Shown here: in pieces, positions 1-64,000 of the stretch | How the letters are laid out: each line of letters opens with the position of its first letter | Position numbering within the stretch: position 1 is the stretch's first letter | NCBI GenBank assembly: GCA_907165135.1 | Contig: OU015567.1 | Span: 3,596,001 to 3,660,000, forward strand | Length of the DNA stretch: 64,000 nt | Direction: 5' to 3' | Origin: Oikopleura dioica | Taxonomy: Eukaryota; Animalia; Chordata | Position numbers and translations under genes: made by a program | The notes under the pieces: model-generated | The model's input: only the letters and a program-made list of their open reading frames with translations | Told to the model about the DNA's origin: nothing | Database searches by the model: none

Positions 1-1814
1 TCATCTTTCCGCGAATCAGAGCGTTGCTTGTTCGAACTTGGAGGAGTTCTTGGTCTTCCGGTCGCAGAAGATCGATCGGATACTTATTCGATTGAATTAT
101 GTCTGTCTATTTTGAAATTTACCTTATTCATGCTGTTTTTCACAGAGCAGAGCTCCGGAAAAAGTACCACGAGGATGTTGAGTGCATCACTATCTTTGTT
201 CAGAGCTGCGTGATGCAATACAGACTCATTATCAATGTCGAGCTTCTTTAGCACAGCTGAATATTTTGACTTCATTTTCCGCAAGACATTGAGCATTTTC
301 ATATCGATCAGAATATTTGCTGGCATCGATTGTTTTGGCCAGAACTGAAAGATGTCGAAACCGTCGTCTTCGAGAATGTAAGTCAATTTCCGCTCAATTT
401 CCATTTTTCTTCATCGGAGAAGTCGGCAACATCGGTAAGCGCGTGGTAGCTCCAGTCATGGCCGTCTCGTGTTCGTGCAGGAAGAAGTTCTCGCGGAAAA
501 CGATCCGCAATACGGGTGAATTGGGCGTATGGTGCGTATTTGAGAGCAACTCCAAGAATGTTCCCCTCTGCCTCGCCTCTGTAGTTCCAGGTAACAGTTG
601 CATTCATGATTGTCGAGAGCATCTCGATGAGCCGATTCTTTTAAGTTTAACCGCGCTAGAGTTTTATTTATATAATTTTGTATGTTATCTCAACATTACT
701 TTTTGAAATTGAGAATAACATCATAAAAGAGATCCGCTGTTTCTCCATAGCTCAACCAATCAAGAGCATTCTTCGACTGAGTGTAGACCCTAAACGTGTC
801 GATGTCCCCTGTCTTAATGGCAATTTTGAGAACATATGCCACATTGCTGCCGTTCTGATCGCATTCCATCAAGAAGCGCATGATCTGATCCTGCATTGGA
901 GTCTCGTAGAGATATCCGAGCCTTAACATCCTGTGAATCAGTTAAAAGTAATGGAAACTACGTTTGATAGGACTCCAATTTTCTGTCCATTAGTGACTTG
1001 ATAGGCCAACCGTCGCCGCCAGATGCTACCTTCATTTCCGTCTTCATGTCACTTAGCACACATTTTAGAAGATGGAGCCGCTCGTCGCTTTCCCAGAATT
1101 CTATGGTGAATTAATATAAAATTGTTCTAACTTCGCTTCTTACGATGAATCATTGACAGGACCGATGGCATTTCATCTTGCTTCAACTTGTATCCAAACT
1201 CCTGGAAAATATCAATCATTTTCGCAAGTAGATATGGACCGAGTTTTCTTCCAAAAATCATTCCTTGGCCGACCACATTAGCCGCGTATTCTCTCAGGCA
1301 TCGGTGTAAAATCGACTCGCCGTTAAAATCAAATGACGATCTTTCACCTTGTGCACTTTTTAGGAGCTCTGAATAGTAATGGAACTTTACGAAACTAAAT
1401 TAATCTTCGCTACCTTTAAGGCAGATCTTTTGGCCCATGAAAGCCATTTTCATCGGAACTGTCCAAGCAGTTTCGTCGAGGACCAAGCTGTTCATGGAAT
1501 CTTGCTGCACCAGGAAAATTGTTATGTCTTTCGCGTTGGCCTCTTTTACGGATTACATTAATTATTTTATAGAAAATACTGCCTTGACTAATAGTATTTC
1601 ATGACAGAATATGTACTAATAAGTGATCCGTTACAATGGCAATGTCAAGAAGACTATATGCCCGCTGAGGTGGAAATCCAAGCGTTTGGTTAAAAGGAGC
1701 GTCGAAGGTGAGGCTGCACCAGTTCGCATTGAAGATTTGTATAAACTTCGCCGCGTTATCATATGTCAAGATTCCACGCAATCGCTCATCGAGCGCGTCG
1801 ATATTTCGAACCAT
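1..1814 (-). CDS. Multi-exon ankyrin-repeat protein, 3' end runs off the window
   Basis: Ankyrin-like motifs in successive exons: ESVLHHAALNKDSDALNILV..KNSMNK|YPIDLL, DQNGSNVAYVLKIAIKTGD, DFNGESILHRCL; short GT-AG introns. Start position uncertain. Confidence 0.6.
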
Positions 1815-1982
1815 TCTGAATCATTGTTTATACCCCTTGATAGCTTGTAGAAGGTGTAGAAAGGGGTGCAGAAAAATGCCGGAAAGGGCTGCGGCAACGA
1901 ACTACTAATAAATGTAAGCAATTGTTAATCGATCTGCCTATACAAATACAAAATGTTGTTTTTTATTATTTTACATATTTTC

Positions 1983-2180
1983 TACAAATGGCGGTGAAAG
2001 AGCTAAGGTCTTGCAGTTAACTCAAGCTAATAATGAGGTTGAGAATCGCAGTGGATTTTTTTTGTTATTTTTTACAATTTTTTTTACAAATGGCGGTGAA
2101 AGAGCTAAGGTCTTGCAGTTTACTCAAGCTAATATTGAGATTGAGAATGGCAGTGGATATTTTTTTTTTGTTTTTTCTTT
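1983..2180. repeat. Two direct copies of a ~102-bp unit
   Basis: TACAAATGGCGGTGAAAGAGCTAAGGTCTTGCAGTT starts at 1983 and at 2085. Confidence 0.85.
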
Positions 2181-2211
2181 CTTACAAACTTGCTACAAAA
2201 CCGGTGAGAAT

Positions 2212-2400
2212 CTATGATGTAGCGGTGGACTCATGCTCATTTTTGAGGTTGATGAGTTCTGTGCGCATTTCGTAGAAGTCCTGCTTCGCTTGAAGGAAGT
2301 CGATGACGTTGAGAAGAGTCCGCATAGGTGACCAGTCGGAAGTATCCTCAAGCTCCTCAAATCTCTTCAGATCATCCAGCTCTTTTTCAAGACGATCCAT
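2212..2400 (-). CDS. Small coiled-coil-like orphan ORF, probably with an upstream exon at ~2520-2600
   Basis: ORF MDRLEKELDDLKRFEELED... has protein-like composition; no recognisable domain. Confidence 0.4.
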   Translation of the reverse strand: MDRLEKELDDLKRFEELEDTSDWSPMRTLLNVIDFLQAKQDFYEMRTELINLKNEHESTATS

Positions 2401-2668
2401 GCGCGGGAAGAATCTTTGTCGTGTTAAAATAATTTAAATAATTTATAATAATATAGATGTATTAACACTTAACTGGTTATTTCGCCGACAAGTAATTGTT
2501 TTCCGCCGATCGTCAAGTAAAAGTCTTTCCGTTTGATAATCGCTCTTCCCCGCGCGGTGATGCTCTCAGCATACTCGCGCAACTCCTTCATCAGAATCGG
2601 GTAAATGTTTCTTTCATTCATTCTGAAATTTGTTTATGCAAATTACTTTTGCATATTTTAAATATCTT

Positions 2669-4683
2669 TTAGTTAAAATTCAAAGTATCAGACAAGCTAA
2701 CTTTGACTTTCAGTTTAACAAGTTTGAATGTTTTTTCGTGCTCCTTTTTCGCAATCGAGGCCGCCTTTTCTGCTTGGCCGCGTTTTATTCTGTATACTAT
2801 CTCATCATGCACGTTTACCGCTTTTTTATAGCTGCTGATTTTACTATTCATCTTATTTTTATGATTATTTGATAATAACAGCTAACCCTTGACATAATCG
2901 ACCGCGATTTCACTGCTCTTCATCACCTCAAGGACCTTCAATGTAGTGATTTTAATCTGCTCTGTTGCGTTGCTTTGAATCACGGCATGAAAGGCTGAAG
3001 AAAATGGTTTAGTTTATCTCAAAGGACCTACTAGACACTTACCATGGAATCTGCGATGTTTATTGATAGACATTGAAGGCAAAGGCCTTCTTATCTCTCT
3101 TCCTTCTTCTGTGCAAATCATTTGATGCCGGTTAAAAGTTTGAATAACTTCACGCTTATAATCAACGAGATCTATTTCCTTAGGTAAAAAATAATTGTTT
3201 ACGCGGTACCTTTAAATTTTGACAGCAGTGATTCGCGTAGAGCATTTGCGTGGAGTGTATCTATGTTAAGGTCGCGTGCCATTGAGAACAGACCTTGATC
3301 GTACATCCACTTGTAGATCAAATCTTTAATCACTTTTCGTTTATCCTCAGGAAATAAGCCAAATTTTTCTAGGAGTGATGAGTACTTTTCAAAAATGTCA
3401 TCTTCTTTGTTGAATGTGTCCGCGAGAAAGGTACTCTTAATTTATTTTAAAAAGGCCATGTTATGCCACGTGTATTATTACGCCTGATAATCCAACAGCG
3501 ATTGAATATTCGAATTGTTTGTAGTCAATGGTAAGAAAGATATGATCTTCACCCGCAAAAATAAATTGCCGTAAACTGAGAAGAAGGGATCGTTATTTGT
3601 CTGAGATAAAGTAATGGTAAATGAAGGATCCCTTTACCATATGTTTGTCCATCAAGAAGAATGCACTTAGGATAATATTAATCTCAGAAAAGGGAAAAAA
3701 TTACCTTGGAGAGACCCTGCAAATTATAATTGGACATGTAGAGGCGACCAGTCGAACTCAAAAAATTAATTCGTTTGCAATGCAACTTTCCGTCTTTTGC
3801 AGATCTTCTAGCATTTTTCAGTTTTTTCAGTACTTTACTTTATAGGTTGCATCAACATATAATAAGATAATTTACTTAGTTTTTTAAGAGCAACAATCCT
3901 AAAGGTGTTGTACTCTGCCACGATTTTGGTGCGTTCGAATTCGTCGAAGAAAGGACGAAATTTTCCCGTGTTTATGGTAGCATGATCACTGAGCCGCCTT
4001 TTTATACCGTCAGGAACGTGACCAGAGGGAATGAAGAAATCGCAAATGATCTTTCTGAGAACATTTATCTTCGAGTAAATTTCAGCAACCTGACTATCAA
4101 TGCCCAAAGTCGAAAGTTCGTAACCTTTATTCACTCCATCCAGATGTAATACTGTATGTCTATATTCTATTTGATACAATTTAAGAAAATCTGGATTCTT
4201 CAATGATGAGTTATATGTTATGTACAGCGCCTCTAGTTTCATAAAAATTGAAGACAAATGCAAGGAGCCGCCATTGAAACCGCAAGTTTTTGCCGCTGTG
4301 TCAAGAGTCAGCTTGGCAAAATTAAAGGCATTACTATTCACTATCCAAAGCATGATTTTTAAGACAAAAATATTGTCAAATAATTTAAAAACTACTGAGT
4401 TGATTGAATTAATTTCCCAGATAAATATAAATCTGACTCGAGAAAAAAGGGCTTGAATAAGTTGATGGTTATTTGACTTGAATAAATAAATATTCTTTCT
4501 CGACAAGAATTTTATGTAAAGCTTGTCCGCGGCGATATGAACGAACGCGCAGTCCGAATCTGTTGGTAAATCAACTGTTTTTAAGTGCGCGACGTCAAAA
4601 CAGTCCGTGATCAAGAGGCGCTCTGCTTGTTCGCGGCATTCAGCAATAACAGCATCAACACGAGATTTTTGCAGTTGTTCCAT
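2669..4683 (-). CDS. Family-A DNA polymerase (PolA/Pol theta/Pol nu-like polymerase domain, no helicase domain), multi-exon
   Basis: Manual splicing gives PolA motifs in order: SSTGRLYMSNYNLQGLSK (cf. TGRLSSxxPNLQNIP); motif A LRQFIFAGEDHIFLTIDYKQFEYSIAVGLSG (cf. DYSQIE); motif B KRKVIKDLIYKWMYDQG; AVIQSNATEQIK (cf. IQGSAADxxK); motif C AVNVHDEIVY. One junction near 3,594 has an in-frame TAA or a frameshift. Confidence 0.9.
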
Positions 4684-4936
4684 CTTGACTTTTAACTTTT
4701 TTTAGATGCACATCACAAGAATATGATTTGACTTATAAGAGAGTGTAAATGTGTGCAACATAACGATGGCGATAGGATAGAAATCAACTGCTTAAATTCT
4801 TTCTCAGGCAAGACCATTCTTAATATAATAGGGATAAAAAAGGAAGAAAAGTGAAGTGTACAAAGCATAGGCTGGAATGCGAAAATCAATTATTCTAACT
4901 AAGTGCCGCGGCAATTAAAATCAAGTGAAAAGGCAG

Positions 4937-6472
4937 TCAAGGTTTAAACTCGAAAGTCGTAGAAACGAATTCTTCCGCATTATTGGTATTCTGTCGACAA
5001 ACTTCCGCATGATGAGGAGAATCGTGAATGCTCACAACTTTATACATTGAGATATCATAGAACTTTCTGAGTTACATCAGGATTCAATGACAGTGAAAGA
5101 CAATCTCAAATCATATGTAACATTCCTTGTCGATGCACTTGTCAAGAGCTGGGTTCAGAAGCAGTAGTTTGCCACGCCAGAAGCACTCGCATCTGCTCTG
5201 TTGACAGGTCGCGCATTGAAGAAAGATGGCATTTTGCTTCAAATCATGACGATACCTGAACTCATTTTATGCAGAAAAATTAAGATTTAAAACACTCACA
5301 CAACAGCAATGAAGAATTTGCCGAAAATTCGTAAAATGTACTTAACCCCCTCGCCGAGATTGCGTCCGCCCGTAATCATGATCAAAATAGGCGTTCCACT
5401 GGATCCGTGTTCTGACACGGAATATTTCGAAGGAACATCGCCAGCGACAGTTCCGTATCTCGGCGAAGCTTCTCTCGCGTACTCTTCGCCAAATTGTAAG
5501 CTAATTAGAAATTGAAAGATGGTTTTCTTGCAATTAAAAACCTAAACTCCAAGCGTTTGCTTCTTTCGCGCAACTCTCGCTCGACAACTGTCCGCGTTTC
5601 GTCTTCAGTCCAAGCGATACCGGGGCAACTGTGAAACCCTCGTTCATCCATAATCGTGTAGCTGCTTGGATCGGTAAACTAAGTATTATGAGAGAACATA
5701 TGTATCACTTAAATTACCATTTTTAAAGTGGAATTGTGATTTTCATAATCGTCAAGAAGGATATGAGGTTTCAACTTCAGTGAAATCCGCCATTTGCATC
5801 GAAGACCGCTTGAGATCCCGTAGTCGCAAAAAACCCGCATATGGTCGCATCCAGAAGATTTATATGTCTTCCATCTATAAATATTTAAATAATAAAAAAT
5901 AATAATGATTCTAAACCTGCGCGCGCGATAATAAGATTGACCATCATGAAAGACGTAGATATGGCTTCGTTGATGCATGTGAGAAAAATAAGATTTAATC
6001 GCAACCAACTTCATCATGTTCTTATAAAAATTAACAAAAGTGAGATAATTAAATCTTACGAGTTCAGTATGTGCAGTTGCACTGGAGCCGTGAAAACGAG
6101 AGAGAAAATTGCCCGCATTGAAAAGGTGTACCACGTCTGATTTTCCAAAATTTTGTTTTCTTTTAACATCAGTCACCGTCAAGTCATTGTCAGGAACATA
6201 GCAGATACCATCTTCTCCGCCAGGCATTTTCTCGAGTAAAGACTAAAAGTGTATAACCCACGATGGCGAATTATGAATACCTTGGAAGCATTGCCCTGAG
6301 CTATGAATCTCCGCGAATTACTTGGGCAATGGGCATTAGTCTTCTTTGTTTGAATGAAAGACTGAGCGTTACACAAGTCATCTTCGTTTCCGGAAGGTAT
6401 ACCCCTGAGAGAAATGATATCATCGATATCAAGTATATGCTTCATCGCATTCTCAGCAGTCATTGTAACCAT
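4937..6472 (-). CDS. Multi-exon protein with two WRKY/FLYWCH (GCM1-fold)-like zinc-finger domains
   Basis: Spliced reading YVFHDGQSYYRARRWKTY..RVFCDYGISSGLRCKWRISLKL..GFHSC, then a second unit FRYRHDLKQNAIFLQCATCQQSRCECFWRGKL..HDSPHH. Last intron not resolved. Confidence 0.6.
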
Positions 6473-6825
6473 CTAAAAGGACATTAGGAACAGTCTTAAA
6501 TAAAGAGTTTTTGAATTTACCATTGGGATGGTGGAGGTAGACAGCTCATGATTTACGGAATGGGTGAAAAGGTTATTTCTTTCGCTCTGTGTCTTGATAG
6601 TCACCATCTATATGCTTATGAGAGAGAGAAGAGACAAAGCTGGATTATACCATTGGAATGCAAACCTGGCCATGAGTAACTTCATCGCCACTTAACGAAG
6701 ACCCTTGACGACGATCACCCCCATCGACTTCCATATTCAATCATTCGATTACTAAAAAATAAAAGAAAATACAAAAATGCACAAATATTCTGTTGAGACA
6801 GCGAATAATGAGACTTTTGGATAAG

Positions 6826-9800
6826 TTATTCATCATCAGAGAGGGACTGTTCTCCCGACTTATAATCATAGACGTATTCTTCATAGTCATCATCGGTTGC
6901 AAACGATTGACCGTCATATTGCAGCGGCTCATCAGATGAGTCGCTCACCGCATCAGATTTCCGCGGGGAGTCGTCTTCGTAGTCGGACTCACCGGAAACA
7001 TATACCTCAGAGTCACGATAGCCGCCTAGAATTTCATCTCCCTCTGAGTGATTGTCACCTTCGTCGCTCAGATTGTTTGCCTGGGTAGAATCATTGCACT
7101 CATGGCGTTTGTTGGACCCCGCGTCATCTTGCAGCTGCTCATCGGAAGAATCGCTCACCACCACCGCAACAGATTTCCGCGGGGGGTAATCTTCGTAGTC
7201 AGACTCATCAGAATCATATACCTCGGAATCACGATAGCTGTCCGGCATTTCTTCTCTCTCTGCGTCACTATCACCTTCGTTATTCCGATTATTTGACTCG
7301 ATAGGATCATGAGACTCATGGCGTTCGTTCAGCTCCGCGTCATTTGCATACTCATCACCCTCGCCATGATTGCTATCGTCGTATTCATCACCATCTTCAA
7401 AATATTCGTCGCTCTCATACTCTGACTCTCCACATTCATCACCACTGTTACCATTATAGCTTCTATCACTCTCGACAGCTTCATCTTGATCGATAAAATC
7501 ACGAAGTGATCCTTCAGAATCGGAATCATAGGATCTTTCGCTATCATCGCCCAAAGGATGAACATCTTCAATTGGTGAATCGCTGAAAGGATGCGAAAGA
7601 ACCGAATCCATACGCATAGGAGAGGAAACTGGGGCAGCATGCTCATCAGTACAAATTTCATCTTGAGTGGGACATTCTTCAGCAAGCGTTTTGGAAGCGC
7701 CAATCGATGAGCAAGCTAAACAAATTTTATACAAGCCGCGATAAACACAAACCTTTCGATAGTTGCGAATCATCATTTTCCACGGATCGAGCCAAAATAA
7801 TGGGCGCATCAACCAGAGACGAATAGGGATCAGGCGAGGCAAGCGAAAATTCACTCATCTGCCTTGACAGCGGAGATAAGAAAGTAGTGGACGAACTGGA
7901 AGAAGCCACACAGGTAGATTCGGGAACAGTCTCTGGGCTCTTCTGACTGCATGTCAGCTTTTTTGTCGCGGAAATAGCTGGTACATCATCAATGTGATCG
8001 TGAGAAACTACCGCGGAGTTGGTTATCTGCGTCTTTGAGGTGCGAGTTTTCTTTTTAGCCGCGGAAACAGCTGGAATGAATAAGTCATTAATTTTCTCTG
8101 AGGTAGAAGGAACATCGGGATTGAAGTCATCAGCTGCGGAGTTAGCTGTCATTCGATCATTCGCAATAGAAGAAGCAAGTTTTTCCTGAAATCCCGGACC
8201 AAGGTCAATCTCAGCATCATCATTAACCGAATGAGATACAGAATTGATAAGTTCTTCGTCAATAAGTTCTGCAAATTGTGACGTATCAACAGAGTCTTCC
8301 GGGCCAAAGCATTCAAATTCTTCCATTGGAATAGGGTTGATAGTCGCATCAGGTTTAAAGAGATTTCCAAGAGATGGAGGGGGGACCACAAATTCTTCCA
8401 ATGAACCGCCAACATCTTTGACAATGGTAAGATCGCGAAGAATAGATACAAATCGATCAAAATCTCCCGGGGTGATAGTCTTGTCCTCCCGCATTGCAAT
8501 CTTTTTCGACCATTCAACAAGACAATAAATGGTGTTAACCGAGTTCAGTTCTTCTGTAGTTTCATTTCGATATGTAAATTTGCCGCATGAAGTCTCGGTA
8601 AAATGTTCCTTCAACCATCGCGAATTATTTTCGATGTACGGCGTGATGGTTTTCGCGCGTTTCACAACATACCGCATGTGCATCCGATTAATTGAGCTTA
8701 ATACAACTTAGGATGGAAAAGATAATCACGAATACCTGTGCTTCGCCTCATTTGAATTCGTGGTCATATCGAAGCCGACGACAAAATTCTTGTCCTTCTC
8801 GACTTCGTTGTACCATGAATAACTAAAAACTAAAACGCTATTTCACATGATATAGTTCACCTTTCCAGAGTCTCTCCGCTGAACATCAAAGTCCAGTATT
8901 CCACAATTTCATCCACAAAGTCATCGACCGATTTAGTTTTTCCATCGGGAAAGTAATACGATTGATCATCGTTCTTCTTCTTCTTGCCGGTTATTGCGAG
9001 TTTATTCCGCCATGAAAAACGCGCATGTTCGCCGATTTTGTGAATCAAGTTGATAACGATTCCAGGGTGGACGAATTTCTAATTACACAAAATGTAACAA
9101 ATAACAGCAGTTATAACTTACGCAAGCCATCAAATGATTCATCGTCTTGTAATGATAGTTGGATAATCGTTTACGACCGCTGTGACCAGATACAAATCGC
9201 CGTAGATTACACCAGCTGTGATAATTACACGACAAAACCGGTGAATTCACGCATACGCCATGCTTCGCCGCGGCTAACTTGAACCCATTTTTCGCCGCAA
9301 GCTCCCTGTGCAATATAAGTAACGTAAAAAGAATAAAAAACTTACATATCGATCTTTAATTTAACCCGCCCTATTTTCTTGCCGCAAGCTTTGACATCAG
9401 TGAAGAGTTTATCGAATACACGCTCATAGAAAATTTCATCCCGTTGATTTGAATAGCCGTGCCAGCCTAAACATTCGTAAACGTATACCGTCAAAGAATA
9501 GCTTACATAAGATAGAGGCACACTTCTCGTCAGACACCCAAAAATCCAGAGAAATCAGATAGTACTGCGTGTAAAGACCAGCGGATTTAAATGTACCGTC
9601 CGCGCTGATGACTATGAAAATAGATGAAATTCACATATGAACAAAAATAAACTACCTTGACAATCTTCATTCCAGTAGATTGCAACGTGATGACGAAAAC
9701 ATCCCAGAAGATACTCCTTATGCTTTTCTTCGTCGAAAACCGTGACTTCTTTCATAACTCTCGCAGGAGAAGACCGAAACGATATCTTCATGTGCTTAAT

Positions 9801-12620
9801 AAATTAATAAAGAGAAAATAAATTATTCCATACTTCTAGATGAACCGAAGGGCAGACGGTAGATTTTGTCTTCCAATTCTTCTGATTGCGATACTGAATT
9901 TTATTCCGGATTTGCGTTACGAAATCACGCATGCCATTGGGAGGGTTAAAGTTGAAAGTATCACAAAGAGTTTCAACTTCACGGTAAACATCAACAGTGT
10001 AATGCATCTTCGCTAAATCGGACATAACCCCCATCACAGCCGGCCGCATATCATTATCCTCATTGAGAGGCCTAAATATAAATAAAATAGGAAAATGCAT
10101 TAACACATACTTGCAACAATGGGGTTTCGTGACACGACGTCTCGGAATTGCGTAAAGTAAGCCACCAATTTCTTTAGTCCTCTCCTGGTAAATCGTCAGG
10201 GACGTATTGTTCTTCGACTTTTGATAGACAATGCTGTCATCAAGAATAGCAAATTTGTAAGTTTTATCGCATTTTTTCTTCGATTCGTCCGCGTTCAAAA
10301 GATTTTGAGATTCTACAAATTTCCATTCGGAGATAGTCTTCTGGTCTTTCGAAATATAATGTACATTTTCTGTCCACGTAGATTTAGGATCGTAGTTTCC
10401 ATCAGGAGAAAATGGACGAGAAGCCTTAGTTACATCGTAAACTTTATCGCGTTTGCACCGTAAGATGAGATAATAGATATCATCGTCATGATCGAAGTAG
10501 ACTTGTTTCACCGCGAAAAGTCTGTAGCCATCATGTTCGCGAAGAATAAAATTCATCAGCTTGGACCCGTCAGAATAAAAACGGATTATCTGCGGAGGGG
10601 AAGATAAATACATCGTGATATCAGAGAATTTTCCAGCGATGAATTCCCTCCACTTCATAGCCTTCAGATTGTAGCAAGGAACGGGGGGAAGTTTAACAAA
10701 TTCGCATGTTTTTTTAGACGGTTCAGCCAGCTCAGTTTCAACAGCGCGACGCGCCTCAAAGTAATCAGCACGCTGGGTACGGTGCCTATCGAGAACATCT
10801 TGATGAAAAACTTCATCATCTTCCCCTTGAAGATCATCAGTGTCTTCATTTTGAGGAGCTACACTTTCTTCGCTTTCAGAAGAAATAAGCAGCTCAGAGA
10901 TATCCGCATGGTGAATGATAGGAGGTAGACGATCAACGGGCTTTTGTCCAACGGAAGAATCTTTCTTGCTTTGAACAGCGATACAGTTACGTTTTTTTTT
11001 TCTTGATGGAGCAGGAGTTGTGGTTGTACTATCGCGCACTTTACCAATAGATGACTTGCCGCTAGTAGATGTTTTTGTAGAATTCAAGGATCTTTTCGAG
11101 CCGCTTGACACCGACTGACCGGAACTACTCAGTTGACCATCGCGCGCTTTAGCTACAGGTGGTTGACCGCGAGTAGATGTTTTTGTAGAATGCGGGGATC
11201 TTTTCGAGCCGCTGGATACCGACTGACCGGAACTACTCAGCTGACCATCGCGCACTTTACCAACAGGCTGTTGACCGCTAGTAGATGTTTTCATAGAATG
11301 CGGGGATCTTTTCGAGCCGCTAGACACCGACTGGCCGGAACTACTCAGCTCATTCTTACGTAAAGGTGCAGGGGTCTTCAATCGTTCTTTCTTATGAACA
11401 ACCCGTTTACTAGCATTAGATGATTCATTGCGACGCCGTTTCATAGTTTTGTCAACAGGAGCAATATCAGGTCCATAAATAATCTCATCCATAATCTCAC
11501 CATCGTCAGCCAGAGCAGCCACTTTCCGTTCCTTCTTTTTGAAAGCACCAGATACAGTAGCGCTGACCGTCTCACCGAAGCTCTTTACTCGGGAAAAGGC
11601 ACGAGATGCGACACTGCCGGAACCTTTCGATTTCGGCTTCTTAAAAAGCTTGTTCTTAGTAGTTCGATCGAGCTCAGCCTCATCAATCTTCTCTTGCAAT
11701 TTGTCAGCCATCTCAACTCGTTTCATGCTCTCTTTGACGGTAGGAAAATTCGAGTAAACCGGCAATTCATTACTCGAAACTTTCTTGGGAGGAAGTTTGA
11801 TAAGTTCATTCTTCGCAACCGTTTTCTTCTTTTTCGGAATGAGTACAGAGGAAACCGCGCCATGAGTTTTTTTCTTTTCAGAAACGCGAGTGGTAGAGGA
11901 CGCGGCAGCGGTAGTAGTACCAGCACTAACAGTCTTCAAAGGTCGAGACGAGGCAGAATCAGCAAGTTCGCGGGGTTTGTTCTTCGTTACCTTACCATCC
12001 TTGGAACGAGGAGGCATCTGAGGACAACGCTTATTATCAACGCTATCGATCGTAGAAGGCTTTTTAGACTTGGCAATACTTCGCGAGGGTTTCTTCTTCA
12101 GTGGCTTTGCATCCTTGGAACTAGAAACCTTCTGAGGAACACGCATATTGTCAGAAGCACGCTGAGTCGTAGAGGGCCCTTTAATTGACGAAGCAACAGG
12201 CGGAAATTTTCTGTGGTAATCGGGACTATCAGGATCGAACCGCATAGGGGACTGGGAGTCAGCACACGCACGTTTCAACACGGACGAGATTGTCTCACCC
12301 TTATCCGGATTACGCACTACGGGCTTGTTTTCGCCGCCAGACAACTTATGCGGAACTTGACGATCCTTATTATCGCTTCCAGAATCGTGACGCGACGAAA
12401 CATTGGACTCCATCAAGACGCGGCTCTTCACAGGCTGGATATTCTTCTCATTGACCGACTTAGGCGGCTTGGGCAACACTTTCATGTTGGTATCAGGACC
12501 CCGCTTTGTAGTCATAGTAGAAGACGAGACCACATCCGAAGCGAGAGAATTCTCGTCCTTCTTTTTGTCCTTACGCGACCGAGAAGTTTTCCATTCACCA
12601 GCGCATTCGTCACCGGACAT
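6826..12620 (-). CDS. MULE (Mutator-like) DDE transposase, 1,824 aa, 9 exons, uninterrupted frame
   Basis: Exons 12620-9834, 9794-9656, 9611-9507, 9466-9346, 9305-9122, 9078-8861, 8822-8736, 8696-7753, 7715-6826 join in frame via GT-AG introns of 37-44 nt. Motifs: VISADGTFK (D1, ~9,600), KIDMELAAKNGF (D2, ~9,350), CNYH (CxxH), TTNSNEAKHSSIN (E, ~8,750), plus an upstream HDGYRLF..LRCK..PHCC WRKY/FLYWCH-like domain. Confidence 0.9.
11030..11355 (-). repeat. Three in-frame 108-bp (36-aa) tandem repeats in the transposase N-terminal region
   Basis: LSSSGQSVSSGSKRSPHSxKTSTxGQxPVxKxRDGQ repeated three times. Confidence 0.9.
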
Positions 12621-12673
12621 TGTGATTTCAGACTAAACAAACAAAATATAAATTATTCGCATAAATATGTAAT

Positions 12674-12940
12674 CTATTGTGACCAGGTATAATAACCGAG
12701 AAGACCATTAAGGAATACTATATCATTAGCAGAAAATGAATAGTTGCAGTGCGGACATCTTCCGGTAGTTAATTCAACAAGACAGCGAAAACATAGAACA
12801 TGACAGCAAGAACGAAACCGCATTGGAAAATGAAATTGATAATCAAATACACCCATACAAATAGCACAGGATAACCGATATCGAATTGGCATTCTACACA
12901 TGATATGATTAAACAAATTTATAAAAATAGATGAACACAA
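12674..12940 (-). CDS. C3HC4 RING-finger exon; probably the 3' end of a gene with hydrophobic upstream exons reaching ~13,850
   Basis: CAICMGVFDYQFHFPMRFRSCCHVLCFRCLVELTTGRCPHC; upstream exons not resolved in frame. Confidence 0.75.
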   Translation of the reverse strand: MCSSIFINLFNHIMCRMPIRYRLSCAICMGVFDYQFHFPMRFRSCCHVLCFRCLVELTTGRCPHCNYSFSANDIVFLNGLLGYYTWSQ

Positions 12941-13906
12941 TCAAGCAGAAGGAACTAGTTATTAATAAACCTAAATAACTGTCTCATCGATTCAGTATTA
13001 GTAAGAAGAGAATCGCGGCGAATCCATTCAGCAATGTACAGACCATCCTTACAATGGGTTTTGTTCGAAAAGTTGATATAAACGCGAAATAATATAAACC
13101 CATAGCCATGTAGAATTCCGGAAATGAAGATCTCGTAGTCGGGCACGAACATCAGCACTAAATAGCTAAATAAACTTATTACATACAAATCAACTTGCCT
13201 CAGTTCGGAAGTATGATTAATGAAGTTAACAAAATCCTGCTGGCAGTAAAAAAGAAGAACAGGATCACTCGAAATGCACTGGAAAAGCACTGCCAGGAAA
13301 CGTTCAACTAAAAATGAGAAAAATAACTACAGGGAAAAAAATACCTGACTCAGAATTAAAAAATGAAGGACGACCGCGGACAGGAGGAAGAGAAATCGTT
13401 GGTGAACCATTTTGACCAGAGCCGAACCTTATTCGAATACCAAAAAATAACTAACATTATCATACTGCATTCGCTGACAGGCTTGACCTAGGTATAAAGC
13501 ATCAAAAACACCATTCAGAATTCCATGAAGAAAGTTTGAATCGCATTCGATCAATGATGCCTAACCACATTGAAACATTTAAATAAACAAAAGCGTGCCT
13601 GATAAGATTCAATACATTCCGAATCCGCATAAAAATAACTAAAAACAAGTAAATTCATCTTGACGAGAACGTCGTAGAAGTCACTATCAAGATAACAAAA
13701 CCAATAAAAAAGAAATAAGGAAGACTATGTTATCATTCCTGTCATCATTGCTATCGTTGATCCTGACAGCAAAGTGCTTGCGTGAGGCATAAGAAAAATA
13801 ACGAATACCACCAGCAAGTAAATCACAAAACATTGGTACCGTCTAAAATAAAAAAAATTAATACATAACACACTGACGCGGGACAGAGCAGATAAACTTC
13901 CCTAAA

Positions 13907-13931
13907 AGGCCTACCGGCCTAAGGAAACCCT
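13907..13931 (+). other. Conserved 25-bp hairpin motif AGGCCTMCCGGCCNNAGNAAACCCT, copy 1 (others at 23,889 and 38,782; weaker at 29,452 and 30,158)
   Basis: Visible near-identical copies with the same spacing and orientation. Confidence 0.75.
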
Positions 13932-15163
13932 TCTTTAATATATATTTTTTTTTTAACAGATGCGTGAGAAATTACCGAACCCTATACAGCGTTCAAAAGA
14001 AGCTCAACTAACTTTATTGGAGAAAAAGTCGGACTAGGGCGCGGGAACCCAACACTCACAAGAGTGGGGAACTCCCCACGGCACCGTTTTTTTTTCTTTT
14101 TCAAGGGTTTTCAGTATCTCACCGCTCTTATGATTGAAAAAGTAACCAAAATCATGTGATTAGCGTTCCTTAGGATGAGGTTCTGTAGATAATCCTCAAG
14201 TGAGTAGCGCACGCCAAATCCTGTAGTGGGTAGCGGAGCCCTATTTTGCCACTATTTTGCAGAAGGAGCGCGATGGGCAACAAATCCTATTATGGGTAGC
14301 GACGAGATAAAGTGACCTACCCACTAGAGGATTATCTACTGTTATTGATAAGGAAGATCACACCAAAAATCTGAAAGAATATCCCGCGTCTGTGTCGAAA
14401 TAAATTATATACAGTGATATTTTTGAATATAAATCTTCGCGTCTCACGAAGTTGAAAATGAAGAAAAAAGAAAATGGCAGAGTGAGAGAACAGTAAAAAG
14501 GTAAGTTTGACTTTGAAATAACTTTGATAAGAAGGGAGATGTTGTGAAATCGCAAAAAAATACAGAAAATAGTGATAATTGGGATTAAAAACAATCAAAA
14601 GAAATAAAACTTGTTGATCATATTCTCAAAAGTGAAAATACGCGCATTAATGGCGGAGCATTGCGCTAGTCGTCGGATCATGTCGGGCAGAACGTCCACA
14701 CGTGCTTTTCCATCACCAGTATCGAATGGAGACGATGACTTACATGAGGTAATTAACGTTCTCAAACATGAAAAACTATGCATTAAAATACCCATTCAGA
14801 GTAATGATCGTACGCGTTAACTGAAGTCGAATGCTATCCACACTCAGATGTAATCCTTCTAGCCGCGTTAGTAATTTATCTACTTGGGACGCCGAGTAAA
14901 ATCTATATACTGTTTCATTATCGTCCCTGTGTAATTACAATAACCTGAAGTCCGATTCTTCAATCTTCCGTAAATTCTCTTTAACTCTTCGCATCTTTCT
15001 CTCAGGAGTTATAAGAGCAAGGCCAACCGCGTTAATTTCAAAACGATCCATAAAGCCTAAAATTGAGACATTATTTACCATGGAATTCTATTCTAGAAAC
15101 AAAAAGAAAAAAGAAACAGATATAAGTGGATGGTAATTCGCCAATAATCTTCAAGAAAACTGA

Positions 15164-15391
15164 CTGGGGTTCACCCCAGCCCGCGAATTCGAGCGCATGA
15201 TTAATCGCGGAAATTAAGAGAAATATCCTCGCTTTGGGTTTGTCACAATGAATTCATCAAAAAATAAACTTGACAAGCCATAACAGAACCACCAAAAAAT
15301 AATAATAATAAATGCTGCACATCAGGAAATCCAGTCATTCGTCACGTGCATAAATTTACCAATGATCGCCCGGCTGGGGTTCACCCCAGCC
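15164..15391. other. Two copies of the perfect hairpin CTGGGGT-TC-ACCCCAG near the strand-switch point
   Basis: 19-mer CTGGGGTTCACCCCAGCCC at 15,164 and 15,374; a similar GTGGGGA-AC-TCCCCAC hairpin at 14,064-14,079. Confidence 0.8.
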
Positions 15392-15675
15392 CTGAAATGA
15401 ATCAGACAATACCGACAGTGTAGTGAATCACGCGATACTGCTTATCTCATCCTTTGATATTTGTCAACGCGTGTTTTTCAGATAGAATCATATTTTCATG
15501 TTGAAAATTTCAACAAAAATGTGCGAAAACAACTTTAAGTTCGTAGCGAAGATATTTAAAGATAAAATAATCAGTATGTCTATGGGTAAATCAAAGTCTA
15601 GTATTTTCGAGCGGGGGTTAAAATAAGCTATCAGGTAAAACAATAATTACATTGTCTTTTAAAAAGTAAAAAAAA

Positions 15676-17774
15676 ATGCAGGAGGAAGATGAAGTCAGTC
15701 GAGACTTACACCAAACCTTACTTGTCGCGGCTAAAAATCCGAGAAAAATAAAGAAAATGAATGCAGCTCAATTAGATGAAGGTATTTAATTAGTTTCTAC
15801 TTATTCTAAAGTGAAATGAGTTCAAATCGAGAACCAAATCGGTATAATTAAAAACGAAAATATTCGGCCAGCTGCCAATCTTCTCAAGGGAATCGCAGTT
15901 ATTTCTTCGGAAAAAAACATAAAACATCTAACCGACTGCAGAATTTTTCATGAGCAAATAAAAATGGCATCAAGAGGACAAGAACAGGAATTCGAACTCA
16001 ACAAAGGCGGCATAAACATCAAAAGCTACAAAGAAATAGAGGAAGATATTAAAAAATTTGAGAAAATGAAGAAACGAGAAGACGCGGACGATAAATACAA
16101 GGTCGATCCGTCAAAAATAACTCTACGTGAACAGCCGGATGAAGAAATAATCTTCAATTTAGACGAAGAAATACAGGAGATTGACGAACAGGCTATTGCA
16201 GGTAAAACGTAAAAGTGAACAACTAGTAACGAATTCTAGAATTGCTACAAGAAGATGAGAAGGACGATGATTTTGTCGCCAATGTCATCAAGTGGAGACG
16301 ACGCGATACGACTGAAATCAATGAATCGGACAGAGAAAGTAACAGAAGCGAAACAATAACGACGGAGGAAATCGACGAGTTTGATTTAGATGCACGGCGT
16401 TCCATTCAAGAGCGATCGCACTCAGTTGAAGAAGGCGGCCAATTTATAGAATACGCGGAAAAAGAAGATAATAATGATTTTTCAACAGAAGAAAACTCAA
16501 AAGAAAAGAAAACGGCCACAACAGATGGAAATCAAGACGGAAACCAACAGTCAACTAAAAATGTCACAAAAATGACCGAAAACGCGAAAGAAGAGATATT
16601 GGACCTGAAGACTAAAAAGACAACCAAGAGAGAAATTCCAAAGCTTAAAAACTTCAAAAATTACGAAAACGAACGAAATTGGGGCCAGGGGAAACAAAAA
16701 AAAGCGCGAGGAGAATGCCGGGTTTCCTATTCTACCATATAAACAGAAAGGGAAACGAAAAGAAAAGAGGCGGAAGCTAATCATAGGTAACGCAATAAAC
16801 AATAACCCCCCCCCCCCACGCCTTCTCCTCTTCCCCGCACTCCCTAACTGTTTTGCCAAAATGACGAAGATAATATAAATTTATTTGAGACACGGAAACG
16901 CAGATAACTGAGGAAGAGCACATATCGCGTATCCTTGGCAAGCATGATGATTACTGCAAGAAAATGGACGATGAAGAGAATGAATTCAAAATAGTTGAAG
17001 AAAACCCTGTTCAATTATTCACAAAACGATGCACGCGTTCAACAACCGCAAAAATCGAGACGACTGACTTTATGATGGAGGGTATAAAATTGAAAAAGAA
17101 ATCCCCGAAAAGAGAAACCGTGACGAAAAACTTGAAAGAAACCGTCAATGATGATGAATGGCAAGAGAATTTTCTTTCCGGGAGTCCACTAAGAGAATTC
17201 GAGAATCAGTTAGGGTCCGAGACAGATACACATTGTAGAATGCGCCGGGTAGCCAATCAAAAAGCGTTATTCGATGAACAAAAAAAAAGAGATCTAAAAT
17301 ATCACATGGCAAAACGAACCATAGAAATCAGTAATTTGAGAGAATCACTCGGCACTTATTCAAAATGTAACAAATTTGACAATTGTTCTAGAACTTACGC
17401 GGACCCTAGGAAAAGCAAGAAAGCAATAGAATAACAAAAAAATCGGCTGACATCAAAATCGGCGGGAGCAAAGAAGACATAATTGACTGGCTAAAAAAGC
17501 AAAACGATGATAAGCAAACAATCCAGGAATGCTATGAAATAAAACTTTGCAAGGCGAACCTTAATTCTGAAAAATTTTAGCCATTTTAGCCCGTTAAAGA
17601 GAAATAGTTATTTTCATAACATAACAGAACTATATAAAAAAGAATACCGATGGTAAACGAAAGAGTGCCGCCCGTTCATTCCACAGTGTTCTGCAATTAC
17701 TGAAAGAAGGAAAAGTAGATGGCAAACAGCCAAAAACAGAAGATGGAGACGAGATAACCCTACAACTAAAGTGA
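15676..17774 (+). CDS. RAD21: Rad21/Rec8-family alpha-kleisin (cohesin subunit), multi-exon
   Basis: N-terminal NLLKGIAVISSEKNIKHLTDCRIFHEQIKMASR (cf. [27 protein letters not shown]); central KRRKLIIDTETQI..ILGKHDDY (cf. RKRKLIVDSVKEL..QLSDYSD); C-terminal winged helix KRKSAARSFHSVLQLLKEGKV..Q..EITL. Rad21 versus Rec8 is not resolved, and one internal junction near 17,370-17,420 is not resolved. Confidence 0.85.
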
Positions 17775-17913
17775 TTTCGCCAACTGTTTAAAAAAGATAT
17801 GTTTCTTTTACTGCGAATAACTTCCTTTTTGATCCCCACTTTTCAGCCACTTTTCAAGCACAACAATTGTAATAAAGTAATCAATTAAGACAGTGAAAAT
17901 TATCGGTCGAAAA

Positions 17914-18582
17914 ATGTTCTACTGCGTCGGACGAGGATGGGAGGTCGCTATATCGGGGATCACTGATTTTTATTATAAATTATTTTTTTAACATAAAAAA
18001 TCCCTTTCGAAGGCATTTTTACAGATGAGAATCGCTTCAAAAAGTCAGTTAAATATTATCCCGCAATCGATAACTTCTTCATATCCGAAAATGAAACTGC
18101 GGCTCAAAATTGGATGAAAGAACACTGTAAATCGGTAGAAGAAATTCTCAGTGAACAAAACAAGGACGTAAACAATGGTTTTGTCGGAAAAGGAACGCGT
18201 TCAGTTAATAATAGAAAAAAAGATCCATAACTTTCTTTAACGCAAAAAAGTAGAGCAAACAATATCCCAAATAGAAATATTCGACGGGAAAATCAACTGG
18301 AAAATCGAGGTCGGCGACGCAACCGGAGTCGTTCAAGTAAAGGAATTCATGAAACAATAAACATTTTGTTAGGGTGAAGTTACTCATGAAGTGGTGGAAT
18401 ATATATTTGGGATTAATTTATTCAAAAAACAAATCAACCCTGCAATATTTCACGAGATAACCGAAAGAGAAAGAGAAAAAGCGGAAAAAAAACTTGAAGA
18501 ATTTTATGGCCTGATTGAATTATTGAAACTACCAGAAAAAATACTTATAAAATCCTTCACCAAGTTCAGTGACACTGTATAA
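17914..18582 (+). CDS. OB-fold protein resembling the RMI1 C-terminal domain; one in-frame TAA at 18,238
   Basis: Spliced WKIEVGDATGVVQGEVTHEVVEYIFGI..EKKLEEFYGLIEL aligns by eye with RMI1_C [42 protein letters not shown]; POT1 or RPA1 C-terminal OB folds are alternatives. Start is uncertain. Confidence 0.5.
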
Positions 18583-18649
18583 AAACCCAGTAACAACAGA
18601 ATTCCTTACGAATAAAAAATTCAGAATTCGAAAGGTAGACGAATCAGGC

Positions 18650-19282
18650 AGTCCAAACGCGGAAAAAAAACAGACGAGAGCATCAAAAGACGCGGCAAAC
18701 AACGCGGAAGAAGATAAAAAGGGAGTAAGTATCGTTAACCCATTCCCATAGGCGCGTGGTATCATGATAGCTGAGAAAGTACTCTCCGGGCTTAAGACTG
18801 ATACCACCGCTTGTATTGAAGCGCAAAATTGCTGAAATGAAAATTTCAGCGAATCAGCGCGCCATTTTCTTCAGCGACCTAATTTCATTATTCAGACCCC
18901 GCAACATCAACTCCGCAGTCACAAACGCGGAAAAGAAGAGAGAAACGCACTAGAAGACGAGGCAAACAACGCGGAAGGAAGATAAAAAGGGAGTAAGTAT
19001 CGTTAACCCATAGCCGAAGGCGCGTGGTATCACGATAGCTGAGAAAACACTCTCCGGGCTTAAGACTGATACCACCCCTTACATTAAAGCACAAAATTGC
19101 TGAAATGAAAATTTCAGCGAATCAGCGCGCCATTTTTTTCAGCGACCTAATTTCATTATTCAGATCCCGCGACATCAACTCCGCAGTCACAAACGCGAAT
19201 AAGAAGAGAGAAACGCACTAAAAGACGCGGCAAACAACGCAGAAGGAAGATAAAAAGGGAGTAAGTATCGTTAACCCATAGC
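18650..19282. repeat. ~270-bp tandem repeat, cluster A
   Basis: Unit marker ATTGCTGAAATGAAAATTTCAGCG at 18,828 and 19,096. Confidence 0.9.
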
Positions 19283-20515
19283 TAGGGTCCGCACGCAAAA
19301 ATCGACCACCTGAAATCTCTTGATTTTCAAAAAACGGCTTGGATAGTATGATAGAGCAACTCAAACTGAACATTTTTCATATTGAAAGTTTTTCACCGCC
19401 GCTGACTTTTCTGCCGGAAATAGTCAGGTTTAACACCGGAAATCGGTACTTTTTCATGTTTCTGGCCGGCTCACCTTGATCTCGTCGTGATAAGATATCG
19501 ATAAGAGGCTCAAAAGAAAGCTCGTCGTCTGGGCTTTCTTCTGGCACCAAAAAAAAAAGTAGTCACTTAATATAAATTTTTGGCGCTAGAAGCGATTGAA
19601 GGTGCCCAGGATGCCCAAAAATTGCTCAAAATCACCGGAACTAGCGGGTTTCGGTCTAAAACCTCATGAAACCCCTTACATATTGATATCTTTCGATCGG
19701 ATTTTTTCTCTAGACGAAATATTGACCGGTTGAGAGCTCAACCAACCGGTTCTCAAGCCAAAACCAGCCGGTTTCTCTCCAAAACCACGTGTTTTCTAGT
19801 ACATATGGATATCTATCGAAAGGATTTTCTTTTCTGAGTACAAATTGACCGGCTCGAAGCCGGTTGAAAAGTCAACTCTGGTCAAGTTCGGTCGGAGGAC
19901 CTCCCTGGTGGAAGACCAACCGCTGGAAGACCAGTATTTAAAATTTTCAATATGTGGCTATGCTCGGTCAATATATGGCCACTTATGGTCAACATTGGTC
20001 GAGTTAAGCCGGAGGACCCTCGGAGGACCTCCCTGGTGGAAGAAAATAAGCTGGAAGACAAAAATTAAAAAAATGAAATAAAATGCCTTGCTGGGCTAAG
20101 AATCAACACTTTCGTCGAACTTTGGCCACTTTATGCCGGAGGACCACCTGAGGACCTCTTTTGCTGGAAGACAATCTACTGGATGACCAACCTTTAAAAA
20201 AATTAAAAATCAATCACAGTTAACTCAGTGATGAAAGGCGCCACGCCGACCGAAAGCTATCAGGCCACTAAATTCAGTGAGTGACAAGGCAAAACCGTCC
20301 AGGAGAGAAGACAACATCTTTTTATTCGGCTCAGAAAAGAACGAGCTGCCGCGGGCAAACATATGGATATCTATCATATTTCGACAGATTTTTCGCGGAA
20401 ATTTTCAACCAATCGGAAACCTTGATTTTTCAAACCGGCCAATGAGCAGCCGAGTAGCCGCCCACTCAAAATTTGTCAAAATTTTTATGTTGGTTTCAGA
20501 CACGACCCCTAAAAA
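19283..20515. mobile_element. Degenerate non-coding interspersed repeat inserted in the 270-bp array
   Basis: Abrupt TAGGG start and CCCCTA end; segment 20,400-20,515 is similar to 56,987-57,110 in the host region; no TSD found. Confidence 0.5.
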
Positions 20516-21325
20516 TTGACCGGTTTAGATCTAAACAGCATTCCAAATTATCAACTCAAAAGTCTTCGATAACGATTTTTATAAATTTATTTTTGAACAT
20601 GTTTCATAATTCTGCAGGTTGTCTTCGAGAAGATGGTGTTCTAATATTTTTCCGCTTTCTATGAGCTTTGAGTTAGGGATTTCTTTCAATAGGTCTTCAT
20701 CTGTATCAGAATTTTTACTGCTTGTTCACGCCTTAACGGCAACATCGCGTTTAGCAGCGAGACCTTTCCTGGTGGATAACTACAAGTACTGTAAACAGTC
20801 ATTTTTGCTCTTCTCTCATAAATATAGGAGGGGTTTTCATAAATTTGTATTGTTTTTGAATCTTCTTTGTTCTTTCTGAATATCAGTTAAAATAACGCTT
20901 TCAGCTAGAAAGAAAAAAAACAACTTGCCTTTTATTATGTTGGACGGTGGAAAAATGAAATTTTTTGTTTTTAGCATCCCTGTGAGCTCTGAGAGTAACC
21001 CATTGCTCATATTTTCCACAATGAAGATCCATCGAATTGAAAAAACTATCTTTAACTGGGGTCGGAGAAAATGATGAAAATGATTGGTTGATAGATTGTA
21101 GGTTTTTTGCACCAGTTACTTGTTACCAGTGATCAACGACCCAAATAGCTCACCGCCACCAATCCATTAAAATTTGATTCTCGAATCAACCGACTCACCT
21201 CTACCGATTTAATGCCTTTCCGACCCCGATTCTTCAATTTTACAGTAGACATCGTTGCCCTCACGCCCAGCGGTGATAGTGTAGTTGAGTGAGCCAATGG
21301 TGATCCCATTAATAGTTGCTAGCTA

Positions 21326-21544
21326 GGTTTCGAAATTGCGTGTTTACAAATTTATTTTGAAAAAATCGATAAATTAAATTTTTTTTTTGCGTTATTTATT
21401 GACAATCTCTTAATGTTTGTCTTTTATTTTTTAACTTATTCATGAATAAGGAAAATAACCGAGAATAATAAAAGAGATTATAAGTATAAAATAATTCGAG
21501 TTATGTTTAGAATTCAAGCAGATAAAACGACGCAAATCGCAACC
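21326..21544. mobile_element. Small AT-rich MITE with imperfect ~16-bp TIRs flanked by TA
   Basis: TA|GGTTTCGAAATTGCGT ... ACGCAAATCGCAACC|TA. Confidence 0.45.
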
Positions 21545-22060
21545 TAGATGGCTAACAAGAGCAAATGCCCTTCATTCAACTGCTCGATTCGTTTAGGTAT
21601 TTGAAGTGTCTGTATGCGATTACATTAAAATTCTTCCATTTAAAAATTCAGAAAACGTAATCGAAAATCTTTTGTAAAACCTCCCCATACTAGCTTTAGA
21701 GACGTCATATCTGTCTCAAAAATTGGTAGTCCCTGTGAACTTTTTGCGTAGAAGCTTCTGTACTTCAATGGCTCGGGCTTCAAGATTGCTGTGTTTGGCG
21801 AAATGTAATTCTTCGATGATATTTTGAATTTTTCTTCAGCGGTGCCGAGACCAAACATACTAGGTTGTTCAGGAGCAAAGATACCATAAGGAAATGGTCT
21901 TTTTTCGAATCGAAATATTTGTTGTTTTTAAGAACTTAGTAAATTATTATTTTATAAGCAAATTTAGAATTCCTTTATCTCTAAGAATAATGAAAAATTC
22001 TCTTTTCAATTTTCCTGAGAAGTTGGATTTCATACGATTTGTCGATACTTTGGACAATCG

Positions 22061-23030
22061 ATTGCTGAAATGAAAATTTCAGCGAATCAGCGCGCCATTT
22101 TCTTCAGCGACCTAATTTCATTATTCAGACCCCGCAACATCAACTCCACAGTCACAAACGCGAATAAGAAGAGAGAAACGCACTAGAAGACGCGGCAAAC
22201 AACGCGGAAGAGAAGGTATAAAGGGAGTTAGTATCGTAAAACCCATAGCCGAAGGCGCGTGGTATCACGATAGCTGAGAAAACACTCTCCGGGCTTAAGA
22301 CTGATACCACCCCTTGCATTGAAGCGTAAAAATTGCTGAAATGAAAATTTCAGCGAATCAGCGCGCCATTTTTTTCAGCGACCTAATATCATTATTCAGA
22401 CCCCGCAACATCAACTCCGCAGTCACAAACGCGAATAAGAAGAGAGAAACGCACTAGAAGACGCGGCAAACAACGCGGAAGAGAAGGTATAAAGGGAGTT
22501 AGTATCGTAAAACCCATAGCCGAAGGCGCGTGGTATCACGATAGCTGAGAAAACACTCTCCGGGCTTAAGACTGATACCACCCCTTGCATTGAAGCGCAA
22601 AAATTGCTGAAATGAAAATTTCAGCGAATCAGCGCGCCATTTTCTTCGGCGACCTAATTACATTATTCAGACCCCGCGACATCAACCCCACAGACACCAA
22701 CGCGGAAAATAAGAGAGAAAAGCACTAAAAGACGCGGCAAACAACGAAGAGGAGAAGGCATATAGGGAGTAAGTATCGTTAACCCATAGCCGAAGGCGCG
22801 TGGTATCACGATAGCTGAGAAAACACTCTCCGGGCTTAAGACTGATACCATTCCTTGCATTGAAGCGCAAAATTGCTGAAATAGAATGACAGCAAATCAG
22901 CGCGCTATTTTCTTCAAAGACCTAATTTAATTTTCAGACCCCGCGACTTCAACTCCACAATCCAAACGCGAATAAGAAGAGAGAAAAGCACTAAGACGCG
23001 GCAAAAAACGCTGAAAAAAAGGTAAAGAGC
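22061..23030. repeat. ~270-bp tandem repeat, cluster B (plus a diverged copy at ~23,220-23,400)
   Basis: Unit marker at 22,061, 22,332, 22,603 and 22,872. Confidence 0.9.
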
Positions 23031-23443
23031 GATTTTAGCAAGATAACCATGAAGTACTATTTCGCCAAGTGAGAATAATAAACCATAACTTAATACAAAA
23101 ATAAATAATTTAATTTTTTAATAAGAACTAGTAAAATGATAAAAAAGTGGAACTTCTAGAAAAGTTTTGAAGATGACCTTGATTTTAACCAGCATATACC
23201 ACCTGTATGCATTTTAGCAAACTCAAATTTGCAGAAAAAGCTTTCAGCGAATCAGCGCACCATTTTCTTCAACAACCTTTTACAATATTCAGACCACCCA
23301 ACGTCAGCAGCACAGTCAGATACGCAGAAAATAGACAAACGAAGCAAGTGACGAGACATATAACGCGGAACAATATCTCAACAGTACTTAAGTAACAAAA
23401 CCCTTTATTACGCGAAAACAAGCTAATATTTTAGACACAAAGG

Positions 23444-23882
23444 ATGACAGTACCAAATTATAACGACAGTGACCTAGTAATGAAAGCAGTTGAAATTCTA
23501 TTTACGAACACAGAATGGGGAGAAATCATAGCAAAAAAATTTGAAGACGCGTCAATTTCAAAAGAAAAAGCGATTGAATTAATAGAAAAGCATTTGCTAT
23601 CAATAAACGAGATTGAAGAAACCTTGCTTGGAAACATAGCAGACTTTATGATAAAAGAACAATTAGATTTTGTACCAGAAACAGGTAAATAGGTCAAATT
23701 AACACAAAACCATAAAAAAATCCACAAGATGCGATAGAATGCTTAAATGCTGCCATGAAAAAATTCACACAGATGCAAGAGAAAATTATCAACATCAAAA
23801 AACAAATAACAGAAGGTACGCCTGACCATTATACAGTGTGCAACATCAAAAACTATTTCATTCAGAAACAACAAAACAATGA
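23444..23882 (+). CDS. Small three-exon helical orphan protein (~115 aa)
   Basis: Exons join in frame via two GT-AG introns: ..DFVPET|DAIECLNAAMKKF..ITE|ETTKQ*. Confidence 0.55.
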
Positions 23883-24048
23883 AGACATAGGCCTCCCGGC
23901 CGAAGAAAACCCTTATCTTGTTTCTCATGTATTACTTTTCTAATGGTGCACTGTTTCAAAGATTATTTGCCGTCACTTTGTTTTTATTTCTTTATAATAG
24001 CCTTACAAGTAACAATTGTAGCCCATTGACAGCATTCGGTATTCAGCA

Positions 24049-27000
24049 ATGGGTCGGAAAAAGAATAAGCTTTATCCCGACGAATATAAGAAGCGGGTTC
24101 AAGGAATGAACCACACGCTGAAGCTTCGTGACAAAGTCGAGTACATTGCCACAATTTACTCAAGAGAGAGTAAATATAAAAGGTGGAGGCCTTCATGCAG
24201 ATTCGATCGAATTGAAGAAGAATCAGACAAAATTTTCGCTGAAACCAAAGCCCAACTTGCCAAATATGTCAACGAACGAAAAACTGCAGGAAGAGTAAGA
24301 ATATTACAATCAAATCATCTTGAAAAATATTCTTTCACTCAAAACAGAAACAGAACGCGGCTCCCACCTTCTTGGTAAACTCTTGAGATTCTTCAGCAAA
24401 GATGAATTGCAGACGATACTTGCCATTTGCAACAATCACCCAAACTACATGGAATACACAACTGATCTCTTGAATCCGTATAAATTTCCGCCGCTCAATT
24501 CCATCACCGAGCCAGCTGAAGAATTGCCCCCGAGTGAGTCCGAGAAACCGCCAGAATCCTTCAAACAACGCGAACTCAACCACACTGACGATAGTAGACT
24601 ACATAAGTTCGGACGTGCAGTGTCACTAGGTAAAAAATATCAATCATCAAGTATTAAACTTAAAAATAAGGATTGCCGAAAGCCGATGGGAGAATGAAAC
24701 GCCCAGAAGAGGGAGAAATACGGCCCATTATTCTTTCCGAAGCTACCTCTTGGGTAAAAACGAAAAAAGGCGGACGAAAGGATCAAATCAAATATCTATT
24801 CGTGCAGACCTTCGATTCCCTCCTGGAGCAGAATGACCACTTTAAGAAACTTCAAGAGAACATTAAAGCCGTCAGAGACGATCAAACGATACAATTTCGG
24901 TTCCACTATAATAGAAAAATCCGGTACCTATTGGGAGGACAGGTCGCCCCAGACGTCATCAAACACGTGATCAAACTCTTCGAGCCATTGCTATTTATAA
25001 CGAGGGAGAGGTTTAGCAAAGGAATACTTCTCCAAGGCGGCAAACCAATAATCAAATGGAAGACCGAGAAAGAATTTCAAGAAGAAGTTCAATGGGCAAT
25101 TAGCGACTGGCTTCAGATTATTAAGAGGGGTCACAGTGGAACGATTGAAGGAGAAGAAGAATTAAGTGACATCAATTTCGCGGCCCGCTCGGATCAATCA
25201 GCACTTCTAAGAAGAGTGAAAAGACGGCACAAGGAAAAATTAAAGAAAATGCTGGAGAAGTCCAAAATTTCGTCGGCTTCTGAAAAATCGTACGTAACTC
25301 AATATAATTGATATCACCTTCGAACGAAGACTTAAAAAAAAATATCATTTAGGCAAACGCAAGAAAAGGATAAGGACTCGGAAATCGATTCGGAAAGTTC
25401 AGAAGAGGAGAGTGACGCGGAAGATAATTCAGACGAGAATTCTATGCCGATGTTGACTGATATGGAAACAAATAAAGCAAGCATGGAGAGAACAAGACTC
25501 TGGCTTTTGGATAACGAACCACCAAACCTCAATTCGATTCATAACTCAAATCATGATGGTAAAAATATCTAATAAACATTCTATTAAAATTGTTAGAATC
25601 GGCCAACGAGCATGAAGAACAGGACTCGCCAAGTCAATCAAATACGTCAACTCCACAATTATGGAAGGAAGTGGACCCTAAACTACGCGCAAAGCTTCTC
25701 AGTGGCACATTACCAGGCGCAGAACCTACTAGTAGCCGACCATATGCAAAAAAAGCGGTTAATCTTTTTGACTCCGACGACAGCCAAAAAACTACACTGC
25801 AAAAAGACGGTACACTTATTGCCATTGAAATTCGTTTTAATAAATTTTCAAGATGAAACTGCCGGCAGACATGAACCAAATTCATATCCCACAACTCAAC
25901 AACAGAATGAACTGGTCAACGTCAATACGGAGAAAAGTAAAAACACTACGACTACTACAGATGAAACGGCAGATGAGGAAAGAAGAACTGAAAAGGAGGA
26001 TGAAAACATTGATGAAACGAAAGGACACCCAGAAGAAGGTACACTTATTCCTAGTGAAAAAGCTTTAAAATATATTCCAGATGAGACGGTAGAAAATCAT
26101 CCACAGGATGGACCAGTTGACGAGCGCCCGGAGAAAAATTCAAACGTTCAGCCGCATACAGATACAACGACAATTGATGCCCAACGTTCTGGCACCACGA
26201 AAAAGGATGAACAGAGTGCAGCCGTCCAAAGAAGCAATTCGAAGTACTCTGAAGTTGCAGTCGCAAACAAGACCAATAACAACGAATCTTTCTGTGCAGA
26301 ATATGACGGGGATCAAAAATCAACAAGGTACTGTGCAAATATTTCTGCACCAAATACGAATATGAGCAGGAATCACATATTATGAATAAAAAATAAACTT
26401 ATATTTAGTCAAAATGTTGAATCAACAAATCTCCCAAAGCTTCAGAAAGATGCGGATAACATAATTGAAGAAGGCACGGAGAAAACGAACAATGCTCTTC
26501 AAGAAAAGTAATTATTTACCGCGTCAAACATGTACAAATTATTATTCAGGAACATAACCACGGCAAATGATGCGCAAATTTCTGGCACCAGCAATAAGGA
26601 TGAACAGGGTGCAGTCGTCCAAACAACTATTGCACCTGCAATCAGCAAGTCGAAGTCTTCTACAGATGAAGTCGAAAACAAGACCAAAAACGACGGAGAT
26701 TTTGGCGCAGAAACTGTCGCGGACCAAAAATCAACAAGGTAATTGAAAAGTAGTGCGACGATATTTCTGCAACCAAAAATAATATGAGCAGGAATCACAT
26801 GTAAACGAAACGGAAGTAATTTTTATATTTAGTCATCGTGTTGAACCAACAAATCACCCAGAACGCCCGGAAGATGCGAAGAGAATCGAAGAAGGCACGG
26901 AAAATACGAACAATGCCCTCCAAGAAAAGTAATTAAATACCGCGTCAATTATTATTATAATTATTTTTCAGGACCGCAACAACGAGGAACGGTGCGCAAA

Positions 27001-28640
27001 ATTCTGGAGCCAGCAAAAAGGATGAACTGAGTACAGTCGTCCAAACAAGCATTGCACCTGCAAACAGCAAGTCGAAGTCTTCTGATGATGAAGTCGCAAA
27101 CAAGACCAAGAACGGCGCAGATTTTGGCGCAGAAACTGACGCGGGCCAAAAAACAACAACAAGGTAATTAAAAAGTTGTGCGACGATATTTCTGCATCAA
27201 TAAATAATATGAGCAGGAATCAAATGGAATCGAAACGGAAGTAATTTTTATATTAAGTCATCGGGATGAACCAACAAATCACCCAGAACGCCCGGAAGAT
27301 GCGAAGAGAATCGAAGAAGGCACGGAGAAAACGAACAATGCTCTTCAAGAAAAGTAATTAAATACCGCGTCATCATTTATCAAATTATTTTTAGGACCGC
27401 AACAACGGGAAACGGTGCGCAAAATTCTGGAGCCAGCAAAAAGGATGAACAGAGTACAGTCGTCCAAACAAGACTTGCACCTGCAATCAACAAATCGAAG
27501 TCTTTTGATGATGAAGTCGCGAAGAAGACAAAGAACGACGGAGATTTTGGCGCGGAAACTGACGCGGACAAAAAATCAACAAGGTAATTAAAAACTTGTG
27601 CGAGGATATTTCTGCACCAAAAATAATATGAGCAGGAATTAGATGGAATCGAAACGGAAGTAATTTTTATATTTAGTCATCGTGATGAACCAACAAATCA
27701 CCCAGAACGCCCGGAAGAAGCGGAGAACACAATTGAACAGGACGTGGGATATACGAACGATTCTCTTCAAGCAGGGTAATTGAATACCGCGTCAAATATT
27801 TATAAAATTGTTATTAAGGAACAAAACAGCGAACGAAACGAGCAAGCAGACAGTCACTCAACCAATATCGACGCCTAAATCTGATTCATCGACAGACGAA
27901 GACGATTCTTATGAAATTGCGAAAAGAAGCAGAGAAGTATGGAAGAAAACGGTTACTGGGTCATCATACAATGACCGAAATGTCAAACATATCAAGCTTT
28001 CCGATGCCAACAGAAGAAAGAAAGACAGAGAAAATGATAGAGCGAGAACAAAGGCGGATAAAGAAAAGATAGAGCGAAGGCAAAAAAACAAAAAGCAACT
28101 ACGAAGGCAGCCATGAAAGATTGCAATAACAAAAAGGAAGAATCAAAACCAGAGAAGGAAGAGAAAGCCAACAGAAAGAGAGAAAGGGGTAACGACCCGA
28201 AGGAGCAGAAGCGAAATGGAGAGAAAAAAACAAAGACCTCAGACGGTCAGAACGATGATGTAATTAGAGATAATTCACGTCCTCAAAAGAAAGAAAAGAA
28301 AAAACAGCCAGCTCCAACTTTAAAAAGGAATGCAGACAGAATGGACGATGGAAGAACAAGCAAACCCGGCCCAAAGAGCAAAATAACACGCGTGAAGTCA
28401 CCTGAACGCAATAGATCGCCTGACCCCAGATTTTCATGAATGATTTGGAATATCCTCAAAACTTATTATCGAAACATTTTCAAATCTAAAAAAGCAACTA
28501 AATTTAACTTGTCACCGAATTCAAGAGCGAAAAAACGGAAACAAGTCAATCCCAAGCAAAAACCCCCGCAAATCAGTGAGAGCCCTGCGTTCATAAAAGA
28601 AGTTGAAAGTTATGCGGAAGGACGAAAGCAGAAAAAATAA
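24049..28640 (+). CDS. Large multi-exon orphan protein: globular N-terminal part (possible BEN/DUF4806-like helix), then acidic/polar repeats and a basic tail
   Basis: Consecutive ORFs joined by short introns; segment TEKEFQEEVQWAISDWLQIIKR is reminiscent of BEN-like C-terminal helices (weak). The 3' end is uncertain. Confidence 0.5.
26190..27800 (+). repeat. Four tandem ~423-bp units, each containing two exons and two introns
   Basis: CTGGxxCCAGCAAxAAGGATGAAC at ~26,189, 26,582, 27,004 and 27,428; splice sites recur in each unit. Confidence 0.85.
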
Positions 28641-30812
28641 GGAAAAAAATGCCCAGCATTTAACATATTTAAGATTACCTCTGCCCTTAAACAATTTCTG
28701 TAATAAAGAAAATGATCATATTATAAAACGATGTAAAAACAATCATTTGTTTTTAAATCACGGACTCCATCAAATTCTTTCTCAAACAGTCAGCGTTCAC
28801 AATAACTTACAGAAAAGCTTATTTGCATGCAATGGAATGTAAGCAAATGCTCAGAACTCAGTCATGGTGACCTCTTACTCAAACTCTTGCAAACCATCAA
28901 CATTCAACTATGAACTTCTATGAGAGAATGAAAGCCCCTCCAAATGTCTCGCGCGTATACTGACCATAACAGCCATGAAAGACATTCCATCAGCAACAAT
29001 CGCATCCGACAAACATGATGACCTCGGAATCAAATAGGCGGCCTGCAAACGTTAGGTAGCGGCGGCTCAGCACGAGATAAATAGAAGTTGTATAAATTAA
29101 ATTATCACTAGATCTTAGGAAAAGAATCGAGTTTGTTAAAACTTCTCAAAGGACGTCGACGAAACTATAATGACAAACTAAATAAAAATGAAATAAAAAT
29201 AATTATTATGGGTTCTTATTTTAATAATATTTTTTTATGCATTAAATCACGCGGTAAAAACAACTTTTTCAACAATCAAACTGCGTTATCTTCGTCGGCT
29301 TATTAAGTAGATGCTAATATGCTTAAAAATGAATGCTCACGATGCTTGAAAATGTAAGGATTAAAATATTCAAGCGCGGTGTATGGACGAAGTTTGAAGA
29401 CAAATCAATCGCAATCAATGCCACTCAAAAGTAACATTTGAAAGGAGTTAGAGGCCTCCCGGCCTACTTATGCCCAGTTGATTTTGCGTTATTTTTAGTT
29501 CGCGTTGCGGCTACCGGCATTAACAACCATTTTTTTCAAAGCAGACACAAAGAGCCTTTTCTATTCTGTACACATCTTTAATCTCACCGAGTCACAGAAG
29601 CAACCTAATCCCGCCCCGGCGATTTCTAACGATTGAACCTGATTCAAGAATTCTCATGAAGCGAAATCAAGGAAGAAAACGAAATCGATATTAATTACAG
29701 TAGAACTTATGCGTCACTTTTGCTTTCGGTAAGTTTAAAAACACCCGCAGTTGACGCGCGCCTTTGATTGTTAATTGGCCCGACTGTCCCAAACCGGAAA
29801 GATTTATAGGTGTCCCGAACCAACGGCTTTTACTGTATATAAACAGAAACTGATCTATCAAATTGTAAAACTGACTAAGAGTGATTCGTATCCAGAAAAC
29901 CGTAACTCTATTCTAATTGTTCTTGTTATGTATATTTTTACGAAACTTATTTGATCCCTAAATCTAATCCATAAGAAACTCGAATCCAATATCGATAGCT
30001 TAGTTCATAAAGCCTACTTTTGATTCAAAAGTCTTGATACACCAGTATTCAAAAGCCAAGCAAACTTATCATGTTCCTGCGATACCTGATGATCAATATC
30101 ACATCACTTATTTTTGCCGCGAAAGTGCTATTTCAACCCCATTTTTTAGACTGTGAAAGGCCTCCCGACCCTCTAAAAACCCGGCTCAGGGCCCGGACTT
30201 TCTTTCGCCCCAGTCAGATACCCTTAATTATTACACTAACACCCTTAAAAATATAGTGTAATTTCTAAGGTTTTTTTATGGTTTCTATATCTTCGTATTT
30301 CCGCGTGTTTATTATGCTTTATTATCGTTATATTGTGCGGTTTTTATTTGTATAAGTTTTAATCATGAAGAGGTACAGACGGAGCTGGAGTAGCGAAGAA
30401 ATTTCAGAAAAAGTCTCTGTAGAAAACCACATTCAGACTGCTCTTTCATCCACATTCTCATTGTGCAGTTTTCTTGGCGAAACATCTTTCCAAAGGCGCA
30501 TACAAGTGAACAGATATAATTCCGCGACTTAGGACGGGCTCGATGTTTCACTAAAAAATATGGTCAATTTGAGCAATTAAAATTTCAATTATAGGATTAA
30601 TGATTTAAACCTGTAGACAAAAAAATCAAATTCATTTCTAGTGGCGGAGTAGCGGTGGAGTTTTCTTATCTGCAAAGCACCACCAATATTCGACCCAAAC
30701 GCGCCAAGAAATTTCTTACCTAACGCCAGTAAATAAATGAAAAAGAACCTCGTAGGTTAAATGCGTAGGTTTTGCCGACGATAATTAAGAAAAATTTTCA
30801 TCCAAAGTCAAA

Positions 30813-33766
30813 ATGAATACATTTAAATCAATTAATATATCTGGCGTGGATATCAAGTTTCCATATGAGGCATATCCAGAACAAAGAGAAATGATGAAAA
30901 GATGTATCGACTCACTGAAAAAGAGGTTAGAAAACTTACGTATTAAATTAACCAGTTCAAGATGCCACGCGGTCCTAGAGTCGCCGACTGGAACAGGAAA
31001 GACAATCACGCTACTTGCCTCGGTACTTGCGTTTAAAGAATGGGCAAAAAACCAAGATGACTTCGACGAGGATGATTTACCGAATATAATATATGCTTCA
31101 AGAAAGGGTATAAAAAATTTTCGAAAATATATAATAAATAAAAACACCCCAAAAACAGAACTCATTCACAACTAACGCAAGTCGTCGAAGAACTAAAAAA
31201 GCTCCGGGATATATGCAAGTATCAATTTACGATGACTGTCATCGGAGGACGAAAAAATTTATGCGTAAAAAATGATGTGCAAAATATTGCAGACACTACG
31301 GATCAGCAGATTAGCTGCAGAAAACTGCGTAGAAACAATCTTTGCCCATACAAAAAAAAGAAGCGGATAAACTTGTAACAATTGGAAAAGACACAACAGA
31401 AGAGGAGAGTTGTACTACAACTAACGCAGAATTACTGATTTCATCAATGAATGAAATAATGGACATCGAAGAGTTAGGTGAATGGTGTAAAAACCCACCA
31501 GATATCGCAAAAGAATATATAGGAACCGGTCGACAATTTTAAAAAGAATGATCAAAAATTCACAATGGAAACCGACAAAGCGAATTCAGCAGAAGGGAAA
31601 AAAGTATGCGGGTATTACCTTTCTCGAGGAAAAGCTCGCAGTGCAGACGTTCTTCTGATGCCATACAACTACATTCTTGAGAAGAAGATAAGAACGAATA
31701 GCAAAATTGAAACGGCGCAGAAAATAATCATCATCGACGAAGCTCATAACGTGGAAGCGGTCTGTGAAGAGAGCTCATCGCATAACCTCACGAGAAGAAT
31801 TATTTCAATGGCTAGAGATGAACTCGGTGAAGCGAAAATAAAATTCGACAAGGAAAAAGAATCTATCGACATAATCACAACTCCACGAAAAATAGAAACA
31901 ATAATAAATGGTAATTCATCAATCATTAGCCGCAAATAACAAATTTAGGAATGAAAAAATTGGAGTTGGTGTACGCGCAAAAATACAACGAGTACGGAAA
32001 ACAAGAGGGAAAGAATTTCGATATATCAGAACTTATCAATGACGCGGAAAGAAACGGACTTATGAGAAACACAAATGAGATATGGAAAAACTTAACGAAA
32101 AATGTCAGTGCGTATTTTGCATCGTCACAAAGAAAAACACATCTTTCGGGTAATAAAATCAGTCTTAAAATACAAGCTTACGCATAATCAAGGAAAAAAT
32201 TTCGAATTATTCGCCTATATGATGGAAGAATTGATTTCGATCCGCAACGAGAAAAGACATCATGAGTAAGACGTTATGATAATAATTATGCTTATTGATG
32301 ATTTAAGTTACAGAGCGAGACTATGCAAAGATAATAACGATAGATTCGGTTACAATCTCAATATCTGGTGCTTCAACGCGAAATACGCAATAAAAGATTT
32401 ATCAGAGGTAAGAAACCCTGAATAAGTTTATAATCAAGAAAAAAAATCTAGGAAGGAGCAATATATAATCTTATCCTCACGTCGGGTACACTCGCACCAA
32501 TGCAAACTTATGTAGACGTTTTGGGCCTCGACGAATCCGGCAAAAAAACAATTCAGTTCCAGAATCAACACATCATCAAAAGCGAACAACTTTTAGCTGT
32601 CACAATAACAGGATACGAGAAGACAGAATTCAGAAATATATACAAAAACAGAAACAACGACGATATGTTTTTGAAATATGCGAAAATCATCAGTAAGAGA
32701 AATCATATAGATGTCTTCTTAACTTATTTAGGTAAAATTAAAGAAGTTGCGCCTGGAGGATGCCTGATTTTTCATCCAACGTATAAACTCATGCGGAAAT
32801 CACTGAATATTTGGGGAATAAACGATTACAGCGCGACATTCAAAAACATGTTCAAAGTCCCGGTTTTTGTCGAGCCAGAAAACAAAGAAGAAACGATAAG
32901 AGTAATTGAAAATTATGAGCGCGAATTGGAACACGATGAAAAACAGGGCGCAATACTGAACGGTGTTTGCAGAGGAAAGCTTTCTGAGGGGATAGACTTT
33001 AAGGACAGTAGAGCACGAGTCGTTATTGTAACAGGTAACGAAAATCTAACAATAATATATAAAATCACATGAAGGAATACCGTATCCACCAGTAGAAGAG
33101 CCACGAATCAAGGAGAAAATGGATTATCTGGACAAAAGAATAAAAACAAAGAGTGGTGAGTTATCGGGAAGAGAGTGGTATAAACAAGGAAAGTCATTGA
33201 AATTATAACGCATAGAGTGATAGATATTACCATGACAAACTTAGAGGCAAACAGAGCGGTAAACCAAGCCGTTGGACGAATTATCCGACACAAAAACGAT
33301 TTCGGCGCCATAATATATCTCGATGCGCGATTTACAAAATATGATGGAGACCGAATTTTCAAATATATGCCGGAATGGATAAAGTGCAGTCACTCGGTGG
33401 AGGTAGGAAAGCAAATAAAATTTGATACAAAAACAATTATAGAAAAGTGTTAATGCGCCAGGCAAAATAAGGCAATTTTTTAACAAAATGGAAGCCTTAC
33501 AAATACGCGGAAAGATAACACCTCCATTGCCATTGCGACAAGAACGAAAAACACGTAAAGAATGCCGCGTTGTGAAAGTAAAAGAAACGACAAGGCAAAA
33601 GAATCGACGATTAGAACTCGAACAAGAGGCGGATGAAAATACCATCGAATCACCAAAACCAGAAACCGGCACAAATCAAACATTACAAATATTTTCAAAC
33701 AAGAAATCAAAACGAAAATTTGCAATTGAATACGGACCAACAATTATGAACAACTGCAACCGCTGA
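30813..33766 (+). CDS. RTEL1: RTEL1/FANCJ-type (XPD/Rad3 family, Fe-S) 5'-3' DNA helicase, multi-exon
   Basis: FPYEAYPEQ; LESPTGTGKT; YASR|THSQL; GRKNLC..C..C (Fe-S cysteines); [76 protein letters not shown]. One 1-bp shift in an A8 run near 31,350. RTEL1 is preferred over FANCJ by eye only. Confidence 0.9.
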
Positions 33767-35729
33767 ATTATAAAAAATAAATGTCAAGTTCTAGTCATCA
33801 TGCGATCATTCAATTTATTAATTCACATGAACGCGACCAACAAAGTTTCAGAGAACGTTTTCCGGGGCGATAAATTCATCCTCCTCGTTTCCTCCTCGTT
33901 ATCATAAAGCCAATGGCAAAAGTGCCCGCTGTAACTTACTGTCCAGGAGTCGATTAAAAATATTCATTTCCGCATCCGTCAGCATTTCAGAAACAACAAT
34001 TTCATCTTCGATTTCTGATTGCCCGGTGAGCTTTTCGTACAAATAACGCGGCTAAAACAACCACCTATTTTATCATTCTCCCAGATCATGTGATTACAGG
34101 TCTATTTGTAGATAAGGTAAATCGAAAAAATAATAATAAAAAACAAACAATAAAATACAAAAAAAATAAAAGTTATGGTGTTACAATTATTTACAAAAAA
34201 TATTCAGTAATCTTAAAAAACCCGACACAGCAGCAGAGAGAGGATCAGCTCATCTTCACTGCCTTTTGTAATTAACACGAGCTTTGTTGTTTTTGCAAGC
34301 CTTTTGAGGCTCTGCGATGCCTTCGTCTGCACCTTCTTCGAAGCACCAGCGAGTCTTATTAACGGTCGAAATAGTAAAATTTCTTTTCCGGTAGCTCCAT
34401 GAAAAGGTTATTATGTGGATGGCGTGAATGCCGTATTCAACGCGGATAATTCATAAAGGTTTAGACGACGCGGAAATTTATTACGTTCAGGAAGTGTTAG
34501 CTACATCAGAAGAAGATCATTTTTATCTACCGATTAGTTTTTGTTTAATTAAATTCATAAAGAGGCAAGTTTATTTACCATTATGGTTTTTCCATAAGTT
34601 CAGTCCTTATTGATTTTCTACCGAAGAGTCAATGTCTTCTATGAGTTAACAGTCATCCATGCTTTATTTCGTCCGAGCCTTGTGAGGTTCTGCAAGCCTT
34701 TGATAGCTACACAGTTCCGCGGCAAACAATTAAATTTATTTTATGATTATCTTTCGCTCAAATATCCAGAATATATATAAGAATTTGTAAACATATATGG
34801 CCAAAAAAAATTAAATAAAAAAATCAAAGGTCATACTAAAATATAAATTATTATGACGTTTAATTAAAACCTTGTAAAGAACGCATTAGCCAGTCAGAGA
34901 TAAACGCGAAAAAACGTAATTGTTGGAAATTCGGATAGTCCTGAACGAAAAGATATGACGCGGTAATAAACACAAACAAACACAACACTTAACAAAAAAG
35001 TTTTAACCCAAACCTTAGATTCAGATGTCTTTGTCTGAACCTTCTTCGATACTCCAGCTCTAACTGAAATTGAAGTCTGCGTCTGAAATCTTTACTGAAG
35101 CCGCGTAATAACACAAAGGTCAGATTCGTAGCCTGTTTCAACGCCTGTTTCAACGGCTCAAAATCCATCGCCAAAACAATGCCTCAGAAGGAACTGTTAT
35201 GGTTTTAGAGACAACGCGGCCAATAAATGCAATTTTATCTATGCCATTATTATAATAAAGCAAAAATCGGCAACCTTTAAAAAATAAATAATCTATAAAA
35301 ACGCGAAACAGAGGCTCTGTAAATAAAATCAAAGCTAAATTTGCAGAAGAACGAAAGAATTTATACCTATTTCTGCTCCAGAGTCAAATCATCTAAAGAG
35401 TCTTGCCTCTTCTACGAAAATCTACGATATTTTTTTTGTATCGATTAATTTTTGTTTAATAAATATTATAAAGAGACAGGTTTATTAAATCTTATGGTTT
35501 TTATTATTTAAATTATTATTATAATTTAATTAAAGCGGCATTAAGAAAAGTGCGCGAAAAGGTCTACCAATGGTAGATATTTGAACCAGCACCCAATTTG
35601 AAAATAATTTGAACCAGCTGGTCAACAATATGAGACAATAAATTTCCGCGTCCATCAATGGCATCATGACAGGTGTTGAGTTTCCCTTTACCCATCGAAG
35701 AATTAAAGATACCGGGATAGCTTCTTTCA

Positions 35730-35990
35730 TCAAACACCGCATACATAGCCAGAACAGCACAACCAAGCCCAAACAAGCACAAGAGCGCACAGAAAATGAA
35801 ACAACACAAAGAAAAGACCGAAAAAAAAACCATAAAAGAATAGTATCAAATGAGAATATATATATATACAGAAATAAATAAAAATGAGAAAATAAAAATA
35901 AATTCGGTTAATCCCAAAAACCCACGACTGGAGCATTATGACGAGTAATTTAACACACATAAACACAAAAAAAGTCCCAATAACCAAGTC
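35730..35990. repeat. Direct duplication of 38,500-38,780 (one of several reshuffled segments in 34.2-38.8 kb)
   Basis: Shared GCGCACAGAAAATGAAACAACAC...AATCCCAAAAACCCACGACTGGA...AAGTCCCAATAAC. Confidence 0.85.
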
Positions 35991-37552
35991 AATAACCTGT
36001 GAGATAACAAGATGTCAAACACCTTAGAAGAGGATAATTTTTTTGTATCGATTAATTTTTGTTTAATTTAAATCATATAGAGACAGATTTATTTATTCTT
36101 ATGGCTTTAATAATTTATGTCGATTATGACGCAGTTCATCAAATGAGTCATTGTTGATTTCAAGTTTTGAAGCTTTTTCAAACCAGATGTCTTACATCCA
36201 TATTAAAGCGGCATTAATACACTCACCTCTGTTCCATTGACGCGGTCGAGTCTCTTCAAATTCGTTGATCAGTGTGCTACTAAGAAAAGTGCGCCAACAG
36301 GTCAATTAATTTCCGCGTCCATCAATTGCATCATGACAGGTGTTGGGTTTCCCTAAACCCATCCTAAAATTTAAAATGCCGGGATAGCTTCTTTAATCAA
36401 GTAAACCGCACAATATAACAATAAAGAAGCCAAATAAACAAACGAATATACAAAGCAAAAACCATAACAAAACCTTAGAAATAAAACAATATATATAATC
36501 TTAAAAAAATACTTATGAAGGAATAATAACAATTTTGTTTATACTGTTTCCAATACCAATTCTAACTGAATGCCTCTTCTTAACTGCATATCGCCCCCGT
36601 CTGATCCAGAGATGGAGACTCGCAAAGGCAGTCGGAATGGACATAGTCCAAGTCTCATAGAACATCCATATCCCGCAAATAACAAAGTAAAATGGCCAAT
36701 AACGCATATCAGACTTTCTATCGATTTAGATCTAGTTGGATCTGTTTGCCGGAAATCTCGTTGACCGACACGCGGCACTGGGCGGCGCTTCTCGTCGCTA
36801 GAATTTCCTCGACGAACGTTTTTCTTGATCGGGAGCGGCCAAAACCCTTCATGAGGATTTTTTCACGCTTGACTTTGAACTTCTCCTTTGCGATCAAACC
36901 TCCGGCGAGCTTCAGCACCCTAGAACAGGTAAAGAAAGAGCGGGAGCTACCATTTTGGACTACCTCTTTTTGCCTTGGTCCATGCTGTTGGATCTGATTT
37001 GTACGCAAATCTGCGAGCTGGTAATCCACTGAGGCCGTTTACAAAAAGTATAAATGGATTAAATTAGACGTAACTTACCTAAGGTTGAACTCTAAGTGGA
37101 GATAGGAGAATCTGAGCGTCTTAGGCGCCGTAACGCTCGATCTGAAGCGCGCCTAATTCAGCGCCAAAACTGGAGTTCGTCTTCTCGATTCAGTGATTGG
37201 CTGAATCCTTTCATTTCCGCAGAAATGCATTTCGAGATCCTTCTGAAGCGCAAAGGAAAATTTCTAGACTTCCCTACGAGTGATCTGCGCGGGAAACGGG
37301 AAAGGGAACCCGGGGGCTTTCTCCACTTAGAGCTCAACTCTATGGTAATTCCAAATAACAAGCCGCGAAAAATTATTACGAGTTTAAAAATCAAAAAACA
37401 GAAACCATAATAAAACTTTAAGAATTACACTATATATTATATATTTAAAAAAAAACATATGATAGAATAATAACAGTTTCGTTTATAATGCTTCCAATAC
37501 CAATTCTAATTTAGTGCCTCATCATAACCGTGAATCGCCCCCGCCGCATCCT

Positions 37553-38147
37553 GACGATTTTCAATAAGGATTTCTGAGTGAAATCCTGACCCCCCTTTTT
37601 TATTAGCTCATTGAAAAGAGCGTAAAAAGTTATCCCAGATTTCCCCGGAAAAGGATGAAATTTCCGAAGAAATAGCGTCATGGCACGTGACTGAAGTCCC
37701 AAAAGTACCAAAACTTTCCCGCCCGGGCATTTTCGACTCGTCTGAGCTAATAAGGTTTGTAATAGCTCAAAATGATCGTCTCTGCGAGCTCTTGGTGGGC
37801 ATCAAGTTTTCTTCCCTCTTCAACCCTTTTTCATCCCTTTATCTATTGCTCGAAAAATAGAAATTCAAAAAAAAGGGTTGAAAAGGGATGAAAACATGAT
37901 GCCCAGCAAGAGCTCGCAGAGACGATCATCTTGAGCTATTACAAGCCATATTAGCTCAGACGAGTCGAAAATGCTCGAGCGGGAAAGTTTGAGTTTTTTG
38001 GGACTTCAGTCACGTGCCCTCACATCATTTTTTCGAAAATTTCATCATTTTCCGGGGGAATCTGGGATAACTTTTTACGCTCTTTCCAATGAGCAAATAA
38101 AATAGGGGGGTAAGGATTTCACTCAGAAATCCTTATTGAAAATCGTC
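37553..38147. mobile_element. Foldback MITE, ~285-bp TIRs, 3-bp flanking CCT duplication
   Basis: CCT|GACGATTTTCAATAAGG ... CCTTATTGAAAATCGTC|CCT; arms are reverse complements over most of their length. Confidence 0.85.
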
Positions 38148-38802
38148 CCTGGCTATTAGCTGGCGAAACAGTCGACAAAGGACGAAGAGCCGCTTCCGTC
38201 GGACTGCAAACCGGAGAAGCCCAAAACAACTTCGCATTCCAGAACCATAAATTCCGAAGATATTCATGCATTCCCCAATCATACTCTACATTACACCGCA
38301 TACATAGCAAAACAGCACCACCGAGCCCAAAAACCAACCAAAACGGTTATTACTCGTATGCGGTCCATAATGACGTACCTTAATAATAAAAGCCGCGAAA
38401 AATTATTACGAGTTTAAAAAACAAAACAGAAACCATAATAAAACATTAAGAATTACACTTTAAATAGTATCTTAAAAAAAAAACATATGATAGAAACATA
38501 ACATAGCCAGAACAGCAGAACCAAGCCGAAACAATAAACCAACGCGGTTAATGACGCGTATATAAATTGAACCAATAAAAGCGCACAGAAAATGAAACAA
38601 CACAGAGAAAAGACCGAAATAAAAAACCATAAAAGAATAGTATGAAATGAGAATATATATAAACAGAAAAAAATAATGAGAAAACTAAAATATTTTCGAT
38701 TAATCCCAAAAACCCACGACTGGACCATAATGACGCGTAATTTAACACACAAAAACTCAAAAAAAGTCCCAATAACACATTAGGCCTACCGGCCTGAGTA
38801 AA

Positions 38803-39219
38803 CCCTGATTTTTCTTATTTTTTTCCACGAGTCGTATTCACACCCTTGATTTTTCTTATATTTTTTCCACGTCCCATTTTCACAACCTTGAATTTCTTTT
38901 TTCCAAGACCCATATTGAAATGCTAGAAAAACTCTTATGGCACTCGACAAAAAATCAAAAAACGTTTCCTTTTTTCCTCGTCCACTCTTAACAGTTCCTT
39001 TTTTCCTCGTCCACTCTTAACAGTTCCTTTTTTCCTCGTCCACTCTTAACAGTTCCTTTTTACCTCGTCCAAGCTTAAAAGTTCCTTTTTTACTCGTCCA
39101 AGCTTAAAAGTTCCTTTTTTACTCGTCCAAGCTTAAAAGTTCCTTTTTTCCTCGTCCAAGCTTAAAAGTTCCTTTTTTCCCCGTCCAAGGCTGAAAAGTT
39201 CCAAAATTTGTATTATGCC
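38803..39219. repeat. Candidate right TIR of the giant element: ~40-bp repeats, then about eight 29-bp tandem units, ending CCAAAATTTGTATTATGCC
   Basis: Unit GTTCCTTTTTTCCTCGTCCAxxCTTAAxA from 38,964 to 39,202; sharp junction to host sequence at 39,220. Confidence 0.7.
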
Positions 39220-40140
39220 GGAATACAAATTCGCTTAAATTTTATAATTTTCAAGGGGGAACGGGCCCGAATTGTTTCTTTTATGTTTTACAAGATTAAT
39301 TATTGAAAATTCTCAATATTTTTAATCGGCGGACAACCCCCTAAAGAAGAAGTGTAAATAAAAACCTATGATCATAACAGTGATCCAAAATATAGAACCA
39401 AGCGAAAGATAGCTGAAAAGCTGGCGATCTGTAGCGTTTCCATGTTTTGCCAGGCTCATTTTTGCAGTCATTTTTTTCTTCCATGTTTTCTCTTTTTCCA
39501 AATCTTCTTTTTGGGTACGAATGCTTCGAATGGTCAAAATTTCTTCAGGAAACAAATAAACTTTCTTCCCTTTTTGTCTTAAAACACCAACACAGTCGCA
39601 ATCGAGACACTTTTAAACAAAGTTCTTTTATCTTTGTTATCGAAACTTAAATTACCTGGATTTTGCAATGAAATATTGCAATTTCCTTATTTGTTTCTTC
39701 TTCCATTACTAATGGATAGGTAAACTTGATGAAAAATGAGCTCTTTTAAGAGGTTTTCTGTACATATTCTGAACCGTTAGAGCCTCCTCTACAAGCTCAT
39801 AAAGTGGGCTTTCTCCAGAAATGGGGAGAAGAAAAGTTATGAGCCCTTAACCCAGATTGGCCAAATTTCGGGACTTTGGAAGGCCTAAAACCCCTCAGGG
39901 CATGAGCAAAACCCCCAAGTATGAATAGTCAAAATGATCCCCAGCTTCTGAGGATTCTAAAACTGTATTATATTCCCTGATTTATAAGCTCTAAAAAGAG
40001 CTCATTTTTCATCAAGTTTACCTACTAATGGACCATTAGCGATTTCTTTCTTGCTTACCAAAAATTTTGAAAGAAAATTTTTTATCACGTACAGAAGTTT
40101 CTGAGGCATATTCAAGGCATTCAGTTTTGCCGAATCTTGT
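39220..40140 (-). pseudogene. Truncated copy of the membrane-anchored Cys-rich gene at 42,644-44,033
   Basis: Near-identical to 43,385-44,030; exon 1 is interrupted by the hAT MITE and the large Cys-rich exon is cut after ~10 nt at 39,220. Confidence 0.8.
39717..40024. mobile_element. hAT-type MITE, 308 bp, 8-bp TSD CTAATGGA
   Basis: TIR TAGGTAAACTTGATGAAAAATGAGCTCTTTT and its reverse complement; TSD at 39,709-39,716 and 40,025-40,032; empty paralogous site at ~43,913. Confidence 0.95.
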
Positions 40141-40269
40141 GACATTTAAAAGGGAACAAAGGGGGAACTCAACTGTCATTATGCCAGACAAGAAGTCGTG
40201 AGTTGAAGATGGTTTTGGGATATTCTTGCTAGAAAGGTTCGCTTTTTCAAGTATATTTGTGGAAAATTT

Positions 40270-40852
40270 GCGAATGGAGGAAAATAAAACGACAATAAAT
40301 CCAATTTTTCGAAGAAGAATCCAGGTAGCCTAAGCTTTTTTTTAAACATCAAACGTATTTGCTCAAAAGTGTCTCGACTGCGACTGTATCGGTGTTTTGA
40401 GAGAGAAAGACAACCATGTTTATCTATTGCCAGAAGATGTTCTGACAACTCGGAGCATTCGCACTCAAAAAGAAGATTATGAAAAAGAGAAAACATGGAA
40501 GAAAAAAATCACTGCAAAAATGAGCCTGGCAAAACATGGAAACGCGACAGATCGTCAATTTTATAGTTATCTTTCGCTCGGTTCTGCGTTTTGGATCACT
40601 GTCATGATTATCGGTAAGTTCTTCGCCGTAAAGAAAAACCTAGAATTATCCTTTCAGAATTTTCTAACATTTTCTAGCAAATTTTTATTCTTTGGAGAAA
40701 TCACGCGGGGTGACAACTTTTCTGACCACGACTTGTCACCGAAACTATAAAAAATGCGTTCGAATGGCATCCATGGATTTCTGTGGACATTTGTTGAAGC
40801 AGTGCTATGAAACCCAAAAGTTTATCCTTCCTGAACCAGTTTCCATGATCGA
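40270..40852 (+). pseudogene. 3'-truncated copy of the gene at 44,162-45,306
   Basis: Near-identical to 44,160-44,740; similarity stops at ATGATCGAGG (40,852), where orphan gene X begins. Confidence 0.75.
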
Positions 40853-40883
40853 GGAAAAACTTTCATCGGAAAACTTTCATAAG

Positions 40884-42463
40884 TTACGATTGAAATTCGT
40901 TATAAATATGAATCATGTTGTGTAACTGTGTCTCAAGAATGTCAAGAAAGGATGATTCAATCGCGTCGACCATATTGAAATTAAGAACTATTTTTTCAAG
41001 TTTTTCAGCATTTGACTTCAATATAAAAGGGTTAACAAAATAATCAGAATCCATCCGTAGAGAGCCATTTCGAAAAATTCCGAAGGAAAAGAGATTCATT
41101 CCATTAAAAAAGTTTCCCTCGAGAAATTTGGCTATTTTTAAATTTCGGTATTCTTCTGGGATATTGATTTTGAATCCAAAACGCTTAGTCCCATTCAAGT
41201 TCATCTTAATTGTCGAAATATGTTTTATTTTGCCAAGGGAGTAAAACCAAGAATCAGGAATGATCATTTTGTAAAATTTTACTCCCGTGAACAGGTTCAT
41301 GCCTGGCGCCGGAAATTGCCCCTGTTCGTAAAGATTCTTTGAGAACTTCGGAAAAACGTCGTCGTGAAAAGAAAACTTAGGATTGCTTGTAACATGCATT
41401 TTCTTTTTCAATGGTTGTTGGACAAATTCAGTCTCGATATTTTCTTTTCGGAGGGTTTCAAAAGTACCTTTTTAAAAGCTTTGAATAGTCAATTTTTTAA
41501 AACCCTCTCCTTTATTATATTTGATTTCGAATATGATGTCAAAAACACTGTTTTGAATAAGTATTTTCTCGTCATGAATAAATCCATGCCCAAAGTATTC
41601 GCATTCGTCATTGTTCAAACCTTTCTGATCAGTATAGTAAGGATCATCTGCTGCAAACATTGTCGAATAACATTCTGATTTTTCTTCGTATTCAATTAGT
41701 GAGCCGATCCACTCGCGCCCAAGAGTAAGAAATTTTCCTTCTGCCTCCAAATGCAAAGAATAAAGTGTGTTTGAGAGATCGATACTTCTTGTCACGATTA
41801 TTAAAAGAAGTTTGCTCATGTCAATCTTAAAGGGGTCCAAATAAAGAATGAAATTATTTTAAGTAATTATAAGATTTCAACCCTTTTCAAAGAAATAACA
41901 TGGACTGGGTTCAACTCGCTTAGTTCTATGGGAATTTGAATCTCGTTCTTTTTCCAACCTTTCTCAAATTCTTCGTCCTTTCGGATTCTGTTCAGGGCCA
42001 TTGTGGTCGATAGTTTAATGTAATGATCGCCCAGCTTGACGCTCATCAAGTAGAATACTCCTTTGAAGCTGACTGAAGACACTTTCGCGTTAAAATGGTT
42101 GCTAGGTATGAAGCCCTGCGCTAACTTTACAAGAGTTTTGAATACATAAAATAACAGATAAGTGACTGTTAATGATTTCACTTCTTCTTTGAACTCTTCC
42201 TCAAAACGCCTTAAATTGTAATCAGGAGCATAGTAATAGCATTTGTCAATTTTTGCAGTTGGACGGCTTTTTATGGTTAAAAATGACATTTCTTCTATTT
42301 TAAAATGGATCATATTTTCGACCATTTTCAGATGACGACGACTGGAAAAACTTTTGTTCCTTTCTCTTCTCGACGGATTTCGATGTGATGAGTTCCGATT
42401 GATGATCCGAAGTGGAAGACGAAAAAACCTCTTCAACTTGAGCTTCACACAGTTGATATTCAA
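40884..42463 (-). CDS. Orphan gene X (copy 1), multi-exon, function unknown
   Basis: Three ORFs with a diverged paralog at 49.5-51.1 kb (e.g. MHVTSNPxFxFHDDVFP; KGVFYLMSVKLGD). Confidence 0.65.
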
Positions 42464-42643
42464 TTGTAAAGACTTACATTGTATTCAGTCGATTCGGAAT
42501 GAAGATTGAAATGGCTCCAGTTTCTGTCAATCTTTGCAAGTTTCCGAGGGCATCGACCAAATAATGCTCGCCATTGAGAAAAGTGGACCCGGTAGACTTT
42601 AACGATTTCATTGATATTCTTTTCATTTCTTATTGCAATTTTT

Positions 42644-44033
42644 TTAATCAAAAATAATTAAAAACTCAGAAAACCGTTCATAAGGGAAAAAAGAATGAGA
42701 AATATCTATTCGTTTCGAGATATCACCAAAATCCGAAAAAATAATCGGAAATGTTTCTTTTTGAATTTTGTCTCGATTCGCCAATCGACCATGTAAATGT
42801 TTAGGATCATGATGGGATCCGGTAACAAATCGAACACCACTATGCCATGTGTTGTCAGTAAAAATCGAGCCAGCTACTTCATCGGAAACTGAGAAGCCTG
42901 TGGAATTTTTATGCAGATTGAAAACAGGAACAAGTTTCTGGCGCGATTCAAATTTCTCACACTTGTAAAATTGGCAAGGACATCCGTTCAAACAGTGTTT
43001 CTGAAATGGACAGACTTCTCCGGCTCCCTTAGCTGATCTTGTCAGTTCGAAACACATTGAATCACATAGAGACACCGGATAAGTCCTTGTTGATTCCAAG
43101 ACGAGCGTTTTCGAGCAAAGATGACGGCAGACGTTTTGGTCGTAAAACTGTTTCTTCTGGCAGCGGAGAAGATTGACTTCAGTTTCTTCTCTTGTGAACT
43201 TAAGACCCGCAGTTTTCGCGTGCTCGATCATAGAAACCGGTTCGGGAAGGGTAAACTCTTGAGTTTCATAGCACTGCTTCAACAAATGTCCACAGTAGTC
43301 CATTGTTGCTGTTCTAACGCATATCTTATAGTTTCGATGACAAGTCGTCGTCAGAACAGTTGTTACTCCGCGTGATCTCTCCAAGGAATACAAATTCGCT
43401 AAAATTTTATAATTTTCAAGGGGGAACGGGCCCGGTTCTTTTAAAATCGGCCTTTTATGAATAATTCATAATGAATTGTTTCTTTTATTTTTTACAAGAT
43501 TAATTATTGAAAATTCTCAATATTTTTAATCGGCGGACAACCCCCTAAAGAAGAAGTGTAAATAAAAACCTATGATCATAACAGTGATCCAAAATATAGA
43601 ACCAAGCGAAAGATAGCTGAAAAGCTGGCGATCTGTAGCGTTTCCATGTTTTGCCAGGCTCATTTTTGCAGTCATTTTTTTCTTCCATGTTTTCTCTTTT
43701 TCCAAATCTTCTTTTTGGGTACGAATGCTTCGAATGGTCATAATTTCTTCAGGAAACAAATAAACTTTCTTCCCTTTTTGTCTTAAAACACCAACACAGT
43801 CGCAATCGAGACACTTTTAAACAAAGTTCTTTTATCTTTGTTATCAAAACTTAAATTACCCGGATTTTGCAATGAAATATTGCAATATCCTTATTTGTTT
43901 CTTCTTCCATTACTAATGGACCATTAGCGATTTCTTTCTTGCTTACCAAAAATTTTGTAAGAAAAATTTTTATCACGTACAGAAGTTTCTGAGGCATATT
44001 CAAGGCATTCAGTTTTGCCGAATCTTGTGACAT
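42644..44033 (-). CDS. Type II membrane-anchored Cys-rich protein
   Basis: TM helix YLSLGSIFWITVMII, then CP-FQKHC-LNGCPC-QFYKC module; three exons. Confidence 0.75.
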
Positions 44034-44161
44034 TTAAAAGGGAACAAAACGGGAACTCAACTGTCATTATGCCAGACAAGAAGTCGTGAGTTGAAGATCT
44101 TTTTGGGATATTCTTGCTAGAAAGGTTCGCTTTTTCAAGTATATTTGTCGTAAATTTGGAA

Positions 44162-45306
44162 ATGGAAGAAAATAAAACGACAATAAATCCAATTTTTCGA
44201 AGAAGAATCCAGGTAACTTTAGTTTTTTTTAAACATCAAACGTCTTTACTCAATAGTGTCTCGACTGCGACTGTATCGGTGTTTTGAGAGAGAAAGACAA
44301 CCATGTTTATCTATTGCCAGAAGATGTTCTGACAACTCGGAGCATTCGCACTCAAAAAGAAGATTATGAAAAAGAGAAAACATGGAAGAAAAAAATCACT
44401 GCAAAAATGAGCCTTGCAAAACATGGAAACGCGACAGATCGTCAATTTTATAGTTATCTTTCGCTCGGTTCTGCGTTTTGGATCACTGTCATGATTATCG
44501 GTAAGTTCTTCGCCGTAAAGAAAAACCTAGAATTATCCTTTCAGAATTTTCTAACATTTTCTAGCAAATTTTTATTCTTTGGAGAAATCACGCGGGGTGA
44601 CAACTTTTCTGACCACGACTTGCCACCGAAACTATAAAAGATGCGTTCGAATGGCATCCATGGATTTCTGTGGACATTTGTTGAAGCAGTGCTATGAAAC
44701 TCAAGAGTTTATCCTTCCTAAACCGGTTTCCATGATCGAGGACGCAAGGACTGCGCCTCTTTTGTTCACAACTGAGGAAAATGATGTGAATTTTCGCCGC
44801 TGCCAGAAGAAACAGTTTTACGACCAAAATGTCTGCCGTCATCTCTGTTCAGAAACACTGGTCTTGGAATCAAAAAGGTCTAATCCGATATCACCCTGTG
44901 AGTCAATGTGTTTTGATTTGACAAGATCTTCGAAAGGAGCTGGAGAAATCTGCCCATTTCAGAAATACTGCTCGAATGGATGTCCGTGCCCTTTTTATGA
45001 TTGCGAGAAATTTGAATCTCGCCAGAAACTTGTCCCCGTTTTCGATCTTCAAATGGGCTCAATAAGCAACACAACTATTAATCAACAAATCGCTCATGCA
45101 ATGAATACGAATTTATATCAGAATCATTTTAGAAAATTCATCGGATCTCATCAACCTAAAAATTTACAGAGTAGATGGATAATTAGAAAAGACATTAAAA
45201 ACGTACATTTCCAATTATTCTTTCGGATCTTGGTGATACCGTAAAACGAACAAATGTATCAGATTCTTTTTTTCAATATGAACGGTTTTCTGAAAATCTT
45301 AGTTAA
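44162..45306 (+). CDS. Head-to-head paralog of the Cys-rich membrane protein; 1-bp shift near 45,195
   Basis: Same TM and GCPC module; the C-terminal FPIILSDLGD..YERFSE appears in the next frame after an A-run. Confidence 0.75.
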
Positions 45307-45455
45307 ATGATTTATTATTTTTTATTTTGGTCTTTGTTATGTAAAATTGAATTAAAGTCGTAAGCAACGAGGGCTGGATTATTTGAAATCAATACAAATA
45401 AAAACCATCTAAACACCCATATTTCGGGAATTCGGCCATCCTTATTGCTGAATAA

Positions 45456-45662
45456 TGTGGGGTTCGATAAGTCAATCCACAATCCTCTGGTCACCAGGGG
45501 CGTCTCTATGCATTACCATTAACGACCACCTTATAAGCTGTGCTCCAACTGAATCTCAACAAGCTTGACAATATTCGGAATATTCGGAATAAACCAAATT
45601 ATCAAATTAACCAGAGAGTTTATACTTTTAACCATAAGGGTTCGATTTGTTCGAGCCCTACA
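45456..45662 (+). repeat. 5' LTR (207 bp)
   Basis: TGTGGGGTTCGA...TCGAGCCCTACA. Confidence 0.9.
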
Positions 45663-48600
45663 AATGGTGACTGAAGCTTCGAGCTGATGTCCCGGTCAAA
45701 AAGAGAGCCATCCATCACAGCCGTCATAACACTTCTACACTAGAGACACCGAAAACAACAGAATATAACTGCAACACAACAACACGACCAGCAAAAACTC
45801 ACCAACAAAACACATTACCAAACCGCATCAGTCTTAGCCAGAACAAGAACCTTCAATACACACCAAAGGACACCACAAGTGACAAACCTACAAGGACACT
45901 ATCACATGGACTTGGAAACTCGGTTTCCCTGTTGAATGAACACCCTGCTCATCCAAAGACAAAACTTCGTAAACTTCACCGTCCAAAGATCAACGTTGCT
46001 ATTTAGCGGTCACCGTCAGCGAACACCGATTAAATTAACAGCGTAATTATCCCGTTGGATACATCCGCAGAGCTGCACCAATTGATCTTTTGATAAATTG
46101 TGATAATTACCACCAAACATACGCAGCAGCTTCTCGGTAATAAACCGGAGACAGCCATCAACGAAATCTAGCCAGAGAGGGGAAAAACATGGAACTTACG
46201 AAATTTGAAAGAGAACACTTGGAATTCGCTCCGACATGGCATCGTCCCTACGACTGCACAGAAGAAGAGGATCTCATTTCTTTTCGACAATTTGTGAGAG
46301 AAATCGAGGTTTTCAAAGAAACCTACAAACTCAAAGCTGATGCAGCAATATATATTTCAATGCTCCGATAAGGAGGAGAGGCCCTAAACATCTGAGATTG
46401 ACTGCTACTTATCTGCCTCAAGTGACACCGACTCGGAAGATGATTCAAACTCGTATGTGACTTACGATTCTGACTCAGAATAATGAATTGGCTTGATTAA
46501 TAAGATGAGATAAATACGATCTGTGATGAAATAAAAAGGAGGGATGAAACTGAAAAAAAAGCAAAACATGATGCCGCTCTTTGAGAGAATATTGAAAAGA
46601 GAATGCAGCAATGATATGATGAGCATAAATCCGAGGAAGTCACCAGAAAATCAAAAGAATTCGAAGGAAAAACCCCGGCCGGGTTCGGAAAAGATGAGTT
46701 ACGATACGACCGCAGCTGAGACGCTGCGAGGGACCTCATATCGTACAATCCGAGAAGCAGGAAACGATATGACGGAAACAAATCTACTTCACTGGATGAT
46801 ACCAAGAATATGCGAGGTACAACGAGTCTACTCCATCCAAGTCACAGGTTTCTGATTTGAACATCGTAGTATATGAATGCAAATTAGCCCATCTATCGGC
46901 GCAGCTTGAGGACTGCAAATATGAGCCTTGAGCAGATGCTTTTAACATAGAAAACCGAATGTGCCGATCCAGCCGCTAGAATTGTACTCGCCGAGCTCCC
47001 CGTGATCGGTTACTTTGATAAGGACGACCCCGAAATTGGCCAACGCTATCTTATAGTAGTTGAGTCGGTTGGCTTCGAGGGGAAGTATTTGAACTTCTTA
47101 TACTACCTTGAAGGTTCCCTTGTCTGTCGATTCTTCTTCTAATGCTTGTTTTAGTAATCGCCGCTTTTCTAAAGTAATATGCGGATTGGAGTTGATTGGC
47201 CAACATCACATTACCCAGCGAAGAAGGAACAAAACTTGCTCTCACTCCCTATCGATGCCGGCTCGCAGACCTGCCAAGCTCACTAATTCGCCACTTCGCT
47301 ATGAAGCCTCAAGAGTTTCGCCGGAAACAAAAGGAGCTTGAAAAAGCATTTCCTCAGTTTACTTTTGCACGTGATCAGCTTCATCTGCCACGCAAAGCGG
47401 CACAGCGGCTCGAGCTCGAGCGAATCTTCTCTTCCCATCTTGCTAAGAGTTACATGAACATTACTACCAAATATCAGGAGCAGCTCGAGTTGCGCTGCAA
47501 TCTTTCTGAAAATTAGTCGAATTTCGATTTTATGAAATCTGTCCAATTAAGAGTAGAGTAAATTGCTGAATCCTTGTTTGCTTTTAGAATCATGTCCCGA
47601 CGAAGTCCAAAGCTTTCTGATCTATCTGATGATCCATAAAACAACCGTATTCCGACCGGAATTGTGAGGCCCTCCCGAATTGACAACAGGCAGTCATCTT
47701 CTTCAACCAGTGATGATGATGAAACAGAGAGCGTCATTCCTACGCCGGCCCCACGACAGTTATCAATCACAATTGATAATCCACCCGAAAGAGCTAGTCC
47801 TCCGGTCTTGGTGACCTTCAATGATGATCGTTCATCTAGAACTACTGGCTTTCCACGACAAACAGTTGCTATCCAATGGCCATTAACCAGGAATCAATTC
47901 TCTTCCAACCGTTTTTTGACATCTCGTAGGTTCGTTTCTCCTCCACTTTATAACAATCTTAGGCGATGCTGAAACTTTCCACGGCATTTCGATCGAAACT
48001 TTGACTAACTCCAGCAACAAATTCATCGCAAACCAACTATCGGCTCTTGGTCGGCAGCTACTATTGGGCGAGTGCCGTACTGTCTTCGAGGACGAAGATT
48101 CGATTCTTCTTTCTAGAATATTGTACGCCGATCTTCCCATCCAAATTGTAACAACCTTGTCGGGCGTTTTGCACGGCTGCTCCTGTCGTTACAACGGCCG
48201 ATTCGACACTCAGATAAGTGGAAAGTCGGTTCGAATGTCCGTGACCGTCAACTTGTCATCCCATTGCTAAAAACGGAGATGATTAGCGACATGAGTAGTA
48301 ACAGGTCAGTCACTGTATCAAATTTATTACGACTTTTCCCTACTCGTCGATTTAAAGCCGAAAAATATTACACCGGCAACTGTTTTTGCGGTACTCTCAT
48401 GCTTCCTGTCCATATTCAATAGATCAGTAATAAAAGTTTCTTTGTTGATGTCTTTTTCATGCTGGTTTGACGTATCTTGTAACCGCTCAATCTTCTTGTT
48501 CATCATTGACATTTCCCTTAAATGCACAAATATGATTATTATATACCTATGAAAAAACGACCGCTCGTGCCGTTGGAAGAGATGGATCGAAAATTTTTCC

Positions 48601-48669
48601 ATCAACTTTTTTCTCCCATTTGTGCCACTTAACCATTAATTGACCGGATGTCCCTGGAGGTCCGAGAAT

Positions 48670-48880
48670 TGTGGGGTTCGATAAGTCGATCCATTATTCT
48701 CTGGTCACCAGGGGCGTCTCTATGCACTACCATTTACGACCACCTTATAAGCTGTGCCTCGACTGTGCCTCTTGTCAACAAGCTTGACAAGATTCGGAAT
48801 ATTCGGAATAAACCAAATTATCAAATTAACCAGAGAGTTAATATTTTGACCATCAGGGTTCGACTTGCTCGAGCCCTACA
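48670..48880 (+). repeat. 3' LTR (211 bp)
   Basis: TGTGGGGTTCGA...TCGAGCCCTACA. Confidence 0.9.
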
Positions 48881-49541
48881 ATAGGGCCGTTTTGGGGTGT
48901 TGAGATTTGTGTTGATTTCAAATTATCTAGCCAACGTTGCCATTAAAGGCAGCGTCAATGATTCTTAAAATTTCAAGATCAAAAGAAAGGCCAATCGACA
49001 AAAATTGTACAGGTCCCGTTAGAGGGAGGTGCCTGGAACCGACAAAAAAATCCCGACAAAAATTTCATTATTTTCAAGTAAATTTCAGTAGCCCACCATT
49101 ATCTGCTTGGCTAAGGAAAGTCTCTCAAAACTGCCTTGAAATGTCCATTAAAGCCTATAATTTATAGGCTTAAAAGGCCATTTCTTCATTGTTTTAAGAA
49201 AAAACACTTCTCAAAAAACTTAAGAGTTATTTTTCTGAAGTGTCTTTTTTGAAAATTTTGTCGGAATTTTTATGTCGATTCCAGAAAATATTCCCCGTAA
49301 GGGGTTTTTTTAAGCGCACTCCCGTAAAGGGGTTAAGAAATAGTCAGTAAAATCGTTTAAGTCTACCGGATCCACTTTTATCAATGGGGAACATTATTTG
49401 GTGGATGCCCTCGGAAATTTACAAATATTGACAGAAACAGGAATTCGCTCGCTCTTTATCGCAAATCGACTGGAATTAATGTAGGCTTTCTCAACTAAAT
49501 ATCACTGATTTTAATTTTAAGAGGTTTTTTCATCTTCCATT

Positions 49542-51135
49542 TTGGATCTTCAATCGGAACTCATCAAATTGAAATTCGCCGAGAAGAGAAAGATACAAAA
49601 TTTTTTCCAGTTGTCGTCATCTGAAAAAGGTCGAAAGAAGGTAACATTTCTGTCATTCAAAATACTTTTGATCATAACAAGCCGTCCTTCTCGAAGAGAG
49701 GATAAGTGCTTTTACTATGCGCCCGATTATAATTTACAACGGTTCGAGGGAGAGTTTGAAAAGCAAGTCTTACATTCGTGAGTGGCCCTCAAATTTGGGG
49801 ATCCCAGTTCTTCTATTAGTAAATGATTTATTTAAAAGGAGCCTTAGCAAGGCCCTCAAACTCTGTCTAAGTTAGCGCAGGGCTTCATAGCTAGCAACCA
49901 CTTTAACGCAAAAGTGTCTTCTGTCAGCTTCAAAGGAGTATTCTACTTGATGAGCGTCAAGTTGGGTGATTATTACATCAAATTATCAACAACAATGGCC
50001 TTGAACAGAATCCGAAAAGACGAAGAATTGGAGAAAGGTTGGAAAAAGAACGAGATTCAAATTCCAAAAGAAATAAGGGACTTGAACCCAGTTCATGTCA
50101 TTTCTTTGAGAGGGGTCATGAATCATCAACTTCTAGTCACAACGATAATTTAATAAAAATACTCGAAACCCCTAAAAGATTGATATGAAGAAACTTCTTT
50201 TAATAATAGTGACAAGAAGTACCGAGCTCTCAAACACACTTTATACTTTGCTCTTGGAGGCAGAAGGAAGATTTCTTACTCTAGGCCGCGAGTGGATCGG
50301 CTCTCTTATTGAATATGAAGAAAAATCAATCTGCTTTTCGGCTTTGTTTGCGGATGATCCCTTCTATACTGATCAAAGAGGATTTAATAATGACGAATGC
50401 GAGTACTTTGGACATGGAATCATTCATGACGAGAAGATTCTCATTCAAAATACTGTTTTTGATATTATTTTTGAAATCAAATATGACTTAGGAGAGGGTA
50501 AGCTAACAAAAATAGCTAACAAAATATAAGCCCGAACTGTATAGTGATTAATAACCCTTTGAAAAGCAAATATTGAGCTCGAATTTGTCCAACAAAGATC
50601 TAAAAAGACAATGCACGTGACCAGCAATCCTGACTTCGCCTTCCATGACGACGTCTTTCCAAATCAATTCTTTAAGAAAGATTTTATCCAAAATCCGTTT
50701 CCACGTCCAGGCCTATACACAGGGGGAAACTTATTCAAAATTATTATTCCCGATTCTTTATTTTCGTCGCTAGACGAGTTGAATCATATTTCGACGATAA
50801 AAATGCCATTGATTAAAAATGCCACAGTGGACCGTTTTGGATTTCAAATTAATGTCAAAGACGAGAAACGAAATTTCAAAGAAACAAAAATTCTTGAAGG
50901 AAATTTTTTGAATGGGAAAAATCTTTTCTCTTTTGGGATCTCTCAAAATGGCTCTCTTTGGATGAATTCTGATTTTGTTGAAAAACCTTATATTTTGAGG
51001 ACGAATGCTGAAAAACTTACAGAAATAATTCTGAATTTCAATTTTGTTGGTACGAATGAATCGTCATTTATCCAAATTTTTGAGGAACAGTTACATTGCA
51101 TAAATAATAAAACAAATAACCCTCGCAATTATTAG
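49542..51135 (+). CDS. Orphan gene X (copy 2), inverted relative to copy 1
   Basis: Paralogous ORFs; upstream non-coding 49,350-49,440 also matches the reverse complement of 42,510-42,610. Confidence 0.6.
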
Positions 51136-51175
51136 CTGATAAAAGTTTTCCGAAGGAGATCAAAATTTCTTCTCA

Positions 51176-52403
51176 GTGATCAATTTCACCAGCCATGAAA
51201 ATGTCACTGATAGAACATTACGAATTTTCAAGATGGACGACTTCACAATAATGAAGAAATTTTTTTTCGAAGAAGTACTTCCGTGTGACAACGATCCATG
51301 TGATGGTCTCGAAAATTGCACAACCCTCGTCGGGGGATGCGGGCAAGCGCCTTCTCGAAACAATCTGATCGAAACGGTGCCCGCCGCCGTCAACTATAAA
51401 TTTTCTGCGGACGTTTATTGCGACCATAGCATGCCTTTTACAAACACACTGGGACATGACTATGACTTTTTAAACATCTTTCATGTGAGCTTAGAAACCA
51501 ACCTGGACCCTGCTGGTGATGGAACTTTCGCACTCTGGCGATATCCCCGCGAAAAAAAACAAGCTCTCCTTTACTTTCAATGATTGGAGCTATGGAATTC
51601 AATCAACAGATTACTTCTGCAAAGACGGTGAGTGGACTACCTACTCTGTTGTCCTAAAACAAAGGAATGACAACCCGAACTACTTGCAGTATAATGTCAG
51701 CATCGATGGTTTAACAAAGAATCAAGGGACGTTCTTTTACAATCCGGTGACAACTGGCGATCTTAAAGTCTTCGTCTCTGACAACTGGAACGAAGCTGGC
51801 TCGGCGTTTTTCGTCCGGAATTTCTACTATCAGACCTTCGCGTTTATTAATAATGACTGCGTGAGCATTTTTGATCCTTGCGATGGAGTTGGGAATTGCT
51901 TAAACATTGTTAACGACTGCGAAATCGTCCCTAGTAAAAATAATTTTCTCACAACCATTCCGGCTGCTTTGAGCTACAAAGCGTCAGCTGAGGTCTTCTG
52001 CGATCATCGCGCGCCAATAAGCTCGGCAGAAACGGCAGTGCTCCGGCTTGGTACTGGTCGAAATTACGGTGCACCCTCTGATCGAGCTTTTCTTATTTTA
52101 AGAGCAGCAGTAAGCAATACTTTGCAGTTTGCTATCAATCATCCAAATGTCGGTGCTCATCAAAGTTATGTGGACTTTGTCTGCACTGACGGTCAATGGA
52201 GCACCTTTACTGTTGAAGTTTCGGATGTTGGAAACGAGCACTTGCACTACGCCGCAAGTATCGACGGTGCGACTGTCATGTCAGGATATTATTCTTCGCG
52301 CGGATCGAAAACTAGCGGCACTCTCTCAGCATACGTCGCGGACAATTTCTACGACCCTGCTTCTGCCTTCAAAGTCCGAAATTTCTATTACCGAATTCTT
52401 TAA
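51176..52403 (+). CDS. Protein with two tandem Cys-knot plus beta-sandwich-like modules; frameshift in an A8 run near 51,555; 5' end probably missing
   Basis: Repeat DPCDGxxNCxxxVxxC..PSxNN..T(V/I)PAAxxYKxSAxVxCDH...FxVRNFYY occurs twice. Confidence 0.65.
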
Positions 52404-53963
52404 GTATAAGGTTTCATTTATTCATATCCTATGTCCCCATGCATCTTAGTCACTCTTACTCTAAGTATCCTTTTTTTAATGATATCGCTGATCAATGATA
52501 AATAAATCTACTCATACCTGGAAAAAAAGCTTTCTGATTTCTCTGAACCTATCGCTGATAATAAAATCTGACCGTCTGACAAGGTAGAACAGACAAAAGT
52601 TATCGTTCGGGAAGCCGCGAAACCAAAATAAAGCAGCTCATTTTTGCCGCTTCCTAGAGAAAAAGAACAAAATATCTTTCGCTTGTGTGTTTCAGGTTTA
52701 TTTAAAGCAGGGCAAATTTATTTTTATACAATGTTCGTTTTCGTCCGTCTTCCATCTCCATTTGCATGAAAACCATCCAGAAGAAGTCGACTTTGAGCTT
52801 TGATCCTCGCAGATTTCGCGTGATCGAAAATTTAAAGCAAAAAAGGGCGCGATATTGAAATTCGACAATAATGAAAGAATATTTACAATTTTGAAAATAA
52901 TTATTTAGCGCAAAAACTTTTCAATCTTTGGCAATTTCTTTTGAATTTTATGATAAATTTATTTCAATTCGACGAAGAAAATCTTCGGCGATTTTACTTT
53001 TGATTCGCTATTTATGAAAAAACAGGCTTCTTATTGGCTCGAATTTCTTAAATGAAAATTCTTAATGAAGATTCAAGCCCAATTAAGAGTTTTTTTCTTT
53101 TTTCTTCTTAGATCTGAAATAAATTATCATAAAATAAACAAAAACTTATTTGCAGCAGCAGCAGGAATTGAGCGATAATATTTGTCTGATTAATGGTTCA
53201 ATTTTTATTCGTTTTATTTGGTTATTGATAATCTTTTGTGAACCCGAATCTTGAGTCTTTAGTAGTAACTGCCTTTTACTGTGCATTCTGCTTTGACAGT
53301 TTCAGGATGCTGCCGCTCGTAGATTTTCAACTCTTTGTAAATGCAGCGCTTGAATTTCTTTCGATTTCCTGAAACAGAACATTTTAGAAACTTTTTTTCT
53401 GCTTTATCATTAGCTTCGAAAATGAGTCATGACTCATGACGAAAGTTTTTCATAAAAAAGGTCTGTTTTTTACAAAAATTGACCATTTATCGTCGGTCAA
53501 AAACACCTTTACCCCGTTAAATAGAAATTAAGGTCGCTTAAATATATAATCCGGCCATTAAGCCCTCCCCGAAAACACTTTTATCGCTTTTAGCTGAAAA
53601 TTGCCTTTATCGCTAATTTGCCAAAATCCGCCTCTGTCAGCAAGAACCTCATCCCAAAATCCTTTTTACGAAAACGTTTGTCCCGAAAGAGCTGTCTCAA
53701 GAAACACTTAGTTCAGTTTGCGGTTAGTGGGAAAGAATTTCTTTTCTTTAAAAATTTTAATTGACAATTTCTTCCTTCTAAAGTTGTCAATGCTACTAAT
53801 TGATATTTGCACGAGTAATTTTGTTAGAATAGAAGAAAGTGACAATTTTGAAGTAATCGTGTTCTTTTTCGTTCTAGTAAAATAACAACCGAGTTCAAAT
53901 AAGAAAACTTCCGAAAGAAAGATTTTTTCTCCAGAAAAAAAGGGTTTTTTTAATAAAAGCTCT

Positions 53964-55705
53964 CTAAAAGAACGATAACAATAATATCCATTCGTGAGTT
54001 TCTATTAGTCCGATTGCATCAATCTCAAGAGCCTCCACTTTCGCTGCTTCCTGCTGATTTCTCACCTCTGAGCTCGAATTTTGCATCGCAATCGCTTCTA
54101 CAAAGCAAAACCGCCATTGCCCAGCACTCGCCGATTTCTGCCGGGCAAAAGGGATCCACGACGCTTCCACAGTGACTCTGCCACTGAGCAGCCCACTCTG
54201 AAGCCATCATGTCTTCTTGCTGTTTCGCTCTCAAAGGAGTTCGCTTCTTTTCTCGGAGACATTTCAAAACGCCGTTTGTAAAATCCGCCATTAATTCTTC
54301 GCCAATTGCGCGTTGCATCGGATGTGCTTCCTGAAAACAGTACGAAATTAATTCCAGTCCAAAGCTTTTACACCGGAAATGGATTTTTCAGGTCAAAAAC
54401 GACTTTGAAGCTTCATTTTTGGAGGTCTCGACTCTTTTACCCTCAAAATCGGGGCGCACTGGTTATGTCGCCGAATGTCGCCGAATGTCGCCGAATGTCG
54501 CCGAATGTCGCCGAATGTCGCTGAATGTCGCCGAATGTCGCCGAATGTCGCCGAATGTCGCCACTTATTTTCAAAATATTGGGATTATGAAAGAAAAATT
54601 GTTTTTTTGGCCTAAATTTTCAAAACAAACTTGTTCTAGAAACGAAAAAGGCGGAAATAGTAGGAGGCGCGGCAATAGAAGTGAGTCCAGCCCGACGAGT
54701 GAGTTTCCTACCACAAATCGCGCGGAGCGCTTCCTGGTCTCGTAATTATGCCAAAACAATTCTAGAACAGGTTTGTTTTGAAATTTCTTGGTTAAAAACA
54801 AGTTTTCTCTTCAAAAATCCTGGTTTTAGAAAAAGGTGGCGACATTCGGCGACATTCGGCGACATTCGGCGACATTCGGCGACATTCGGCGACATTCAGC
54901 GACATTCGGCGACATAACCAGTGTCGACCTCAAAATCGGGAAGGATGCAATTAGCCTGGGTCTCAGACCCAGGATTCATTTCAAAAGTGACGCCTGGGTA
55001 TGAGACCCAGGATTCGTTTCAGAAGGGACGCCTGGGTCCTATACCCAGGATTCCTCCAGAAAAGTGACGCCTGGGTACAAAATCAGTAAAAGAGCAATAG
55101 AATAAGAAAAAGAGTACCTACTCCAAAAAAAAATTCAAAGGGAGTCTAGTATTTACTAGAATTAGGGTTAGTGTTAGGGGGCACCTGCAAAAATGACCGT
55201 AGGTAACCCTAAGTAACCATAGACTAGACCCCGGCATTTTAGGGCCTAAGGGGCGAAGCCCCGTGGCAAAGGGCACTCAGATTTGAATGTATTTTCAAAG
55301 AATCAATCAAAAAGTCTGAATAAGTGCTTGTCATTTGATTCTGTACCCAGGCGTCACTTTTCTAGAGGAATCCTGGGTATTGGACCCAGGCGTCCCTTCT
55401 GAAACGAATCCTGGGTCTCATACCCAGGCGTCACTTTTGAAATGAATCCTGGGTCTGAGACCCAGGCTAATTGTATACTTCCCAAAATCGCTCTTCAAAA
55501 TTGTGATTTTTGTCAAAAATGTGCGAAAAATCTTACCCTTTCTCCCATTCCAAATTTATTTGGTGCTCTTCTGAAAGCATTTGCGATATTCTCAGTTGTG
55601 CTCGTCACAATTTGACCAAAAATAGAACTGCTGGCATCTGAAGGGCTATTAGTCGGTGTGTTCTGACAGGCTCCTGAGAATCCAGCGAGAATTGATAGAA
55701 GTTTC
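53964..55705 (-). CDS. Possible secreted protein, with exons separated by MITE-filled introns
   Basis: Signal-peptide-like MKLLSILAGFSGA and a Cys-containing exon at 54,025-54,318; joining not verified. Confidence 0.3.
54457..54923. mobile_element. MITE with CACTGG termini and 10-bp (GTCGCCGAAT)n subterminal arrays
   Basis: CACTGGTTATGTCGCCGAAT... and ...ATTCGGCGACATAACCAGTG are reverse complements; no clear TSD. Confidence 0.8.
54938..55483. mobile_element. Foldback MITE, ~145-bp TIRs built of CCTGGGT..ACCCAGG hairpins, 6-bp flanking AAAATC duplication
   Basis: AAAATC|GGGAAG..CAATTAGCCTGGG ... CCCAGGCTAATTG..CTTCCC|AAAATC. Confidence 0.85.
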
Positions 55706-58700
55706 ATCTTTTTGTTTTCTGCCTCTCTCTTCTTCAAATTCTCTTATTCGCGAAACTTTCAATGGGCCCTAAAAAGAAACAACTCTTTCGATAAATCGAC
55801 GGTCAACACGAAAAATACAGCGAGTCGAGGAGCGATGGGATTTTTTTTTCGCGAGGGCGCTCACGAGCAGGCCCGCGGAGGTTTCGCGATAGAGATCCCT
55901 TTTTTCGCGAAACAAGAGAAGAGGGTTGGGAGAAGTTCAAATTCACCAGCGATGCGTTAAATCGATGATTAATCGTTTAGAATTTCAAGCACCGACGAAA
56001 TCAGAATCTTTTTTGAATCAAAAAATTAAAAGAAGATAAAATTTCTCGTTTTTCAATCGTCCCGAGTTCTTAATTAAATTGAGGGTGCCCTTGTTCATCC
56101 CTGACTCTGTGCAGGTATTCCCTTGTTAATTCTTGAGCCACGTAGCTAAAAGAATGAAAAACTGGGACCCCTTTTTAGTAATAACGAAAAGGAAAAACTC
56201 TTCAGCAAGATTAATGTTCTATTTCAACAAGAATTTTTGCAGATGTAAAACCCAGATTGAGGGTAAAACTTATTCAGTAAGATGGTTTGGAAGATGTTTT
56301 GTTTTGGCGAGGAAAAGTTTCTTGCTGCTTTATTCTTCGGAGTGCGGAGGATAAGGCGATAAGTGCCAGAGTGCTGCTCCGGATTTTACTTTTGCGACAG
56401 CTGCTTCCGTACTCTCAACAAAAGAACTTCGACGCGCGAAAATTGGGCATCCTCTGCGCTTTAGAAGAACGACTGAGGAATCGACTGAAGAACGAAGCCA
56501 TTATCAGATGAACCCTCAAAACTTGGGAAAAAGTCGAGCACACGTGTTTACCTCTTATCAAATTCAAAAAATAAGCGATAAGGGAAAAGAACAATATTTC
56601 GCGCGAAAATTGACTTTCGCGTTAAAAATTAGAGCAATCTTGTTTCTCTTCCTTTTTTCGATAAGAACGTGAGTTCACTCTTGTTTTCTTTCCTTTCGAA
56701 TTATCAAAAAACTGTGGAAACAAAAAAGCCACAATTTTGTTGCAATTGAAAATTTAACTCGGGCACAGCTGATATGATTCGATTGCGGAAGGAGTTTTCC
56801 GGAACGAGCATTTTTTGCGCTTTTCTGGTTTTGCGAGAGAAGCGTTTTTTAAAACCAGAATGGGAATATTGAGTTAAACCGTTCGTGGAGAAAAATAAGG
56901 AGAATCCGGGTCGAAAAGGGTTCAAGAAAGAATAAGGAGCAGGTTTTGAGTGGCTCATGAATCATGATTCAAAATAGACTAAATGGAAATTTTCAACCAA
57001 TCAGAAGCCTGAATTCTAGAAACCGGCCAATTAGGAGCCGAGAAGCCGCCCACGCAAAAATTTTCGAGGTTTTTTCCATGCAAAAATTTTCGATTCGTGA
57101 TGACTCCCCTAAAAATCATTTAAAATTTTCCTCTTTTTCTTCCTTAAATTTATTCAATTGGATTGATTTCTAATGAGCCGGTCCGGAAAAATTGGCTTTT
57201 CTGATAATCCGACCGGGCGAGCGTCACCAAACTCATTTTAAAATGAACGTAATCGTATCAGCAAAATTTTTGATTTTGATCCTAAGAGGGCTCTAGAATC
57301 ATTCGGAAGTTCGGCATCAAACATACGGTCTAAGAACTTCGCAAACGCGAGGAAAGAGGGACTCGCGGTTTATTTTTGATGGTTTCTTTGAACTTGAAAA
57401 TTTTTAACTGAAACTCGAATTGAGACTTACTGTCAAGCCCCCTTGTCAAAAAATGACGATGATAGTGAAGAGCACGTACGCTGGGTCTTAGGCGGAGTTT
57501 AAGACGAAAAGCCGCGGTCAAGTTGACGTGATCCACGCGAAAATGATTTTGCTCAATTTTCGCATTTTAGCAGTCTTCCGCGAAATGCATCTTTTTCTTC
57601 TTCGACCTGAATAAAATCGCTTTAGAGGGCCCTCCTTGTCGGGTATTCGAGAATAACAGAAGCGCTTTATAAGCCAAAATTTGACGGGAAACATTTCCGG
57701 ATTAAATTTATAATTTCAGAAAGAAGCAGCTTTGTATTTTTGACACAAAACAAAAAATCCCTTCAAAGATTTTTCATCTTTTTTGGGTCCTTTTTAAATA
57801 GTGGATCGCCCAGTCTCCCCGGTAATTTAAAATTAAACGCGATAAGAGACGAAAGCGGGTGTCGAATAACCGGTGAAGCTGCTGGAGAGTACTTTACCCT
57901 TAGACTGTTAATGAGCCCAAACCTCCTCCGCCGAGGACCTCCTGCCCGATAAAACGACACGTTGTCGTAATCAACGGTGTGTATAGGAATTCTACGAGAC
58001 TCACTCGGAGCGATTTTGCCTGTTAGAGATATCACTGATATCATATCGGAAATAATTGCGGTTAGGGTTGAGATTATTTATGGTTGACTGCCAGCCACTT
58101 TCGAGGAGGGAAAAGATTTAAATGAATTAAAAAAACAATTAAATAATTAATTATATACTTCATAAATTTATTAATTAAAATAATTTTAATTTTAAAAAAA
58201 TTTATTTAAAAAATTTTTCATTTTTTTATTGGTAGAATTTTTTTTGTATTTTTCGGAAATCAGAGTTTTGAAGGGTAGACCCTTAAGATTAACATATTTT
58301 TTGAAGATTTTCATGAAAAAGAACTTTCACTTTCTCCTGATTTTTAGAGGCAAATGAAGAATTTCGTGGCGAATGAAAGGCGCTCTAAGAAACTTTTGAA
58401 AAGTTAGATAAACGCTGTGACGAGCCTAAATTGGCGGCTATTATAGGATGACGGAAAAGCTGACAAATCCGACATGTTCCGGAAGTGCCAGTCCACTGCT
58501 GCTTTTTAGGATTTAGAATATTTGCCTCGCACTCGACTCAAATCTCTTCCGACACTGGATTTTGACCTAAATAAGGGTTTTTATTAAATTTTTAGAAAAA
58601 AAAGGAGAAAAATTTTGGACGTGAACGTTTTTTCGAGTTTTTGCTTGAAAGGGCGAATTTTATCAAGTTTAAACTCGTTATAGAATATTTTGCTTTGGCT

Positions 58701-59409
58701 GAATAAGCCGCCGTCCGTTCGCCTCTGATCGCGCTCGGCTCCGATTTATTTCCAAACTGCGCTTAGCCACGTTACGCAGCCCAGCTTTGCAATTTAATCG
58801 CTGCTCGCTTATTTTCGCTTCGCACGTTTTCGAATATTTTTTGTTGTTTTCGATTTCCAGCGAATTGAATTGAGCTCAATTTAATCTCAAAGAAAGCGTT
58901 TTTTTGGCAGCATATTTTTTGAAAACTCAGGGCCCTGACTCAGGTTTTCCTTAAATTCCCGAGTCGATTTTTCAAGTTCTGGGCCACTTTTATTAGAGCC
59001 TTGTTTTTGAATTCTGAATTCAGCAAGCATCGTGTTTACAATCTAAATTCATGAAATACACTTCCATTCTGGAGCTTTTCTCCTTGAGTTTTGGGATTTT
59101 GCAATCTCGCAAAAGCTTTTTTTACATGAAAGAATGAAAAATCTCTTTTCGGAACAGAAAGCGCTGCAGCTTGGTTGGCGGCCACAATCTGGTTAGGGAC
59201 GAGCTAACGACACCTTCCTTGGCAAATTATTCTACGCCCATGACGCCCTTGAATATCCTTTCGTCGCGTTCTGATTTTTCCCTCTTCAGCGAAAAATTTT
59301 TTGAAAAAGCGACCGGTGAATAAAATTGCCCGAAAAAATTAATCGTAAGCAGAAACTTTTATTAAATCAATTTAATGAGGAAAATAAATAAACGTAACTG
59401 ATTTTTTCT

Positions 59410-62400
59410 TTAATTATTCTTCTGGAAATTAGGAGGCGCGAATCCGTTCAGTTCAGGATAATACGTACAACGGTCAGAAGTAATTGTTATTGAGTACGCT
59501 CTTTGAAGAAGATGCCATTCACCCTTTTCCATAAGTCCTTCATTTGTTTTTTCGTTGACAAGGCAACACGAGGCATTGTTTGGTCCAAAATATACGTAAT
59601 CTTTATTTTCTTTAAAACGTTCCCGAATTTCGCTCTCGAATGTGTAGTAAGGTCGGTTTTTTGGAATTATCACGATGGAATTAGGATCATTGATCAAATT
59701 GTTCATAAGAATATATTCATTGCTATTTTCACGATCGATTACCATCTGATGTAAGACGGGAGGTCCCTTCTCATAAAGACAAGCGCAGGTAACAGTTAAT
59801 GGACATTTGACTTGAAAATTGTCATGGAGCAAAACTGAAAGTTCCTATATAAGATTCAAATCGGTATATATACCTTCTTCATATTCAAATTTCAAATTAT
59901 TCATGGCTTGTGGAGGATTCGCTATATGTTGGATTATATTCCATCCACTTTTATTCACATAAGTTGGAAATTCCAATCGTTTAAGGAGCAATTTTAACTC
60001 GTGTGGTTGAAAGCTTTGGCTGCCGATTTCCGTTTTAACTCATAAAATTTAATTCACTACAAGTTAAAAAGAACTTTGATAAAGTGAAACTGTACACGGT
60101 TTAATTTTTTAGATTTCGACTTTGGTCATTATAATATAAAAATAGGCTGCCTTCCTTTGGTAATCCTTTTCTTCATCATTCGGATTGAGATTGAAGCCTG
60201 CCAAGCTGCGCGGATAAATAACCATTGTCAAAGCGTAAAAAATATTCTCTATCGTAAGAAATTTGCCATCGTGGTGATAAAGCCGGTAATGTATCTCATT
60301 TTTTAAGATTGATCCAAGAAGCAAATAAGAAAAAGACAGTGGCACACAAAGCTCGGTATCATCTGGTTGCTCAATAATGGCCTTTGGTAAATTTTCAATA
60401 TAACGTTCATAGAATTTATCCAAAGAGCGTTTTAAGTAGGAAACATCAGTTGATTTTGTCAAATTTCGATCGTTTAAGCAAAGCTCCGGGAGCTTATGTG
60501 TTATTGTTACGATTCCGGTAATGCTTTTAATTTCGGCTTCTGTCGGAATTTTTGATAGCCATTTTGCATTAAATGCCTTGAAAAATCAATTAAATAGACA
60601 TTTATTCTTAGCTACCATTATTTCTCTATGAACACATTTATACTCATGAGAATCCAATGGACAAAAAAGAAGACTCCAAGCTGTGACCCAATCGCAAAAA
60701 ATAAAAACATAAATACTGTTGTTCGCTTGACCAGACCGGGATATAATTTGAGAGAGTGAACAAAAAGCAGGTGATCCCGAATCTAAATTTAACATCAAAT
60801 TTATGAACTCAAATCAAGACTAACAAAGATATGACGAGTATCTATATTTGCTACCCCTTCTCGCGTATCCCATGTCCCGATAGCTTTTCCTTCCGCTGCG
60901 TTCTTCAATTACCCCGAAGTCAGTTATTTTTGGCACTCCATTTTTCAGCAGCACGTTTTCTGGTTTCAAATCTTTATGAACAATGTGAGCTGTTTCTTCA
61001 AGATATTTGGTTCCTCGAAGAACACCTCGTGCAAAATCCTTGCGGTCTTTTAGTGGCGGATTTTTCTTTAAGGATATAGCCGTTCTCAAGGCACTTTCGT
61101 AGCGCCAAAAGGGGACGATAAATTTTTTTCATTTCAAAAAGAGCCCTACCTAAAATTGCCTAAGAAACCCGATTCTTGTGTTCTTTTTAATTTTTTAATG
61201 GAAAAATTTCTCTCTAGAGCAATTTTAAATCTTACGATCACTTTTTCTCGAGAATTTTTCATTAAATCGGTCGAGTTTTTTTGATAAATTAAAAATTTGG
61301 ACCTTTCTCTACATTCCTAGGGTCTAAAGTTTAATATATTCCAATTATTTATGATTCTAGAGCCATTTTTATGAGGCTTACTTGAGTACGCCGAAGCGTC
61401 AGACAGCGCTTTGGTTTGCTGCGCTGGGCGCCCTCCTCCATCGCGGGGTGAGGCGCGCATGTGAAAGAGCGCGCTGATTGGCCGAGCGCTCTGAACGCAG
61501 CATTTATGAAAAAGAAGAGCCAAAAAGAAGAAGACGCTAGAATGAAAATTTGCTCGGGTTTTGTAATTTTGAGGCCCTAGGAAGATAGATTAGCAGTTAT
61601 CTATAATAATACACGGTTTAGTTTTAGCGATTTAATTGAAAAATTTCGAGAAAAAGTGATCGTAAGATTTCAAATCGCTCCAGAGAGAAATTTTCTTCGA
61701 AAAAAATTTTAAAAAACATCAGAATCGAATTCTAGACATAATTTTAGGTAGGACCTGTCTTGAAATGATAAAATTTTATCGTCCCATCTCGGCGCTACGA
61801 AAGTGCCTTGAGAACGGCTATATCCTTAACCTCTTTCTAAGATCTTCATCGCATCTTTCCATAATTGTTATCCAACCAAGACAATCTTCGCAATCAACAT
61901 CGTCGAAAAGAAAAATTTCAACATTAGCAAATATTTTCACAATATTTTCATGGCAAGGTATACATCCACTTTCTTGATAACAAAATGCTCCAACGTCCAT
62001 ATCGTCATAACACCGCTGCTCGATTTCAGTATACTCAGAGGCGACATTGATTTTAGTTCTAAGCTTTATCATTGATTTATCATCCTGATCATCAACATAA
62101 TTTTGAATTTTAGGAAAAACAGTCGATTTAGTAAAGAGCGCTGGATCAAATGCTTGAACTCTGACTGCAACATCAGAACCTTCAATCTTTTCGGCAACCA
62201 CTATTGCTTCTCCTCCTGTTGAAATTTTTCTTTCTTCTGTAAAATCATCAAGATTCCAATTTCCTTCTTCAGGCTGCAACTCGGATCGCTTGATTATTTT
62301 ATCCCAAAGATCGGTATCTTTTTCGAGAATTTTTCTTTGAAATAAAGTTCTTTTCACTTCAACGCCATGGAAGCCGTATTTTTTCAATTCGTTGACGCCT

Positions 62401-62663
62401 TTTTCTCTTGTATAGCACTGTTTTCTATATTTTTCACTCTCCCTCTTTTCCCACAACCATCCTTCAGTATCATTTTTTCCGGTATCAAAATATCTCCATT
62501 GAGCATCAACAGGACTTTCGAAATCAACTCTCTCAACAGATAAAATTAATCTGTCCTTATCGTTTCTTGTGGTTTCTCGTTTAAGTTTCGGAATAAATGT
62601 CTCAAGCCATATTTTAACGCTATCTCGTGACAACGAGGTAGGACTCATTGAAGAAAAGAACAA
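59410..62663 (-). CDS. Divergent protein kinase, multi-exon, interrupted by a TTAA MITE
   Basis: ISTGGEAIV (Gly-rich loop), HENIVK, IMERCDEDL, HKDLKPENVL, KITDFG, YSGSPAF. Confidence 0.85.
61072..61825. mobile_element. Non-autonomous TIR element, 754 bp, TTAA TSD, GG termini (Kolobok-like)
   Basis: TTAA|GGATATAGCCGTTCTCAAGGCACTTTCGTAGCGCC ... GGCGCTACGAAAGTGCCTTGAGAACGGCTATATCC|TTAA; removing it restores the reading DLRKRLKKNPP. Confidence 0.9.
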
Positions 62664-64000
62664 AAATGATAGACGATTTTTAAAAAGCGCACTTCAAAAT
62701 GGTATTTGTTCCTCGTAATTATTAACCTGAAGCATATTTGGAAACCATGATGATCAAATAGACCTTTCTTATTCTTCTTTGATGACCCTTTCCTTTCAGG
62801 ACCTTTCTTGGGTGTAGTCCTTAGTTAAAATTTTTGAAACAACCTTCTGATTTTAGGCGCGTTCGAAATGGAAATAACGGTCGGCAAAAATTTTTTTTTG
62901 TAAATATGATGTTGATAATATGATATTATTTATTTCTTATTCGCATGAAATATTTTGGCTCAGCTGTTATTGTTGTCAGTGTTTTGCTCCATTCTTGGGC
63001 TAAACCTGTTGCTTATCTGATAACACCGCCGACGTGGAGCTTTTTTCTACAGGTTGAAGCACTTTCTTAAACAATAAGAAAATAAACTTTCTCCTGCTTG
63101 TTTCGAACAACTGTTGGCTGACTTCTACTGTAAAAGTTACACAGATATAAATAGGGTCTATTTAGGTTTTTCCGCGTAGACCCTAGATATAAATGAGAAT
63201 AAACTTAAAAAATAAAATAAAAAAGGAAGATCGACAAAAAAGACCACTTTGAAATAAATTGAACTATTTATTCCACGAAAGAAGTCACACCGTTGTTAAA
63301 ATTGGATCAAGCCTCGTAGAGGTATTCGTGTTCAACATGAAAGTTGTGTCAGCGCCCAGTGAATCCACATTGTTCGTTCTTAAAATAAAAGGATCGTAAA
63401 AACTCCTTCCCGGACTCTTTCGGAAAGGGCAGCGTTTATTTTCTTAATTTTAAAGGAAAAAGGGGTGCTAGGGCGTAATGAAATCGCCTTGCCGACGTGT
63501 TCGTGAAAATATTGAAAAAGCGGAAATTAAAAAATTTTCGACTTCGTGCAAAAAATGCAACGCGCCTGTTTGACCCTGAATAAATATTGATAAACCGTCT
63601 CATAAGAGCTCAAAATGCTGAATTTCCTTTTTTTCCTGAAAATAAGGGAAAAACATGAATTCTTGCTTTACCGCAAAAATACGTACCCAAAAATGCCTCT
63701 AAATTGAAAATTCTGATAAGGGAAGAAATATAAGCTGATAAAATATTTTCTCTCGAGCGAGGGAAAAACAGTCGGATAAAGCTCTAGAATTTGACGTGTT
63801 CTTTCCGGGTACACGTGATTGCCAAAAAAAGGATGACCTCTTTCAGCTGTGGGGATGATCAAACTTTCGTTCTGTTTCACGAAAAAAGAGCTTGGTTGAA
63901 AAACTGAAAGTCAGCACAATTTTTGCTTTTCTGTGAGGAGAAAAATTATCTTTCGGAAAAGATAGCTCAGGGGTTACCGCTTCAAGGGCAGTAATGGCCA

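Follow-up and report, generated by a model that had tools for sequence, protein, structure and literature searches.

Does the left part of a 64,000-nucleotide stretch of the Oikopleura dioica genome (OKI2018_I69 chr2:3,596,001-3,660,000; hereafter the window) carry a giant mobile element, or a set of host genes that was copied and kept? In a preliminary description, the first ~39 kb were read as a giant MULE transposon loaded with DNA-repair and cohesion genes and ending at a sharp junction inside a host exon. The features of this region are listed below in window positions, with the evidence for each in brackets; negative positions in the text lie left of the window.

87..1820, minus strand: ankyrin-like gene (Ank_5, sub-threshold, on ORF 87-410)
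2672..4683, minus strand: family-A DNA polymerase gene, POLN/POLQ-polymerase-like (Pfam DNA_pol_A, NCBIfam PolI, motifs)
4943..6734, minus strand: gene with no assigned function; the annotated model at 5296-6734 has 271 aa (annotation, PAR colinearity)
6829..12620, minus strand: transposase-like gene g4875 (CAG5110476.1), 1811 aa, 10 exons (identity and exon map)
12677..14904, minus strand: RING-finger gene, unannotated (Rtf2 RING 4e-5, zf-RING_2 0.003)
15676..18573, plus strand: kleisin-like gene, weak (Rad21_Rec8_N on 15820-16209)
18648..23024, no strand: two 268-271-bp satellite arrays, at 18648-19282 and at 22061-23024 (unit alignments)
23435..28436, plus strand: large Lys/Glu-rich gene with no assigned function (422-bp coding tandem repeat, PAR homologue)
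30245..30343, no strand: short repeat 5' of the helicase (inverted copies at 36403-36610, 37386-37554 and 38421-38503)
30789..33763, plus strand: FANCJ/RTEL1/XPD-family Fe-S DNA helicase gene (DEAD_2, HBB, Helicase_C_2)
34500..39202, no strand: non-coding, repeat-rich stretch beyond the shared block (repeat analysis)

Two old copies of one block

The first ~34 kb of the window is one of two old copies that match gene for gene. Positions -3047 to 33744 are colinear with ~42 kb around the gene g13228 on the PAR chromosome, the copies lying approximately at chr2:3.593-3.630 Mb and PAR:16.998-17.040 Mb, and ~60 tblastx segments keep strictly the same order and orientation over 36.8 kb on the chr2 side and 42.4 kb on the PAR side. 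Exactly two diverged copies are present in the OKI2018_I69 assembly, and they agree in genes, introns and even two inverted satellite arrays. A single ancient event duplicated the block as DNA and as a unit, together with introns, gene order and intergenic satellites, and neither copy has been lost. The expectation of multiple co-linear blocks was borne out to the extent that another chromosome carries a second colinear copy of the entire gene set, but two copies are all there are. The extent of ~39 kb has to be revised, since the homology stops at 33744, the right edge of the shared block on chr2, and not at 39219.

Between g4875 and g13228, synonymous sites are saturated and dS is not computable (NG86), whereas dN in the conserved core is 0.29-0.42; despite this saturation, conservation between the copies holds for the proteins and their catalytic residues. 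Judged from dN against saturated dS, both copies appear to have been under purifying selection since the copying. The block genes have many introns of 37-45 nt, a length typical of the host. Another sequencing run contains a colinear homologue in which the introns are the same, and a Tara metagenome contains a fragment.

Both satellite arrays of the window are inverted relative to a related array to its left (-2307 to -1098), an arrangement that is the same on PAR; the unit alignments reach z=7-31 against shuffles. In each copy the left and middle arrays resemble each other more than they do their counterparts in the other copy. The arrays are internal to the shared block, and neither sharp ends nor a TSD was found at them. 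No TIRs turned up on either side of g4875, in the interval 1-40000, or between the examined flanks of the two copies (chr2 from 3,592,826 rightward, PAR up to 17,041,577), the true block ends lying beyond these flanks.

To the right of the block lies a stretch, 34500-39202, without similarity to the PAR copy. It contains local dispersed repeats as well as a 595-bp palindrome (37553-38147), and tandem arrays with 42-bp and 29-bp units occupy 38802-39202. Position 39219, where the junction had been placed, sits between the 29-bp x 8 array, whose last position is 39202, and a local duplication that is recent (98.9%) and starts at 39269. The only ORFs that cross it are TTG ORFs of 31-32 aa, and no exon is cut there.

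Genes accompanying the transposase-like gene

The family-A polymerase of the preliminary description can be upheld, as all catalytic motifs are present together with a profile match. Pfam DNA_pol_A matches exon 3202-3441 at 1.3e-6, which is under the whole-protein cut-off because a single exon is covered, and NCBIfam PolI matches at 0.004-0.005 at the positions of motifs B and C (684-758 and 836-883 of 889). Motif A, DYKQFE, is encoded at 3526-3509, motif B, RKVIKDLIYKWMYDQG, within 3202-3441 and VHDE within 2672-2881; TGRLYMSNYNLQG, DYKQFE, R-x3-K-x3-Y-x3-Y and VHDE are readable in the chr2 and PAR copies, and in each of them exon 1 forms an intact ORF, at 45% identity. Motif A (DYxQxE), motif B with Y in place of F and motif C (VHDE) liken the gene to the polymerase domains of POLN and POLQ. 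It differs in having no helicase domain (neither a helicase nor an exonuclease signature is present) and in being too divergent for a PDB sequence match. The polymerase and RING genes, two of each over the two copies, are missing from the current annotation.

The helicase, which had been called RTEL1/FANCJ, is confirmed as a member of the Fe-S family, an assignment that holds at family level, by DEAD_2 (1e-22), Helicase_C_2 (4e-16) and HBB (0.008), the domains it shares with FANCJ and RTEL1; the PAR gene has the same Pfam domains. Its top PDB match, and closest solved relative, is FANCJ (3.6e-17), with XPD and CHL1 behind. It is the last gene common to the PAR copy, with 50-80% amino acid and 74-75% nucleotide identity to par 44469-47516, and the short repeat at 30245-30343 has another copy upstream of the PAR helicase.

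The RING gene likewise stands, on the exon 12677-12940 (minus strand) with its Rtf2 and zf-RING_2 matches. More conserved minus-strand exons extend up to 14904, and identity to par 23245-23621 and 25298-25432 is 59-68% at the amino acid level. The gene lies immediately upstream of g4875, the RING forming a separate exon or gene. The Rad21/Rec8 kleisin is a lead: Rad21_Rec8_N reaches E=0.0019 and 18.8 bits against a cut-off of 23.1, the paralogous PAR exon gives no match, and no C-terminal winged helix was found in the ORF profile survey. The annotated model (15964-16742) misses N-terminal exons, which are 35-45% identical to PAR, the 3' exons being 40-63% identical. The ankyrin gene is also held at the level of a lead (Ank_5 E=0.0095). 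It is split into two annotated models, 696-1495 and -403 to 404, while its PAR paralogue is 526 aa long; it is colinear with par 12543-14224 at 39-69% amino acid identity (tblastx). An RMI1_C OB fold and a WRKY/FLYWCH gene, which had also been proposed, were absent at E<=0.01 from the surveyed ORFs (stop-to-stop, with cut-offs of 55-65 aa by strand and region) and at E<=1 from the main exons. Pfam searches gave no match for the gene at 4943-6734, whose PAR homologue is annotated as fused to g13228, or for the Lys/Glu-rich gene, whose PAR homologue is interrupted by a Tc1/mariner-like insertion with a 661-aa gene (DDE_3 6.5e-5).

The transposase-like gene

The ends of the g4875 protein are disordered (Ser/Lys-rich and acidic), and the conserved core spans residues ~600-1330. 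In this core, a motif-level reading finds a DDE signature of the MULE/hAT type, encoded at ~8738-9612: D967, D1037 (+70), C1064-x2-H1067 (+27), W1175 and E1197 (+160). All of these residues are conserved in g13228, the sole paralogue (58% identity), with a spacing like that of Muta1. The two genes share nine spliceosomal introns at identical positions, with exon lengths of 79, 46, 36, 40, 61, 72 and 29 in g4875 and 79, 46, 35, 41, 61, 71 and 29 in g13228.

MULEs are recognized by a DDE triad, a (C/D)(2)H motif that follows the second D by 15-45 aa, and a W that precedes the E (PMC5499845). The D-D spacing of 70 in g4875 compares with 69 in Muta1 (D214/D283), its C-x2-H motif falls within the 15-45-residue range at 27, and the W ~20 residues before the E and the 'ADGTF' motif at the first D are further points of likeness (PMC5499845). 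Unlike Muta1 and animal MULEs, g4875 is 1811 aa long with nine introns, exists as two ancient copies rather than a family, and has neither detected TIRs or TSDs nor a Pfam match to MULE or Transposase_mut.

There were no Pfam or NCBIfam matches of any kind to g4875, even at E<=1. No FLYWCH, WRKY, SWIM or similar zinc finger was found by Pfam in residues 600-900 or in the whole protein. A phmmer search of a 5.8-billion-cluster collection, filtered by word matches and limited to lengths of 516-1641 and 996-3169 aa for the core and 234-745 aa for the DDE part, found no homologue outside the pair. A PDB profile search gave no match, and the AF2 models, at pLDDT 33-34, were unusable for fold comparison. 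Thus, of the claim of an intact MULE transposase, the MULE/hAT DDE signature survives, but profile, homology and fold searches fail to recognize the protein, and the motifs make the MULE assignment a lead.

Origin of the block

We favor the interpretation, to which we would give an even chance, that the block is a retained inter-chromosomal duplication around a domesticated MULE-like gene. It draws on the single paralogue with no further matches in the cluster collection, the colinear segments and identical intron positions, and the saturation of dS next to the dN of the core, with the DDE, CxxH, W and polymerase motifs conserved. The host-typical introns, the failure to find TIRs, the independent Tc1/mariner-like insertion in one copy since the duplication, and the homologues in the other sequencing run and the Tara metagenome also argue for it. 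Against it, the retention of all ~9 genes in both copies past synonymous saturation would be unusual for a simple segmental duplication, as would colinearity in a genome with near-total synteny loss (PMC12426944). The position of the DDE gene at the block center, the within-copy likeness of the inverted satellite arrays, as expected of transposon ends, and the strong divergence of all block genes from canonical repair genes also count against it.

If the block is such a duplication, it would now be a resident host module, and not a currently mobile giant MULE, in which the RING gene, the POLN/POLQ-like polymerase and the FANCJ/RTEL1-like helicase adjoin a MULE/hAT-type DDE protein (g4875, g13228) that has kept its catalytic residues. 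Domesticated MULE transposases are known from plants, where FHY3/FAR1 and MUSTANG act as transcription factors and have generally lost the catalytic residues. Like them, g4875 would be a Mutator-type protein whose host gene contains introns, does not move and is under purifying selection; unlike them, it keeps the catalytic signature and travels with polymerase and helicase genes. MULEs of the 'Ghost' clade, likened here by description and not by sequence, have a RING ORF beside the transposase ORF, undetectable TIRs and TSDs, and an intact DDE domain, which suggests domestication, but they are a few kb in size and come from arthropods and cnidarians (PMC6446971). A conserved, duplicated module of a transposase-like nuclease with intact catalytic signature, a POLN/POLQ-like polymerase and a FANCJ/RTEL1-like helicase would be a concrete candidate for specialized DNA-break processing or rearrangement in the O. 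dioica lineage, and it would probably act on DNA breaks or rearrangement. This species lacks classical end joining, and its extremely scrambled genome has lost nearly all synteny (PMC12426944).

It is possible, though we consider it unlikely, that the block is a past or present giant cargo-carrying DNA transposon mobilized by the MULE-like DDE protein, the copies being diverged family members at unlinked sites and the polymerase, helicases and RING protein serving the element. The entire gene set was copied as a unit onto another chromosome with the DDE gene central, the catalytic signature is intact in g4875 and g13228, and the RING ORF adjoins the transposase as in the TIR-less Ghost MULEs (PMC6446971). 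The co-variation of the inverted arrays within each copy, the full gene retention and colinearity despite the scrambled genome, and the occurrence of the family in appendicularian-like DNA only would also fit. However, there are just two copies, both ancient, and single old copies are not easily maintained by element-level selection; no TIR or TSD was found in the examined sequence, homology continues past the inverted arrays at either side, the genes are rich in introns whose positions the copies share, g4875 passed none of the profile, homology and fold tests for a MULE, and the claimed junction is unreal. The size is also a difficulty, as MULEs and Pack-MULEs known to date do not exceed about 7-10 kb and cut-and-paste efficiency drops with cargo above 6 kb (PMC6431247, PMC13359780). 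Of the proposed cargo-bearing giant transposon, what stands is a unit copied across chromosomes.

A bolder version, which we rate as improbable, would be a new kind of giant appendicularian mobile element, a ~40-kb unit moved between chromosomes, in which a MULE/hAT-type DDE recombinase brings along a family-A polymerase of its own, a RING protein, and helicases of the Fe-S and perhaps also the RecQ type, and inverted satellite arrays bound or organize the unit. The Polinton/Maverick, Teratorn and Starship elements are comparable in spanning tens of kb, combining a recombinase with replication-type genes and being copied as units, but they rely on PolB and a retroviral-type integrase, on piggyBac combined with a herpesvirus, or on a tyrosine recombinase. 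Their ends are defined, they occur in several copies, and none pairs a MULE-type DDE protein with a family-A polymerase (PMC6431247, PMC11162782). If it is a transposon, the block would have no precedent among giant DDE elements in carrying a family-A polymerase, and it would lie far above the known MULE size.

That two related large DNA viruses were integrated independently and endogenized is hardly credible. Two colinear, diverged copies of a divergent replication-type set (polymerase, helicases, RING, ankyrin-like) could suggest it, but capsid, packaging and integrase families were absent from all ORF surveys, no relative was found in IMG/VR, and the nine spliceosomal introns shared in one gene imply that the common ancestor was already intron-rich. 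Moreover, large eukaryotic DNA viruses have family-B polymerases, not the family-A type found here.

It is highly improbable that the region is host sequence of the ordinary kind, in which the repair-like genes would be normal single-copy orthologs and neighbors by chance, as the annotation as host genes, the typical gene density and the failure to find TIRs might suggest, since the second full copy on PAR contradicts single-copy orthologs at one locus, the polymerase and RING genes were not annotated, and the divergence is beyond that of core orthologs (the polymerase has no PDB match and the kleisin is below cut-off). Under either the duplication or the transposon reading, the annotation lacks two polymerase genes and two RING genes.

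Two colinear copies of the block

When residues 600-1330 of g4875, the gene with a MULE/hAT-like DDE signature, were used as query, only one other protein was returned, OKI2018_I69.PAR.g13228 (1703 aa, 58% identical). The four overlapping loci surrounding it were merged into PAR 16,992,891-17,041,577 (par coordinates below), and a chr2 locus (OU015567.1) identical to window 1-22620 supplied a further 3.2 kb to the left of the window (negative positions). A tblastx comparison of the two copies gives some 60 segments, all strictly colinear and consistently oriented, that span window -3047 to 33744 (par 5095 to 47516); similarity is absent past the helicase. The preliminary description had proposed a giant MULE at 1-39219 and suggested a search for colinear copies of it; these exist, but only just, there being two in this assembly, on chr2 and PAR.

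Features of the two copies
Shared, in order:
left of window: exon
ankyrin-like gene
2672-4683(-); L004, one of the PAR loci, 16919-18922(+): family-A polymerase gene, all catalytic motifs in both copies
271-aa gene
6829-12620(-): g4875, paralogue g13228 on PAR
12677-14904: RING gene, 68% identity
kleisin-like gene
large Lys/Glu-rich gene
30245-30343; par 43504-43643: short dispersed repeat upstream of the helicase
30789-33763(+): helicase, 50-80% amino acid and 74-75% nucleotide identity; DEAD_2 and Helicase_C_2 in the PAR model
Related satellite arrays, at matching positions in both copies:
-2307 to -1098; par 7571-9204: left arrays
18648-19282 and 22061-23024; par 30196-32141: middle arrays
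PAR copy and its left flank:
PAR 17,029,595-17,031,577 (locus L005, 14358-16340(-)): inserted 661-aa single-exon gene, weak Tc1/mariner DDE_3 (6.5e-5) and HTH_Tnp_Tc3_2
PAR ~16,992,891-16,994,426 (locus L006, 18861-20396(+)): RecQ-family helicase gene in the left flank, TIGR00614 1.2e-17

On PAR, the inserted gene divides the Lys/Glu-rich homologue into models of 190 and 967 aa. The left flank there further includes a 589-aa gene in whose translated ORFs motifs of the C2H2 zinc-finger type can be seen by eye. On chr2, the Lys/Glu-rich gene contains a coding tandem repeat (26339-27795, 422 bp x 3.4). The short repeat upstream of the helicase recurs in inverted copies further downstream in the window (36403-36610, 37386-37554 and 38421-38503), and could be either MITE-like or a conserved regulatory sequence.

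Gene content of the block

Every stop-to-stop ORF in window 1-39 kb was surveyed against Pfam in four batches, with single exons then followed up. Two of the proposed cargo genes were borne out: the Fe-S helicase (DEAD_2 1e-22, HBB and Helicase_C_2), for which the top solved relative is FANCJ (3.6e-17), with XPD and CHL1 ranking behind, and the RING, as an exon at 12677-12940(-). The kleisin has a match to Rad21_Rec8_N, but its 18.8 bits fall short of the 23.1 cut-off and it is graded weak, as is the Ank_5 match of the ankyrin gene (E=0.0095). For RMI1_C, WRKY and FLYWCH, these surveys gave zero matches at all thresholds tried.

The family-A polymerase is likewise present, judging by both profile matches and motifs. 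Exon 3202-3441 matches Pfam DNA_pol_A (1.3e-6), and in the 889-position NCBIfam profile for DNA polymerase I, the exons carrying motifs B and C match positions 684-758 and 836-883. The legible motifs comprise TGRLYMSNYNLQG, DYKQFE as motif A, VHDE as motif C, and motif B, RKVIKDLIYKWMYDQG, which carries the POLQ/POLN-type Tyr. Exon 1 on PAR is an uninterrupted 333-codon ORF, 45% identical to the window copy. Searching the exons against PDB sequences gave chance matches only, because the gene is too divergent. Both the polymerase and the RING gene are missing from the GCA_907165135.1 gene set in both copies.

The presumed transposase is a more delicate case. By phmmer, g4875 (CAG5110476.1, OKI2018_I69.chr2.g4875; 1811 aa, 10 exons, introns of 37-45 nt) is a 100% match to the C-terminal third of a 942-codon ORF; an exact-product look-up of the 938-aa ORF gives no record. 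All formal transposase tests failed: neither g4875 (at E<=1) nor g13228 matched Pfam or NCBIfam, word-filtered phmmer of g4875 in three length ranges found no transposase relative, a PDB profile search of g4875 gave no match, and AF2 models of the DDE region reached a pLDDT of only 33-34, whether run singly or with four sequences. A signature is nonetheless recognisable in the core. In the Muta1 study (PMC5499845), MULE/hAT transposases are defined by three features: a DDE triad (Muta1 D214/D283/E419), a W preceding the E, and a (C/D)(2)H motif that follows the second D by 15-45 residues. Every one of these features is found in g4875, whose core, read directly, gives ISADGTF (D967), KIDME (D1037, +70), SCNYHSW (C1064-x2-H1067, +27), W1175 and TNSNEAK (E1197), all of them kept in g13228. 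We regard this motif reading as a good lead, albeit unproven, for MULE/hAT membership. The disordered regions of g4875 contain coding tandem repeats at 11031-11350 (108 bp x 3) and 6946-7348 (216 bp x 1.9).

Intron positions are identical between g4875 and g13228, NG86 dS is saturated and not computable, and dN in the conserved core is 0.29-0.42. A 1.2-kb contig from SRR23998797 is colinear, has the same introns and is roughly equidistant from both paralogues, and a fragment of a more distant member is found on a Tara Oceans contig; scans of JGI metagenomes and IMG/VR gave no relatives. On these observations, the family is old and, within the collections searched, confined to appendicularian-like DNA, and it is conserved at the protein level, the dN values against saturated dS pointing to selection.

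Ends and origin of the block

The sharp junction within a host exon, placed at 39219 in the preliminary description, dissolved on inspection. The position is crossed only by 31-32-aa TTG ORFs. On its left, a tandem array with a 29-bp unit (x 8) stops at 39202, and on its right, a recent local duplication of 98.9% identity starts at 39269. The region 34.5-39.2 kb is non-coding and rich in repeats, including one further feature:
37553-38147: 595-bp near-perfect palindrome, arms 88-89% complementary, in a local-repeat mosaic (34.5-38.8 kb)
No 7-11-bp TSD is detectable at the flanks of this palindrome, and Rfam gave no match over the whole window. TIR searches (the window, the 3.2-kb left extension against the window, and the PAR left flank against the right flanks) yielded chance-level pairs only. 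These searches covered the fetched sequence, and those for TSDs the palindrome and the satellite arrays; the block ends fall outside the fetched sequence.

Consensus units of the satellite arrays align well over shuffled controls, at z 7-31. A match of left to middle arrays is seen in reverse complement only, and within-copy pairs score higher (65, 71) than between-copy positional counterparts (49, 45). Such within-copy likeness would be expected of co-evolving transposon ends, and also of cis gene conversion acting on inverted arrays. The array boundaries are not sharp and show no TSDs, and homology of the two copies runs past them on either side.

The interpretation we favour, giving it about an even chance, is a block duplication retained around a domesticated MULE-like gene. 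A plain segmental duplication would sit poorly with the retention of all of about nine genes, with colinearity surviving in a genome noted for synteny loss (PMC12426944), with the co-variation of inverted arrays inside each copy, and with a block centred on a DDE gene whose catalytic signature seems intact from its sequence. Moreover, a RING ORF adjoins this transposase-like gene, as it does in the TIR-less Ghost MULEs (PMC6446971). An ancient giant transposon is a less probable origin, though still a fair possibility. Known MULEs reach at most 7-10 kb, with efficiency declining once the cargo exceeds about 6 kb (PMC6431247, PMC13359780), and an active or recent giant MULE is opposed by there being only two copies, each ancient, by the lack of TIR or TSD in the sequence searched, by the intron-rich, host-like genes and by the negative MULE profile tests. 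A viral origin is very improbable, as virion genes are absent from the ORFs surveyed, IMG/VR yields zero relatives and introns are common to both copies. Just as improbable are ordinary single-copy host orthologs, neighbours at one locus, which the preliminary description had named as refuting its proposal, since the PAR copy contradicts them. A small remainder of the probability goes to no named reading.

The right part of the window

Outside the block, 39269-52400 holds a gene family whose paralogous copies are arranged partly in tandem and partly inverted. Here 39269-39716 matches 43473-43920 at 98.9%, 40023-40855 matches 43911-44742 at 97%, and 40921-42138 matches 51095-49858 in inverted orientation at 77%. 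One paralogue is split by about 3 kb that may be what is left of an LTR element, bounded by direct repeats of 210 bp (45456-45663 and 48670-48881, 89%). Further right, a protein kinase exon with no relation to the block lies at 60823-61128(-) (Pkinase 9.5e-13). Nested inverted tandem arrays, foldback-like in look, occupy 54465-55467, where a 10-bp unit x 9.8 (54465-54562) stands opposite its own reverse complement x 7.8 (54838-54915), and a 38-bp unit x 3.2 (54954-55077) opposite its own inverse (55345-55467).

Follow-up and report, generated by a model that had tools for sequence, protein, structure and literature searches.

A helicase-less, POLQ-like family-A DNA polymerase gene in a row with a putative Mutator-type transposase in Oikopleura dioica

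The stretch of Oikopleura dioica DNA analysed here, 64,000 nucleotides long and referred to as the window, carries on its minus strand a family-A DNA polymerase gene (4683-2669, with its start ATG at 4683 and its stop at 2671-2669). The gene keeps its catalytic residues, has POLQ as its top structure match, and is linked on the same strand to a transposase gene and a RING ORF, in a row of genes of which diverged collinear copies exist. Our preferred explanation, held at a probability of about 0.45, is that it encodes a helicase-less polymerase derived from POLQ and carried as cargo by a large Mutator-type transposon, likely for repairing transposition breaks. If so, the row would be mobile and the polymerase would act in break repair.

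Results

The DNA of the window is eukaryotic and its introns are very short; together with the operon-like packing of the genes and the marine origin given for one of the DNA runs, this points to O. dioica. The polymerase frames can be joined by seven modelled introns of 36-48 nt each into eight predicted exons encoding 565-575 aa (~570 codons; Table 1). An ab initio splice script served solely to suggest introns; the models of the polymerase, the transposase and the zinc-finger gene were each checked separately. An earlier note on this DNA had described a stand-alone, spliced family-A polymerase here; its coordinates are right and the family held up in the Pfam and Klenow comparisons below, whereas the splicing is modelled. 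Intron 7 may be either a 36-nt GG-AG or a 66-nt GT-AG intron, both of which keep the frame; if the latter is used, exon 8 starts at 2820 instead. The structure of exon 1 was predicted with low confidence (pLDDT 33.6), and its first ~255 aa had no significant match in Pfam, word-based protein, Atlas or solved-structure searches. Judged from length and position alone, this N-terminal region may be a degenerate exonuclease-like domain plus thumb. Exon 5 found nothing in the word-based protein searches, 0 of 8 window ORFs were present as exact sequences in the protein collection, and the searches for plasmid and Rfam matches returned none. Four RNA runs gave 45, 25, 3 and 0 reads, all partial fits and mostly at T- or A-runs.

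Table 1. Features of the minus-strand gene row, from its head to the left end of the window.
Feature	Position	Strand	Remarks
Spliced genes without Pfam match, row head	12955..15450 (approximate)	-	Modelled frames
RING-finger ORF, single exon	12674..12901	-	zf-RING_2 E 0.003, Rtf2 E 4e-5; 53 nt upstream of transposase
Putative MULE-type DDE transposase	6826..12620	-	1,811 aa, nine GT-AG introns, no internal stop
508-aa zinc-finger-like gene	4713..6734	-	Two Cys/His clusters; no Pfam match
Polymerase exon 1	3876..4683	-	ORF, 269 codons from ATG 4683; N-terminal region without recognised match
Polymerase exon 2	3705..3832	-	STGRL (R299 = E. coli R668), NLQG
Polymerase exon 3	3638..3665	-	28 nt, modelled; region of POLQ/POLN insert 2
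TAA	3593..3595	-	In frame with 37-nt GT-AG intron 3637-3601; intronic with 55-nt GA-AG intron 3630-3576
Polymerase exon 4	3482..3600	-	Motif A IDYKQFE; D347 = D705, E352 = E710 (E. coli)
Polymerase exon 5	3210..3435	-	Fingers, motif B; R394, K398, Y402, Y406 = R754, K758, F762, Y766
Polymerase exon 6	3043..3171	-	Modelled exon
Polymerase exon 7	2888..2994	-	HAVIQS, paired with POLQ INTIVQG in alignment
Polymerase exon 8	2669..2851	-	Motif C VHDE and VKLKVKV, the latter common to the POLQ C-terminus
Small two-exon gene, downstream of polymerase	2212..2621	-	No significant match
Ankyrin-repeat-like gene	1..1815	-	Ank_5 E 0.0095, one exon; runs past window left end

By sequence comparison, the polymerase is confirmed as a member of family A. 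The Pfam family DNA_pol_A matches four separate polymerase exon frames in profile order (profile positions 91-131, 140-172, 176-250 and 318-376, with E 0.0086, 0.06, 1.3e-6 and 3.7e-5, respectively). The two spliced models reach alignment scores of 187 and 201 with the Klenow fragment of E. coli, as compared to maxima of 61 and 63 over 200 shuffles each. Four of four family-A motif patterns are present versus at most two of four in 2,000 shuffles, the patterns having been chosen after the sequence was seen. Motifs A, B and C, described earlier as kept, were found as claimed (DYKQFE, RKVIK..Y..Y and VHDE). Residues R299, D347, E352, R394, K398, Y406, H530, D531 and E532 correspond to E. coli R668, D705, E710, R754, K758, Y766, H881, D882 and E883, and the metal- and nucleotide-binding residues that were checked are retained, including the catalytic Asp, the RxxxK and the template-binding Arg. 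Departures from E. coli Pol I are R712 to Ser, H734 to Phe and F762 to Tyr, and both glycines of motif B are gone (YKWMYD versus FGLIYG). Around N845/Q849 the pairwise alignment with E. coli slips, and the POLQ alignment sets HAVIQS on INTIVQG.

The earlier statement that there are no obvious exonuclease motifs stands: when aligned with the exonuclease/thumb region of E. coli, the first 255 aa do not outscore shuffled sequences. The reported lack of a helicase domain was also borne out: the POLQ-type helicase motif is absent in six frames of the window, in which the sole helicase is an RTEL1/XPD-like gene 26 kb from the polymerase.

Within family A, descent of the polymerase from POLQ appears probable on sequence similarity. 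POLQ came out top in three solved-structure searches, a ranking for the C-terminal part alone in searches that overlap in the last exon and are not independent. Against solved structures, the last exon matched POLQ at E 0.015 and Taq at E 1.3. When motifs A to C were read through, human POLQ was matched at E 2.8e-4 to 2.5e-3 and fish POLQ at 0.17, with no other polymerase at E ≤10. A two-sequence profile, built with the relative P0002, gave 25.2 bits for human POLQ, 24.2 for fish POLQ, 13.9 for Taq, 12.6 for POLN and 10.6 for E. coli, and the best POLQ match of the C-terminal part reached E 1e-4 (25 bits). As a control, a phage PolA query placed Pol I first and POLN 59th, with POLQ absent among the 60 listed of 64 matches. 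The affinity to POLQ comes from the C-terminal 120 residues at 19-25 bits; exons 1, 2, 4 and 5, searched singly, matched no polymerase among solved structures. P0002 itself is a 68-aa sequence from one 983-nt Logan contig, with 54% identity over 48 aa, at which it retains the HDE and the C-terminal pattern. It was the 1 match found among 1.84 billion proteins searched (E ≤0.001), POLQ not being among the matches.

Other branches of the family scored lower or at the edge of detection. Phage families matched the window exons at E 0.018 or worse, exon 5 matched only DNA polymerase I genes among phage records (E 0.8), and PRK05755, the bacterial-type Pol I, gave 15-16 bits per exon. A Tyr occupies the Pol I Phe762 position, and the O-helix reads K-D-L-I-Y, i.e. 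DLIY after K398. According to published O-helix criteria, POLN carries (K/R)xxY and Pol I carries (A/T)xxF (PMC5472330); having DxxY, the polymerase agrees with neither POLN nor bacterial-type Pol I. POLQ is recognised by an N-terminal superfamily-2 helicase in the same gene, and here the upstream gene is the zinc-finger gene. POLQ has three sequence inserts; here, the length of inserts 2 and 3 varies with which intron 3 and which intron 7 is taken. Metagenome and viral-contig scans gave no true relatives, and two scan loci taken up as candidates were discarded, one being a phage-like polymerase end and the other a chance match. The earlier note named grouping as the host's POLQ/POLN orthologue as a result that would speak against its view. 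This holds halfway: the similarity ranking brings the gene towards POLQ, yet its copies stay linked to transposon-type genes.

From ~15.4 kb to past position 1, every gene is on the minus strand, in the order: spliced genes without Pfam match, RING ORF, transposase, zinc-finger gene, polymerase, small gene and ankyrin-like gene. The five spacers that were measured are 29-94 nt long, and at four of them the next ATG is preceded by AG within about 20 nt. The spacers and AG sites suggest that the row could be co-transcribed as an operon resolved by trans-splicing. The 508-aa gene stops 29 nt before the polymerase ATG and may be fused to it in frame via a weak 44-nt intron; its Cys/His clusters presumably resemble WRKY-GCM1/FLYWCH zinc fingers. 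Contrary to the earlier note, the DDE transposase is not next to the polymerase: this 508-aa gene intervenes, and the catalytic exons lie at 9.6-8.75 kb.

In the transposase, D967, D1037, CNYH (CxxH) at 1064, a W and an E near 1197 were identified, with 70 residues from D to D, the CxxH 27 after the second D and the W 22 before the E. This agrees with the MULE pattern (Muta1 D214/D283/W401/E419; 15-45 aa between the second D and (C/D)xxH, with a W ahead of the E; PMC5499845) in triad, (C/D)xxH spacing and position of the W. By these motifs the transposase is probably of MULE type; no Pfam MULE match was obtained when it was searched exon by exon, and its zinc-finger leads (GCM 0.86, FLYWCH 0.80) are both under the reliable 0.9. 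In the Ghost clade a RING ORF lies beside the MULE transposase, and MULEs often gain ORFs and pick up host gene fragments (PMC6446971). A search of the window for terminal inverted repeats and for the 8-11 bp target-site duplication of MULEs gave no candidate, the left end of the row lying outside. A candidate SWIM-type transposase at 1-1900 was rejected, as this stretch reads as the ankyrin-like gene on the opposite strand.

The earlier note had also compared the polymerase with those of Polintons, in which setting a PolA would be unusual. Polintons/Mavericks are marked by a protein-primed PolB, a retroviral-type integrase and capsid genes, hallmarks that are absent among the 35 + 28 frames scanned; nor was any packaging ATPase, protease, primase or D5 helicase found in these frames. 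A PolA within a transposase-bearing, multi-copy row is indeed unusual, but the Polinton frame is wrong because the transposase appears to be MULE-type, no capsid, packaging ATPase, protease or integrase was found with it in the frames scanned, and the polymerase leans to POLQ and away from bacterial, phage and TVpol enzymes.

A TAA at 3595-3593, left in frame by the 37-nt GT-AG intron 3637-3601, stands nine codons before the approach to motif A (LRQFIF). The 23 canonical introns modelled in the row are 37-48 nt long, and the stop-retaining 37-nt GT-AG intron is favoured because it fits this range better than the 55-nt GA-AG intron. Enumeration gave two solutions with an AG acceptor that keep the frame open: the 55-nt GA-AG intron (3630-3576), and a GG-AG intron of 130 nt by which exon 3 is skipped. 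Both GA-AG and GG-AG are among the intron classes allowed in the O. dioica annotation (PMC11067885), and 11-12% of introns in this species are reported to be non-canonical (PMC8008620). The window differs from the contigs of two or three short-read runs at 403, 638, 3115, 4835 and 6753, which are probably long-read assembly errors. At the TAA codon, no difference common to the short-read contigs is among those listed, and a contig of run X4 over 3116-4447 has 0 substitutions and 6 gap letters. An assembly error was thus rejected as the source of the stop, unlike at the five other places below 7 kb, and the TAA is genomic in the main copy. An altered genetic code was also discarded, because TAA, TAG and TGA end modelled genes normally. 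The main copy is either dead, owing to the TAA, or dependent on a non-canonical intron; we regard an intact mRNA from it as somewhat doubtful.

Copies of the row were sought by aligning the short-read contigs of four DNA runs (X2, X3, X4 and X6, of which X2 may be the source and X3 and X6 come from other studies) to positions 1-20,000. The main copy is near-identical and of flat depth in three runs, and is found in pieces in one environmental run. Its depth is flat from 1 to 18.6 kb, a span that includes the neighbouring kleisin-like gene, so the main copy has not recently multiplied. Besides it, there are two diverged collinear copies, B and C, whose depths vary by sample. In copy C, which conserves coding blocks, contigs connect, in the order of the row, the ankyrin gene with four short blocks of the polymerase and with the zinc-finger gene; its depth is 42.9 versus 98 in X2, and two joints are at 114 versus about 200 in X3. 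Pieces of equal depth may be taken to belong to one contig. Copy B shows 81-89% identity in four listed pieces, touches the ankyrin, polymerase, zinc-finger, transposase and RING genes, and reaches 15.3 kb. Its depth is 19-21 in X2 and 4-7 versus about 10 in X4, with no X3 joint among the 15 of 46 joints listed. The depth in the bin beyond 15.3 kb is slightly above that of the main contig. As its pieces run to 15.3 kb and depth is raised in the next bin, copy B is possibly a second lineage or a larger duplication and not a copy of a transposon. The collinear, diverged copies imply that the polymerase stays with its transposon-type neighbours across deep divergence.

Discussion

The most serious alternative is that the gene is the polymerase half of the host's own fast-evolving POLQ, split from its helicase and placed in an ordinary operon with a domesticated MULE gene; the copies would then stem from segmental duplication or from a second lineage in the samples. 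Split POLQ genes have been annotated in some lineages (PMC5472330), Dictyostelium and Thalassiosira have polymerase-only proteins that group with PolQ (PMC7515707), and O. dioica operons are reported to mix unrelated genes. The main copy at flat depth in three runs (in pieces in the environmental one), the possible extension of copy B to the kleisin-like gene, and two further divergent repair genes within 31 kb are also consistent with this notion. However, there are at least three collinear copies with sample-dependent depth, and the neighbours in the row are transposon-type genes. The divergence of copy B is far above the 3.6% heterozygosity reported for O. dioica, and if the main copy were the sole POLQ of an animal depending on microhomology-mediated end joining (MMEJ), a stop in it would be surprising. 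We therefore consider this explanation rather unlikely.

Alternatively, in the manner of Pack-MULEs, the polymerase might be passive cargo, a captured POLQ fragment decaying without any role in transposition. MULEs do pick up host gene fragments (PMC6446971), the TAA under the best-fitting intron is genomic, and the motif-B glycines are lost. However, the catalytic residues survive despite drift to the edge of detection, there is at most one lesion in about 570 codons, copy C conserves coding blocks, and P0002 keeps the HDE and the C-terminal pattern. These results suggest that the family has been under selection for a long time, regardless of whether the main copy is still intact, and passive cargo is in our view unlikely.

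Very unlikely is an origin from a bacterial or phage PolA or from TVpol, with the enzyme replicating a self-synthesising or virus-like element. The Klenow-like size would suit it, as would the GA-AG model with its Pol I-like spacing before motif A and slightly higher E. coli score (201 versus 187), the phage-record matches of exon 5 (DNA polymerase I genes only, E 0.8), and the RTEL1-like helicase in the same window. Yet Pol I ranks below POLQ and phage families barely score, exonuclease motifs are missing, no primase, D5 helicase or virion gene was found among the frames scanned, and three viral-contig scans yielded no true relatives.

A divergent POLN orthologue with a germline role would explain the stand-alone architecture, the O-helix Tyr and the LQGLSK of the polymerase, which we take to resemble a POLN motif. 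It is nonetheless most improbable, given the DxxY in place of (K/R)xxY (PMC5472330), the 12.6 bits versus 25 for POLQ, and the multi-copy, transposase-linked setting.

We thus return to a transposon-borne, POLQ-derived polymerase as the preferred explanation. Long ago, a MULE-type element would have taken up the half of POLQ that holds the polymerase, and selection would have retained it since. Excision by the transposase would leave hairpin-ended double-strand breaks, at which the theta-like polymerase could bring microhomologies together and fill in the gaps, whether at the donor or the target site. Co-expression of polymerase and transposase would then improve survival of the element-bearing chromosome. 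Each of these steps beyond the linkage is conjectural. MULE excision is known to yield hairpin-ended double-strand breaks (PMC5499845), in flies and worms donor sites left by the DNA transposons P and Tc1 are repaired by Pol-theta end joining (PMC12426944), and O. dioica is reported to be without classical NHEJ (PMC11067885, PMC12426944). Taken together, these reports would make the joining of microhomologies the expected task of an element-encoded polymerase. A bolder version, which we think unlikely, is a giant Mutator-type transposon family that carries a working Pol-theta offshoot for end joining in an animal without classical NHEJ; here the polymerase would possibly be tethered to element ends by the zinc-finger fusion, and the RTEL1-like helicase and the kleisin would be possible cargo. 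In that case it could also be one source of the microhomology-mediated repair that underlies the extreme scrambling of the genome.

Several known systems resemble parts of this arrangement. With the polymerase domain of POLQ/Mus308 the gene shares the top structure match, the O-helix Tyr, the C-terminal VKLKVKV and the lack of recognisable proofreading motifs; it differs in having no helicase or central domain, a length of ~570 aa, extreme divergence, several transposase-linked copies and a possible internal stop. POLN, the Dictyostelium and Thalassiosira proteins and kinetoplastid PolIE are likewise helicase-less nuclear family-A polymerases, but they are described, in the accounts consulted, as host genes and not as transposon cargo, and the window gene lacks the (K/R)xxY of POLN (PMC5472330, PMC7515707). 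MULEs with extra ORFs (Ghost, Muta1 and Pack-MULEs) show the same spacing of D, D, CxxH, W and E, zinc-finger genes, an adjoining RING ORF and captured host genes (PMC6446971, PMC5499845), whereas the row in the window takes up 15 kb or more and holds at least six genes, and its ends were not found in the window. Polintons, PLVs and TVpol elements also place a polymerase within a eukaryotic mobile DNA unit, with TVpol in the family-A superfamily (PMC2579912). They differ from the row, which has a MULE-type transposase by motifs and, in the frames scanned, no protein-primed PolB, retroviral integrase, capsid or D5 helicase. TVpol is a minimal family-A core linked or fused to a D5-like helicase (PMC2579912), while the window polymerase has a 255-aa N-terminal region, an affinity to POLQ and no D5 helicase match in the frames scanned.

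Both POLQ-like polymerases that stand alone and MULEs that have gained extra ORFs have been described before (PMC7515707, PMC2579912, PMC13571142, PMC6635534). The main text of a MULE survey never uses the word "polymerase" (PMC6446971), and no report of a MULE combined with a theta-like polymerase was found in the literature searched, largely without subscription papers. Cut-and-paste transposons normally rely on the host to mend their breaks; a MULE with a theta-like polymerase would, if real, be a transposon encoding its own repair step. This would bear on two questions in O. dioica, a chordate without NHEJ: the polymerase responsible for its microhomology end joining, and the cause of its genome scrambling. 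It would also offer a natural minimal, helicase-free Pol-theta variant for assay.

Other features of the window

A divergent Rad21/Rec8-like kleisin gene lies at ~15586-18400 on the plus strand (Rad21_Rec8_N E 0.002), head to head with the minus-strand row. A divergent RTEL1/XPD-family helicase gene with tiny introns was found at 30813-33760 (+; DEAD_2, Helicase_C_2), in which an A-run frame change near 31,340 may be an assembly error. Together with the polymerase, these are three divergent DNA repair/recombination genes within 31 kb. Over 13000-35000, the plus strand has a strong A-over-T skew (mostly +0.2 to +0.4) that sets this region apart from the remaining window. At 14183-14341, a ~155-bp element with 28-nt inverted arms (86% complementary) lies at the border of a bin of raised depth and is possibly a MITE. 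Tandem units of ~270 bp and ~422 bp occupy 18640-23320 and 26160-27810, and depth is up 5 to 17 fold from 18.7 kb.

Further along, 39270-51130 contains direct and inverted gene duplications, e.g. 40.9-42.8 kb inverted versus 49.3-51.1 kb, and two Cys-rich ORFs (42644-43465 and 44555-45244). A 291-codon ORF at 61818-62693 (-) appears kinase-like by eye and has no Pfam match. At 54445-55483, 10-bp tandem arrays form inverted arms in a foldback-like arrangement.

Follow-up and report, generated by a model that had tools for sequence, protein, structure and literature searches.

Giant DNA blocks with Mutator-type ends in the chordate Oikopleura dioica: a probable 73-kb cut-and-paste transposon and its diverged sister

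Cut-and-paste transposons are thought to be less efficient above a few kilobases. Members of the Mutator/MULE superfamily create target-site duplications (TSDs) of 8-11 bp and encode an enzyme homologous to the MURA/IS256-type transposases (PF10551 MULE or PF00872); a SWIM/zinc-finger or N-terminal DNA-binding domain is not universal among them. The hallmarks of the hAT superfamily are terminal inverted repeats (TIRs) of 10-25 bp, a C-terminal hAT dimerisation domain and a BED finger, and macrotransposition is known for Ac/Ds in maize. Reviews and surveys put the size of Mutator-like elements (MULEs) at no more than approximately 10 kb (PMC6431247, PMC13359780), with a range of 1.9-10 kb in a survey of arthropods (PMC13359780). 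In Aedes, MULEs generate duplications of 8-9 bp, and most of their TIRs exceed 100 bp and are built of subterminal tandem repeats (PMC5225508).

The chordate O. dioica has a 64.3 Mb genome that is among the smallest of free-living animals (PMC8008620). The window considered here is a 64,000-bp stretch of its DNA, C5 (chr2):3,596,001-3,660,000 of assembly OKI2018_I69, and the genome searched was the 64.3-Mb assembly of 19 scaffolds. Window position 39219 marks, with good confidence, the right-hand tip of one cut-and-paste transposon 73,448 bp long (chr2:3,561,772-3,635,219) that encodes its own very divergent Mutator-like DDE transposase. The right-hand 39.2 kb of this element fill window 1..39219, and its left end lies at C5/chr2:3,561,772, 34,229 bp before window position 1. 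The paper describing the assembly makes no mention of MULEs (PMC8008620), and no work combining Oikopleura, Mutator-like and giant was found in the paper library searched.

The element, termed the first giant below, has partial counterparts among described systems. Like Muta1 of Aedes aegypti (PMC5225508), it has duplications in the 8-9-bp range without a target consensus, long TIRs composed of a short tip followed by about nine subterminal tandem repeats, a DDE enzyme, putative in the case of the giant, with a CxxH-type motif, non-autonomous derivatives that keep only the TIRs, and an insertion site near a gene 5' end. However, Muta1 measures 3.2 kb and contains one gene, whereas the first giant and its sister span 73-82 kb with approximately 25 kb of conserved coding sequence; their repeat units are 29-30 bp rather than 9-15 bp, and the giant's transposase is unrecognised by Pfam. 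Plant Pack-MULEs also have Mutator-type ends around host-derived genes, but hold gene fragments, are mostly 1-2 kb (maximum approximately 7 kb) and are non-autonomous (PMC6431247), in contrast to a giant in which a putative transposase is accompanied by many genes of several exons whose frames have stayed open in two diverged elements. TnGBS-type bacterial ICEs are similarly large and cargo-carrying and, as is proposed for the giant, moved by a Mutator-family DDE enzyme that recognises TIRs (PMC6431247); this likeness is drawn without a homology test, and these elements, unlike the giant, are prokaryotic and conjugative. Teratorn (piggyBac plus herpesvirus), Mavericks/Polintons and Starships share a size of tens of kilobases or more and many genes, but have other mobilising enzymes and end structures. 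Lastly, maize Ac/Ds macrotransposons likewise move tens of kilobases between two ends with an 8-bp duplication, though they consist of two complete hAT elements flanking host DNA, whereas the giant has single arms and is conserved as a whole. The Mutator-type ends and enzyme are rated here as known, and a size about ten times the known one, together with a conserved whole-gene cargo, as new.

The right terminus is resolved to the base. The last base of the element is window 39219, and host sequence GGAATACAAATTCGC starts at 39220. Tandem Repeats Finder identifies an array of a 29-bp unit, repeated 8.1 times with 95% matches at window 38966-39202 and mirrored by an array at the other end (L010:1531-1760), and 2.9 copies of a subterminal 42-bp unit at window 38802-38916; the 29-bp array, whose units have a GGAAC core, is inferred to provide candidate transposase-binding sites. 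The array falls within a right TIR arm of approximately 255 bp (38965..39219, minus strand), which is 87% identical to the 263-bp left arm when the left end is compared by blastn with the reverse complement of the right end. The outermost 22 nt of the right arm (39198..39219, minus strand) read GGCATAATACAAATTTTGGAAC inward. This tip has ten matches in the genome with up to two mismatches, compared with none for a reversed control, and so is not a chance sequence; the matches are arranged as inverted pairs with 8-bp duplications on their flanks. The right copy of the duplication at the giant itself, GGAATACA, occupies 39220..39227 (plus strand). In a neighbouring paralog the corresponding sequence is uninterrupted (...GATCTCTCCAAGGAATACAAATTCGC...), with GATCTCTCCAA followed by the same intact 8 bp at 43385..43392 (plus strand), constituting an in-genome empty site.

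These data bear out most of a sequence-only reading of the window, which had proposed about eight 29-bp units, an exact cut at 39,220 and an uninterrupted site at 43,385 in the paralog; the 9-10-bp duplication it anticipated has to be revised to 8 bp. It had also held that a host exon is cut. The position of the break is exact, but the coding exon is spared: the first ATG of the host open reading frame (ORF) lies 82-89 bp from the duplicated target, placing the element 5' of it, in the leader or promoter rather than in the Cys-rich coding exon. The ORF of the disrupted copy on the left flank (L010:734-1411, minus strand) is still open, and that of the undisrupted paralog spans 42644..43303 (minus strand, ATG at 43303). 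When the flanks are joined with only one copy of the duplication retained, they yield an empty site that aligns with the paralog without a break, at 98.5% identity over 2,435 bp. The flanks therefore represent one copy of a tandem duplicate of approximately 4.2 kb, of which the right host flank (39220..41000) is copy A and the intact paralog copy B, and the insertion is younger than the duplication. One marine-metagenome relative also has an uninterrupted site, though its orthology is unknown; when the exact protein of the paralog was looked up, no record of another individual with an empty allele emerged. The host locus as a whole (window 39220-45300 and 49300-51100) consists of clustered paralogs, divergently arranged, of a gene without a Pfam match. 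The tandem duplicate in it is 96-100% identical, older inverted copies are 74-90% identical, and relatives occur on many short marine-metagenome contigs.

The left junction was found on the same chromosome, with the inverted left tip at C5:3,561,772, 73,448 bp from the right tip. It reads ...GATCTCTCCAAGGAATACA, then GGCGTAATACAATTTTTGGAAC, then 7.6 inverted 30-bp units, and the remainder of the host gene lies directly left of the left arm. An inverted end, its array and the host remainder had all been predicted to lie upstream of the window and do so, though the tip differs from the predicted 22-mer at two positions. The prediction would have been refuted had the matching inverted end belonged to a short independent element, or had no left end or host remainder been present upstream. 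Neither is the case, as each end of the giant is a single arm with no second arm close by, and end and remainder are both in place. The two ends share an additional patch of similarity at approximately 390-435 bp, which corresponds to a 23-nt motif considered below. No N occurs within the element; a 500-N scaffold gap of arbitrary length lies outside it, 2.5 kb left of the left junction (PMC8008620).

The search for other genomic copies of this end and their duplications, which had also been suggested, yielded five short elements of 396-1564 bp that have only their ends in common with the giants. Their arms match the right arm of the first giant at 91-94% identity, and four of the five are flanked by perfect 8-bp duplications (TAAATCGG, GCGAAATT, CATTTTTT and TTTTTCTG). 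With those at the two giants, which are also perfect, these are matches with a chance of approximately 1.5e-5 each. Several short elements, like the first giant, combine one GGCA-type end with one GGCG-type end, and the tips of the giants begin GGC or GGG. The fifth short element (396 bp; C5:14373600-14373995, L003) has two ends of one type and flanks that are mutual reverse complements; it lies at the centre of a larger palindrome, which is either a foldback or an assembly effect. Another of the five, the 404-bp element, is found twice with an identical flank, at C2:12635368-12635771 and C2:12652971-12653325, 17.6 kb apart, and these copies therefore reflect duplication of the locus rather than two insertions.

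The 23-nt subterminal motif, GGGTTTnCnnAGGCCGGyAGGCC, is positioned approximately 400-425 bp inside all four ends of both giants. In the window it is found at 38783..38805 (minus strand) and as an internal copy at 13908..13930 (minus strand); the sites outside the window are at C5:3562174, 3565401 and 3576155 and at C1:16961809, 16997544, 17017472, 17026556 and 17042764. Exact matches number six genome-wide and occur only inside the two giants, in both of which the strand of the motif changes from plus in the left part to minus in the right. A CCGCGTCA-like box stands 70-110 bp beyond most copies. The motif might serve as a promoter module common to the giants or as a cis site for transposition, and its function remains unexplained. 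A CCGCGTCA-like box is also repeated in some of the tandem arrays within the first giant; these arrays, with units of 268-271 bp and 411-425 bp (window 18650-22880 and 26160-27810), lie in stretches that are not conserved in the sister element. Dispersed copies of the motif with one mismatch were considered as further giants and rejected, as they belong to a separate family of short elements of approximately 178 bp (L047-L054, e.g. C1:3015708, C4:4246408 and C5:4176024). Members of this family have GGGCCRAACCAAAAT tips and AGGAAGT subterminal repeats, with the one-mismatch motif at the centre, and 8-bp duplications in both copies that were read through.

DNA searches with the transposase region identified one diverged relative, on C1 (the PAR chromosome), and a comparison extended over 144 kb delimited a second giant around it. 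This element spans C1:16,961,501-17,043,093 (81,593 bp; loci L035 to L040), contains no N and is located close to the end of the PAR long arm. It is flanked by a separate 8-bp duplication, GTTGTAAA, and excision of the element with one copy of this duplication restores a single open Cys-rich frame of 597 aa. Its inverted-repeat tips (GGGGTTTGTCTAATTTTGG... and GGCGATTATCTAATTTTGG...) are related to those of the first giant; inward of them lie 30-bp arrays, likewise with a GGAAC core, and the 23-nt subterminal motif, though tips and repeat unit both differ from those of the first giant. From approximately 1,000 to 67,900 in its own coordinates, the first giant is collinear with the C1 block at 50-80% amino-acid identity. 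The comparison yields 118 non-overlapping collinear coding blocks totalling 8,219 aa, or approximately 25 kb of conserved coding sequence, in which pS is 0.69, pN is 0.25 and dN/dS is approximately 0.16. Selection of the blocks by amino-acid similarity biases the last value downwards. Near-saturated silent sites combined with approximately 60% amino-acid identity in one frame nevertheless indicate long-term coding constraint.

The putative transposase is encoded on the minus strand at window 6826..12620 and corresponds to a public model of 1,811 aa (CAG5110476.1; Oidioi.mRNA.OKI2018_I69.chr2.g4875). The species and assembly given by this accession agree with 53 exact matches to the spliced-leader 25-mer of O. 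dioica, compared with 0 for a control, while the SL1 leader of nematodes is absent. Short exons at 8738..9621 (minus strand) contain the Mutator-type motifs ADGTF, DME, CNYH and TTNSNEAKH, all of which are kept in the C1 copy within the sister element, the sole relative of the gene in the genome. Three Pfam-verified MULE ORFs of the same genome have DGT[WF], DFE, CxFH and TNNxxES at 300, 375, 395 and 495. With exons searched singly and none joined, the best hhalign matches fall at 297-319, 389-405 and 492-503, against MULE motifs at 300, 395 and 495, but are not significant alone. At the level of the whole protein, for which the public model was used, alignment to the MULE ORFs is in register over 151 columns with E = 0.056, and the closest protein-language-model neighbours are MULE clusters, with scores of 0.92-0.94.

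The Pfam MULE model matches nothing in the element, whether in separate exons or in full-length CAG5110476.1, even at E <= 1, and the eight weak matches to PF10551 in the genome all lie outside the element. A full HMMER search of 1.84 billion representatives recovered nothing beyond the public model of the gene itself and two short fragments. No match was obtained in a word-based protein search with the pre-DDE region or in a PDB sequence search, tblastn of the three Pfam-verified MULE ORFs against both giants detected no similarity, and the full protein contains no Pfam match to SWIM, FAR1 or DBD_Tnp_Mut. An AlphaFold model of the catalytic region, built without an alignment, was unusable (pLDDT 34). 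Membership of the hAT superfamily was also considered and rejected: the TIRs are approximately 260 bp, the full protein lacks PF05699 and BED, and the E-motif is of the TNNxxE type, as in MULEs. The elements meet the Mutator/MULE traits of an 8-bp TSD, TIRs longer than 100 bp, subterminal tandem repeats and G/C-rich first bases, and this architecture fits animal MULEs rather than hAT elements because the MULEs of Aedes have 8-9-bp duplications and TIRs above 100 bp. A very divergent Mutator-like enzyme appears to be the best reading of the motif results and the architecture together, in the absence of any single significant result. Placement among the MULEs is plausible and unproven: it agrees with the architecture and the catalytic motifs, while the Pfam MULE model does not detect the protein.

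The cargo includes predicted genes for three helicases. Exons of an XPD/RTEL1-type helicase (Pfam DEAD_2 and Helicase_C_2) lie at window 31523..33069 (plus strand), and Pfam further identifies a DEAD-box helicase (L024:3313-4392) and a RecQ-like helicase (L026:7342-8079), the latter with a weak RecQ zinc-binding match close by. Across 48 ORF pieces of the element, Pfam matches comprised these three helicase families, the weak RecQ zinc-binding match and a weak RING match, with no transposase family among them. Neither a capsid nor an integrase-type gene was recognised, with the limitation that most conserved cargo ORFs lack a Pfam match. Two other homologs of the RTEL1-like exon occur elsewhere in the genome, at 47-57% identity, and outside the two giants the RecQ-like exon has relatives at only 27-29%. 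Judged by these sequence identities alone, the cargo helicase genes are extra, diverged copies. An RTEL1-like copy at C5:6315817-6316420 is 54-57% identical to the cargo copy, only slightly below the 60-70% of that in the sister giant, and could be a donor gene or a relic of a third element.

Other accounts of the locus must be weighed against this evidence. The insertion may be real but the element now immobile, following one old move, with the block retained by selection at the level of the host as a cluster of helicase and repair-type genes and its ends as fossils. Each giant is indeed single-copy, the two are so diverged that synonymous sites approach saturation, and the arms of the first are only 87% identical. 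Yet both sites look young: the 8-bp duplications are perfect, the flank of the first giant retains 98.5% identity to its paralog, dating the insertion after that duplication, and the 597-aa host exon split by the second has no stop on either side. The short elements also have arms 91-94% identical to the right arm and intact duplications. Immobility is on this evidence unlikely, though it cannot be dismissed. With each giant single-copy, mobility as a unit is not proven by a second insertion of the same element, and the signs of youth are only indirect.

A different possibility is that two short non-autonomous elements came to flank 73 kb of ordinary chromosome and that their outer ends were used jointly. 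Short elements with the same ends exist and Ac/Ds macrotransposition in maize is a precedent, but neither end of the giant is a complete short element, each consisting of one arm only, and the only transposase of this type is inside the interior. In addition, the interior is collinear with a second element of different tips and repeat unit, so that ends and content have diverged together, and the genome shows no ordinary chromosomal copy of the 70-kb gene block without ends. Such a composite origin is considered very improbable. Also barely credible are the later enlargement of a short inserted element through nested insertions and duplications, and an assembly chimera, despite the tandem arrays in the non-conserved interior and the scaffold gap 2.5 kb outside the left junction. 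Growth would require a gain of 73 kb after a duplication only 1.5% diverged, and would have had to build the same gene order twice, while matching 8-bp duplications and an empty site without a seam would not be expected of a chimera; neither element contains an N.

If the giant is a single cut-and-paste transposon with its own Mutator-like enzyme, the transposase would bind the phased 29-30-bp repeats and pair ends 73 kb apart, although such binding is inferred. The whole block would then be excised and inserted at an 8-bp staggered cut, and the same enzyme would presumably move the short elements in trans. Selection may have kept the cargo, which includes the three helicase genes and many without a Pfam match, because it is useful to the element. 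More speculatively, the cargo could aid the repair or recopying of the very large donor gap; microhomology-mediated end joining is the repair route on which O. dioica reportedly depends (PMC11067885).

Exact ends and duplications delimit two elements, 73 and 82 kb long, in one of the smallest genomes of free-living animals. Their exact boundaries distinguish cargo from flanking host genes and provide primers for filled- and empty-site PCR as well as cis sequences for a mini-element assay; the claim that a transposon carries its own genes is therefore testable. A broader interpretation, which remains tentative and is held with less than even confidence, is that the giants represent a lineage of autonomous, still mobile 70-80-kb transposons that move by cut and paste and exceed in size any MULE described so far about tenfold. 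These would carry their own DNA-maintenance genes, including three helicases, under purifying selection, and would relocate tens of kilobases at once in a chordate without classical end-joining. If this is true, the giants would be one source of the extreme scrambling of the O. dioica genome.
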